63,300 nucleotides of DNA, filler included, from Rhabdomonas costata (GCA_019059605.1; 57 parts of 57 records of this genome joined end to end with filler, not necessarily neighbours in it), one strand, 5' to 3'. Counted from the whole stretch's first letter, positions 1 through 63,300 are shown. Notes: generated from the letters alone by a model not told the origin. Program-made: numbers and translations.

Positions 1-188
1 GTGTGTGGGAATGGGTACACGCATCGCCTTTGTGTTTCAAGGGGATTTCAGAATGGGCTTTGCCCAATTTGACGCAGATTTTTTTCTGATCTGGTTTGAA
101 CTTCGTTTCCCTTCGTTTTATATGCACAGACTGCACTGAAACTGAGACCTCACTCACTCTTGCTTGTCGGCATGCCATTGCTGCGCAG

Positions 189-307
189 CTATTATGGCAG
201 CGACTGCACCGGAACTTGCTCGCCCAGTGCCTCCAACCCCTGCTACGGCCACGGGTTGTGCAGCACCAGGACAGGGGCCTGCACCTGCTACCGCAATTCC
301 ACCGCAG
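189..307 (+). CDS. Internal exon, EGF-like (laminin/tenascin-type) cysteine-rich domain
   Basis: cag|...|GTGCGT; reads YYGSDCTGTCSPSASNPCYGHGLCSTRTGACTCYRNSTAG, with CxGHGxC and GxCxC EGF spacing. Confidence 0.8.
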
Positions 308-1012
308 GTGCGTTCCTTTCTTTGTGTTTGTGTTGTTCTGATTTCAGTGCTTCCCGCCTTCGCACCGCTGCACTCCAGACCCAGAAGCGGGGCCGTTGCC
401 ATTAATTGCTCCCCGGCAAAGTGGATACATGCGCTGGAGCGGTTACCGCTTGCGCCATAGTTGGCCCGGCAATAGATTGGGGATTCTCTGTTGGGGAATT
501 GTTTGCCGGGTGGTGCCGGGTTAGTGCAGTGGAGAGGCCAGCTTTCTCTATTTTGTGTCCCACCACCACATAGACCTTTTCTCCTTCTCGCCCTCCCGGG
601 CTCTGTGCCCACATTGAATTTCATGGCTGCGATTGGGCAATTGTGCAGCAGCAGCATTACAAGCGAGTACTGTTTTTCTTAAAGAAAAAGGAATTCCTCT
701 CGACTAAGAAACGTGACAGGGAGAATGTGAAGGGGAGTATTTTCGTGGATTTTCTCATTGAAGAAAATGAGAGTGTCTTCTTGTTCTCGCTCCCTTCCAT
801 TTCGTAATCATTGTGTTCAAATCCTTCATTGCTAATCAAACGCAACACTTCTCCCTGCATTCCCGACAGCACTTCACCTTTTCTTTTTCTTGCATCGAAG
901 CTTTCCTTTTAAAAACACGAAAAGCACCTTTCATCCCCAAAAGCTTTGCATTGCGGGGCTGGTCCTGCACAAAACACACAACAGCGAAGGAGAGGGTAGA
1001 GGCAGGGGGCAC

Positions 1013-1112
1013 NNNNNNNNNNNNNNNNNNNNNNNNNNNNNNNNNNNNNNNNNNNNTTAATTAATTAANNNNNNNNNNNNNNNNNNNNNNNNNNNNNNNN
1101 NNNNNNNNNNNN
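1013..1112. other. Artificial contig spacer (N44-TTAATTAATTAA-N44), recurring about every 1.11 kb (about 56 copies)
   Basis: Identical 100-nt block with stops in all six frames between every ~1.01-kb segment. Confidence 0.99.
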
Positions 1113-1463
1113 TGCTGGGATGGTGAACCACAAACCCGTAGACACGTTTATCGCCCTGTTACCCCGTGCAATTGGATTAAGGAAGAGCTGCCTCTGAATC
1201 ATCCTGAGAAGGGGGTGCCACCTTGATATTCCTTATTGGGCCACATCAATATTAGTATATGGTGCCAGTATAGGGCCTACTGGCATGACTGCTGGCTTGC
1301 CACACTTCTCTCCTTGCTAATGTTATGCCATGGTAGGTATTCCGTGTGTGTCGGAGGGGTTGCTATTGGCGACTCACCACCATTTTTCATGCCCGAGTGC
1401 CATGCACACAGCCACCCGTACCGCACCCGCAGCCTCCCTTTATGGCTCGCTGCTCATCTTCAG

Positions 1464-1611
1464 TGGGCGGACGGGATGGGGACAGGATGTCGCGGCGGAG
1501 ACTACGGTGGACGTAAAGGGGAGCAAGCAGATCGTGCTGCGCAGCTTTGCTGTCCCCGCGGATACCTCCCTGGCGGTGGCCGTAGCCAGGCACGAGGAGG
1601 CCCAGAAACAG
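1464..1611 (+). CDS. Probable internal exon, unknown protein
   Basis: Pyrimidine tract plus CAG acceptor, GC-rich codons (GRTGWGQDVAAETTVDVKGSKQIVLRSFAVPADTSLAVAVARHEEAQKQ); 3' end uncertain, candidate GC donor. Confidence 0.4.
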
Positions 1612-1757
1612 GCATTTCAACGCCCAAAGCGGAACCTCTCCCGCACCGTGACAAGCTTTCGCTTTTTAGAATTATCTTGTTTGCTGCTTGGAATCGCATC
1701 CGCCTCCCACACCAAAATTATTCCGGCATTACTTTAGAATTGTACCCACGGCCAGGA

Positions 1758-1797
1758 ACCCTAACCCTAACCCTAACCGTAACCCTAACCCTAACCC
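1758..1797 (+). repeat. Interstitial telomere-like (CCCTAA)n tract; related tracts at ~15590-15624 and ~47708-47723
   Basis: About six CCCTAA units with one CCGTAA variant. Confidence 0.9.
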
Positions 1798-3338
1798 CCA
1801 AAGGTAACGTCAAAGTAGCCGACAATAATCTTGTACTTTTCCATCCACTTTCTTCGCTTCTTGTCATCTCCAACAATTTCCAAAATATCATAAAGCGTAA
1901 GCATCTCAAAAAAGAACCTGAAGACAGAGGTGGGTTCAATTCTAAAGTAACGCCATTATTCCTTTGTGTTGTGCATTGTGGTGAAAGGATGTCCTTTTTA
2001 ATTGGGAACCGCCCTTTGCACGTATACAACGCCCACCACACCGCAGTGTAATGCACTTAGCACAGCATAGTGGCTACCTCACTCACTTGCTGACTCAGAG
2101 GTTTGCACAACGCAGACCACACCACNNNNNNNNNNNNNNNNNNNNNNNNNNNNNNNNNNNNNNNNNNNNTTAATTAATTAANNNNNNNNNNNNNNNNNNN
2201 NNNNNNNNNNNNNNNNNNNNNNNNNGTGGTGGGTGTGTTTGGGTTGTTGTTTACTATGAGGTTGAGACTTATCGGCATCCCGTCTAGGCGGGTACACCCG
2301 ATGAAATATCGTTCTTCTTGTTGTGTTTGTTTGTGTAGAAACAAATGTACAAATATCTTTTCTTGACTAAGGCCTGCAGGACGCGCCGCCCTGTTTGCAC
2401 TATTGGCACCCCGTTTGTGCGGGCGCGGTGGGACAATCAACAGTGTTCTTTTGTTTCATCTGTATCTGCATAGTGTATAGGCGTACACGGCAGTGCGGTG
2501 CGTGTGTGTCCCCCTTCGAGGCTCGATTCCCGTAGGGGGCCGGTGCTGTCAATGATTGAAGCTGGAAGGCAAAGCGAATAAACTCTGAGTAAATCTAAGC
2601 AATTTTTTTTTGAAAATAAAGGAGACTTATGATACTACTACTACTACTACTACTAGACATTCACAAGCAAGGCACCAAGCAGAGTTTTTAGGTTCATGAA
2701 GGTTTTCACTTGCAACTTTCCATTAAATGCCGCGTAATTTCTTTGTGTTTTTCTCAATCACTGTGTGTTTTCTGTTTGTTTGAGATTCTTGACGGAAGAT
2801 TTTGCTGCCACCTGACAAAAAGCGAAGGAACGGTGCAGGGGCGATTATAGCAGGGCTGCAACATATGCTGCGATCCACCTTGCACAAGAGCTTGGGTCCA
2901 GGCTGAGAACACCGGCGGCCAAGAAGCAGAAGCAGATTCCCAACTTTTTCACCCCAATTCCGCTGTTCTCGATGGACGACTTTGCTTTGTGGGTTGAAAA
3001 TTCACTTGCTTAAGCGGTAATTTGGAAATCAGTGTTTTGCAAATTCTCCCCTTGTTCCCGCTTTGTACACACCAAGCCCTCCAACACGACCAGCCCTCCA
3101 CCCGCGAATGCATTGCCCAACTCCCCACACGCACCTCCTCCACGACACACAGCAAGCCCTCACCCTCGAACTCCGCACGCACCGACACCCAGCGCACCAC
3201 ACCATGCATCAACTCTAGACGCACCAGCACACAAAACANNNNNNNNNNNNNNNNNNNNNNNNNNNNNNNNNNNNNNNNNNNNTTAATTAATTAANNNNNN
3301 NNNNNNNNNNNNNNNNNNNNNNNNNNNNNNNNNNNNNN

Positions 3339-4351
3339 GTTGGGTGTTGGAGACCGAACTGACCACGCTGACGCGGGAAAGCCGGGACAGGCTGAAGGTG
3401 GACGGGGAGGGTTTGGGGGTGCGAAAGAGCCTGCTGTGGACATCCAAGTGGCGCGGCGACGATGCGGCGGTGGGTGGGGGCATGATGAGCTCCATTGAGG
3501 AAAAGGTCTCGGTGTTGGTGGGAAAGGTGAAGGAGACGGTGGTGCCCACGTCGGGCGCGCTGGTCAAAGTGATGGTGCCCCTGCGAATGGCAGCAGAATG
3601 AGAAGAAAGAGAGAGAGAAGACACTGGAGCTTCCAGAAATGGGACTCAGTCGTCAATACAAACTACCAACCGCAACACGCAATATACGGACACGATCTCG
3701 TCCTAGTGTCCATAACCACTTCAACCGTGTGCCGGGTGGGTATAGCACTGGCTGTTGTCTGAACGGATATTAGTGACTGTTACAGACTGACGGGCGCACA
3801 CAATCTTCCCCGAGGGTGTCTGTGTAAGACAGGAATGTCCCACAACTCCCTTTCCGTCCGGCAGATTTTAGTTGCACGAAATGCTCTTTCAGCACGCCAT
3901 TTGTCCGCCATTTTTTTCCAAACACAGCAAGCGTCACCGCGCCCCTCATTCGCCACACCCCAGACAATCTCAACTGATTGCGAGAGAAACGCCCACCAGC
4001 GGTAGGCCTGGGCTGCTCAAAAAAAAACAGACTCATGAAGACACGAGTTGAGCTTTTGCTCCAAGTTTTGTGGACGAACAGGAACACAACGGCGATTTGG
4101 GTACGGCAGAAAAACAGAAGCAGCAAGTCGAGGGAAGAAGGGGGTGCACACCCCATCAGCTCAACAAGCAGCTTCGATAGGCAAAGCCCAAGTCCACACC
4201 CAGGCGCCGCACGGCTGTTCGGGCACACACAGTGAACACGTGTGAACGGCTGGAACAGCTTGTGCTGCTCCTCCTCCGCGATGCCGCACCCGTTGTCCTC
4301 AACCGTAACCCGAAGCATCGCCTCGCTTTCTCTGCTGAAAACTACCCGCAC
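3339..4351 (-). CDS. Histidine kinase HATPase_c domain fragment; exons 4351-4152 and 3580-3339
   Basis: VEDNGCGI (G1 box), LFQPF (F box), GCGLGLCLSKLLVELMG|GTITLTSAPDVGTTVSFTFP (G2 box); GTGTGC...CAG intron 4151-3581 joins in frame. Confidence 0.92.
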
Positions 4352-4749
4352 NNNNNNNNNNNNNNNNNNNNNNNNNNNNNNNNNNNNNNNNNNNNTTAAT
4401 TAATTAANNNNNNNNNNNNNNNNNNNNNNNNNNNNNNNNNNNNNNNNNNNNGACGGTTGCGTTGTACATCACTTGTGTAGGTAAAAGGGGCTGCGTCTCA
4501 GTAGTAGTTAGCTGGGAACGGCTGGGCGGAACGCTCCCCCACTGGAGGGGATTGCTCCCTGACAGACGGTGCAAAATCACTTGCTGCTGAGTCGGAGGAT
4601 TCGGAGGCTGGTCCACTGTTAGGTTCAAAGATTTCCGGTCCCATTGGTTGTTCCACTTGCGGAGGTGGCATTTGATCTATCCTTTGATCGTCGGATGGCG
4701 GCGGCGACAGTCCGGGTTGAAATGGACTGCCATGGCTGATGGAAACACA

Positions 4750-4960
4750 AGACGGACACCCGGACAAAGCCGGTCGCACCAAGATGGGTACGTTAGCGAC
4801 TCTGACTGACATCAACTGCTTCAGACGCTTACGAGGTAGTTGCATTTCAGTTACCAGGATTCGCTCATGAAGCAATCTGAAGCTCCTGAATCCAACAGAG
4901 CGGGCACTGCATGTTTCAGTAGTGGCATCGGCGGTGGGGGGGTCTTATCCTTCTTCAATG
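4750..4960 (-). mobile_element. Degenerate Ty3/gypsy aspartic protease remnant (frameshifted)
   Basis: ALLDSGASDCFMS, then a frameshift to LVTEMQLPRKRLKQLMSVRVAN; matches the protease copies at ~16.0 kb and ~62.0 kb. Confidence 0.75.
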
Positions 4961-5710
4961 GAAACTTCAACGTCGTGGACCACCCTCTCAGGAAACAAAG
5001 CCGTCAGCGTTAGTTCTTTGGGAAGAAAACCGGTATTTGTTGCAAAAGAAAAGGGGGGTTGGGAAAGGAAGAATAATCCGGTCAATCTCCCAGCGTTAAC
5101 TGCTCAAAACGTTGCTCCCTACGCTTGTCTTCTGTCTGTGTGACTCATGCACCTCACCGTTATCACTCCTACTTACCATACTGGTACTACTACCCTTCAC
5201 TGGCGGTCGCAAAACACATCCGTCAGTGCCGGCTTCCTGTGCTGTTTCGCTGTCCGCAACACACGTGGCAGCGTCGTAGCATCGCCCAGAAGAGACAACG
5301 ACAGCATTGCACGTGACGGTGGCTCCGGATGGCTTCCAGGCTTTGATCCCACGACTGCGCATTGCACTTCGGTCGGGGGTCTGTCTTCTGCGGGTTACTA
5401 CTACTGTACTCACCTGCTGACAGCATCGCACGTGACAGCAGGTGAGTACAGTAGTAGTAACCCANNNNNNNNNNNNNNNNNNNNNNNNNNNNNNNNNNNN
5501 NNNNNNNNTTAATTAATTAANNNNNNNNNNNNNNNNNNNNNNNNNNNNNNNNNNNNNNNNNNNNGGGGTTTTGTGAACATCTTTCTTTTCACGGGATGCC
5601 ATATTGCATACTCCGCTTTTCCACTTTTGTCACAAAAGATTCTCTTTTCAACTATCAGCATTCCCTGTACGGCATATTCGCTTTTGCCCTCCAATAACTT
5701 CCGTTTGCAG

Positions 5711-6407
5711 CTCTGGAGTATCTCAGTCGATAGTCCAGGCGTGGTACAACATTAGCACACTGTACCAGAAGAACGTCCCCAACCTCTTCACGGCCACCCT
5801 GTTCGCCTACAACTCTCTAAACGGGACCTACGCCACGGCCTGCCTGGCCAACACCACCACGGGCCGGTCCTCCCAGTGCTATATGGGTGCGGACTTTCCC
5901 TACCGGACTTCCTATACCGCGGACCTTCCCGATCAGCCCATATGCCAGTGGGACAACACGGTCTCTTTTATGTACTTGGTGGGCATACCCGATGCAACGC
6001 TGAGCTGCTGGGTCCCCTTCGTCGACCGCAACGCTCTGTTTATAATCGAGACCACCGCCAACGTCTACACCATCAGCAGCCTGTTGCTCTCGCTGCTTTC
6101 GGCGGCGGGGGACCGACTGTTCCTGATCTACCGCACCGTCGAGGGGCCGATGGTGGGGGCCTCGCACGGAAAGTTCTTCTCGCACTCCGACATGGACTTC
6201 AACCAGGTCAACCCAATTACGAATCCGCCTCCCATCAGTGAGTTTCGGCTGTACACCGCGGAGAACTCCACGGATGCAACAATCCAAGGTTCCGCAAAAT
6301 GGCTGATGCAGCGGTACCACCGCTGGGACGCCGTGCCCGAGCTGAACGCCACCCTGGAGCTTTCGACGGGCAGCTTTTGGATACGCTCGGTGTACATCTC
6401 CTCAACA
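5711..6407 (+). CDS. Large internal exon, probable extracellular Cache-like sensor domain of a receptor (cyclase or kinase) protein
   Basis: TTTGCAG acceptor, GTGTGT donor, strong GC3 bias, several NxS/T sequons, segment ISSLLLSLLSAAGDRLFLIYRTVEGPMVGASHG resembling Cache domains. Confidence 0.6.
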
Positions 6408-6677
6408 GTGTGTTCGCGTGGCTGAGAGGGAATACTCGTGTGCTGCACCAACATTATAATGTATTCCACATGTTCTCGGATATTCTATCGGACATTCTCT
6501 CCCTACTCTGCGCTCTACCACTCAAGTGTCGCAGATATCCCAGAGCTTCGTACCGATTTCTGCGGCGCCATTGGACTNNNNNNNNNNNNNNNNNNNNNNN
6601 NNNNNNNNNNNNNNNNNNNNNTTAATTAATTAANNNNNNNNNNNNNNNNNNNNNNNNNNNNNNNNNNNNNNNNNNNN

Positions 6678-7690
6678 GGTTTGGTAGAGCACGCTCCAGA
6701 GCCTTGACAATCGAAACATTACGGGCTGCAGGCGCGGTCTCCTCCTCTGCCGGAACTGCGGCAGGGCGCCGGTCACTGCGCAAGGGAAGCCGCTCAAGCC
6801 GAGGCTGCCTCACGTCCGATTTCTCGGCCATCCAAAGCAGTGCCTGCCGGCGCACTCTGTCCACCCGAAATCCTCGAAGGATGGGCCCAAATGGCCCTTG
6901 CTCCACCAAAGCCGCAGAGCGACCTAAGCTGCACAACCGAGACCACAAGTCCTTGACCTGCAAAACCAGAGCACCGGTCGTGGAAAGGTCTGGCTGAAGA
7001 ACGCTGATGGGAGCGGGACACAAAGCTCTTTCCCCAAGCAAGCAGTCAGTCGTGTCCCCAAGCCGTGCCCCCAAATGAACGACCATTCGCTGCGCGGTCG
7101 AAACAAGGCGCTCCTCCTGGCCGCGGAGAATTTCCTCGATTGTGTAGGAAAGATCGTCGGGTTCCAGAATAGGCAAAATGTGCACCAGCTCTGTGGTGCC
7201 GTCAATGCTAAGAATGGAAAGGGCGTGCTCAACGTTCTGGCCCTGCTCCCGAGCGTGTCGTATTTCAGGGCATTCCTCCAGCTGCTCCACAAGATCTCGC
7301 AAGACACTCCAGGAAGCTGAGAGATGTTCAAATCGATTGCGAAGTTCTTCGGCGATGACCCCATCGATGGTCCTCAAATGCTGCAGAGCTTGGTCAATCG
7401 TAAACGACAGAGCTTGCTCATTTGACAAGCGGTAAGCCAGAGCCCTGTGAAGAGCGGCCTGGAAGGAGGAGGCCGAGGCCAAATGGCGGTAGGCTTCCAC
7501 GCGACGGTCCCCCCACAACGCGTTGAGCAACGCATCGCCATCCTCGCCATCTCTCACAGCGCTGGCGTTGGATCGAAGTTTCGCAGCGTACTCATCGAAT
7601 GCCGTGGGTGGAGCAATGATTCCCATTCCCAAACCCGAAGAAGCCCTGGCCTCACTCACTTTTCCGACCAAGAGGTACCGAGGATCAAGC
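6678..7690 (-). CDS. Contig-spanning ORF fragment of a large helical protein, function unknown (weak resemblance to RNF213-like C-terminal region)
   Basis: More than 330 codons uninterrupted across the contig with protein-like composition. Confidence 0.6.
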
Positions 7691-8903
7691 NNNNNNNNNN
7701 NNNNNNNNNNNNNNNNNNNNNNNNNNNNNNNNNNTTAATTAATTAANNNNNNNNNNNNNNNNNNNNNNNNNNNNNNNNNNNNNNNNNNNNGGCAACATGG
7801 ACATGGACAGCGAGTTACATCGTGCGAAAACTAAGGCGGAAAAAAAGTAGCGTACATTGTACTCGGCCGTTGCTTTCAGCAATGAGGCGAGCAGCACGCC
7901 TTACGCCTTGATGTCAGGTCATTTAATGTGAGTGCGAGGTCAGGCGGCACGGTACGCTAAAAAACGGTGACACCCCATCGGGGAGATCCTCCAAAGTTTT
8001 CACATCGAGTGTACACTTTCTGGGACAACCGTTTAACATTGTTTCGTGTAATGTTGCTGTGACAATGGTCCCGTGACTCGGAGGTGGTGGGTTGAGCCCT
8101 GCCATTTGCCCGGCTGTTTTTGTGGCGTTTGGAGGGCTTCCCCCGACTGTTCTGGTAAGTCCTTGTTTCAGGTTTTTACATCAAAAACATCATCATCATA
8201 AACAAAGCGTTATAATTTAACAACGAAAAGAGCATAAACTCCAGCGTTTTATCCAACCAACATCCATCAAAGTGCTCCTTGAAGTTAGTTATGCTTGCAG
8301 ATTTATACTTTTACTGAGCATTCGGACATTTTGTACTGTCCCTGTTCACCATACGTAAGAAAAATGGAAACTGCCTTTTGCCCCTTGTTGTCGAAAGATC
8401 CTATACTTCTAATCTGGCAAGGGTTTTGTAAACACCCCAATATAGGTAATTTTTCGCGAAGCTTGTTGACTGTGGGACTGTGCGTTGTAGGGGATGATGA
8501 GAATTCAAAAGCTCGTGGGCGACCTACCACGGCTTGCTGACGTGCGCGGTTTCCTTACCCTGCTCACCGCCGCCGCGACACTTCCCAGTTTTGCCGCAGT
8601 GAAATCTGGGATCACGCCAAAGCAGCGGGGCCCGACCGTCCCTAAGTCAAGCCAGTCCCCGTGGGACCGCATCAGGTGACGCGAAAAGATGGTTTGGGTT
8701 CGCGGCAGTTGCTGTAAACTCTGCAACTGAATGGAGACGTTAATAAGTGAATCGACCGTTGTGGCTGGTGTTCCTTTTTTGTGACAAATACCAGGACAAC
8801 CACNNNNNNNNNNNNNNNNNNNNNNNNNNNNNNNNNNNNNNNNNNNNTTAATTAATTAANNNNNNNNNNNNNNNNNNNNNNNNNNNNNNNNNNNNNNNNN
8901 NNN

Positions 8904-9835
8904 GTGTTGGGTGGTGACTGCATCTCATGGCATAACGCACAGACCTCACTCTGCAAGGCCTTCTGAAGCGCCTGCAGAGCTTCTTGGGATGGGTCTCGAT
9001 CTTCTAGTGAAGGAGAAGAGGCCGGTTGCAGATCTGCAACTGGAGAATCCTCTCCTCCACTCTTTTCGCTCTCCCCGGCAGACAGCAAGCCTTGAAACCC
9101 CACAGTGTTTTCGAGCTTCATCTGCTGGGCACGCATTTGCTCCATCAGCTGCTTTTGCCTTTCACGGGCTTTCATCTTGAGAGCATCCATCTGCCTGTTC
9201 TGGGAGGTGCTGGGAGATGCAGTTGGTTGGGCCTGCTTGCGTGCTTCCGCAAGCTCAGCGGCACATTCCGGACTCGCGGCGGCCACCGCTTGGAGAACTC
9301 GCTCGAGGGTAGCCCGAAAGTCAGTCGCCTCGGCGACCTTCTGAAGCCCCACCAGCAGCTTTAGAGTCGAGGTAGGAGGCTTCCCTTTGTACTCCACTGG
9401 GTGCCTTATGTTCACTGTCAGATCCCAGTGATGAGGTAATGGCAGTGGATAGGTCGAGGACGCACAAGTTCGCAGACGAGCATAGAATTTCTCCTCCAGA
9501 CTCACCATCACGTGCCCGCTTTGCTCCTCCCTCAGAGCTCGGTACTCAGATAAAGTCCTTACTGTTAGCTCAATCACGTCCAAAGCCACTGCGGGAAAGG
9601 AGTCGCTGAACGTCCCCGCCTTGTTGACCCAGTTGTGAAGCATGCAAAATGCCAAACTGTGAATAATCTCGCAATGTAAAAGCCCTAGCAAGGGCCGGAA
9701 CAAGGCGGAGGGCGAGGAAGGGGAGCAGACTGGAGGATGCCCAGCTCCAGGGGAAGAGGCCCCACTGCTCTTGCGCCAGTTTGTGGTGACATTCTGAACG
9801 TCCAACCGACTCATCATGGGGTAGTACAAGTCCAC
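8904..9835 (-). CDS. UBR-family (N-end rule, UBR1/2/3-like) E3 ubiquitin ligase exon
   Basis: TTTGCAG acceptor; basic helix KARERQKQLMEQMRAQQMK followed by CALCHE (start of the RING-H2), the typical UBR1/2/3 arrangement. Confidence 0.8.
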
Positions 9836-10240
9836 CTGCAAAGCGAACCCGCAAGCAAGCGCGAGCGCACACATACTTTGGTATCGTCTTTTCCGCGGGG
9901 AAAAGACTACGGAAAANNNNNNNNNNNNNNNNNNNNNNNNNNNNNNNNNNNNNNNNNNNNTTAATTAATTAANNNNNNNNNNNNNNNNNNNNNNNNNNNN
10001 NNNNNNNNNNNNNNNNTTGCGCTTTTCCTATTTTGCGGCGCTGTATGCGTGCGCTTGTGTTGGGGGAAGGGGAGCGCGTTGCGCCTGGTCGCTTTGGAAA
10101 ATTTTGGGGGTGCCTGTGTGGGTCGGCCTTCTGGCACTGTACGCTGTTTTTATTCTCATTTTATCCCATGTCGCGTTTCTGTTTTTTCTTGCACTTTCCA
10201 GTTCGGTAAGCGGTTCTTGTCGCGCCTCGCTTCGTTTCAG

Positions 10241-10351
10241 GGCATTAACGATCTCCTGTGCACGCAGTGCGGGGTGAAGTGGAAGGGCTCGGAGTACTTT
10301 CTGCAGTTCATGGGGCGCCGCGGTGTGGGCTACCGCTCTTCTACGAGCTAA
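10241..10351 (+). CDS. Probable terminal exon containing a CxxC zinc-finger half-site
   Basis: TTTCAG|GINDLLCTQCGVKWKGSEYFLQFMGRRGVGYRSSTS*. Confidence 0.4.
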   Translation, partial: GINDLLCTQCGVKWKGSEYFLQFMGRRGVGYRSSTS

Positions 10352-11552
10352 ATGAGCAGCCCAAAAAGTCACCGCAAGTTCGGAGGGTTTGGATTGCTGT
10401 GTACCATTGAGTCCATTTTTTTTTGGTTTTGCATCGTATGCATTTTTCCCTTTTTGTTTTGATCCCAATCTTTCGGCGCCCGTTTTCGGTGGCAACCCGT
10501 CATTCGGACGGTGTCAAGGGGCGATGCTCGGATCTGCGATAGTGGTCCTTCCATTTTCGCCGACCGCCACCCCCTTCCACCAGCCCGCCGTGGTTTACTC
10601 CCCCAGGTGTATTCAACGGCTGCCCATGTGGGCGACACAATCCTTCAGTGGGGATGGCTGTGTGTGCGTTCTCTTTTTCTTCTCCTCCAAGCCTTTTCTC
10701 TTTTATACTGACACTTTCATCTTTCTCGCTGCCGTTTGCAGTGCAGAGCGGAATGCTGGGCTTGAGGTGGCCTGGGCTCTTTGCCTGTCCATTTTATGGA
10801 GGGGCACCGTGTGTGTGAGTGCGTGTGGGTGGGAGTGTTCATGTCCCTCTCTGCCATGCCCACGCCCTCGCGCAGTAACCGCGCTGGAGTGACCCCTACG
10901 TGCAGAGTTGTGCTCTTGGGTGAACTTTTCCACACCGTTCTTTTTTTTTGTGCAACAAAGAACGGGGATTGTGCAAGATGGCCCTTGCACCCCCTCCCCC
11001 TCCTTTCCGCACTCCAGTCCCCAACAAACNNNNNNNNNNNNNNNNNNNNNNNNNNNNNNNNNNNNNNNNNNNNTTAATTAATTAANNNNNNNNNNNNNNN
11101 NNNNNNNNNNNNNNNNNNNNNNNNNNNNNTGTGTGTTTGCATAATGAGACATCTGTGCCCACCACCCGGTGCACCACTCCTACCAGGTAACCCACCCCCC
11201 TTCTCTCCCTTTGAAATGATGGGCACAGATGTCTCATTATGCATACACACAGAAAAGCGCAAAGATATCTTCTTTTCACGTCAATCCCATGGGAGCATCC
11301 GCTGCGAAGTCTGTCGTTCTGTTTCTTCAGACGAGAGACATGTCACTCTTCTGCTTTCTGTTTTCATCGACATCACGCGCTGGGAAACCAAACCGGCTGT
11401 TATCCATCGGTGGCCGTTGCTGTGCGGAGCTCACCTGTCTGGGAAGGAATGCCGGCATTCTGGCAAATGAAAATACTCTTTCGGCGTTGCCTAACCCCTT
11501 TTTTGTGTTTTTGTTGGAATCGGTGGCCATCGTCATACCCTCCATTCCACAG

Positions 11553-12142
11553 GAGCAACTACCCCACTACCACGACGCTGCGGCTGCGGCACCTCCGATG
11601 TTCGCCCACCCTCCAGCCGCCTATCCGGTGCTCGTGACCCCTCCATCCAAACCGAATTCACCCATTTATTCGTTTTGTCCACATGTCCGCATTGGATTGT
11701 GGGGAACGGCTCGCTTTTGAGATACTCTATGTGGGAAAAGACCCTGTATCTTATGTTGGGTCCTCTGCCAGTCCACCGAAGTCAGGAGGAAGGCCACTTA
11801 TGATGGAAAAAGAAATGGCTAGGAAGGGACACAGTTAGGAATTCCACCCGGACCCATGAGGAGGGGAGAGGCCCTTTTTCATGTCATCGCTCCCCTTTTC
11901 AAGTTGTACAGCCTCGCGCACAATCCACGCACAATCCTGATCAATTTCACATTGCTGTGGTTCGTAGCGTGTCTGACCATCTCCCGCCATCTCCTCCTCC
12001 CAATACAGCCACCTATTCCTCCATCTCAGGTCTCTGCGGAGTACCAGTATGGGGGCATGGCGCCTTCCCACCCTTCCGCTCCACCGCCCGCAGTGCCGCC
12101 CCGGTACGCTGGGCATCCCTACCCCCACACTCCCCCCAAACC
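11553..12142 (+). CDS. Pro/Ala/Tyr-rich low-complexity protein; exons 11553-11627 and 12030-12142
   Basis: CAG acceptors and GT donor join in phase 0: EQLPHYHDAAAAAPPMFAHPPAAYP|VSAEYQYGGMAPSHPSAPPPAVPPRYAGHPYPH. Confidence 0.55.
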
Positions 12143-12582
12143 NNNNNNNNNNNNNNNNNNNNNNNNNNNNNNNNNNNNNNNNNNNNTTAATTAATTAANN
12201 NNNNNNNNNNNNNNNNNNNNNNNNNNNNNNNNNNNNNNNNNNGGTTATGAAAGCAGAATCCGAGAAGAGAAAAAATCGAAGGGAATGGGGACAGGAGGAT
12301 GTGGCTATCGTATTTGAAGAGCGAGTAAAAGTCTCACCGTTCCTCTCGATCTGATGCCAGGTGCGATGGTTACAGCTGAGGTGCAATAAGACACCAATCC
12401 TTCCACCTTCTGGATGCCGACAACCGCTCGCGGGTAAATGGATATAGCCTCCATGACGCCCCTCCTGATTCTCGTTCAATTAGCTGAAGTGAGCATCTGC
12501 AAAGAGAGGTGAGAGGAAAAAGGCGCCAAAAGGGAGGCAAGCAAAGACAAGGGTGGTGATGTTGTTGTTGGTGGGAGCATGC

Positions 12583-12870
12583 CCTCTTTCATCCAATGGT
12601 GGCGGATCAGAAGCACCAGTACGGCCAGCATCGCGGAGCTACCCCCGCAGTCGAACTCAGGTTCCACATGGGCTGCCTCTGCAAGGGCCTCTCCAAAGTT
12701 CCCGCGCAGCGCGGCGCCCAGGACTATAACCAAAGTTCGGTCCAGCTCAGGCTTGCTCACCCGAGTGCAAGGAACCTGTGCGGACGCGTGGAAGCAAATC
12801 CCCAACACGAGCAGCCGCCGCTGGAGCGTTAAGGGCTCGTCTGTGGTTTCCCAGCGCCCGACACTCACCT
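12583..12870 (-). CDS. Probable exon, unknown protein
   Basis: GC3-rich open frame (QRRLLVLGICFHASAQ...AMLAVLVLLIRHHWMKE); boundaries uncertain. Confidence 0.4.
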
Positions 12871-13861
12871 GAGCTACCCACTCACCTGAAAACTTCACAA
12901 TTCAGCACCTGACCAAAATAGCCAAAAACTACTACCGCGCTGCCAAAGTCAGGCACTCGAAGCATTCTCCTCTCGGCAGCCCTTTTCAATTCTGAATCAT
13001 AATGAGCACACATACCTGAGAAAGCCAGGGGAGCTGAGAGGACTTTAGTCCACAGACAGGCATTGAAGCTTCCGACAAAAAAACACGAGCAGCATAAAGC
13101 TTTTCACTGGGTCCAAGCCCTCACACACATACTGATCGGGAAGGAACTCCACTCTGAACCCAACGCAACGGGTTGGCGTTGAACAAACGTAAACCCAAAA
13201 CAGAAGGGCCCCGGACTCATCTTCAGTGACCTCTGGGTAAGTCAACCCCACCACCNNNNNNNNNNNNNNNNNNNNNNNNNNNNNNNNNNNNNNNNNNNNT
13301 TAATTAATTAANNNNNNNNNNNNNNNNNNNNNNNNNNNNNNNNNNNNNNNNNNNNGGTTGGTGTGGTGGCCCGAATATGCTTGACAAAAGACAGGCGCAG
13401 ATTCGGATGTCCGATGCAGCACAACGAACCTTTTTTTTTCAAGTCACCACGCGGATTTCTGTCAAAGTCGTTTCCACCGCGATGCTGCTACTGGGATCGT
13501 TTTCTCGACTCGCGCAGGCTTCCGGCCTCATTTATCTTTCATCATCAGTTCAGAAGGTACTTCACGCTCACGAGATTTGACAAACGACATTTGTAGCAGA
13601 ACGTTTAATCGCTTCCTCATATGCAAGACAAAAACAAAGCAGAAGATGAGAGAAAAGAAGTCGTATTGTGGAAGGTTTAGTGTCGAAGCTTGGCCCGACG
13701 AGGAATGTCCACTAGGTTTCCAAGAGAATGAAAGACAGGCGTTAGGGGGTTGGTAAGCAACAGGTGAATTTTCGTCTGCCAAGCGATGACGAGACGGATC
13801 AAAAATTCCACGGGCTGTAACACCAAGTGTAAGCGTGGCTTGAGGGGGGGGGGGCAGTGAC

Positions 13862-14187
13862 CTGCTCCTGCGTCATATAAGCCAGAGTGCGAGAGGTCCA
13901 GCGCCGCCTCACCGTGCCCGAGGTAGGTTTCAGGTGGCCCTTCAGAACGCGGAGCAACGTGGTCTGAGGGGAGATAGGCCAGGGACCTCAATGGCAGCCA
14001 CCTTACTCCTCAACAAATCGGACAAGCATCCGTCGGCAAACGCCAAAATGTTCATGTTTGCCGACGGTTCGACCCATTAAACAAAAATCCGAGATGGTTA
14101 TCCGACCGGGGAACCCCCGAAGGTGCAGAACGATCGCAAGCCACACCTTGCCACTGCCGTTCTCCCCGCAGATGACCACGCGCTCCC
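13862..14187 (-). CDS. ABC ATPase (ABC-F-like) nucleotide-binding domain; exons 14187-14147 and 13963-13862
   Basis: Spliced GERVVICGENGSGK|TTLLRVLKGHLKPTSGTVRRRWTSRTLAYMTQEQ: Walker A, PxSGxV and Q-loop; GT-AG intron splits the Walker A motif. Confidence 0.85.
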
Positions 14188-15961
14188 CTGTGAAGATCAA
14201 ACCAGATCAGACCGAAAAAGCGCTCACCGTTGTCAGGCAGAGTCTTTCTGCTTGAAGAAATGCAAACGTGAATTCCCTTCGCCAATGGACGAATTCGGAC
14301 ACCACTTGCACGACCCACACGAGGGTACTTTCATGTGAATGAAACAGCCAAAGCATTCCACCAAAAACNNNNNNNNNNNNNNNNNNNNNNNNNNNNNNNN
14401 NNNNNNNNNNNNTTAATTAATTAANNNNNNNNNNNNNNNNNNNNNNNNNNNNNNNNNNNNNNNNNNNNGGTGTTGTGTTAGCTCAGAAATGAGAAGAATA
14501 TATGTATGCTGGTTGCGTGTTCCCACGCGACGCGAAAACCACGGTCGCTTTCAGCTCCTCCTTCATGCGCGGGATTCAAGTGCCTCGAAGGGCTTGTGCT
14601 GAGCGCCAAGGTGATCTGCGTTCAGGAGCCGTGCACTGCCGAGGAGTGCTGTCGAGCTACCTTGTAAAGGTGTCATTGCTCACGCGTGGCGACATGAAGA
14701 ATATCGACCAAGTAATATCTCGAACCAGAGAAATTGTTCTGCACTCCCAGGGGTCACGTGTATTGCAACCTAACCCCCTGCGAGCGAAAGAAACTCAATC
14801 AGGGGACACGCCTATCGCAAACTTAACCCCCTGTGAGACCAAATAGCAACCTCCGAGGACACGTTGCGCTCCATGGCCCAAGATCCTAGGCGATCGTCGG
14901 CGTGATACGGAACTCCCCCGTGCATTTCTTTCAGGTCGATTTTCAAAGTATTTTAGTCAGTTGCCGAACTCTCGTTGCTCCTCACACCCTCCTCCCACGT
15001 CAGGCTTGCTTCAGGAGAGTCTGGGCTGCTGCCCGACAGCCCAGTGGGAACCAAGAGGTTCTGCGACGTGCAGGGCTTGCGGCCGTTGGGGGCCAATGTC
15101 ACCCGCCTGGCCACACGAGGGGAGATTCGGAAGGTTTTCCCACACTTTCATCCATTGCTTTCCCACTGTTTCAGGACCTTTCGCTGCGCATATTTTTGTG
15201 AACGTGGGTGGCGCAGGGCAGACCTCTGGAGTCCAAGAGGATGCGTGGGTCAATCGCTTTAATTCATGCTTCTTGCGCCTTTGATAGCAAGTACTGTACC
15301 ACCTGTGGTCTGATTCCGCAATTGCAATGCTGCGACGTATTTGTTTTCCAAAATAAATGCATGGGTTGAAGCTGAGTGTCTGCGAAAATCGCGCACACAC
15401 TGCATTTGCGAAAGAAGGGTAGGTATCGGCTTCGATCCAAAGGCGTGGTACATCAGCGTTTGGATCGAAGCCGATACCCACNNNNNNNNNNNNNNNNNNN
15501 NNNNNNNNNNNNNNNNNNNNNNNNNTTAATTAATTAANNNNNNNNNNNNNNNNNNNNNNNNNNNNNNNNNNNNNNNNNNNNGTGGTGTTGGGGTTGGGGT
15601 TAGGGTTAAGGATAGGGTTAGGTTTACAAGAGGTGATGGCAAAGTCGGGGGAAGGTGGCATTGTATTGTGCAGGTTAGGATTTGACCTGGGTGATTAGTA
15701 AAAAGCTGAATTTCTTTTTGTCGGCTTTTGGAAAGAGGGTTAAAGAAATATGGAGTTTGACATTTAGTGATAATTAGATAATAGAGAAAGGAAATTTGTT
15801 TCATTTTTCTTGCAAATTTCCAGGTTTCGCTAGGATCTTGAACCGCTTTGCCGTTTAAGACATCCAGCGCGACAAATCTGTGGCGCGGGCATACAAAACA
15901 AATTGCAATGCGGAAAAACGCGATATTCCGAAAACTCGGACAAAGTGCGTCACGGGAAGTC

Positions 15962-16330
15962 ATTTCACGTTCGCAACCCTCACCGTAAGCTTCTGCTGCA
16001 ACGTGTACCTCTTCAAACGGAATCTATGGACCAACTCCTGAATTATAAACAAATCTGAAGCTCCGGAATCCAATAACGCCCTAACTTGGGTGTTCCCGAT
16101 CCACAAAGGCAAGAACATTAGTGGCTGATGGGGGAGGGTCTGGCAAATCTCCCAAGAACCCAACCCACTCTCGCGCGTCTCTCTGGAATGGCAACACGAA
16201 TAGCTGGACCTGGGTACTTCCTTCCACTATTCGAATGCTGCTTACCGCTGTCGTTGCTAAATAATCCGAGGACTCATCTGAAAACTCGTCTACTACCACG
16301 CTCAACTCGCAAAGCTCTGTGCAATGCTCG
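15962..16330 (-). mobile_element. Ty3/gypsy pol remnant (retropepsin), truncated
   Basis: QPLMFLPLWIGNTQVRALLDSGASDLFIIQELVHRFRLKRYTLQQKLTVRVAN, with the DSG catalytic motif. Confidence 0.85.
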
Positions 16331-16694
16331 GACTTGGGTGATTCCTTCCAAATCTTAGGCTAGTGTCCCCCTCTAACACTTAAGGAGATGTCTCCTTTGG
16401 ATCCCAACACCACCAACTGTAGTTTTTGAACTTCTCGCTTCTCTTTAATTGGGCGGTTGCTGAAGACCGCTAATTCTGCGTCAGTTCTCTTTTCTCTACA
16501 TAACACTTTGCGCAATTCCCTTCTACTCTGGACCGATTTCGGCTCTTCATTACTCCTATTAAACGTCCTTTCAAACCCAACCAAACACACAACANNNNNN
16601 NNNNNNNNNNNNNNNNNNNNNNNNNNNNNNNNNNNNNNTTAATTAATTAANNNNNNNNNNNNNNNNNNNNNNNNNNNNNNNNNNNNNNNNNNNN

Positions 16695-16751
16695 AGGTCC
16701 GTGGGGGCGGAACCCATCACCTCCAGCATCCAGTTCGCCGGGTTTTGCTCC
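16695..16751 (-). CDS. Exon fragment of an ABCG/PDR-type transporter
   Basis: cag|EQNPANWMLEVMG matches the NPAxWMLEV motif after the ABCG/PDR nucleotide-binding domain. Confidence 0.7.
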
Positions 16752-19700
16752 CTGCCCACACATTGGAGGAAGATGCACCGCTGGTTCATTCGAGTGTGAG
16801 AGGGCATGTTAAAGGGGCTGAAACTTTGTGAAACGGCATCGTGTGTGGCCGTGTGTGGCCGTGACTGCTTTTGTTTGGCGCACCGTGGCTCTATTGATTG
16901 CATTAGATTGATGAGTGGCCCGAAACGAGTCGACTAGGCCAGCTATGTGGCAGGCCCCTGGTAATTGATGCAAATATGATACTACCCCAAAAGTGTGTAT
17001 AAACAACCGTGTTGCACTACCACAGACAGAATCGAATGCATTGGCACTGGCTTCATATACCCTGGTTGTTATCCACTGGGCATGGGCATTGCCACTCCTT
17101 CTGGAAGCTGCACCGAACCCCTCCGAATTCTACCAATACAAAATAAATACTCCGCTGCAACCTGTCTTCACCAGTTACCTTAATCTTCCACCTTCTTCTT
17201 GGTGACCCACTTCCCGTTAACAACCTGAGGTGAATCACTGAGCCCCCATTATCAACAAGTGGTTTCAGACTTTCTTCCTCAGCTTCCAGAACCCCCCAAA
17301 CAGTTGGCAAGCCTCCATATGTGGCAGGCTCCTCCGATCACTGGGGACGCGCTGAGAACTTTTGTGAGGTCAGAGCAATCCGGTACCAAGGTGCGCTTGC
17401 ACGCTGTGCATATGGATCGCCCACGAATCCCAAGCCCCATCCCTGTCACAAAAGGTAAACACACAGGCACTGGCCATACGGGTTATGCGGAGGTAGGTGC
17501 AGGGTTGCGCGCTGACTTACACGGCGAGCAATGTGAAAAACCCCTGGTAATTGATGCTCCATACATACGGTCGCTTGCAGATCCCAAGCTGCATCCCATT
17601 CACAATAAAAAACAGTGGTTCCGGCATACGGGTTGTATGGGGTCACCCCCTCGCAGCTCTCCAGGTGCCTCACCATGTCCGAGCAGTCCTGCCCCAACTC
17701 CCCACACNNNNNNNNNNNNNNNNNNNNNNNNNNNNNNNNNNNNNNNNNNNNTTAATTAATTAANNNNNNNNNNNNNNNNNNNNNNNNNNNNNNNNNNNNN
17801 NNNNNNNTGGTGGTCACTGTGTGTGCTGTGCGGGTGTGTGGTGCGGTGTGGTTGGTTTCCCCCGGGACAGTTAACCCCTTTGGGGAACGGCGCCGGGCAA
17901 ACTCAAGCAAGCACACATATTTGCAAATCACCGCAAACAGAGGTGTCGCGCTCCATTGTCCCGCGCTGCGTCGCGGCCGTTTGCCTTGCACAAATGTGTC
18001 TATTTCCTTGCCGCGCGATCCAGCCTATCCGGCACAATGACTTGCACAATACCCAGGATTACTCCTATCAAAAACAGCTCTCGTAAACTGCCATACATTG
18101 TTTGGCTAGGTTGTTTTAAAGCTAAGCATCCGTGTGCACCATGTGCGTGCTTTGCTGAAACAAGATCTTTGGAAATAAATTGGACCGTTTGGAGCGGCAG
18201 GAAAGTTGGCCCATCTGATTTAAACAATTTAATCCAGTTTTCGCCACTGAGACCTCCAAAAGTTGAAAATGAGCAAAAGATCTCACCAGAATACAATCAA
18301 ATGCAACAATAGCAGGTCAGCGCGTGTGGTTTCTCAATGAAGAACGGGGGTAAAATAGAACATAGAAGAGCAAACGGCGAAGCCCGGGGCTTTCCGCAAA
18401 ACCCTCCATCCCTCCACATAAACAAAGCATATGGAAGAGATGCATCAGGAAGGCCGTCCAATCCGTCAAGATTACCCACAGCGCGGAAAGACGCTTCTCA
18501 AGCGCCTGCCCAAACCCCACAATCGAAGTAAAACCATCCCCAAAAAACCTGTGCAACGGGGAGCGCCGTGAATGCACACCCCGCACAGAGGTCCCACACT
18601 CTTGACAACAAAAACGCGAACATACGCGCAACAATTCAAGAAAAGCAAAAAAAAAAAAACGACGACCAAAGTGTACCCCATCCCGTCCCCTGCGCACACA
18701 CGCACCACCCGCACAAATCTATTACGGCAAGCGCCACCACTCACTCCAAGAAGCGCAGGAAATGGAAAGCGACAGCTGGAGATCTTCCATTTCGGGTCCT
18801 CCACCACCTCCCCACCACANNNNNNNNNNNNNNNNNNNNNNNNNNNNNNNNNNNNNNNNNNNNTTAATTAATTAANNNNNNNNNNNNNNNNNNNNNNNNN
18901 NNNNNNNNNNNNNNNNNNNTTTTTATGCTTTAGATTAACGCAAGGAGCAGGCAGGCTTTCATTACGGTTATTTAGTTTTGATTTTTCCAGGACCCGATTT
19001 GATGAGGTTCGGTGGGGGGTGGGGGGCGTGCTGAGTAATTGGTGCTTCCTTGCAAAAACCTCCGTTTTTCCAACCCGAAAGGCAAGGCAAGGCAAGGCAA
19101 GGCAAGGGAACTGCATTACTTGGGATGCAATGGGCGGAAAGGCGCCGTTCATAGTCTCTAAGTGTGGCGGGGCAGGAGGGAGGGCCGTGACACGTGTCAA
19201 CAAAGGATATAAATGCTGCTGAGAAGGAACACAGTAGTAGTCCACAAAACACACAAGTGCACACTCCAACCCTACAACATAAAACAAAAAACGCCGCGGC
19301 CTCTAGAATTGAGCCAAGAACAGGGAGTCATCCTTATGAGCGCAGGTAAAGGTCAACGTGCATACAGCAGCCTTTTGTTTCGATCACTGGAAAACGTCTG
19401 GAATGCACCCCATTGTAAGTATGTTCGTGCATGGCAAAGAATGTATGGTGGGCGCGAAAAAATGAGAGAGCGCACCAATAAGTCGCCTCAACAAGGAGGC
19501 GAACGGCAGGTCAAAGGGCAGCACAGCAGGAATCCGGCGAAACAGTGCCGTGAGCACTCGGCCAACACTCACCCCCTTGTTGCCGTCCTCGTCCTGCAGG
19601 CTGGCTATATACTCAGCCAGCGACACCACCGCAGTGTTGGCCTGACGCACGCACGAGAATAAATGTGCACCCGACAATGGAAACCTTCATTGCAGTACCA

Positions 19701-22261
19701 GTACACAGGGACGGATAGAAACGTCCGACGTCACCTGCTTAAAATGAGAGAGCGGCGATTGAATGCCATACGAGGAAAGAGTATTTCGCAAACGGCGTGG
19801 AAAAACCGTTTGTTCATCACAGCGATAACGACAAAATGAAACAAAAAAAGCGAGCAACAACTTTGGAGGGAGGAGACACTTCAGACTTGATCAAGTGCGA
19901 CGTGCACCTCTAAAATGACAAAACCAAACCCNNNNNNNNNNNNNNNNNNNNNNNNNNNNNNNNNNNNNNNNNNNNTTAATTAATTAANNNNNNNNNNNNN
20001 NNNNNNNNNNNNNNNNNNNNNNNNNNNNNNNCGGGTGTTGGGCCCATTCCTCCCATCATCCCGTGCGCGCGGGGGATATTGGGCCATGAACACCACATTC
20101 ATGAGAAACCACCGCTTCTTCGCCAATCCATTCAGGAGAATCCTTTGGACCAAAAAAAGCCGTTTTTTTACTGGATGGGTGCGTCATAGAAAGATATAAT
20201 GTCACACTCCAACTATGCTGCGGGAACTCTTACGTGGCTCCTACCTCTTTGGGTGGTCGTGCCTATGGATCCCACTCGATCTGGACTGTATCCCGACCTT
20301 GCTTGCACAAGGTGGGCGCTGCCTCGGCTTACCTGGGTGTCTTGGCACCTAGAACGTGGCGGAGGTCTCTTCCGTTCGTCCGGGGGTCGCTCTGGTGCTC
20401 TCTGCTGGCGTCGCCTTTCTGAAACGGGGGCGGGGTGCCAACCACTTTTCGATTTACCAAGCCGCTTCGGCGTAAATCTGGACCTCTGGTGGCACAACTC
20501 TGCAGACCAGGTGGCTCGTGAAGGCTGCTTTAGGCACAGGGGGGGTCTCTTGGCCTGGCCTTGGTGCCCACACCTTCTGGGCTGTGGAGGGGTTTCGCTG
20601 GGCGTGTCTCGCCGCTTATGCCTTTCCCCAATCTCCCACCCAAAAAGAAGGCTGTGGAAGTGGCACGCGACCGCACGCACACACCCTGTCCTGTGTTTAC
20701 CGCACTAACGCCACTCCCTTTTTCACCCCTCTCCATCTGCTGGTGCCTCGGGTCTCCGCGGACCTCGCCTGCGGTTCCGCTGTGGTTCTGCTGCACCTCC
20801 TCTGTGAAAACACGATGAAAGGCGAATCGCAACACAAATTGAAATAAAAAGCGACCTGTTAGGTTTAATTTCGCATTAATGAACTCACGCAAGTTACAAA
20901 AACCTAATCAAGGACCTCTCTCTGTAATTCTCGTAGTTCTTAGCGTTCAATGGCACCAGGGTAGTCAGGACGAACTCTTGAAATCCGCCTGACCTGTGAA
21001 AACTCGGAAGAAAGGTGAGAATGCAACTTTCTTCCCCCACAACCNNNNNNNNNNNNNNNNNNNNNNNNNNNNNNNNNNNNNNNNNNNNTTAATTAATTAA
21101 NNNNNNNNNNNNNNNNNNNNNNNNNNNNNNNNNNNNNNNNNNNNTTTTTTGGTGTGTTCGAAACCAATGCGGGTTTATTTGTGTAACGTTTTGTTACGTT
21201 GCTTTTCGGAGGGGACATATCAGTTATTCTCTTATGGGCATATGCGGAGGTTATTGTGCTCGGGATGGTTGTGAAGTATGGGTGGGTGGGTTAATATCTC
21301 TGATGTGTTCGTGCTTGTGTGAGTGTAGGGGTTCCTGTATGTTTTTACTTTCTCACTTGCAGCGCGTGTGCCAGCCTGTGGTCTCCCTTACCCCCTTTTC
21401 CGCCACTTCTACCCTCACCACATAATGTCCCACGGGGTGAGATTCGCGCACAATCCCTACTCCTCCGAAGGTGTGCCTCTACCTCCTTTCTCCGTCTTCT
21501 ACGTTTTTTGGGGGGCGGGGGTCTGCGAATATTCTTTTATCAGGATTGATAGTTGGATCATAGAACCACTTCCCATCAGTGACCACTCACAGCTCAGCAT
21601 ATATGCTCACTGCTAGCATTTCATGAACAACCACCATCCGTGGTCCACCTATTTTTCGGCCCGTGTCTTCTGACGTCCTGATGTCCTCTGGCTTCCCCGG
21701 CTATCGTGTGCTTGAGGCGGCTGAGTTGGCACTTTCTGCTCCCAGGGATGACTCTTGTCCTTCCACCGCCGACTCCGGAGTCCCGCTCTTCGATTTCCGC
21801 AGAGTACGTGGCTCCTCTCACCTGTGTGGAAAACAAACGTTTATTCTCCTTGTACCACCAACCCTGTGATGCTTGCAGTTTGAGTGGGTCTTGCTGCCCT
21901 TTTCGGTTTAAAGAAGCAGGTTGCAGAGGCCTCTGCGCCGGAGAGAGTTTGGGCTTTTTGAGCTTTTTCTTTTGACTCACGGGAATTACGAGCCCCCCCA
22001 TATCAATTCCATTTCGGGCCCCATATACGCATTTACGGACCCAAGGTACTGTTGACTTAAGACTGGCTGAGGTGGGCCACCTAACCCCAAGCGAGACCTT
22101 CTGTCTTGTCTGAGGGGGCCCGTGCTTCGCAAATTAAGCCCCGGTGACATCTNNNNNNNNNNNNNNNNNNNNNNNNNNNNNNNNNNNNNNNNNNNNTTAA
22201 TTAATTAANNNNNNNNNNNNNNNNNNNNNNNNNNNNNNNNNNNNNNNNNNNNGGGTTGTTG

Positions 22262-22400
22262 GGCTTTTGTGTAACTTTGGGCTGTGACAAAGCTTGAGAA
22301 TGACAGGCTTCATTGTTCTGGGAATCAAACGAATTGCGGCCGCAAGCCTGGCACCCATACCACTCAGACATCATACCTTCCATGTTTATTATTCACGGTT
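22262..22400 (-). mobile_element. Possible decayed DNA-transposase (Mutator-like) remnant in an AT-rich contig
   Basis: WYGCQACGRNSFDSQNNEACHSQAL loosely resembles the MULE TNNxxExxHxxL motif; surrounding frames contain many stops. Confidence 0.25.
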
Positions 22401-23599
22401 GCCCGAGTTGTCCGGGAACGGGTCCATGGATTTTCATCCTTTCATCGAGTATTAGTCTTCATAAATTTTTCTTCCATTTATTCTTATTTCATCATTTTGG
22501 CCTTTTTATCTTCATCTTCACAGCTTTTCCACATCCCATACATTTTCTTGGTTACATTCACAAAGACAGTGTTTACGTTGTTTACCTTTTCAATTTGTGC
22601 AACTATGATGATAAGGTGAATAAATTTGCAAAAGTATGACATTTTCATCCGCAGAGAGCCGAAATGTTCCCTCTGTGACTGTGAAATATTGTAACCGAGG
22701 ATTAATTTGTCAAAACGCATTTGAGTTGCAAGAGAAATGGTTGTCAAAAGCGCATACCCTGCCAGCAAAGTTTACTAAGTTCACTTTTGGAAGGCATTAA
22801 GTTCAAGAGTGTTCACTTACCCAACTGGAGCATGTTGTATGACATAACACTGGGAACGTCGCTCAGTCCCACACAAGATCACCAGTATGTGAATGGCTTC
22901 CTAACACCGTGCGAGAAAAATAACTTTTACCAAAGTAGGCACAAGTAAAGGAGCGTAGCACACATTTATACACTTAAGTTACGTTATGTTATACTGTGGT
23001 GGTAGAGGTGGTTATGGTGGTCATTTCACTATCATTTCCCCAGATGGTAGTTGCTACATTACTAAATCATGTTTTCATTGTTAATCTTGACGTTGTGGTT
23101 GTGGTGCCATGCTGCCAATGGTTGTGTAGTGGCATCACCTGGATACTGATGACCGGTATGCCACAGAGTCAAGATTAACAATGAAAACATGATTTAGTAA
23201 TGTAGCAACTACCATCTGGGGAAATGATAGTGAAATGACCACCATAACCACCTCAACCACCACCNNNNNNNNNNNNNNNNNNNNNNNNNNNNNNNNNNNN
23301 NNNNNNNNTTAATTAATTAANNNNNNNNNNNNNNNNNNNNNNNNNNNNNNNNNNNNNNNNNNNNGGTGGTTGGGGTGCGGAAGTGATTCAGTTGATGCTT
23401 GATTGAGGTTGTTTGGGGGCGTCTTTGTTCACTCATGGCGACTTGTTGTGTGATGGTGCTTGCGGAAGAGGGCGATCTGAGTGTTCCGGCTTTGGCACAG
23501 TCATCGTAAGGTGAAGGAAGGGCGAAGGAAAACAGGGCGCCTTGTGTGATTTTTTTGTGCCGTGTAAAAAAGGGTAAGATCCCCATCTTATGGGGTGAG

Positions 23600-24224
23600 C
23601 TGGGCGAGGTCCTGCGGGCGGCCCTGATGACTCTGTGCGCTGGGGTGGAGGCGATGCTCTCTGTGGAGCCATACCCCTTGCTCACGCTGTCATCCCCCAT
23701 ATATGTCCTCGGTGCGTTGCGTGCGCTAGTTCGTTTGATGCCGAAAGCGAGTTGTTCTGATGGACAGTTACGTGATGCGTAGAAGGGGTTGATGCCTCTC
23801 CGTTCAAGGTCCTTTCAAGTCCTTTCAAGTCTTCACGTTGTACAGAGAGGGTGGCTATTTTGAAAACCTGTGAACCGGGCGGAAAGTCCTGCTGACCAAG
23901 AAAGCTGATTCTGAAAACTGCATTTAAAAGCTTCGTGGAGGAACAACCACACAGCGGGGCGTGGTCGAGGGATACGGACAGGCGCTCTTGGAGCTGGTCG
24001 GGCCCGTTTCGTGTTTCCTCCACTTGGCGTTGTTGTTGGATCCCTTCATCTGCCATCCGGCTGTCATTTAGTACATGTCCTTCTGACTGATTCTGCTTCG
24101 AACGCAGGAGACTTTCATGGGAACTTCGCCGATCTAATGTTCTATCTCTCGAACATCGTCAGCTTCGGGGATATGCGGTACACGGCCTGCAGCTTGCTCT
24201 TCCTTGGGGACTACGTGGACAAAG
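23600..24224 (+). CDS. PPP-family Ser/Thr phosphatase; exons ~23600-23711 and 24108-24224
   Basis: LLTLSSPIYVLG|DFHGNFADL...LLFLGDYVDKG: GDxHG and GDxVD(R/K)G motifs; GTGCGT...CAG intron. Confidence 0.9.
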
Positions 24225-26701
24225 GTCTTTCGCCCCCTCCCCCCCTACTCGGTTTCTCTCGCGTTCATCTCCGCCTCTCAGACCTCCCGCTCCTTTTCCT
24301 GTACCGTGGGGCATATTATATCAGCGAGAGCCTCTCCGTCACTTATAGACCTTCTACGACCAGTCCCCTCCACCCCNNNNNNNNNNNNNNNNNNNNNNNN
24401 NNNNNNNNNNNNNNNNNNNNTTAATTAATTAANNNNNNNNNNNNNNNNNNNNNNNNNNNNNNNNNNNNNNNNNNNNGTTGGTGTGTTAGTAATTGTGAGG
24501 AGGACTTTAAGTCTGCCGCGTCCTCCGCGTCGTTGGTGGTTTCGCCTTGCATGAGGGGGTGTGCCTCGAGCCATGCACGGCACTGCTTTGAAGTGGGCCC
24601 TCCTCTCTTCTGTGTGTGTGTGTGTGTGTGTGCGTGCGTGCGGGTGTGCCCCATCGCTGGTTCTCTGTGCCCGTTGTTCAGTTCCGCCTCCACACGCTCC
24701 GCTTTTGTATGGGCGGTGCCAGCCTCGAGCGAAACGCCACCCGACTTCTCCTCGCAGGGGAGGCGTGCTCAGCAAGGTTGGTGTGTGGGCTTTTGGGCCT
24801 TGTCTGTGTACTTGCACTGTGCCGTGACCTTGCTTTAGGTGGTGCTTTTCTGTGTCTTTGGTTTTCCTCCAATGGTTGTCGGTAGTTGTCGGCTCTGAGC
24901 ACATTTGCGTACACAACGACGAAGCACAGCCGGCCCACCCCAAAGAATCCAGGCACGCGTTTGCCCCCGAAGACGACCCCGCTGCCTCAGAACGCACAGC
25001 GTGAGTGTACACCAGCATACGCTTCACCCGAACTGCTCCCGCGGCCCCGCCTCCCAGCCACCCAAAAAAATACGACAATGAAAGAAGCGATACGCAAATT
25101 TGGGCTCTTGTAAAGCAAAATTGTGCGGTCCCACGTGGAGGTCACGTTTTCGTCTGATTTCCATCAAGGAATGGTGTGTGTTTGGTAGGAGGGAGGAAAA
25201 AGAGGGTGGTACCCCCTCACCTTTCCAGTGAGCTTTGGCAGAGGAGATCCACCGGCACTACCCAAGCACTAGTTTTCTAAAACCAGAAAGGCCCATGCAT
25301 CCAAGCCAAGTGCTTCTCTGGACGTGCCATGAAACGGACTTCATCGCGCCAACATTTTTAACAGGTTATCATTGTTGGACGACGGTAACAGCATATCTGC
25401 TTGTTCTTCCCGAAGGAAAGATTTGAGAACCAAACTGCTCAGAGCTAGAACGACAGCCTGGTCCACACCCCACCAAACACACCCACCACNNNNNNNNNNN
25501 NNNNNNNNNNNNNNNNNNNNNNNNNNNNNNNNNTTAATTAATTAANNNNNNNNNNNNNNNNNNNNNNNNNNNNNNNNNNNNNNNNNNNNTTGTTTTTGTA
25601 CGCCAAATAGCAGGCAGCAAAAGTTTCCGCAACAAGAATGGAGTCCAATGGGGGGGGGGGCGATAATGGTAAATGGGTAAATGGTAAAAATGTTAACGGC
25701 GAGGTACCAACCTAGGCAGGTCCGCCCACTAACCCACAAAAAGTACCAAGGAAAAGCACCGCAATGCGAAATTTCCAGTCTTGCACATCACTGTTTAACA
25801 TCGTTAAACCATTTAACGTTGGTAACCCTTTTGACGCTCAGTTGCCAAGCTGTCCGCGTGAGCTCAGCCCAGTCCCCAAACCCACCAACACCCAAATCGC
25901 AAACCGAAAAAGGTTGAGGGACAGCTATCGCACCTCCGCTGAAATGAGCAGCATTAGAAACGATTGTTACGACTGTCCAAATTGCTGACCTTGAATGCCT
26001 ACTCTCGGCTATTCTCTCACAGCCACCTTACATGCGTTAAGGATGACTGAAGGTTGACAAGAAGTGCCGTTTCCTCAGCAATCAACTCAGAGGCAGCCTA
26101 GAAAGTCCGCGAAGCCACGATGGTGACGAACAGGCGACTTGAACCGAAATCGAGAGCCCGCACATTCTCAGGCAGCCTTTACGAAGTACATGTATGCAGA
26201 GTTCAGCGAGTCGTCCTTCACAAAGTGGCACGCGGCCATGCTGAACCCACAGGCGCATACAAATGCGCGCCACTGCCGAAGGTCTTTGTACGCCGACACC
26301 GCGCCAGCCCCCGAAGCCCCAGAGAACAGCCGGAAAGTGTCTGTAGAACAAAACAGCAAGGGCAGTTGCCCGAAAAAAAATCGCACTCAAAGCACAAGAC
26401 TGACCTCAAAGCGACCAGGCATCAGACGCGCGCGAGAACAGCACGGGGAAAAAAACGCAGCGCAGCAAATCGGGATGAGTGCTTTACAATTCATACATAG
26501 GTCTAATCACCAAACGCTTCGCAAGGTTGTGGCATGCGCGGTCTGGCTATCCGGGGGGTCAGTGCGCAGTGACAGAATTTTATGACCGGGAAAGCCAAAC
26601 ANNNNNNNNNNNNNNNNNNNNNNNNNNNNNNNNNNNNNNNNNNNNTTAATTAATTAANNNNNNNNNNNNNNNNNNNNNNNNNNNNNNNNNNNNNNNNNNN
26701 N

Positions 26702-27559
26702 GGGTGTTGGTTCCTGTTCCGCGATGCCCTGGAGCTGACTCCGGGCAACGCCTTGCTGGAGGAGCTTGTTTCGCAATGCCTCACCCGCTCGAATCGCTCA
26801 AAGGAGTGCAAGGATGCCCTTGATAGAATCTTTCAAAAGCCCGACGATCATGCCCTGGATTCGCCATACACCTGCGCCAAGGGCCCGCCTTACCTGACCT
26901 TCATGGGCATTCTCCTTCCTACGCCGAAGGGAAGAATCCCTTCCATCGAGCCTGATCACCAGCTGGTGATGGTGCCCTCGATGCTGTTTAATATAGCCCG
27001 TGGCCTATGCTCGGTATACACCGGGAATCGAGTGCTTCTCTGTGGAGGTTGTGCGACGGGGAAGTCCCGGTGCATCCGCGAGCTGGCTCGACTGCTGGGA
27101 TGTTCCTCAGACCAGCCAGGCCTGCACGAGAAGAGGGCAAAGCCTGTGTCCGTGAACTGCTCCTTGGTCAGCTCGGCCCATGAGATGCTGGGCAGCTATG
27201 TGCTGGCCAAGGGAGGAAAACGAGGCGCCGTCACACAGGAGTTCAGGTGGCAGAATTCGAATCTTGTTACGGCCTTCCTGCACGAAAAATTAGAGATACC
27301 TGAGACTCCAGACGCTTCTTTTCGCCCCTCAAGCGCCAGGTCGGGGCCCGGGAGGAAGCACGTCCTTGGGACCGTGGCTTCCTCGCAGCGAAAGCCTTGG
27401 ATTGTTGCTCTCGAAGGCCTGAACCAATCTCAGGGTTCCAGACAGCAGCTTTTGGTGCCCTTTGTCGATACCCGGCACCCAGTCCTCCGCCTAGTGGGTA
27501 AGCCCTCTCCTCAAAACGCGGCCCAGACCCCTCTGCTCGCGACAAGCACGACGATGGAG
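26702..27559 (+). CDS. Dynein-related (midasin/AAA_5-like) AAA+ module of a large protein
   Basis: VLLCGGCATGKS Walker A, VNCSLVSSAHEMLGSY, EFRWQNSNLVTA, WIVALEGLN at the Walker B position; GTGTGC donor at 27560. Confidence 0.75.
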
Positions 27560-27978
27560 GTGTGCTGGTTTGCTTCGTACTGTAATGGGATTGTGGAAAC
27601 AGATTGTGGCAGATTGTGGCAGCATGAAATCCCTCCACGCTTGCACCTTGATAATATGCTTTTCCGTGGAGTGATTTCATGCTGCCACAATCTGCCACAA
27701 TCTGTTCCCACAANNNNNNNNNNNNNNNNNNNNNNNNNNNNNNNNNNNNNNNNNNNNTTAATTAATTAANNNNNNNNNNNNNNNNNNNNNNNNNNNNNNN
27801 NNNNNNNNNNNNNTGTGGTGGGTGTGGTTGGTTTTTGTTGGTAGCGGACGGATGAGGCGAGAAGTGTGTGTGTGGGGGGGGTCTTGCAAAAATTTGACTT
27901 TCGCTGTAGTTGAACAGCCTTAAACACCAACATTTTGTTTTTCAACAAGTGACTGCACGGGGTTTAAAATAGGTGTAC

Positions 27979-28706
27979 CTGTGCTCACTAGATGACGTAA
28001 TGCTATTTGAGCGAACGAGGTTAGGTCTTTCCCACCGTTTGACGGTGTTAAGCGTGAACCTGGACTCCAACAGAAGGTCCCCGGTAGAACTGGTGAGGTT
28101 GGCCATCCACACGGCATCCACCGTACTCCGAAGAAAGCTGGCCTGGCTCTGCGCGAAAGGGATGATGTACACCACCCCAAGCCCAGTTCCGGGGACAGGG
28201 CTGTACCCCAGGAAGGCCTTTTCCCCGGTATACGAGACCCCTTGCAGTCCTCCTGAGGAACCCGCCAAGGCCTGAGCCGCCGCAAAGAGGGTGGCATTGA
28301 ACACCGCGCTGCAGTTCGGGCTCGAAGGGCCAGAAGGACAGCCCGGCATTGGAGTCAGCAGGACGGTCCCATTGGCAAGAGCCCCGTACCCCGCGGAAGT
28401 GTTCCCCGTGGCTTGGACCAGAAGGGCAACTTCGGAGATCCCCGGAACAGCTCCATCATTGAGGCTGCGCACTACGGAGGACAGGGCGTCCACCTGGACA
28501 CCCAAGCCGGAGCTGAGGAGCGCGGTGAGGTGACGTGAGACCAGCGCAGCGCGCTGCTGGACGGCACCTCGCGAGGTGGAGAGGAAGAGTTGGTCTACCA
28601 CCCCGGCCAGGAGCTGGGTCGCCATCAGGCTGCGGGTGCTGATCGTCTCCACGCCGCTATCGAAGACCATGTAGCGCACCATGTCCGCCATCAGCACCGC
28701 GTACCT
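27979..28706 (-). CDS. Large exon, probable extracellular Cache-like domain of a membrane receptor
   Basis: TCAG acceptor; GGLQGVSYTGEKAFLGYSPVPGTGLGVVYIIP resembles the C-terminal dCache motif; NxS/T sequons; 3' boundary uncertain. Confidence 0.65.
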
Positions 28707-31700
28707 CTGACTTAAATCCTAAATCAAACCCCACCTTGTTGGCTGTCAGCCAGATCTCTGTGTCTTGTCTTGGAAGGATGGCTTTGAGGTGTTCCAGCAC
28801 GCCACGGTGACCCTGGAGTCGCACCNNNNNNNNNNNNNNNNNNNNNNNNNNNNNNNNNNNNNNNNNNNNTTAATTAATTAANNNNNNNNNNNNNNNNNNN
28901 NNNNNNNNNNNNNNNNNNNNNNNNNGGGTGATGTGCAATCCAACCAACGTGTGCACAACGATGTTTTTGATTTATTGCTGATGCATGGGGCATTAGTTTC
29001 AGTGAAACCGTGAAATGGGAATCGGTGGGTTGAGTGACATATCAACCCTGACATGCATCTTTCTATTTCAGGGCACGTGGAGCACTTCCGAAAGATCGAG
29101 GACAGCTTCCTGAACAACCCGTTTGTGTTACTGGGGAGTGGGGGCGAAAATGTCGAAAGAGGGGAGAATGGAGAATGGGTACGTGTGTGTGTCGCATGAG
29201 CAGGTTCCATGTTCGTGTGATCGGCATGTGTGTATAGGTGTGTGCGGTGCGCCCTACGATTTTCGGTCACGACATCCGGTTACGAAGCCGGTTCGTGACA
29301 CCCCACTGTAGTTTACTCTGAAAATCTTCGTCCAAAGTGTATTGGTAGGGAGTGGTTTTCCGACTTTAAGCTGCTAATCAAACACCATTTAACAGCTTAA
29401 ATTTGCAATAGACCGCTTTGTAACCACACCGCGGGGTTCTTGGTTCCACATAGGGTGTATCAGCCCTCAGAAACTCTCTTACACAGCCGACTCAACTCCA
29501 ATTTATGGCCTTGCGCTCGACTCCTGTCTTCCTTCTTCAAGTCTCGGAGGCTGCCTTCCTTTCATCGGACGACTTTTCTCCTCCCCAGCTTCTCGTCAAC
29601 CCTGCAAAGCGACACGAGCCCGTCTGCTGTCGCACCTCCACCACCTTCTACATCCACGGCTCTTTCTACTCCAGCTTACTTTGCCCTCGCTTCCGCATCC
29701 TACCAACCCTCATTTTGCACTCTCTGCGCCGCGGCGTAGCTGTTGACTTCATCTCGCATGGAGTATATCTCACGACAAGCTTTGCGTGTGTAGTCGCTGA
29801 CGATTGTCCAAAGCCAAACGCCCTTCCCCCAGCAGGTGCAGTCTACGGTAACAACGGTGACATCTTCTCCCTTTCAACTGTCGACTTGTGGCCTGTTCTA
29901 CCTCCTTCAACTGACGCATTTTTTCCAACCACCCCACNNNNNNNNNNNNNNNNNNNNNNNNNNNNNNNNNNNNNNNNNNNNTTAATTAATTAANNNNNNN
30001 NNNNNNNNNNNNNNNNNNNNNNNNNNNNNNNNNNNNNGTTGGGGGGGCTCGGGGCACCCTACGGAGGGGTACTGCTTCTTCGTCTACCCAAAGCACCATT
30101 CCAACTTACCATTCCAAACAACGATTAGATGGGTTACTGCAAGGGAAGCTGACCAGGCTGGGCAGGGGCACCACGATGCCATCCTCCAAAAGAATGCCAA
30201 ACTGACCTCCCTGCACCTCGCACAGCGCACGGCCATTGTAGAAGGGCTCGAGGTACTTGAACCGCCGCAAGGCGTGCTTACCACCCACAGCTTCGCCGCC
30301 GTCTCGGCGCATGGGATACCATCCCCGCCCGTCCCTGGAACGGACAAGCACCACAAGCATGCGTGAAGAATGGAATGCTTGGAAATCTGGTGGCAGAGAT
30401 TCCGGTGAGCTCGCACACACAGGTGCTTGCAACCAAAACCTCCAAAACCCCGAAACGCAATAACAATCAATCCATTCTCAAAGGCAAACGGCAGCGCTGC
30501 ACTCTTAGCACAGGAACAACCCGCACAGCACTCCGTAATCAGATGGTCCATACCGTAAACGCAACCGTAACCGTAAACGTAAACTGATTCAAAGTTCCAT
30601 CACCAGCGAAAAAGTGATAGTCCAACATCGAGTGATACACCAGTGAAAGGTTAGAGAAAGAAAGAGGTGGCCGGAAGGAATGAAAAAAAGAACTGTGAAC
30701 CGTGAAGGAAGCACTAGCGGAAGATAAAATGTGCAAAATGCCCCAGGGGTACCAAAAGGCAAACAAACCCCATATTCTTCAATGAAATCGAGCTTTCTGC
30801 CATGTTATACAATCCAAGACTAAAATTCTAGAATTGGTCATAACTTTGGTCCATGCGAAAAGTGACGTGCTGCAGCACTTTCTCAACCGTGGCCCCAACA
30901 CCCGGCTTTTTGTGACCCCGGGGTCGGAAAAGCCACAGCGACAGCTTGCAAAACTGCGCACCTGGCCAGGGCAGTGCCCTTGTGGAAAGGCAACAGCATC
31001 TCGGCCGGTGATTCGGGAAGCGCTGCCTCGGATCCGTCCACACAACACANNNNNNNNNNNNNNNNNNNNNNNNNNNNNNNNNNNNNNNNNNNNTTAATTA
31101 ATTAANNNNNNNNNNNNNNNNNNNNNNNNNNNNNNNNNNNNNNNNNNNNTTGTTGGTGTAGAGGTGTTGACTGCTCTTTAGCATGCAGTTCCTCTGTGAA
31201 AACGTGGTTTGCATGAATTATCTTCTGTACGATTTCTTTCAGTCACCTGTGCCCGGTGGTACATGCGATTTTATCAACTTGATGTGGTGGCTCATGTTGT
31301 GATTTGAAGGTTCCGTTGTCGCGTGTTTCTGAAGTTCAAAATGGAAAGCTTGGAAAGCTTGTATTACAATAATTCATAGAGCGCATGTACAAGTTGCATG
31401 CGCGCCCGTTGATTGGATGGTGTCGAAGTGGTTTCGGCCTGTTGAACCTGTTGTTAAAAAAACGAAGTTCAGACGGACCTGGTTAGTAGTAGGTATGGCC
31501 CAGGAGTATTTCGTGCTGGCACCGGAGTGAGCCAGAATGCTTTGGTTGAGTGCTGTGCTAGAAGTCTTTTTCGAGTCATTTGGGGCCGTTTTTGTGACTT
31601 TTTGGCCCTCCCTCCCTCCCGAAACTGGTTCAGCACGGCCAAAAGTTCAGGCTGGACGCCGACGTGGAAAACGTCTTCCTGATCATGCGCAAAGCTAGTA

Positions 31701-33085
31701 AAAGACGATGGGTACTGCGTCATAGAAACCGGCCACCCTGTCAACAAGTAATCTTGCCATTTGCTACCACCACATAACAATGCCCACAAGGATGCACTTC
31801 TGGAGAAGGATCCGAAAGCAGGAGGATGAAATCAAAGCTTTTATTGGAAGCTACGGCGTGAATGCCTTCGGCATGATGGTTCAATCCAAGGCGGATGTTG
31901 TAGTAGAGAAATCGCCCGACACGGTGGATTTTGCACCATGTGCCCAAGTCGCAGAACCTGACCGAGGGCAACTACGCCAACGCCGCGGTAGTGTTATGGA
32001 TAATTGAATGCCCACGAGAATTTCAGCTGCCAGATTTCCAACCAGGCATGCTACACTGTTCACAAAGCGCAGGCATACCGTCTTCGGCCCGTAAATCCAT
32101 TGCGGTTTGCCGCTACATAGACTATATCTAATTGGAAGGCGTGCCACTCCAATCGCAAGACNNNNNNNNNNNNNNNNNNNNNNNNNNNNNNNNNNNNNNN
32201 NNNNNTTAATTAATTAANNNNNNNNNNNNNNNNNNNNNNNNNNNNNNNNNNNNNNNNNNNNTTTTTTTTGGGCTTTGATAGAAGAGTGAAAGAGCACGAC
32301 TTTAGGGGGGAAAGGCCAGTTTGCCGCTCGGCCAGAGCGGACGGCTGAGGTGGCAACGCGCCAGCTATGACTTAGCTAACTGCAATGATTGCTTCTAAAG
32401 CGATTCTAACAGTAACCGTTGCCATGTCAGCGCCCTTAGATGTATCTGTTTATTAATGGGTGGGTGGGGGTGGACGATGAGCGATAGCATTCCCTTCCAC
32501 CACAGCGCACCAAAAACATGAAGAGAGAGAGACAGAAAGGGCAAGGGAAGTAGGGGGAAGAGTGCAGGCGCTCACCAGTTAGATTCTCGGCAATGACCCA
32601 TCAACTTTCACAATGACAAAATTTTCAACAGGTTAGACAAAGCAAAACCAGAGGCGCTACTGAAAAAAGGCACAGAATTATTCAGGGCACCCGGAAAAAT
32701 CATTGCGAAGAAGTGATAAACCAATAACTGGTGTGCAGATGCAAATTCGCTGCGCCCTTCTTCCTGTTTGCCTTTTGTGATCACATTCACATTGTGTTCT
32801 TTCACACTGACACACAACACGGATGAATACTCTCCCGGGTCGAAGAACCTCGATCCTCGCGGGGTCGTCTCCCTGCTTACAAGTTCCTTCTTTCAATGAC
32901 GCACTGGACTGCTTTGTATTGGTTCAAAGGCCACCAAACTGAAAATCAACAGGTTCTTTTCGCGTCGTCGAATTCGAGAAACACCAGCCATCGTTTGCAA
33001 TTTGTACGTGGGTATGGATGCCTATCGCCGTATAACTGACCGTATGACGTTTTTTCACATAGGTTCGGGGGAGTCAGGAAACTGT

Positions 33086-33143
33086 GACTTAACCCGTGCT
33101 TTGCGACTAAGACAGACTTAACCCGTGCTTTGCGACTAAGACA
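33086..33143 (+). repeat. Perfect 29-bp tandem duplication
   Basis: GACTTAACCCGTGCTTTGCGACTAAGACA present twice. Confidence 0.95.
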
Positions 33144-33881
33144 CCGGCCTCCAAAAGTTGTTGTTGGTGGAGCGTTCACAGCGTTACACGGTTTAACTCC
33201 CGCCAGGCAGGCCGACAGCCCGCCAGGCAGTTGTTAAATCGTTTAGACCGTTTATTGTTTACCCCCCCACACCNNNNNNNNNNNNNNNNNNNNNNNNNNN
33301 NNNNNNNNNNNNNNNNNTTAATTAATTAANNNNNNNNNNNNNNNNNNNNNNNNNNNNNNNNNNNNNNNNNNNNGGGGTTGGGTTGACAAAGGTGCAAACC
33401 CACGACGAGTCCGTTGCAGGAAAAAGGCCACACTCTTTTGGGAGGAAACAAGATAAAATATGAAAGGAGAACTGCACCGATAGCTGCCTCAGTCACAAAG
33501 GACACACATCAACGCACAGACAACCAAGATGTGCAACCCCCTTGCACCTGCCCAGCCAGCGGGCCTGAGGAGTGTTGCATGTCCGTTCACGCCTAAATAA
33601 TGAGAGCACATACCTAAAATGGAAGAAGCTCGAACGCCCCTCGCTCCTCAAGATTCTAACTTTTCCTTTTCGGCTTACCGAAGAAGCCAGAACATCGCAG
33701 AGAGCTTTGCTGCGGAAGGGGTGACCAAGTTTCAGGGACAAGGGAGCTTGCAACTTCCCATAAAAGCATCTTATAAACAAGAGCGAGAAGGGTGCGTCGA
33801 TCGCCGAACATCTCCACGGAACCACCAATTCATTTCGTTTTTTCGAAAAGGAATGGAAGTACTCCAACGCGCAGCAACAAC

Positions 33882-34046
33882 CTTCGCAGCTTCCAGTTTG
33901 CGCCCACCTCCCAGCATAGGTGCAATACCAATAGCCCCCACCAGCGTACCCCATCGCACAGCCGAACTCGCAATGGCAATTAGCGTACCAGCACGTACAC
34001 TCCGCCATGGTGGCGTTGGGAGGAGTTTTTGGGGCACCACACTGTG
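33882..34046 (-). CDS. Exon encoding one sushi/CCP-like domain
   Basis: cag|QCGAPKTPPNATMAECTCWYANCHCEFGCAMGYAGGGYWYCTYAGRWAQTGSCE|gt: C-x2-P...F-x-C-x2-GY...C-x3-G-x-W...C pattern; 165 bp, phase 1-1. Confidence 0.75.
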
Positions 34047-35056
34047 CTGAGATGAGTGAAAAAGATTTAATGTAAGCATAGAAACATGGAAACTAGGGAT
34101 GAAGCAGAGGCTAGCGCGCACCGAGGTCAAGCCGCACCACCATTGTTTCGCAATCGAATCAATGAGGAAATGAGAAATTTATTATAGGTTGCACAGTATT
34201 TTTATAGGGCTGCACAGTCGGAGTGCTGTTTTAACCTTCTTCGCAGCACAGTTTCTTTTTTTTTGCTTCGTGCTGCACCTCCAACACAATTCCCCTAGCC
34301 GCGGGGGCCCCGAGTCAGCAGAAGGCCAATCTAAACCTTTCCATGCACTTCCGAGCCCCTTGCTGTCTCCACGCTAGCGCGCANNNNNNNNNNNNNNNNN
34401 NNNNNNNNNNNNNNNNNNNNNNNNNNNTTAATTAATTAANNNNNNNNNNNNNNNNNNNNNNNNNNNNNNNNNNNNNNNNNNNNGGGGGGTGGTTCGAGGT
34501 GTTGTTTTCAATCAAAGAGGGGATTTTAGCAGCATATGGTTGGACGAGTGAATTGGCATGCTGAAAGAGGCCACGGACGCGCGGACGCGCGTCATTTGAG
34601 AAAAGTGAATGGGCGGGGAATAACACAGAAACGCAGCCGATTCACAGCCCTGTGCCTGTGGTTACCTTTTGGATTGAATGCTAGCACGGTTCACTCCGAA
34701 AAAGATACTTCGATCGTAGCGAAAATTACGGGTTGTTTTATTCAGCTGAAGGCTGAAGGCCCATTTGTTTTTCTTTCCTCGTTGCCTCGTGTGCCTTTTG
34801 TTGGGTTTGAGTATCGGTTCTCCGGACCCTTTGGTGCGGCAAATCAATTGGTGTGGCCGTCTTTAAAGTGTGAGTTGAAAGTGCGCATGACCGCCAAAGT
34901 CAGTCCGGCCACATGGGTAACTTCTCAAGGTCTGACAAATAGAAGGATAACTGTGCACTCGATCTGCGTCTCAATCTGGGCTTTTTATATGTAGTGTATG
35001 TATTTGAATGTCACGACATCTCTGTTGACTGCAGTTCTTTCTTTCTCGCGTCGCAG

Positions 35057-35207
35057 GGGCAAGTCATGCTTCGGGTCAATCACCCCCCAAATGCCAATGG
35101 TGCCAGAGTGTCTGCCCCCTCGGGGGTGACGATCTCCTTTCAGCTTCCCCACAACGACAGCGATGGGGACATTTTGTACTGTGTTATCAAAACACTTCCT
35201 TCTCAAG
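35057..35207 (+). CDS. Exon encoding a bacterial-type Ig-like / cadherin-like tandem repeat (Big_9-like)
   Basis: VNHPPNANG...ISFQLPHNDSDGDILYCVIKTLPSQG: NxxP, DxDGDxL and PxxG motifs; CAG acceptor, GTGTGA donor. Confidence 0.7.
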
Positions 35208-35663
35208 GTGTGAATGCTGAAAGACGAGGTTGGGGAGGGGGGTACTTTTTAGTGAAGGTTTGGGAAGCGTGTTAGGCTTCCTTCTCTTCTCTGTGGGTGC
35301 TGCTGTTGGACTCATCATCCCTTTGAGCGCGGGGGAAGTCTTTATGAAACTTGGTAGGTTGCAAAAGTCAGCCGCAGGTGTCCCCCTCAGAAAGCGCAAT
35401 TGGATTGCGCTGAAGCAGCCATGGACATTGTTATGCGAGGATCAACGATTTATCATAATTGCCCTTACCTTCCCTTCCTTTCCCTCCCCAAACCCNNNNN
35501 NNNNNNNNNNNNNNNNNNNNNNNNNNNNNNNNNNNNNNNTTAATTAATTAANNNNNNNNNNNNNNNNNNNNNNNNNNNNNNNNNNNNNNNNNNNNGCACA
35601 ATGCGCTCAACGCACCCTCCCCTTCTGCGGCTTGCTCGTCATCCTCCTCCTCCTCCTTTTGAG

Positions 35664-35828
35664 GTTGGGCATGAGTACACATTTGCTTTCATCTGCAAGT
35701 TCCTTTTCGATGCCGAAGGGGAGGGTGCGTTGGCGAAGGTGGCGATTCCAGCTCTAAGCCCGAAGCCTTTCCGGGTTCTATCCGCGATGCCGTTGCCCAT
35801 TGAAGTGGCCACCCAGGGCATGAGTCAG
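35664..35828 (+). CDS. Probable internal exon, unknown protein
   Basis: Pyrimidine tract then TTTTGAG|VGHEYTFAFICKFLFDAEGEGALAKVAIPALSPKPFRVLSAMPLPIEVATQGMSQ|GTAGG. Confidence 0.45.
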
Positions 35829-36765
35829 GTAGGAGTGCTTGCGTGCGTGCGCCATGAATGGAGGTAGTTGAGAATCAAACCAAACAAAATGTAACCAAAA
35901 AGGGCAGCCCATTGGATTTAACGTACCGGTCTGATGCTGCAAGCATGGCCGAGTGCGGGGCGGTTTCTGGAGAACCCCAAGGTCTTCCATACAAGAGCCA
36001 GGAATATCAGAGAATCGGCTGAAGGTCTTTTCACATTGTAGTCTACGCAGTGGGGTCAGGCCGAGTCCGAGAACGGTTCCTAGGGTAATCCAGTGGTGGC
36101 CACTTGCACAGGACGAGGTCAAACGACCCGGACCTCTTTGGACTTTTTGCCACATTTTGCTTCCGTGTGCATTTTTGTGCGGAGATGAGAGGACTGCCCT
36201 GCTCAGGTTTGCATCCTGCTGCGCGAGGCTGGGGAACAGAGGGCGCACCGCTGGAGGACCGAGATGATGCCCTGAAGTTGCAAAAGCGCTTCTCATCTGT
36301 CAACGGTGTGCCTTGTTCCTGCGCGGCGACGTTGCTTGCTCATGGAACAGCTTTGCGCTCCCCGATGCCAACGTTACCACTCACAAGAGTTAGTCATGTT
36401 TCAAGTTGCCCGCGCGCTTTTATCACAATCTAACCGTCGAGCCCCGTGCTTCGATCTTGCTGCAGATTTCGCTCGGGCACGGGCACCCCACCCCCTCCGT
36501 TTTAAGCTCAAGCAGTCAACCGATTTTTTTTACACCTCAGGTCATCTCTTTCTTGTGTTTGTGTCGCTTTTTGCCTCTTGGTGAATAACCTGCTCGGCAA
36601 AACCAACNNNNNNNNNNNNNNNNNNNNNNNNNNNNNNNNNNNNNNNNNNNNTTAATTAATTAANNNNNNNNNNNNNNNNNNNNNNNNNNNNNNNNNNNNN
36701 NNNNNNNTCCGGTGCCCCACTCCCTCTCCCTGCCTCCTTTCCCCCTTTTTTGGCTCTCGACACAG

Positions 36766-37712
36766 GTCGCAAGAGCATGGCTCGACGGACCTCGCAAGGC
36801 TCGAGCTCAGACAGGCCTTCCCTTACCGGCAGCCGGAGCGTGGCGGAGAGCGAGTCGGGGCGGAAATTCACGTGTGCGATGCGGTTTGGGCTTGCCATGG
36901 GCCCGATCACCGCAGGGGTGTTGCAGGGCACGTGCCCCGCTTTTGACATCTGGGGCAAGACGGTGAACCTTGCGAGCCGGATGGAGGTGTGTCTGGCGCA
37001 CTGTGTCATGTTTGGAATAGTATGATAGAGCTGAAAGTTCAGTGGAAGCCACGCGGGCCGTCATTACCACCAGGGCGCGGACGGGCTTTCGGGTTGGTTG
37101 CCCACGAATTTCTGCAAGCGTTCATGTTCTTCTTGTGCTGCCTGCCTCTTCTTTCTTAATGGGCGTTTCCCACCAATCGACCGCCCACCGCCTCCGCCCG
37201 TCAACATTTGCCTGCTCTGGCCACTGTTTGCCTTTTCTGGACGTCTCTATGGAATTCCCCGCCTGCGTATTCTCTGTTTTTCGTCCGAATTAACTTGTTC
37301 AGATGCTGATTCGCACCCCGCTTTGTCGAGCATGGCGCCTTTATGCGCTGCATGTCTTATTCTTTGGGGACAGTTGTGTCTGCTCGTGTTTGTGTATGGT
37401 TGTGCGATGTAAAGACAGAAAAGAAACACACACACACACACACACACGTGAAGGAGAGCGGGGAAAGCTGTTGGATGGGGAAACAAAAGTTTCCAAACAA
37501 AACTATTTAGATGCTGGATCGCACCCCTCTTTGTCGACCATGACGATTTATGCGCTGCACGTCTCTGCCAAATAGAGCTCTGGCGTCCCAGGCAACGTGC
37601 AGTGCTCCGAGGGGGTGTACCAGGCCGTGGCCGGTGCCCCCGACTGCCCCGTGATCTTCGACAAGCCCCACACCACATATGCCAAGGGCTTTGGCAACAT
37701 CATCGCGTACAA
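36766..37712 (+). CDS. Class III adenylate cyclase catalytic domain (C-terminal half); exons 36766-36986 and 37576-~37712
   Basis: MRFGLAMGPITAGVLQGTCPAFDIWGKTVNLASRME|SSGVPGNVQCSE...AKGFG; GTGTGT...TAG intron joins in frame. Confidence 0.93.
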
Positions 37713-40345
37713 CCACCACNNNNNNNNNNNNNNNNNNNNNNNNNNNNNNNNNNNNNNNNNNNNTTAATTAATTAANNNNNNNNNNNNNNNNNNNNNNNNN
37801 NNNNNNNNNNNNNNNNNNNGGTGTTGTGGGTCGGGGAGTCTTAATCAAAGGGTATGCAAACATCCCAAGTGGCAGCTAGCGAGCAGAGTGATCTCCGGGT
37901 GTGCACCTAAAGTACTTCCCTGCAATAAAACAAATGATCTCATTCTTTCCAGCTGTAGTAGAGCAAATCGAATCTGTTCACGCATTCCACTCCAACGAGC
38001 GCAGCTGAGGAGCGATCATGGCAGCAATAAATATAAGAGGGTAGGAGAGTGAGGGAACACGAGCACGTGCTGACCTGCGCACGAACTCTCCAACAGAGGA
38101 AGGTGAGGTGAGTCTTCGGCGGCGGCGACGTCTGCGGGTGTACAGGCAGAGGAATGTTCCTGATCCTCGAGCTCCATGACAAGGACAACGGGGAGAAACT
38201 CCGGAGGGGAGCCACATGGGGGCTCAAACCCCGCACTCTTCTCGGCAACAGAACTGGATGAGAGACCCATATGCTGGTCGCTCATGAAAGAGAGGGAAAT
38301 GTAAACAATAAGAGGAGAATCGAAGGATTTAATACAAAACACTTTCAAGGAAGTAGGAGCCTCTGCTTCAAAGCAGGAAAGAACAGTTTGAAAGGTTCAT
38401 GGCAGGACAGTGAACTGGATAGCAAGATGGCGTATTCGGCTTTAAACACTCAACACTCCAGTTATCAAAGGAGAGCGAGTGAGAATCAAAATGAAATGAA
38501 AGGTAAAACCAGGGTCAAGCATAACGGCAGCCACATTATCGCGTCATAGCACGGGAGGAACTGCTTTATCGAGTGGAATTAATCAAAATCGGATGACAAA
38601 CGGACACCAGTGAGTTCTTCCCTCGGCAAAAAGTCGATGCCGGACTGCCTGAGCAAAGAATTTTTGAAGTTTCAAAGCTCCAAGACTAAAGGTCGGTTCC
38701 TATGCCCATGTTACGAAAAAGAAGGCGCAGAATTCCAGAGGTGAAAATACACCACATTCACAAGACAACGGCTGATTAACTTGAAACGGTGCGGATGAAC
38801 CAATGCCTCTTGACACACTTGAACAACACACNNNNNNNNNNNNNNNNNNNNNNNNNNNNNNNNNNNNNNNNNNNNTTAATTAATTAANNNNNNNNNNNNN
38901 NNNNNNNNNNNNNNNNNNNNNNNNNNNNNNNGGTGGTGTGTAGAATATGGGACAAAGGGAAGAGGAAGAGTGGGGTGGGGGTGGGGTTACGTGGTTAGTT
39001 ACGGTCGAGCATTCTCACACGCGCGCCTTGATGGCCCACAACCCTTGTTGATCTGTCTCTCTTCTCACTCACTCACTCACTTTTTCCTTCTTGCTCACTC
39101 TGTGTACTTCTCTTTTCTAACGATTTGCTTTCTAAATGGCCCAAAGGATGGGAAAGAGGCGGACGTAAACAAGCGACAAAGTGACAAAGGATCTTTCTGG
39201 AAGTGAAGCGCGGCAACCCCCCCTCTCTGTAAATATACACTGAAATAAGGCCCCCGTGACTGGGACCCTGCGTTTGTTCTAGAATTACCCAAAAGTTTTT
39301 TTCAGGTGCTATCCCCCTCCCATACACTCCTCACTGCATCACAACTTACCACCCTTTGCCCTCCAAGGGTGTGCATCCCCCACAGTTCTGAGCACCGCAC
39401 GCGTTTTCTGCACCACCGGCATCCCAAGGTTATCTTGTTATTTAAGTGAGTTTGCTGTTTGCTGTTTGTTGTTTGCACCTGGATCATTTACATAACAGTG
39501 CTGACGCCGTGCCGTGCAGATTATTCGCTCAAAAAGATGCTCTACAGCAGTGATTTCGGGCACTCTCGGTGAGAACATCAAAAACCCTTCAGCCCTCTTC
39601 TCTGGAGAGAAAGGTGCCCATTAACACGCATCCATCCCTCGAGGCATCCAGCCTCTCCCCCACCCAGAGGTTTTCTGCCCCCCGGTGTGCAGCATTTTGC
39701 GGTTCAAGGGCGGCACGAAGTGTACTGCCAACCACATAGTTCCCCTAGTACCCCTTCAATCACCACTTTCGGGGTCTCCCAGAGGATGACGAGGTTGAAG
39801 AGCCCGATGTGGCACCCCCACTGCCTCGATCGACGGAGTACGGCTTGTACCGGTTGCCTCCCCCACCGATGGAGAGGCCCCACTCCCCACGGCTGGGGCT
39901 GGACCGCCTTGAGGTGCTGCTGCCGCTTCCGCTGCTAGTGCCANNNNNNNNNNNNNNNNNNNNNNNNNNNNNNNNNNNNNNNNNNNNTTAATTAATTAAN
40001 NNNNNNNNNNNNNNNNNNNNNNNNNNNNNNNNNNNNNNNNNNNTGCTTTTTAGCCTCAGTGCATGAAAACGTTTAAAACATATCGTGTGCATCTACACCA
40101 GCCTAGCGGCATTTTATAGCGTTTCCAAGACTTCAATTGGAAACTCGTAACGTACTAAATTCTGAGTTCGAGATGTAACTTACCTTATACATACCTTATA
40201 TAATTACAACGAATCTCAACTTCTCTACGGAAACTCTCTTCAAAAAATCAAAGCCGTTTTATCACCGTTTTCTCCAGCAAGACTCGATTTAGCTTCGCTT
40301 TGCGTTTTTCTTTTTTTTTTTTTGCTGGTTTCTCATCTTCTGCAG

Positions 40346-40480
40346 GATCCTTCTGTGGTGCCTTCCGGAGTAGTGGACTGGCCCCCGCTGCTATTTCGCG
40401 AGCAGAAGCAGGTTGATCCCAAGCGTCGCCACTATTACAACCGGGTGTCCTACCTCCGACAGCGGTGCGGGATTCTGTAA
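40346..40480 (+). CDS. Probable terminal exon, unknown protein
   Basis: Long pyrimidine tract then TGCAG|DPSVVPSGVVDWPPLLFREQKQVDPKRRHYYNRVSYLRQRCGIL*. Confidence 0.5.
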   Translation, partial: DPSVVPSGVVDWPPLLFREQKQVDPKRRHYYNRVSYLRQRCGIL

Positions 40481-41155
40481 GACGGCGCCCATCGCGCGGC
40501 TAAGTGAAGACAGGGCTCCTTTTGGTCCTCTTGCACGCTGCACTTTGGGGCTCTTCGAGGCTCCTGGCGCCGATTCGGTTTACTGGAGGTGAATCAGGGT
40601 GCGGCCATTGAGCCCGCGCTCACACGGCCATACCCCCGCAGCATCACCAGAATCACCAGAACAATGTGGTGTCCTCATTGGACGCTGGAATTTCTTCTGG
40701 ACCTTCTTCTGGACTTGTGGGAGGCGCCTGGATGAACGCAGCGTTCCCACTTGTTGTCGCGGAGTGGCAGCGAACTTTCACGCTGTTCGCTCTCAAAGCC
40801 TGTGCTTTGTCTGGGATCGTTGACTAGGGGATACGACGTGGATCAAGTTAATCTCTTGGTGTTGCTCCGTTTGCTTCTCTTTGTGGGTTCTATTCTAATT
40901 GGGTCACAGGAGTGTTTTTTCGCTGTGAAAGGGGCACCGGAACTTTTGAGAACAATTAATCTATTAAACTTCAAAACACTTCACCTTATCAATCTTCTTT
41001 CAGGCTGTTTTAGGGGCTGAAAGTCTTTCTGGAGAGGTTCTTACTGGTGCAAAAANNNNNNNNNNNNNNNNNNNNNNNNNNNNNNNNNNNNNNNNNNNNT
41101 TAATTAATTAANNNNNNNNNNNNNNNNNNNNNNNNNNNNNNNNNNNNNNNNNNNN

Positions 41156-42165
41156 TCATTTTTCACTCGCGAAGCTGTGGAATGGACTTTGTGGAGCTAG
41201 TGCGGCAGCACCGTTCCATGTTCACCAAAGGGGTTGTCCATTCCTTCAGCGGCACCAAGGTTCTTTTTTGTTGTTCTGTTCTTGTTTCAAAGTTGTTTCA
41301 AAGTTTCTTTTTCTTGCCTTTGCCCCCTTTCCTTTTGAACTTTTGCCCACACTTTCTGTGGGCACCGCTGTTGTTGTCGTTTGCTCACCGTCTACCTGCG
41401 ATGTGAGGTGTCTTGAACTGCAGCACTGCATCGAGCATCTGCCAAGTTTTTCAGGAAAGAGAAATATGAATGATTTTACACAGTACAGAAATAATGCAGG
41501 AAACCCATTCTGAATCACAAAACCAACTCTTCAAACAGGAGATGTGATAATGTGTTTGTACTGGACAGAGATGTCCATGGAAGGTGTCCATGGAGGTGTG
41601 TCTGTATGTCTGAGTGGGTGGGTGTAGGTGTCTGAGAAAGTTGTGTTCAGCGTATATAATGGAGGATGTGGGCATGCGGGCACTATAAGAGGGACTGAAG
41701 AACGGGTTGCGAACCTGCGTGAAAGTTTCAGATCCGAATACGCCGACCATGGCTGTCCCTTTGTTGTGCTACGCTTAGCGGTCACGGTCATTTCTCTGTC
41801 CCAGGAAGAGCTCGAGAAGATTCTCGAGCTTGGGCTATACGTGGGGGTCTCCGGAGCCTCTGTCCGGACGGAGGCCCAGTTGGAGCTTCTGCGGCAGATC
41901 CCGCTAGATCGCCTCATGGTGGGCTCCGATGCGCCCTGGTTTGTGTCCTTAATTGGGGGAAATGGAGTGACTTTGCTCCTCAGCATACCCTACCATACCC
42001 AATGTGTGAAAGCTCCTCACTCCCGTTCTACATTTCATCAATGATTTTTCTGGGCTTCAGGCTGCCCGTTCCTCTCTTCTTGTCCTTCCGGTTCCTGCTG
42101 CTGCTTTTCAGGTGTGACATTCGTCCAGAGCACTTCGGGCACCGGTTTGTCCGCACCCAACCCCC
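41156..42165 (+). CDS. tatD: TatD-family nuclease; exons 41156-41259, 41805-41938 and 42112-~42165
   Basis: IFHSR...GVVHSFSGTK|EELEKILELGLYVGVSG...IPLDRLMVGSDAPW|CDIRP; two GT-AG introns join in frame. Confidence 0.9.
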
Positions 42166-42961
42166 AANNNNNNNNNNNNNNNNNNNNNNNNNNNNNNNNN
42201 NNNNNNNNNNNTTAATTAATTAANNNNNNNNNNNNNNNNNNNNNNNNNNNNNNNNNNNNNNNNNNNNAAACCCCCGTTGCGGCATTGACTTGATTCCCGT
42301 TGTGGGCTGATGCTGCTTTGAGGCCGAAAGAAACCTTGAGAAAACAGAGTGGGTGAGAGCAAGAATATTTACATTTGGGGTTGCAAAGGTGGCGAAGAGT
42401 CACAAAAAATCACAAAAAGGCACAGCCACAACAGATGTGTTTCAACGAGATAAGGCCCGATCCCAAAAACCAGTATGGAGTCACAGACGCCTGGGCAGAA
42501 AGGGAGCAGGGGTGGTACCTGGTAGAAAAAGGAGCTGAGCGACGAAGGGTCCGAGACCCGTGGGATAGAAGGGAGGTCACTGCATCTGGAGCGTACTGCG
42601 ATGAGCCGGCACTCCTCGGCACCGTACGGCCTCCAAGGTAACACCCGCGTCGATAGCGTTTCCAAGCTAATGTTGCAGCAGCTTTGCGCCCAACGTTAAA
42701 CCACACCCATACCCACACCCACACCCGCACCACACCAACAGCAACGACACAAACCCACACACGATGACGTGATCCATGTCTTTGACTTCGTTCCAAAGGA
42801 AGGAAGGAAGGAAGGAAAGGGATCATTTTGAGCAATAGCAGCGATATTCACAGGTGTGCATCTTGCAGTGTGCGACGCGCAAATGCGAAATAGGTGATGA
42901 CCCTGTTTCTATTGTTGGCCCCATACACACACGCACATGCACACTCACTCTAACCCATATC

Positions 42962-43001
42962 ACTCACTCACTCACTCACTCACTCACTCACTCACTCACT
43001 C
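42962..43001 (+). repeat. (ACTC)n microsatellite; other simple repeats at 2634-2654 (CTA), 19080-19106 (AGGCA), 24611-24632 (TG), 55426-55462 (CA)
   Basis: Direct inspection. Confidence 0.95.
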
Positions 43002-43555
43002 AATAATCCAAATATTTCCATGGTGACACTTTTAAGTTATGGTAATACTTTTATGATACCGTCTATGGGCTGAACCACTTGAACCACTTGGCACCCCGTT
43101 TGTGCTGGCATGCCCTCTGTTGTTGTTGGTTTCCATAATTTCTCTCCATCTCATCCTCTCTTTCATAACCCCCCACTTCAACCCCAGCCCCTGTGCATCC
43201 ATCCTCCCGTCACCCCGCACCTTTCACATCCAGCACCCGACCCATCCTCCGATTTCTGATCCGAAGGATCCCACCAACAANNNNNNNNNNNNNNNNNNNN
43301 NNNNNNNNNNNNNNNNNNNNNNNNTTAATTAATTAANNNNNNNNNNNNNNNNNNNNNNNNNNNNNNNNNNNNNNNNNNNNGTGGTTTGTGCAGTGTGTTT
43401 GCGCCTGTGGTTTGTGGTTCCTGCGGTTTGTCTCTTCCTGTTTGTTCCCGTTGATGGGCGTCAAGCGGAAGTGAATCTAAAGATTCATTCGTTCATTAGC
43501 TTTCTCAACTGGGCGTCGGCGGGGGGCGCGCAGAGGTGCGGCGAAAAGCAGCTAC

Positions 43556-43659
43556 CTTCACTTCGACGCGGATCACCTTGCCCTCTCGCCCAGAACCCCG
43601 CTCGATCATCAGCTTCACCATGGAGCCGATCTCGGCCTGGGATGCGAGCTGGCCAAATT
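43556..43659 (-). CDS. Probable exon, possibly the C-terminal part of a PDZ domain
   Basis: cag|EFGQLASQAEIGSMVKLMIERGSGREGKVIRVEVK|gt (GxxVxLxIxR pattern); an alternative frame is also open. Confidence 0.4.
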
Positions 43660-44492
43660 CTGTGCACGGAAGAGCGCATTAAAAGACTCACGACAAAGAC
43701 CAAAGGGATTACCAAAAACCTCCAGTCCTCCCGCTCCCCCACCCCCAATGAAGATTGTTCAAATTCCAAAGCAGTGGGCACTTGACGTCACTTGACATTG
43801 CCTTGTACCCAACCATTCGCTCAAAGTCCAAGGAGGTTTCTCTCAGTGATTTTTCTCGTTTCCGTCGTCTCTGCATATTTCTGAAGAGAAAACCAGAGAA
43901 AACGTTAGACAACAACTTTCAGGGTTGCTGCGAGAAGGCTGCTCGACGGGGGAAGTAAGCATAATGAGCATGAAGGTGGTCAAGCATCCCCTTCATTCAT
44001 CCCCTTGTGCAACGGTTTGCCAACGAAATATGCTCCGCGTCAGGCGTCAAAAGTGAGACTAGTCTACCAAACATTAAACGGCATGAAGAGGGCTAAGCCG
44101 AAGCAGGCCCTGGGGTCTTTTATATATACAACAGGCCTCCCAAAACGCTGCCTGGCCGGTCCTTGGGGTCAGAATTCTCTGACCTTTCACCCTCGGCTGG
44201 TTGTGGTGCCCTTGGGCGGCTCTCTGGTATCCCTTTTGTGCCGCTTCTTGCCCCACGCAGCGATCTACCAAACAATAAAATGCTGACAGAAAGCCCACGT
44301 GTGTACGTGTGTGCAAGAAGGATGGATTTTGTGCGGAAATCACGGTGCTGTTTCCTCCAGAGCTTCTGCTCGACTGTCCACCACACCCAACANNNNNNNN
44401 NNNNNNNNNNNNNNNNNNNNNNNNNNNNNNNNNNNNTTAATTAATTAANNNNNNNNNNNNNNNNNNNNNNNNNNNNNNNNNNNNNNNNNNNN

Positions 44493-45390
44493 GGGGCACA
44501 TTTACCGAGTCATCTTTATCTCCCGAAGTCAGAAACGCTGTGCTTCCAGAAAACGGGGTATATCCGTAACGTATAGCATCTAAATCCATAGAAGAGCCAC
44601 CCGCTGCGACAGTCCTGTGTAGCTGAGCTTCCGGAACTGCTACTATAACTTGGGGCGGGGGTCTTGGTTTCCGAAAATACTCCCACGCTAATTCCATGGC
44701 CTCGTGCAGCGTCCGCGGGTGCTTGGACATCACTTTAGCTTGTATATCTCCTTCCAAGCCTCGAACGAACAAATACTGCTGCAACGGCTCGTTGTCAAAC
44801 ATCGTGCCCTTTAGCAGGTTGATTCCCGTCACAAACTGCCGGTGGTAGAACTGGAAATTCCCGTCCGTCATCTTTAGCTGTTCCATTCTCCACACGACGT
44901 TGTAATCCCAAGTCTGAGGACACAGCCTTTTCTTTAGCGTTTCCACAAAACCTTTCCAGTCCACAAAGGTCTGACCTGGCGCCACTATACCTCTTGCGAA
45001 GGAGCCAAGTGCTCCCGTGGCGTAAACTATAGCAACTTGATCTGGCAACCTCCGGACATCTTTTAGCTCTTCGACACTAATCAACCAAGGCAAGAAATTG
45101 GCTGCGTTCCCGTCGTATTTCGGGAACTCCGGGTCTTTTTCTTGAAGCTTCCGCAACACACCTCCAATTGGGTCTGTCTGTCCGGCTGCCGCCGCTGGTG
45201 CTGGTGCAGAGGAACTGCTCGGCAATCCTGCAGTCACCCTCTGCAGTAACTCTTGCGTCAGCTGATGATTCGCACGCTGCTGTTGCTCCATCTGCTGGAA
45301 GAAGGAAACCATCTGTGCTAAAAACTTGGCCTCCAATGGCTGAGCAGCTGCTGGTTTAGCTGGCGGTGGTGGAGGTGGTTCGCCTGACAT
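44493..45390 (-). mobile_element. gag: Ty3/gypsy LTR-retrotransposon Gag ORF, intact as far as visible
   Basis: Intron-free ORF of about 300 aa: PKYDGN...WL, WKGFVETLKKRL, LKM...F, FVRGLxxDIQ, PRTLHEAM, MDLDAI retrotransposon capsid signatures. Confidence 0.88.
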
Positions 45391-46734
45391 CTTTAACCGA
45401 AAAGGAATCACAAGTCCAATATATCTCGATCAACCAAAAAGAAGTTTTGGACTTGTGATTCCTTTTCGGTTAAAGATGTCAGGCGAACCACCTCCACACC
45501 CCCACNNNNNNNNNNNNNNNNNNNNNNNNNNNNNNNNNNNNNNNNNNNNTTAATTAATTAANNNNNNNNNNNNNNNNNNNNNNNNNNNNNNNNNNNNNNN
45601 NNNNNTTTTGTGGTGTGGACGGGCTGGCAGTAGAGCGTGCGCCTCCAGGCCTGGATGGGGTTTCCGTTAAGGAGGTGTGGTGGGCCGAGAGCCAGAGTGA
45701 AAAAGCGAGCAGTTGGCTTGCTGGTATATAACGCGGAGATTTTGGCGCCCAATAAGACTCTCAAAAATAGCCAGTCCGAGGTGGTTAAACCTTCGTTTGA
45801 AGGACTGTTATTCGGGGGTGGTCAAACCTTCCTTACAAGGAAGAATGACATGATTCAGGTGGTGGCGAGGTGGGGAGAAGAGGAGTACAGGAACCCCCCC
45901 CCTCCGTTTCTCCCACTCAGTTTCGTGGTGCTGTTTCATGCACTACCACTCCGATTGTTCCTCTGCTTTCCCTCCCCTCCATTATTCCCACTGTTCCCTT
46001 CTCCACTGTTCTTCGGCGCTGTGCCCCGTCCAAACCTTGTCTCGCTGACGCGTTGTCGTAGTAGCATCCGGGTGTACAGAAAAGAGGGGAGAAAAGAGGG
46101 GAAGGTGATGGAAGGGAGAGAGAAACCTGCCTTTACCAATTACCACAAGGCGATGGGGTCCGAGTGGAAACCTCTGGTTTTGGTATCGAGAAGTGGTGCG
46201 GTGCTTTTGTATGGGGGGGCAGGTGTTTGCCAATGGGCCCGCCGAGCGTGCTAAGTTGCACAAAGGAGACCGAATTATCGGGATTGATGGTTGTTCCCTC
46301 CCCCCTTTTCTATTTCGCCTTTTTCGGGGTTGAAGCACTCCTTGTGCAACACCATATCTTCATCAGAATATACCAATCAAAAAGGGACCTCTTCAATGAA
46401 GTCACAAACCCGCAATTGCAGCAGCCTGTCTGCAGCTCATCTCTTTTTTTACCAATCCACTCACGAGTCAGACCGGAACCACAATTGCCTTCGCCCTGTG
46501 TTTCACGTCACCGCTCTCACACCTAACGGTTGCTTGGATCCGAATCCCGGGTATGCTTGGCATCGCAACCCCATCCACTCCCCATTCACTTCACAGCACC
46601 ACACCACAACACCTTCANNNNNNNNNNNNNNNNNNNNNNNNNNNNNNNNNNNNNNNNNNNNTTAATTAATTAANNNNNNNNNNNNNNNNNNNNNNNNNNN
46701 NNNNNNNNNNNNNNNNNGTGTGGTGGGGGCATGC

Positions 46735-47330
46735 CTCGGGGACGGTATCGGCGATGTGCTCGCGGTGTTTCACGATCTCCTCGTACTTGGGGATGCTGTA
46801 GCCGTGGTAGTACGTGAACTCTGGAGCCAGGATTTTCGGGGCCACGATGACATCAGTGAGGGTCTGGAGGAGGATGCGGTCCTTGTCGTCCGTGACGCGG
46901 CCACCGTACTGGATCTCGCTGATCATGTACTTGATCGTGTCGTAGTTCACGGGCTGCCCCTGGGGTAGAGAATAAGGGGAGTATGAGTATGGTGCGTGCA
47001 AGTGGGTAATGAAGGGATAACTCAACTTTTTCCTCGTTGTCCAATCGGCCAACAATGTGCAGCCAATTTTGCCTGTACACTTGGATAATCCCCCCTGTGT
47101 GAACTGGTGACTCGTCTCTTTGGCGTCTCGTTTCAAGTCCACGTGCGCTAGGGCTCGCTAAACTGGAACACTTCGTGCGTTCTGGTTATTTGTATGCATG
47201 AGTGTACGTGCATGTGTGTGTGTGGATGTGGGCAGACCTTCTTGGGGTCATCCCCGATCGTGGTGAGATGGTTCTGCACGAACTGCACGCTGGAGCTCCA
47301 GTCACCGAAGTTGTACTCGTACGGGATGCA
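46735..47330 (-). CDS. Axonemal dynein heavy chain, AAA6 lid / C-terminal region; exons 47330-47238 and 46959-46735
   Basis: CIPYEYNFGDWSSSVQFVQNHL...KK|GQPVNYDTIKYMISEIQYGGRVTDDKDRILL. Confidence 0.95.
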
Positions 47331-49158
47331 CTGTGAATGTGAGGAGGCAGCAAGCTAGCAGCAAATGAAGTCCTCCAGCCTTATTATTAGTCACACCTAA
47401 GACGTCAAGACAATGGCGGACTCGATCTCGTTCTCGATCGTACATGATCCAAGACGATGGTCAGGAACCATTTATCCATAAAACGTCTCTGCTATCGAAC
47501 AATACCCAGTGCCTCCTTTCCTCCTGGCACAGCCATATGTAGCCAAAAGCTGTATCGGCCACTCGACGAAACCATTTAGGCATGGTGTCTGGCTCCATAA
47601 ACAGAAGACTCACCTCCAAATATCCGTGAGCACTGAGGCAAAGCAACTACACTCAAACCAAAAATTTGATCAAAAGATCACAACCCAGAATCCTATTGGA
47701 GTAGGGCACCCTAACCCTAACCCAACACANNNNNNNNNNNNNNNNNNNNNNNNNNNNNNNNNNNNNNNNNNNNTTAATTAATTAANNNNNNNNNNNNNNN
47801 NNNNNNNNNNNNNNNNNNNNNNNNNNNNNGTTGGAGCTACGTGTCAGGATCTTGGGGTTCATGGTGTCGTGTTTTTGCGTCTCAGGGTTTCGTGTTCTTG
47901 GGTTCTGTGGTGGTTTGTGTCAATGGTTCTACAGTGTATGTGTGTTTCAGTGTCTTAGGGTGTCTGTGGGGCTTTGTGTCAGGATGTTGGGGGTTGAGGT
48001 GTGAGGGGTTCGTGAGGCTACGGGTATCAGCATGACTATGAGTGAAGAATGCAGTAACTCAGCATGACTATGAGAGAAGAAACCCAGAGGCAAGAACCCT
48101 CATGCCTCAACCCTTCTTCGTTGCTCCCTACTACGGATGGATCGCTACGCACCCATCCTTCGTGTCTAAGCCTTCAACCTCTACCGGTATTCTCTTCTTC
48201 CGGCCTCGCCCGGTCGGACTGAGTCTCTGGGGGACCGGTGTCACTTAAGATTCATGAGTTGCATATGAAATTTGAAATTAGTTTTATCTTTCATGAGAAT
48301 TTTGAGTGTGGCCAGAAAGTGAATATGTTTGTGAAATAGCACTGAGGTTTTCCTTTGTGATGGTGTAGTGTTGCGTCTCCTCTTTCGCAGGTCGAATTGG
48401 TTCGAGGCCCCAGACGGCTCACCAAGCCTACACTCGAGCTTGTCGGCTGCCCCCGACCCGACCGCTCCTGCGCTCCACCCCCTTGAAAGTTCCCTTGCTT
48501 ATTCTCTGGGTACCGCGGCTGACGCCCCGCGGGACACCCGGAGCCCCGTTGACGCCCTGCTGGAGGAGTGCTTGGCCTCTTCGCATGGCTCCGTAGTAGC
48601 GCAAATCTAGAGGAAGCCCTAGATTTTTTTCTCTCTGTCTCCCTTCTCGCTCGCGCGCGGTGCCTTTCCAAATGGGAGCGCCAGTGTGTGGAGCGCAGCA
48701 CTCACAAGGAGCGGAAATGTTCTTTTGCTTGCTAGAAAACTTCAGCCTGGGGAACCGCGGGCTGGGCATCGTCCCGTGCCTTGCAGCTCCCGAAATGGCG
48801 TGTGTGATAATGAAAATGGCAGGCACCTGAGGCCCAACAAACNNNNNNNNNNNNNNNNNNNNNNNNNNNNNNNNNNNNNNNNNNNNTTAATTAATTAANN
48901 NNNNNNNNNNNNNNNNNNNNNNNNNNNNNNNNNNNNNNNNNNGGTTGGGTTTCAGCACTACACCCGGGACCATGACCAAGGAATGCATACAAGTATCTAA
49001 GGCTAGGCTGTTACCCAATGCCATGCTGAACTCCAAACCCAAGAACGAAAGAAAGCCCTGTTCCTGAAGAAAGAAGGCCTGATACCCATGCCCTTCGCGT
49101 TGCTACGGACATGGGGCTCGCATGCTCCTGTGCAGGACCCTTTTTGGCATGCGTACAG

Positions 49159-49884
49159 GTTTACGAGGTGCTCCAGCCAAACGATGAGGGCAAGCTCGAC
49201 ACCCTCAACGAGTTTTCCATGGCGATGAAGGTAGAACTTCCTCATCTTTACTTTAATGCATTTGTGTGGGTGCATGAGTTTTTCTCACGCTCTTCAGATG
49301 CATCCTTCAAATGAACTATTTATGAGAGTATCCACCGGAGTGCGCATACACAATGGTTAGTAATTGGCGTCATGTCTTCATTGGCATCTGTGTGATCTGC
49401 GCTGGTCATGTGTCCGTCTCAGTGAAATTTCGTTATCCTTCAGACAGCTGAAAGGTCCATTCCAAAACAGCAGTCACAGATCGACGAGGTCTCCTCCGTT
49501 GGAAGTCCGCGGGAGAAAACACCGAAACCAGCACAACGCAGAGTCAGAGTTGGGCTCCTTTTTTTTTTTTTTGCAATTTTAAGAATTGTAATAAAAATGG
49601 ACTTGGCCGTTTTGTAAGAGAAACGGCACAAAAAAAGGCGTCGAGTTGCAAACAAAAAACTATTGAGAAGATACTGGGTTAATGTAAAAACCTGAGCGCC
49701 TCTGCTCGCTCTTTGGGTGGTTGGCGGTTGTTTTCTACAGCACCACCAAAGCGGAGAGTATGACAAGGCGGTGGCCCTGTATCAGGCTGTGCTGCAGAAG
49801 GATCCTAAGGACGTTGTGGCGGCGCGGCGTCTCGCGCTGGCAGAGGCCCACGAGTGGGTGGACATGGCCGCCGGTCACCAGTGA
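49159..49884 (+). CDS. C-terminus of a bacterial-type class III cyclase with a TPR-like helical tail; exons 49159-49230 and 49741-49884
   Basis: VYEVL...FSMAMK|HHQSGEYDKAVALYQAVLQKDPKDVVAARRL...*; resembles the tail following the VKGK motif in CyaA-like cyclases. Confidence 0.6.
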
Positions 49885-52339
49885 TTGCCTCCCGCGCATG
49901 CGGGCTCCCTGGTTGACCCACTGTACCCCACCCCTCAACATCCCTTTCCATACANNNNNNNNNNNNNNNNNNNNNNNNNNNNNNNNNNNNNNNNNNNNTT
50001 AATTAATTAANNNNNNNNNNNNNNNNNNNNNNNNNNNNNNNNNNNNNNNNNNNNTTCCGAGGCTTCCTGAGGGCTGCACGGTTGTTTTCCGGGGCTCCTT
50101 GAAGACATTTGAGTATCCGACGCTTCGGGCAGTTCGGGAGTACGCCCAGCAGCATTCCGAGGACTTGATTCTCTATCTGCATAACAAGGGTCTGCTTTTT
50201 TTACGTCTTTCGATTGCCTTGTTTTCGTTCTGTTGCGTGTGAAGGTTTTCCTGAGGTTCTGTTCTCTCTGATTTTTTTCCTTTTCTCTCACACGGTGAAT
50301 GGCTGTTCTATTCTTCTTTTCTTCTGTAAGGCTGTAGTGGCATGTGGGCTTTGGTCCTTATCTCTGTGCATATCCATCCTTTTTGATTGTGTGTGTATTT
50401 CCAGCACTACTTATCAGCATCAATCACTATCTCCTGCAATTAGGATCTCAGCCATAATTTATCGGTTTCTATATGGGCTTGTTTAAGGTGCTTTGCCGTA
50501 GGTGTGGTCGCAAGGGCATTACTTGTGTTACGCTGTGTCAGCAATTGGCACCGTACAACCAGCGATCGCCGGCTGTATTCGAGTTTGGTGATTTGGTACC
50601 TGCTCTGGAGAGTGGGGAGGTTAGGTATAATGCGGTCAGGTGAAATTCATTGAGTAAAATTATACCCCACGGACTCTGAGATGTGTGCGGTTTGGACGTG
50701 CTGAACCGCGTGCAGTTTTCAGCGTCTGACCTTGCGGTTCCCTCCTTTTGTCCTTTTTGCTTGAGTTGGTGCGGGTATCGGTGAACTGGGTGGAAAGAAG
50801 GTAGTGATCAGTGTTGCTCAGTTTGTTGCACATAATGGGCATCCGCTGCCCTGCCTTGGACGTTGTACTTCAGTGAACGACTTTTCAAGACCATGGCCGT
50901 AGCGGTCGCCGCCTCAGCTCTGGCTTCAGTATTCAAATACAACAACCGGCACACCCCACTCAACGAAAGAGGTAAGTGTGCCGTGTAAGACCCAAGCATG
51001 TTTGTAGGATATTATTGGCCGCGGAGCGCCCCGGCAGCACGTATCCCGCCACGACTACCACCACCCNNNNNNNNNNNNNNNNNNNNNNNNNNNNNNNNNN
51101 NNNNNNNNNNTTAATTAATTAANNNNNNNNNNNNNNNNNNNNNNNNNNNNNNNNNNNNNNNNNNNNGTTGGGTTGTGTTTGTTTTATGAGTATGTGACTT
51201 TCGACCGCTGGCCATACCACCTATCTTTTTCTCCTGCTGCGCTCCTTTCCCTCATTCTGCGAACAATTGCATGACGAGTGCATTTCTTTTGGTTGTGGGT
51301 TTCAGTGCAAACCCTTGAACCAGCTTCATTGAATGAAAGTATGTGTGGTGGTGAGGCAGTGAGAGCAACAATGAGACCCTGGAATTTTCTCCGTGCTCTT
51401 GTTATTTCTGCTAGTGCTGCAATTTTCTCTTCCTGGGGGGTCGGTTGGTTTGGGTGTGGGGGGTCGGTTGGTTTGCTTCTGGCAACGCATTGCGTGGGTG
51501 TGTATTACAGCGTTTTCCGAACCTACTCACTGTTTTCCACCAACCAGCGAATAGTCCACTTTGATATACATGGACCTCCTTGGTCACAGAGCACACTACG
51601 TAAACAGCGGTCGCCAGCAAGGCTACAGTCATGGGCCGTTTCTCTCTTGCGCCTTCGATTTATATCCGTTGTCTTCTGCCCGCGCCGTTCATTGTCCCAT
51701 TTTCCCCTGCCGCGGATGCAATTGGGTTCTCCCCTTCCCAACGGACAAGCTGGCAGTTCGTATGCAAATCGGGGTGAGCGCTGAAACCACGGCTAGATCG
51801 GACCTGGAGGGTGAGGAAAGGGTCAGGAGGATATTGGTCTGCCTTGGGCGCTCTCAGATATAATTTTGTCGTAGTATCGTATCCGGTTCCAGGGGAGATC
51901 GCTCAACTGGTTCAGGCGGGTGTAAGAGTTAGTCGTTTCACGCTTTGACCGAGAACCCTCCCCCCCTAAAAATGGAGTCCAAAAATCTTGGAAGATGATG
52001 ACGTTTCTTTAATTAAGGCACGTGACACCGCTTGGCCATGCATCTTACGACCTTAGGACGAACCTTAGAACCCCACGAAGACGACGAAGACGATAGTTTT
52101 TGTGCAGCGTATATCGTCTCCGGGCTGGAATGCGTCTTCTTACCAATCCATACACAATTCGCAACAAGAACAAAACACNNNNNNNNNNNNNNNNNNNNNN
52201 NNNNNNNNNNNNNNNNNNNNNNTTAATTAATTAANNNNNNNNNNNNNNNNNNNNNNNNNNNNNNNNNNNNNNNNNNNNTGTGTTTTGTGTAAAGTAGTAC
52301 CTGTGCCTGTTTGTGTGTGTGCGTGTGTATGTCTGTATA

Positions 52340-52450
52340 TTGTGTGTGTGCGTGTTGTGTGTGTGTTGGGTGCATAGCGCGCTGGCTGTTGCCTGATCGA
52401 CTGTTGGGGACCACGGTGGACGGACGGACGGGCGTACGCGCTGTTGGCCA
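52340..52450 (-). repeat. Dispersed ~110-bp repeat with a (CA)n tail; second copy at 55334-55462 (+)
   Basis: Shared TGGCCAACAGC, GTCCACnGTGGTCnCCAACA and ATCAGGCAACAGCCAGCGCGCnATGCnCCCAACACAC blocks. Confidence 0.85.
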
Positions 52451-53778
52451 TACGGACGCTCCCGAGAGGTGCCGTTGGATCGAAGGACGACTCACCACCG
52501 AACGGTCCACTTATGGTCACCTTCCTTCTGCCCCAAGAATCCCGCCCTTTCGTCACGTAGCTAATTTTTTCCCTCACTGCTCCACTGCTAATGGGGAGCT
52601 GAAGTATTTCTGTCTTCTTTTGATGCTGTGTCTTCTGTGCTGATGAGCTGCGGATGTGCCTTGAAGAAGGCTGGCCAATTTTTGCTCGTTAATGGACAAA
52701 CTGCACATTCCCGAGCCCTCTGTCACTGTGCAGTGATACTACCTCAGTAACTTCGCCCCGTCTCTGGAGTCTGCCCCGCGGGGTCCCTGGCTCGCGCGCA
52801 GCGTATCCCGCTGATATGTTGGGCTAGCCTGCTGCCACCTCCACTGTCACTTGGGCCTCCTTTCTGTGCTGCCTTGTCCGGGAGATGTCACGCAGTGCGT
52901 GAGTGCCTCTGTGATCGTTGGTCTGTATAGAAGGTTTCCGGGACCGAGATCGAGGTCGAGAATCGCACAAGGTCTGATCAGGGATGTCTCCAACTCCACT
53001 TCCCTTTCCGCTCCGGTCGCCGCGGACCCAATCTCCGCCTTCAAACAAGCATCTGTCCAATTTTTAATCCACTCATTTTATAATTCTTCTTCATTCTTAA
53101 TTCACTCATTCCATCGTCCTGACGAAAACTCAGGCGAGAAAAGACTTCACATTTCTCAGTTCACTGCAATGACATCCTGCATAGCAACGTTATCCTGAGG
53201 GTATGCCCCCCTCCCCGTCCCCATAGACCACAGACGTTATAGTGTCCACCGCGCGAGCATCAGATCGCTAACCCCTTCCTCCACAACAACNNNNNNNNNN
53301 NNNNNNNNNNNNNNNNNNNNNNNNNNNNNNNNNNTTAATTAATTAANNNNNNNNNNNNNNNNNNNNNNNNNNNNNNNNNNNNNNNNNNNNGTGGTGGGTG
53401 TGTTTGGTGGTTTGTTTCACTGGTGTTGAACAACGCCTAACAATAGTGAGGTGCAGAGGCACCCTCATTTCGATTCAAAATACGGTAGATCACCCCCCCC
53501 CGAAGGTTTAGGAGAACAGCTGCAGGGTCCACAATGGCACATCCAAACGAGCATCACAACATCAGTGCCGACGCACCATAATATTACCTTCCCCCGAACA
53601 CAAGAGCACGACAAAGCAAAAAGTCTATAGCGTACACAGGGGTCCCATACAAGTCCGCTGCACTGCTTAAAAAAGGTCATTTCCTAGTCACAAACAAATT
53701 CTACGCCAGGTCTTACAAAAGAAACACATGCCTACGAAGAGCTTGCGCATCTGCATACGCAAAGCCATATGGCTACAC

Positions 53779-53964
53779 CTCAACCGAGTCGAACTCCTGC
53801 CGCGCTCGAGAGAGGGCCAGCCGGCCCCGCACCCAAGCCTGGATTCGCACCGCACTCCACACACAGAGCTGACGAAGCTCCTCCGCACGCGCCCGACGCT
53901 CCCTCCGCCGCAAAAGCCGCAGCCGAGTCCGCAGCACATTCACCCGCCACCATCGGAATGCCCG
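53779..53964 (-). CDS. Exon with an IQ calmodulin-binding motif
   Basis: SAVRIQAWVRGRLAL (IQxxxRGxxxR-like); CAG acceptor, GTGTAG donor. Confidence 0.65.
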
Positions 53965-53974
53965 CTGCACCACA

Positions 53975-54402
53975 ACACCACAGTACAGCCCTTGACACCT
54001 TCACACAGACATCACCACCAACCACCCCTCGACCTCCTGACCCCTCGAAAGCACACACCCCTCAACCCTCCACAGAAGCAAGAAACACCCTCAGCATCCA
54101 ACAACATCACACCGTAGTACTCAGCTTGGCATCGCAGAACTCACACCCAGGAACCCTCAAAACACACCCTAGCATCAACGTCACACATCAACAGAGTACA
54201 GTCCTGACACACATCAGCATCACCAACCACACCTTGAACCCACAGACCCTCGAAAACACACACCCCTCGACCCTCCAAGACCCTCGCATCACCCTTCAAC
54301 ACACAGCATGGTACTCAGCTTGACATTGACACACTCCAACCCTCAGACCTCACGACCTCACGAAATCCTCACGCCACGAACCCCAGAAGCAACACACCCT
54401 CT
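53975..54402 (+). repeat. Degenerate C/A-rich, strand-skewed repeat; similar tracts at 47830-48030 (G/T-rich) and 3065-3238
   Basis: Recurrent ACCCTC, CAGCATC, ACACACCCCTC and GTACTCAGCTTG sub-motifs. Confidence 0.7.
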
Positions 54403-55423
54403 NNNNNNNNNNNNNNNNNNNNNNNNNNNNNNNNNNNNNNNNNNNNTTAATTAATTAANNNNNNNNNNNNNNNNNNNNNNNNNNNNNNNNNNNNNNNNNN
54501 NNGTTTTGGTGGTAATCGTCAGTGCGTTGTTGCATGTGCGATGGTATATTCGTGACTCTTGGCGGGCGGGTGGGTGTCTCATATCCGCACACGCCCGATT
54601 TCTTTTTCATCACTGGAGCGCTGTGCAGGTACCCTATCGGCACTCGCAGTATAATAATCACAGGAATCCTGAACGCAACGTGGAGGAGTGAAGTGTTATG
54701 GAATTCTCGTCTTCTATGTGTCAGTCCATTCGTCAATGTCCCTTCGTCGATCGCATGCATGATTGCAAATGGCGCATGCGGAATGGAGTGTTCACCGATT
54801 CGGGAGTGGAGCGAGGATGCCCACCGAGTCCCCACTCTGTCCATCTTCTCGCGTATTTGTGCGCGTAAACACCTGGGTGTGGTGCTTGACTTTTGCTCAG
54901 ACGAGACGAAGCCGATTCAGCCCTCCGTCACCTCCAGAACCATGCAAGGGGCCATGCCCCCAAGCTTGCAGAAGTTCACCGTCAGTATGTGCCCTTTCAC
55001 TGCTCTTTGTTCGTGCGCCGTCCACCTCCTCTACATGGCGCCATATCAAGCGCCGAACACCTGGCCTTGCTCGCACTGGCCCTGTGCGCAGAGGAACAAG
55101 TGGAATATAGAGCATCGCAAGAAATCAGAGCCGTTATGCCACCACCAACGGGAATCGACAGACTCGCAGACGCACCACGGCAAAGAGTGTGTGATGTGCT
55201 GCCCGTTCACCCATCCGAAGGAAAAGCTCAAAGGGTTGTTTCCTTGAGAAAAGGCCTCAGGTCCCCAAAGAAGGAAAGAAGCAGAGACCCAGCAATGGAG
55301 CAATGCAATGGTAACCATTGGAAAAGAGCCCAAGTGGCCAACAGCCCGTGAGCCCCAGTCCACAGTGGTCACCAACAACCAAGCAACCAGTCAATCAGGC
55401 AACAGCCAGCGCGCAATGCGCCC

Positions 55424-55465
<42 letters not shown>

Positions 55466-55618
55466 GCGCCTTGGCGCGGTGTGCTGTGGCGTGTCCTTGT
55501 GCTGCTTGTTCTGCACACNNNNNNNNNNNNNNNNNNNNNNNNNNNNNNNNNNNNNNNNNNNNTTAATTAATTAANNNNNNNNNNNNNNNNNNNNNNNNNN
55601 NNNNNNNNNNNNNNNNNN

Positions 55619-56340
55619 TTTCATTCTTTCAGAGCATGGAGCAGCAACAGAGGGCAAATCACGATCTTACTCAGGAGTTGCTGCGCAGAGTGGTTGCTGG
55701 GCCCCCAGCAGAAGGTTCGCAGAGTGGAGGAGGGGCGCCCGCATCGACAGTCCCAGAAGTAGCCGGAGCGTTGCGAAAGTTGCAAGAGAAAGAGGAGCTG
55801 AAGGATTTCCGGACTTCTAGACCAGGTGGCAATCATCTACGCCACAGGAGCTTTGGGATCATACGCCAGAGGGATCGTAGCGCCAGGCCAGACGTTTGCC
55901 GACTGGAAAGATTTTGTTGAAACGCTCAAGAGGCGGCTGTGCGCCCAGACCTGGGACTATAATGTGGTTTGGAGGTTGGAGCAGCTGAAGATGTCAGAAG
56001 GAAACTTTCAGTTTTACCATCAGCAGTTTGTGACTGGGATGAATTTGCTGAAGGGAACGATGTTTGAGAGCGAGACCTTATTGCAGTACCTGTTCGTAAG
56101 AGGCTTGGAAGGGGACATCCAGGCGAAAGTGATGGCGAATCCGAGGAGCCTGAACGAGGCCATGGAAAAGGCCTGGGAGTATTTCCGCAAGCCGAGACCC
56201 CCTCCACAGGTAATCGTTGCTGTACCAGAGGGTGCAGTTCAGAGAAGCATAGCGACGGGGGGCACGGCAATGGATTTAGACGCCATACGATACGGGTACA
56301 CCCCGTTTTCGGGGAGTACGGCATTTCTGACGTCGGGAGA
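55619..56340 (+). mobile_element. gag: Second, damaged copy of the same Ty3/gypsy Gag family
   Basis: Protein closely similar to 44493-45390, but lacks the PEFPKYDGNAANFLPWLISV segment and is frameshifted near 55815. Confidence 0.88.
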
Positions 56341-59207
56341 GCGGAGTGCAGCCGGTGCCACATCCACAGCTTCAAGAGGGGTGTCAGATGTGAGCATGTT
56401 GCGGAGGAATTCAAATCTTATTGAGATGTCGGCGTCTCCGACACTAGCCGCAACAGTGCCAGCTAGTTCAGTGATGTTTTCCACCCCACCACATCATCAG
56501 TTCAACGTGGCGCGCACACATCTACAGAAAGAAGGCCGAATCAAGGCAGAGGAATGTCGGTGTTTCGAGGTCGGGGTTACATGGGAAGAGGACGAGGTTA
56601 TTACCGATCACCGTCACCATCCCGAAGTTGNNNNNNNNNNNNNNNNNNNNNNNNNNNNNNNNNNNNNNNNNNNNTTAATTAATTAANNNNNNNNNNNNNN
56701 NNNNNNNNNNNNNNNNNNNNNNNNNNNNNNTTTGTTGGGGTTCCATTGATCGTTGATTTAGTCGAAATGAGCCGAAAAGGGAGGAGAATCGAGATTGTCC
56801 AAAGATGAGGACTTTTTCATCTGACTGGATTCCTTTCAGCAGCCTGCGTGTTGGGAAAACGTGGCACGCATGTGAAAATGAATAAATTAGTTAGTTTGCA
56901 GGAGAGTGCAGATTGCCCTTGTGAAGTTTTGAGAGGTGTGAGTGCATTTCAAAAAGGTGGTTTTAGGTGGTGTGATGTCAACTACACATTTCAAGCATTT
57001 TGTCACAAACAAACGAGTGCTGTATTTCGCACAGATATCAAGTGGATTAACATTGGCGTGTGGTACGTGGCGATTGGCGCAACAACGCTGCTGACGGGGT
57101 ACTTCGGGGTTTTAGCGATCAGGTGCAATAGCACAAAGCAGACTCCATACATTTCCGTTCGCCTTTGGGCAGAGTTTATGGAGTTTTGTGTCTGTTTCTT
57201 TTTTTTGGAATTATGTAAAGTTGTGAAAGGATACCGAGGGGTTCTAATGCTGTATATATCGCATATTAATCTTATGCCCCCCTGCAAGTATATTAAGAAA
57301 TCATCAATGGCTTGAGTACATATGCCAATCTTTAACGCTTTTTTTTATGGTTGAGCTGTTTAGCAGCTTGGTGCCTCGCAGAGATATGAAACAATTGGGT
57401 AATTTATGGACGATTCTGACGTCGCCGCATTTCCTTGTTCCCAGGTGGCATCAGTTGGACCTTTGCATGCCTATGCACATGCCGAGCTCTATTTTCAACC
57501 GAGGCTGCTTAGCATGCCTAAGGACAGGTCCCATTCGCCCTAACACAGAACGTTGGGTTGATGGCTGCTCTAGGCACCCTTCGAGGACCTTTTTTGAGGT
57601 CTTTATAAAACAGTTTCTTCTTTTCCTTGCCCACTCCATCAACTCATGCTGCTTTGCAACTAAGGCTTATGGTGAGGTTCCGGTACCTCCCGCGAAGCCA
57701 CATCCTGGGCCAGCTCACGGAACCCCACTACCCCCCAAAAANNNNNNNNNNNNNNNNNNNNNNNNNNNNNNNNNNNNNNNNNNNNTTAATTAATTAANNN
57801 NNNNNNNNNNNNNNNNNNNNNNNNNNNNNNNNNNNNNNNNNTTTGTGGTGTGCTCCATAAAGTTGTTGATAATAAAAAAGAAATTTTTCTTTTTTTGTAA
57901 AACGTAAAATTCCTCCCTGGTTGCTTAATACGTTTTCTTAAGCATGAACAAAATTCTATTTTAATTAATTAAAATGGCACGTGTATGTTTTATTTTTGTT
58001 TTCCACACAAAACACTATTTCCGCTTTTTTAAATTCGAAATTTCATCTCTTCGAAATCGATCAATTTCTGAAGATCTCGCAAGAGATGTACCCGCTCAAA
58101 GTTGCATTCTCCGAGGAAACCAAAATTATCTCTTTGGTTTTCTTCATAATTTTCTATTTCGTACAAAAAACATTTACACGCGCGCGGTTGAGTCGTAGTC
58201 TGCGAAGACATCAACCGGAGAAAACCTAAACAAGAAACTGGAAAGACGATGCAAGTTGCACGAGACAAGGTTCGTGCTCCAGCCTAGACGGCCCAATCTC
58301 CAAGGATTTCCGAGCAAACAAGCGAACAATCAAAAAAACTATTTTCACGCACCCACCGGATCTACGAGGCGGGCGCGCATGGACGGTCACACTGAAAAAC
58401 AGAAACTGAAGGGGAAACCCGGCCCAGGACCGAGGCCCGGGCAACAACCAGAAAACGGACAGGGGGCACACACCACACAAAGCACACAAACCCCCAAAGA
58501 GAACACTCGGCACACTAGCTGACAGCGGCAGGTGTGGCAAAATGGAATGTGCACAGAGATATATTTCGGAGTGTTTCGTGTAACCATTCTGGAGAGGGAA
58601 ACTGCAAAGTCCTATTACCCTGCGTACAAAGTGTCTTGCATGTTGGGCTTTGCTTCGCGCAATGAAAATGGTCAGCGAATGAGTGAGCATATATTTTGAC
58701 TCGTACATGAGTAGGTTTTGAAAACGTTGTTGGCACACAAGCAAACGTCCGTAATTGGTGGGCCACCAGGTGGGTCGAAATACAACGTAATCACTCCACA
58801 GTCAAGACGGGTACGCTTGCTGATAGTTCGCCACCAACGTTTTCAAAACAAAANNNNNNNNNNNNNNNNNNNNNNNNNNNNNNNNNNNNNNNNNNNNTTA
58901 ATTAATTAANNNNNNNNNNNNNNNNNNNNNNNNNNNNNNNNNNNNNNNNNNNNGGTTTTTGTGTGTGTGGTCGTGCTTGTTTCAAAGTTGCAGGTTCGGT
59001 AATCAGCATCCGCATTTGTAGGCACCCCGCCGGTGCACCCCGCCTAGGGCAGTCAAGAAGTGGCAGAGGGCTGGCTTGAGGGAAATTCAATCCACTGCGT
59101 GGAGACGGTAGCTCCAGTCAAAAGCCAAGGCTGGGCTACAGCGGCAACATCCTCCCTAATGTTGGCTTGGATTCGACACTACCCAACCCAACCAACCTAA
59201 TTTCCAG

Positions 59208-59900
59208 CGGTCTGGAGGCCTTCGCGAAGTTTGTGCCCCGGGATGTGGTGAAGATGATGCTCAGCGGGGCGATGAGCCGGGACAGCGTGATGGCGTGGAG
59301 GAAGCTCACCGTCATGTTCACCGACATCGTAGGTTTCTGCGCTCTCCGCCAGCTTCCCGCTGTGTCCAAACCCGTTGTCCTCTATGGTGATATATGTCTG
59401 CCTGTCGTTGGATCTTCTCATCTGCCGCAGACACAGTGAGAGTTTGGGGAAGGCTTGTCTCGCACCCCGTCTTCCTCCCTCGCCCCCCTCCTTGAGCCTG
59501 AAACTTGCGTTGGTAGCGTTGAGACTCGGGCTTGGTGCATGTATGTGAGTGCTGATATCGGTCAAGTTCTCGATGTCTTGAGTGCAGCTCCTTGCTGGGT
59601 GCCATGGCGCAGAATTGTGCTTTTTCTCTCACCGTTGCACAGCACCTAGAATCTCTTCCATTGGGGAAGTTTCTTTATATTCCAGAAGAACTTGTGGCCT
59701 CCTTTTGTCCACTTCGCTGTCGCACTTTCGGTTTCTCTTCCTTAGACCTCAGACCTCAGACAGATGGGCCCTTCCGCTTTGGCACAGGGTTCACGTCGAT
59801 TTGCGAGACGATCTCCGCCGAGGACTTAGTTAAGCTGATGGCGGACTTCTTCCAGAGCATGTGCGAGGAAATTGTTGGTACCGGTGGTATCCTGGATAAG
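59208..59900 (+). CDS. Class III adenylate cyclase catalytic domain (N-terminal half, bacterial-like); exons 59208-59332 and 59788-59900
   Basis: FAKFVPRDVV...LTVMFTDIVG|FTSICE...LVKLMADFFQSMCEEIVGTGGILDK; metal-binding Asp and ATP-specifying Lys present. Confidence 0.93.
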
Positions 59901-61177
59901 GTGTGCTGTGGGGCCCATGTCCAGTTCCCAGCACACCTTATCCAGGATACCACCGGTACCAACAANNNNNNNNNNNNNNNNNNNNNNNNNNNNNNNNNNN
60001 NNNNNNNNNTTAATTAATTAANNNNNNNNNNNNNNNNNNNNNNNNNNNNNNNNNNNNNNNNNNNNGTTGGTTGGGAAGGTCGGAAAAAGAAGCACAACCG
60101 ACTTATTCGAGTCGTGATCAAGGCCAACGTCGGCTGGTGGCAGTGCCTCACTCGGATTCCTTGACTCATGAATGAGCTTCGCTTCAGGTTAGCCTTTGCC
60201 TGGTGACTGGTCGTCCTGCAAATAGCGGCTGTCATCCCCATGGTGCTGCCCAGTTCTGACAGCGGAAAAGGTGATTGATTGATTTTTTGCCGGAGAGAAA
60301 GCGGCTACCTGTATTCTTTTTTTGTGTGAAGCGAACAGGTGTTTCTGTTTCCAGGACTGCATGCCCGCACAGACGTGGTGCCAATAGTCCGCAAACATGC
60401 AAGCGTCGGGGGTCCGGCACAAAGTTAACCACATCAAGGCAAGGGAAGAGAAGAAACAAAAAGGTACGCAAAGTGTGTGTAGAAACAGGAGAGGGGATTC
60501 TAGCAGGCAGGGTTGGCCGAGTGAGTTGGCGCGCCGAAAGGGACGCACGGACGCGCGTCACGTGGGAAAAAAAGCAAAAAGAGTTCAACTGGGAGTCAGC
60601 GGGGGAAAACACAGAAACCAAAATTAAGAAGGGAGGACAACACGGAACAAGAATGGGCAAAAGCCGGGTGTCCGCATGTATTTCTTCATGTCTGGGGTCT
60701 TGCAGCCTGCAGCCTCAGATGCGCTTGCATAGTCTCCATCTTCTCCCTGTCAAAACGCCGTGACGCGTCCACTCTCCTTGCCGCCCACGGGTCCCCAGGG
60801 TGTTTCAGGAGTGACCCGCCTGTGTGATCTGAAGGCCTACCAGTTTCTGTGTACCCACGGGAAACATCGCGCAAACAGATATTGGCCCGTCCAAGTGGAG
60901 CTTTTCCAGTAGATGAGGAAGTGTCCTTTCGTCTCTCGTCAAGATGCTTCTTTCCCACCGTTTATCTCCACGTCCACTGCTATCTTGACTGAAGGAGCAA
61001 ATAAAAAAGTAATGGACGGTGCAATATCCCCTCCTCTGGGAAGGCGAGGCAAGCCCCATTCTGTGGCCCCCACCCACNNNNNNNNNNNNNNNNNNNNNNN
61101 NNNNNNNNNNNNNNNNNNNNNTTAATTAATTAANNNNNNNNNNNNNNNNNNNNNNNNNNNNNNNNNNNNNNNNNNNN

Positions 61178-62188
61178 GGGGGGTGGGGTTGTCCACGCAC
61201 AACCTCAGCTTACAGTTCGCTTTGGGAACTAACAACACTCCCGCCCTAAACGGCGATGTCGCCGGCTCGATGAATTCCAAGTCCTGCAGCGACTCCTGAT
61301 CTTCAGCTGGTGACATCCGGTACAGTCTCTGCGCTGGGGCATTACTCTCTGGAAGTAAATCGATCCTATGATATGTCGGTCTCGAAGTGGGGAGTCCACC
61401 TGGCAACTTCTCTGGAAAGAGATGTGCAAACTCCTTGTTCAGCTCCAGTATCTCCTGCGGTACTGGATGCACCTCACAGTCTGGTACACAGACCGTGTGA
61501 TCAACTTCATTGATTAACTTTCCACCGCCTTCCGAGGCGAATTCATCAACTTTTTTCTAGCATTCAACTTTGGTTCCCGCGCTCTCGCTAGCGCTCTCTG
61601 ATCCTCCGCTGTGGGTTACATTTACTCTACTTCTATTGGCTCGTTACTGGTCCTTAAGCATGAGCTCGCCGAAGAGTCTTTGGGCGCGTCCCATGCTAAA
61701 GCTGAAACTTCCTTCCTCATCGCTGCCAAGACTGCCGCTCTTACCACTGTGCTGCTTTTCACCGGCGGGCAGGTTATACAAAACGACTCTGCCACTTGGA
61801 GTGCCTGTATCTCAAAGACTCTCCATTTCCGCTCCACTCTGACCAATCGCCATTTCAGCCCACAAAAGGCTGCACAGCACCAAGAACGGGTAGCCTAAAA
61901 CAATGGGAATCGTAGTCTTTATTACTACCAAAAACAACTTGACAGGCATTGGCCAAAGCCTCCACACCAATATGACAAAATGCGTCACAGACAGCTCTTC
62001 ACCCTTGGCCACTCTAACCGTCAGAGGTTGCTTCAAAGGAAACTGCTGCAAACCCAACTCCATCACCACATCCAAACTCACAAAAGAGTCTGACGCCACC
62101 GAATCCAGGAGCGCTCTTACCTGCTTCTGTCCCACAACAATTGGCAAGAAAAGCAATGGTTGAGGCGGCCGCGGGTCCTTCAAGTTCT
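61178..62188 (-). mobile_element. pol: Degenerate Ty3/gypsy pol: protease, linker and start of reverse transcriptase
   Basis: VRALLDSVASDSFV...IVLGYPFL; LPGGLP...HRIDL...RLYRMSPAE...IEPATSPF...LLVPK...LRLCVD; contains stops and frameshifts. Confidence 0.92.
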
Positions 62189-62915
62189 NNNNNNNNNNNN
62201 NNNNNNNNNNNNNNNNNNNNNNNNNNNNNNNNTTAATTAATTAANNNNNNNNNNNNNNNNNNNNNNNNNNNNNNNNNNNNNNNNNNNNGTGGGTGTGGGC
62301 CAAATCACATCAGGTCGCTGAATTGCCCTTGTCTTCACGGTTGTTCCGCGAGCGAGACCAGTCTGTTGGACCTCGACTGTGGGCAATGTCAGCGACCTGA
62401 TGTGATTTGGCCCAGCCCCACCAACAGATTTTCCTGGCCAGTGTTTCCTGCTCGAGCCCCGAAAAGTCATGTGATAGTGATATTGTCTCTGTCCGGTTTG
62501 GTTTTGGAGTTTGGGATAGAGCTAGCAACCTGCACAGCAGAAACGGCGGTTTCGGGTTGTGCACTGCAGTCTGCAAAAGGGTAGGAAACGAAGGAGATGA
62601 GATGAGATGAGACGGAATGGGATGGGATGGGGATGGACAGACATCGTTCACCGGCAGGGGCACTGTGCGTAGCAAACTGTACAGTTCTGCGCGTTCACAC
62701 ACGCGTGCACATACCCTGTTTGCGCTTAGGGATGAGGTGAATCTTTGAATTGAAAAGAAGCGATTGCACAGGTTTCCCAGTATGCGCATTGTCCAGAGTC
62801 AAGGTGCGCTGTGCGGAGGACTTGTCTCATTCACCCCCACCTCTGCCATTTGCATGCTGTGTTCTGCAAAAGCGCTTTGGACCTGGACACAGGGATGTGG
62901 GTGGGGCTTCTGCAG

Positions 62916-63121
62916 AGGTTCGGGAGCACATCGACCTGTGCTTCCATACCTCGCGGGTGTTCCTGCTGCCCCACCCCGGAATGGCGGTGACCCGGCGGGC
63001 CTACAGCGGGGCCCTGTCTGATGTCGACGCGTGCTTCTTGGGCCTGCTGCACCGCGAGGTGCTGCGGGTGTTCGGCTCGAACTGCGCCCGGCCTACCCCG
63101 GAGCACGCCGCCCAGGAGCAG
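62916..63121 (+). CDS. Atlastin/GBP-family large GTPase exon
   Basis: VREHIDLCFHTSRVFLLPHPGMAVTRRAYSGALSDVDACF matches the atlastin motif RxHIxxCF...FLxPHPG...GxLxDID. Confidence 0.8.
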
Positions 63122-63300
63122 GCACGGGATGTTCTGCCTTAAAAATGTTGGGGGAGGTTCTGCTGAACTCACCACAATGCGCTATGATGTTAAGCACCAC
63201 GTTTAGCATCACTGGGTGCACTTTTTTCGGTCACTTCTGGTACGGTTTGGACGTCATCGGACACTTGACGAGCATAATTTCTTGGTCATGCCCACCACCA

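Follow-up and report, generated by a model that had tools for sequence, protein, structure and literature searches.

The closest described system is that of the conventional introns of Euglena gracilis, for which Gao et al. (2024, BMC Genomics, PMC11170887) reported the donor consensus GTGTG from 11,527 transcript-defined GT-AG introns. All five donor bases are described there as pairing with U1, one of the pairs being a G-U wobble, and the U6 of this species is reported to carry an ACAGA box. A C-rich pyrimidine tract has also been reported for these introns, and other intron types coexist with them in the same species (PMC11170887; Breckenridge et al. 1999, cited there). Euglenids are rich in nonconventional introns, described as having no conserved borders and a helix joining positions +4 to +6 with positions -8 to -6, while intermediate introns of the same organisms may begin with GT (Milanowski et al. 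2014, 2016; PMC3935182, PMC4770533). Another euglenozoan precedent is the diplonemid Sulcionema specki, in which non-canonical U1 5' ends have been discussed as a match to the logo of the local 5' splice sites (PMC12621601). For Rhabdomonas costata itself, Table S2 of the 2021 description of the species gives only the dinucleotide borders of putative introns, and no extended donor logo was found in print, the intron section of that paper included.

The window analysed here (63,300 nucleotides, filler included, from the R. costata assembly GCA_019059605.1) consists of 57 separate contigs, each of about 1 kb (about 1,012 bases), joined by N44-TTAATTAATTAA-N44 spacers. As these are unrelated contigs and not one locus, the donors listed in a preliminary description of this DNA form a scattered sample of the genome. 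That description, made from the sequence, suggested that the organism might be a euglenid. The suggestion was right: an exon at 5711-6407 encodes a product with 98.4% identity over 126 residues (5712-6089) to the R. costata transcript protein RCo015333 (homologue P0003), the RCo identifiers being those of the 'Rhabdomonas transcript ID' column in Table S8 of PMC8219788. The introns in the window are very probably conventional U2-type GT-AG introns of a euglenid (R. costata or a very closely related organism) in which the normal donor is GTGYG and not GTRAG. Like E. gracilis the host is a euglenid, but unlike that phototroph Rhabdomonas is a colourless, osmotrophic rhabdomonad.

Exons were recognised by protein homology. 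Stop-free ORFs were scanned with Pfam, covering all 439 of at least 70 aa and 300 of the 543 of 40-69 aa; the latter 300 gave two weak matches, of which only the one to ABC_tran was plausible. Donors were then taken by a rule blind to motif, as the first GT past the end of protein homology, which yielded 11 donors; the preliminary list contained 10 of these. Homology fixed five introns on both sides, all of them GT-AG and four of them containing listed donors (4151 and 14146 on the minus strand, 41939, and 47237 on the minus strand):

3581 to 4151, minus strand: complete conventional intron of 571 nt in a histidine-kinase-type HATPase_c gene, with donor GTGTGC at 4151 and acceptor ...TTCGCAG, last base 3581.

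13964 to 14146, minus strand: complete conventional intron of 183 nt that interrupts the Walker A motif of an ABC ATPase, with donor GTGTGG and acceptor ...CCCCTCAG.

41260 to 41804, plus strand: complete conventional intron of 545 nt in a TatD/TATDN1-like gene, with donor GTTCTT and acceptor ...GTCCCAG.

41939 to 42111, plus strand: a further complete conventional intron of this TatD gene, 173 nt long, with donor GTTTGT and acceptor ...CTTTTCAG.

46960 to 47237, minus strand: complete conventional intron of 278 nt separating two exons that encode part of a dynein heavy chain (AAA lid domain), with donor GTCTGC and acceptor ...TACCCCAG.

In the HATPase_c gene, the upstream exon matched positions 32-88 of the Pfam model and the downstream ORF positions 84-109. 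The alignment to PDB 7z8n_A stops at ...MG, precisely at the donor, and the intron is the single in-frame GT..AG pairing that yields the junction LVELM^GGTITL; a search of PDB with the second HATPase exon returned no kinase. The two ORFs flanking the ABC ATPase intron matched the ABC_tran model, one at 8-31 (E=0.008) and the other at 25-68 (E=0.039), and their junction reads GENGSGK^TTLLRVL. Nearby, at 14188-14227 on the minus strand, a candidate intron of 40 nt with a GTGAGC donor was also noted; the upstream exon that it implies is a poor fit to ABC ATPases.

Around the first TatD intron, the upstream exon stops at residue 179 (K) of PDB 8efg_A and the downstream exon opens at residue 180 (E). 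Its GTTCTT donor, absent from the preliminary list, is a counter-example, being neither GTGYG nor GTNYG. At the second TatD intron the TATDN1 alignment reaches ...DAPW and the homologue's next residue is C, in agreement with TG|G TGT GAC, which encodes W-C-D. The GTGTG at 42112 therefore belongs to the exon, which resumes here with GTGTGAC. The dynein intron was fixed by tblastn of P0001 (eukprot EG_transcript_2519): query residues 513-546 aligned to 47330-47229 with 79% identity and residues 543-621 to 46962-46726 with 62% identity. The best match of the dynein exon is an E. gracilis transcript. The junction DDPKK^GQPVNYD has the same length as in the homologue, and the flanking exons matched AAA_lid_11 at model positions 27-57 and 53-126.

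Three more listed donors were fixed on one side, with clear homology ending at the donor:

36987 to 36992, plus strand: donor GTGTGT closing an exon of a class III adenylate/guanylate cyclase (...NLASRME|), the first GT past the Pfam match.

27560 to 27565, plus strand: donor GTGTGC closing an exon of 286 codons that encodes a P-loop (AAA_5-like) protein, with homologue P0010.

6408 to 6413, plus strand: donor GTGTGT closing the exon 5711-6407, which belongs to a multi-copy protein family of Rhabdomonas without Pfam domain, with homologues P0003 and P0002.

The cyclase exon matched Guanylate_cyc (E about 1e-9) over positions 98-138 of the 183 in the model, up to about 36989, and other GTs stand at 36989 and 36991. 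The alignment to P0010 extends as far as 27553, after which the homologue continues with ...AEPGSVV, while read-through in the window gives MEVCWF instead. This exon also showed a weak AAA_5 match (E=0.02). A search with 26702-27712 gave no homologue among proteins of similar length, and P0009-P0011 among representative proteins. The exon 5711-6407 is preceded by the acceptor ...CCGTTTGCAG, last base 5710. P0002 matches it with 64.5% identity over 5712-6404, and the 170 bases that remain do not encode another 25 residues of P0002. Besides RCo015333, five RCo paralogues match at 45-65%. There is an in-frame stop at 6423, and alternative GTs are found at 6410, 6412 and 6418. Searches for a downstream exon in the cyclase gene and in the RCo-family gene found none.

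The remaining listed donors follow exons with weaker matches or none:

59901 to 59906, plus strand: donor GTGTGC following an exon whose last residues are ...IVGTGGILDK, with a cyclase-like motif seen by eye and no Pfam match.

308 to 313, plus strand: donor GTGCGT after a Cys-rich exon, with a weak match to EGF_2 (E=0.0015) that covers model positions 1-26 of 32 and is cut off at the exon end.

35208 to 35213, plus strand: donor GTGTGA after an ORF of 88 codons, with a weak Cadherin_4 match (E=0.014).

23712 to 23717, plus strand: claimed donor GTGCGT, the string being present and its exon unsupported, with no Pfam match.

A fold-back repeat of 37 nt at a contig end (59872-59908 / 59929-59965) carries the donor at 59901 in its left arm. 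For 23712, the claim that it closes an exon found no support, the three upstream frames giving no Pfam match at E<=10.

All 11 donor strings of the preliminary list were present at their positions and on their strands. Nine are GTGYG (seven GTGTG, with GTGCG at 308 and 23712) and two are GTNYG, namely GTTTG at 41939 and GTCTG at 47237 on the minus strand. The total of 17 donors given there could not be reproduced because six of them were not listed. Counts were made on a small sample of about a dozen homology-inferred donors: a strongly supported set of eight (4151 and 14146 on the minus strand, 41260, 41939, 47237 on the minus strand, 36987, 27560 and 6408), a set of 11 that adds the weak 308, 35208 and 59901, and a set of 12 that also includes the unsupported 23712. 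Against a background in which 467 of the 6,924 GT pentamers of the window (6.7%) are GTGYG, the shifted consensus claimed earlier was borne out, with GTGYG at five of the eight strongly supported donors (P=6.6e-5). When the weak donors were included GTGYG accounted for eight of 11 (P=5.9e-8) and GTNYG for ten of 11. The exactly mapped donors alone gave GTGYG in two of five (P=0.04), one of the five being GTTCTT. All 12 donors begin with GT, and the absence of GTRAG also held, with none among the 12. Position +3 is G in nine of them, +4 is T in nine and C in three, and +5 is G in 11. The tendency towards GTGYG donors in the window is confirmed.

It could still be asked whether this tendency arises from composition and selection, since GTGTG is frequent in TG-rich DNA and motif-like GTs may have been chosen while the true consensus is unshifted. 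GTGTG is indeed the commonest GT pentamer of the window (303 occurrences, 2.6 times expectation), and 23712 entered the list without exon support. Several donors lie within GTGTGT runs that offer alternative GTs; for the donors fixed on one side, neighbouring GTs are within reach and the exact choice of donor is uncertain there. A test on ORF ends that made no use of homology found no enrichment: in long ORFs, 8-11% of the internal GTs were GTGYG, against 5-7% of those close to the 3' end. This comparison is confounded and uninformative, since GTRAG includes stop codons and the long ORFs of the window are for the most part not exons. The motif-blind rule nevertheless returned GTGYG far above background, GTGTG is the donor in two of the introns fixed on both sides, GTRAG is absent from the 12 donors, and the same consensus was derived from the transcript-defined introns of the related E. 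gracilis (PMC11170887). An artefact of this kind is therefore considered very unlikely. Some of the GTGYG introns might also be nonconventional or intermediate introns that start with GT by chance and are removed without U1, as euglenids are rich in the former and the latter can begin with GT (PMC3935182, PMC4770533), and for seven of the 12 donors no 3' end was found. The five complete introns, however, are all GT-AG and have CAG after a pyrimidine tract, and in none of them do positions +4 to +6 and -8 to -6 form three pairs, so that neither the non-GT/AG borders nor the end-joining helix of the nonconventional class is seen in them. This explanation, too, appears highly improbable.

What the window does show are the features of the conventional class, whose introns begin with GT (or GC) and end with AG: GT...AG borders in all five complete introns, a 5' consensus of the GTGTG type across the 12 donors and a C-rich pyrimidine tract at the acceptors, in a euglenid host. 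Six acceptors could be mapped, and all six end in CAG. Their positions -23 to -4 are 77% pyrimidine, with C making up 51% of the pyrimidines in this small set from the window alone, in agreement with the C-rich tract reported for E. gracilis.

The preliminary description had suggested a U1, and possibly a U6, with compensatory changes to read such donors. The U1 part of this suggestion is consistent with the E. gracilis literature: by analogy with that species, the U1 5' end is likely to pair with the donor at each of its five positions, once by a G-U wobble, and on the same ground we infer pairing with the host's own U1 and U6. U at +4 and G at +5 would also suit a canonical U6 ACAGA box, and the intron's 3' end is a mixed C/T pyrimidine tract and then CAG. 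In budding yeast, GUAUGU donors form a U-U mismatch with an unchanged U1, and the canonical ACAGA box pairs with their +4 U and +5 G. Since +4 U and +5 G already pair with that box, a changed U6 would not be required here. The donors of the window are like those of yeast at these two positions and in their departure from GURAG, but unlike the nearly invariant yeast hexamer with A at +3, the signal is looser and has G at +3 in nine of 12 donors.

Yeast 5' splice-site recognition also provides the model for another explanation, in which the consensus is real, the U1 5' end is canonical, and the preference at +4 and +5 comes from pairing with the U6 ACAGA box without any compensatory change in U1. 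The pyrimidine at +4 (nine T, three C) would fit this, as the two bases are not equally pairable by a single U1 base, and an ACAGA box is present in the U6 of E. gracilis (PMC11170887). In E. gracilis, however, the five donor bases all pair with U1, the G-U pair included (PMC11170887), from which it would follow that the base opposite +4 differs from that of canonical U1. A purely U6-driven preference is accordingly thought unlikely, and pairing of the donor with a matching U1 remains the preferred reading.

With GTGTG already published for E. gracilis, the finding is ordinary for the euglenid lineage. GTGYG is the known normal donor signal of this lineage and the novelty implied in the preliminary description is not supported; its interpretation as a whole is partly supported. 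The two species differ in that C occupies +4 in three of 12 donors here, and in that a dozen homology-inferred donors stand against 11,527 transcript-defined introns with reported U1 pairing. The case of S. specki involves a U1 variant with a C-stretch and G-rich sites in a diplonemid (PMC12621601).

A broader set of ideas, unlikely when taken jointly, would hold that the GTGYG code common to the primary osmotroph Rhabdomonas and the phototroph Euglena is ancestral to much of the euglenids, that it keeps cis donors, read by a matching U1, apart from the spliced-leader RNA with its GUAUA-type donor (cis and trans donors do differ in E. gracilis), and that the mixture of T and C at +4 (nine to three) could reflect two variants of the U1 5' end, as in one diplonemid, and not one wobbling U1.

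The finding adds one euglenid species to the consensus published for E. gracilis and raises no new question unless the U1 of R. costata fails to match the donor. Gene finders trained on GTRAG will mis-model genes in the R. costata genome, and a GTGYG donor logo can serve as a taxonomic hint that DNA in an unlabelled assembly is euglenid. An Rfam search of the window gave no match at the gathering threshold and no snRNA (U1, U6) even at E<=1. At E<=1 it returned eight matches, all to miRNA-precursor models and located at three hairpin-forming inverted repeats.

Of the 63,300 bases in the window, 4,928 are N, arranged in 112 runs of 44 that are paired around one identical 12-mer, TTAATTAATTAA, occurring 56 times. 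Because the window is divided by these N-flanked repeats (N44-TTAATTAATTAA-N44, n=56; e.g. 1013-1112 and 2126-2225) into 57 pieces, each 1,008-1,016 bases long, it is a chain of separate short contigs and not a single locus. No feature should be linked across spacers; apparent ORFs of 370 codons (e.g. 6622-7734) take in N spacers. The eleven donors listed in the preliminary description lie on eleven different contigs and are therefore a scattered sample of the genome, not a property of one gene cluster.

A Pfam scan covered every stop-to-stop ORF of 70 aa or longer (n=439), 300 of the 543 with lengths of 40-69 aa and, on the gene strand of seven contigs, every ORF of 20 aa or longer (n=103). 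Few genes could be recognised: a HATPase_c histidine kinase, an ABC ATPase, a class III cyclase, a TatD nuclease, a dynein heavy chain AAA-lid and Ty3/gypsy fragments. An intron was regarded as two-sided (fixed by homology at both ends) when two ORFs on one contig matched consecutive stretches of a single Pfam model, and junctions were fixed by enumerating in-frame GT/GC...AG pairs, reading the sequence and aligning solved structures. Paired ORFs covered model positions 32-88 and then 84-109 of HATPase_c, 8-31 and 25-68 of ABC_tran, 126-165 and 155-207 of TatD, and 27-57 and 53-126 of AAA_lid_11. On the TATDN1 structure 8efg_A, exon 1 stops at residue 179 and exon 2 begins at 180; the alignment to histidine kinase 7z8n_A stops at ...MG, and the dynein junction was fixed by P0001, a Euglena gracilis dynein transcript protein. 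Five complete introns were obtained:

4151 to 3581, minus strand: intron of the HATPase_c gene, donor GTGTGC, 571 nt
14146 to 13964, minus strand: intron of the ABC ATPase, donor GTGTGG, 183 nt
41260 to 41804, plus strand: intron of the TatD gene, donor GTTCTT, 545 nt
41939 to 42111, plus strand: intron of the TatD gene, donor GTTTGT, 173 nt
47237 to 46960, minus strand: intron of the dynein AAA-lid, donor GTCTGC, 278 nt

All five have GT-AG borders, and the donor at 41260 fits neither GTGYG nor the looser GTNYG. Each of the six mapped acceptors ends in CAG, with 77% pyrimidine at positions -23 to -4, about half of the pyrimidines being C (n=6). The helix between +4..+6 and -8..-6 that joins the ends of nonconventional euglenid introns was absent from all five. 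Directly after the TatD acceptor, an exonic GTGTG (42112-42116, plus) reads W-C-D, so the pentamer by itself is no mark of a donor. The contig at 3339-4351 (minus) carries an intron-bearing euglenid gene for a histidine-kinase-type ATPase domain (top PDB match 7z8n_A, E=1.7e-8). The ABC Walker A exon is closely preceded by a candidate 40-nt intron (14188-14227, minus; donor GTGAGC). Its acceptor can only be at 14188, since there is no further AG between this site and an in-frame TGA located 21 nt upstream. The exon implied upstream of the intron matches ABC ATPases poorly; if real, this intron would have a GTRAG-type donor.

At all eleven positions for which a GTGYG-like donor had been claimed, string and strand were as described: seven GTGTG, two GTGCG, GTTTG at 41939 and GTCTG at 47237 (minus). 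As exon ends, seven of these donors are supported, four of them two-sided and three one-sided, the latter being fixed by clear homology that ends at the GT. Three others had weak evidence, and 23712 had none, no Pfam match at E<=10 being obtained in any of its three upstream frames. The one-sided and weak donors are:

36987, plus strand: donor, class III cyclase match stops at about 36989
27560, plus strand: donor, homologue P0010 aligned to 27553, then differs from the read-through
6408, plus strand: donor, paralogue P0002 aligned to 6404, its 25 further residues not encoded in the rest of the contig
308, 35208 and 59901, plus strand: donors backed by weak evidence or by a motif recognised by eye

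Each one-sided donor is the first GT past the end of homology, with further GTs within reach. P0009, a homologue of the exon at 26702-27604 (plus), runs on past the donor position as ...AGVCCVF, resembling the window read-through MEVCWF; as a lead only, P0009 may be a prediction reading into an intron with the same GTGTGC-type donor.

Counting both strands of all 57 contigs, GTGYG accounts for 467 (6.7%) and GTRAG for 198 (2.9%) of the 6,924 GT pentamers, and GTGTG is the most frequent of them. Against this background GTGYG was found in five of the eight strongly supported donors (P=6.6e-5) and in 8/11 when weak ones were included (P=5.9e-8); ten of these 11 fit GTNYG, and GTRAG occurred in none of 12. 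The donor observation, a consensus shifted to GTGYG, is confirmed. For the two-sided introns alone the figures are 2/5 for GTGYG (P=0.04) and 4/5 for GTNYG (P=0.003). In a homology-free test GTGYG was not enriched towards the 3' ends of long ORFs; this test was regarded as uninformative since most long ORFs here are non-exonic and GTRAG contains stop codons.

The suggested euglenid origin proved right. Among longer proteins, the dynein exon matched solely the Euglena gracilis transcript (62% identity), and the exon segment 5712-6089 showed 98.4% identity over 126 residues to the Rhabdomonas protein RCo015333 (eukprot); its two mismatches could reflect alleles or paralogues. RCo identifiers form the 'Rhabdomonas transcript ID' column in Table S8 of Soukal et al. 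2021 (PMC8219788), so the DNA comes from R. costata itself or a very close relative. Five more RCo proteins are paralogues of this product (45-65% identity). The exon, 5711-6407 (plus), belongs to a multi-copy Rhabdomonas protein family without a Pfam domain. It is matched by six RCo proteins and one from JGI (45-98% identity), all alignments beginning at 5712, right after the acceptor. The G+C content of non-N bases (51.3%) and the extreme degree of fragmentation agree with the published R. costata draft assembly (51.63% G+C, N50 1,194; Soukal et al. 2021).

A GTGYG-type donor signal is already published for the related E. gracilis, in which 11,527 GT-AG introns from full-length transcripts gave the 5' consensus GTGTG, each of its five bases pairing with U1, once through a G-U wobble, with a C-rich polypyrimidine tract and an SL RNA donor of GTATA (Gao et al. 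2024, PMC11170887). Complementarity to U1 is described as the feature that sets conventional apart from nonconventional euglenid introns (Milanowski et al. 2014, 2016; PMC3935182, PMC4770533; Guminska et al. 2018). In six R. costata genes, 29 complete GT/AG introns have been described, and about 11,400 putative introns were tabulated with four-letter borders only (e.g. GTAG; Soukal et al. 2021). No paper with an extended donor logo for the species came up in full-text literature searches.

The introns have GT-AG ends, enrichment at +3 to +5, pyrimidine-CAG acceptors and a euglenid host, and are best read as standard U2-type introns with a euglenid donor signal. By analogy with E. gracilis, the U1 of this organism would pair with GUGYG; alternatively, the species may have a canonical U1 whose mismatch at +4 is tolerated. 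The changed U6 that had also been considered is not needed, since in yeast the canonical ACAGA box of U6 pairs with U at +4 and G at +5.

Long inverted repeats, perfect or nearly so and with short loops, occur at or close to one end of three contigs, and the sole Rfam matches in the window were miRNA-precursor models, on both strands, at these repeats. They resemble chimeras formed by fold-back of amplified DNA, or artefacts of assembly, more than genes:

59872-59908 / 59929-59965: inverted repeat, includes donor 59901
about 45372-45500: inverted repeat
about 5393-5462: inverted repeat

Four contigs hold Ty3/gypsy-type retroelement fragments; two are Ty3 capsid-like ORFs, and the other two are ORFs for a retroviral-type aspartyl protease:

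44440-45429, minus strand: Ty3/gypsy-type fragment
55802-56683, plus strand: Ty3/gypsy-type fragment
15963-16226, minus strand: Ty3/gypsy-type fragment
61815-62240, minus strand: Ty3/gypsy-type fragment
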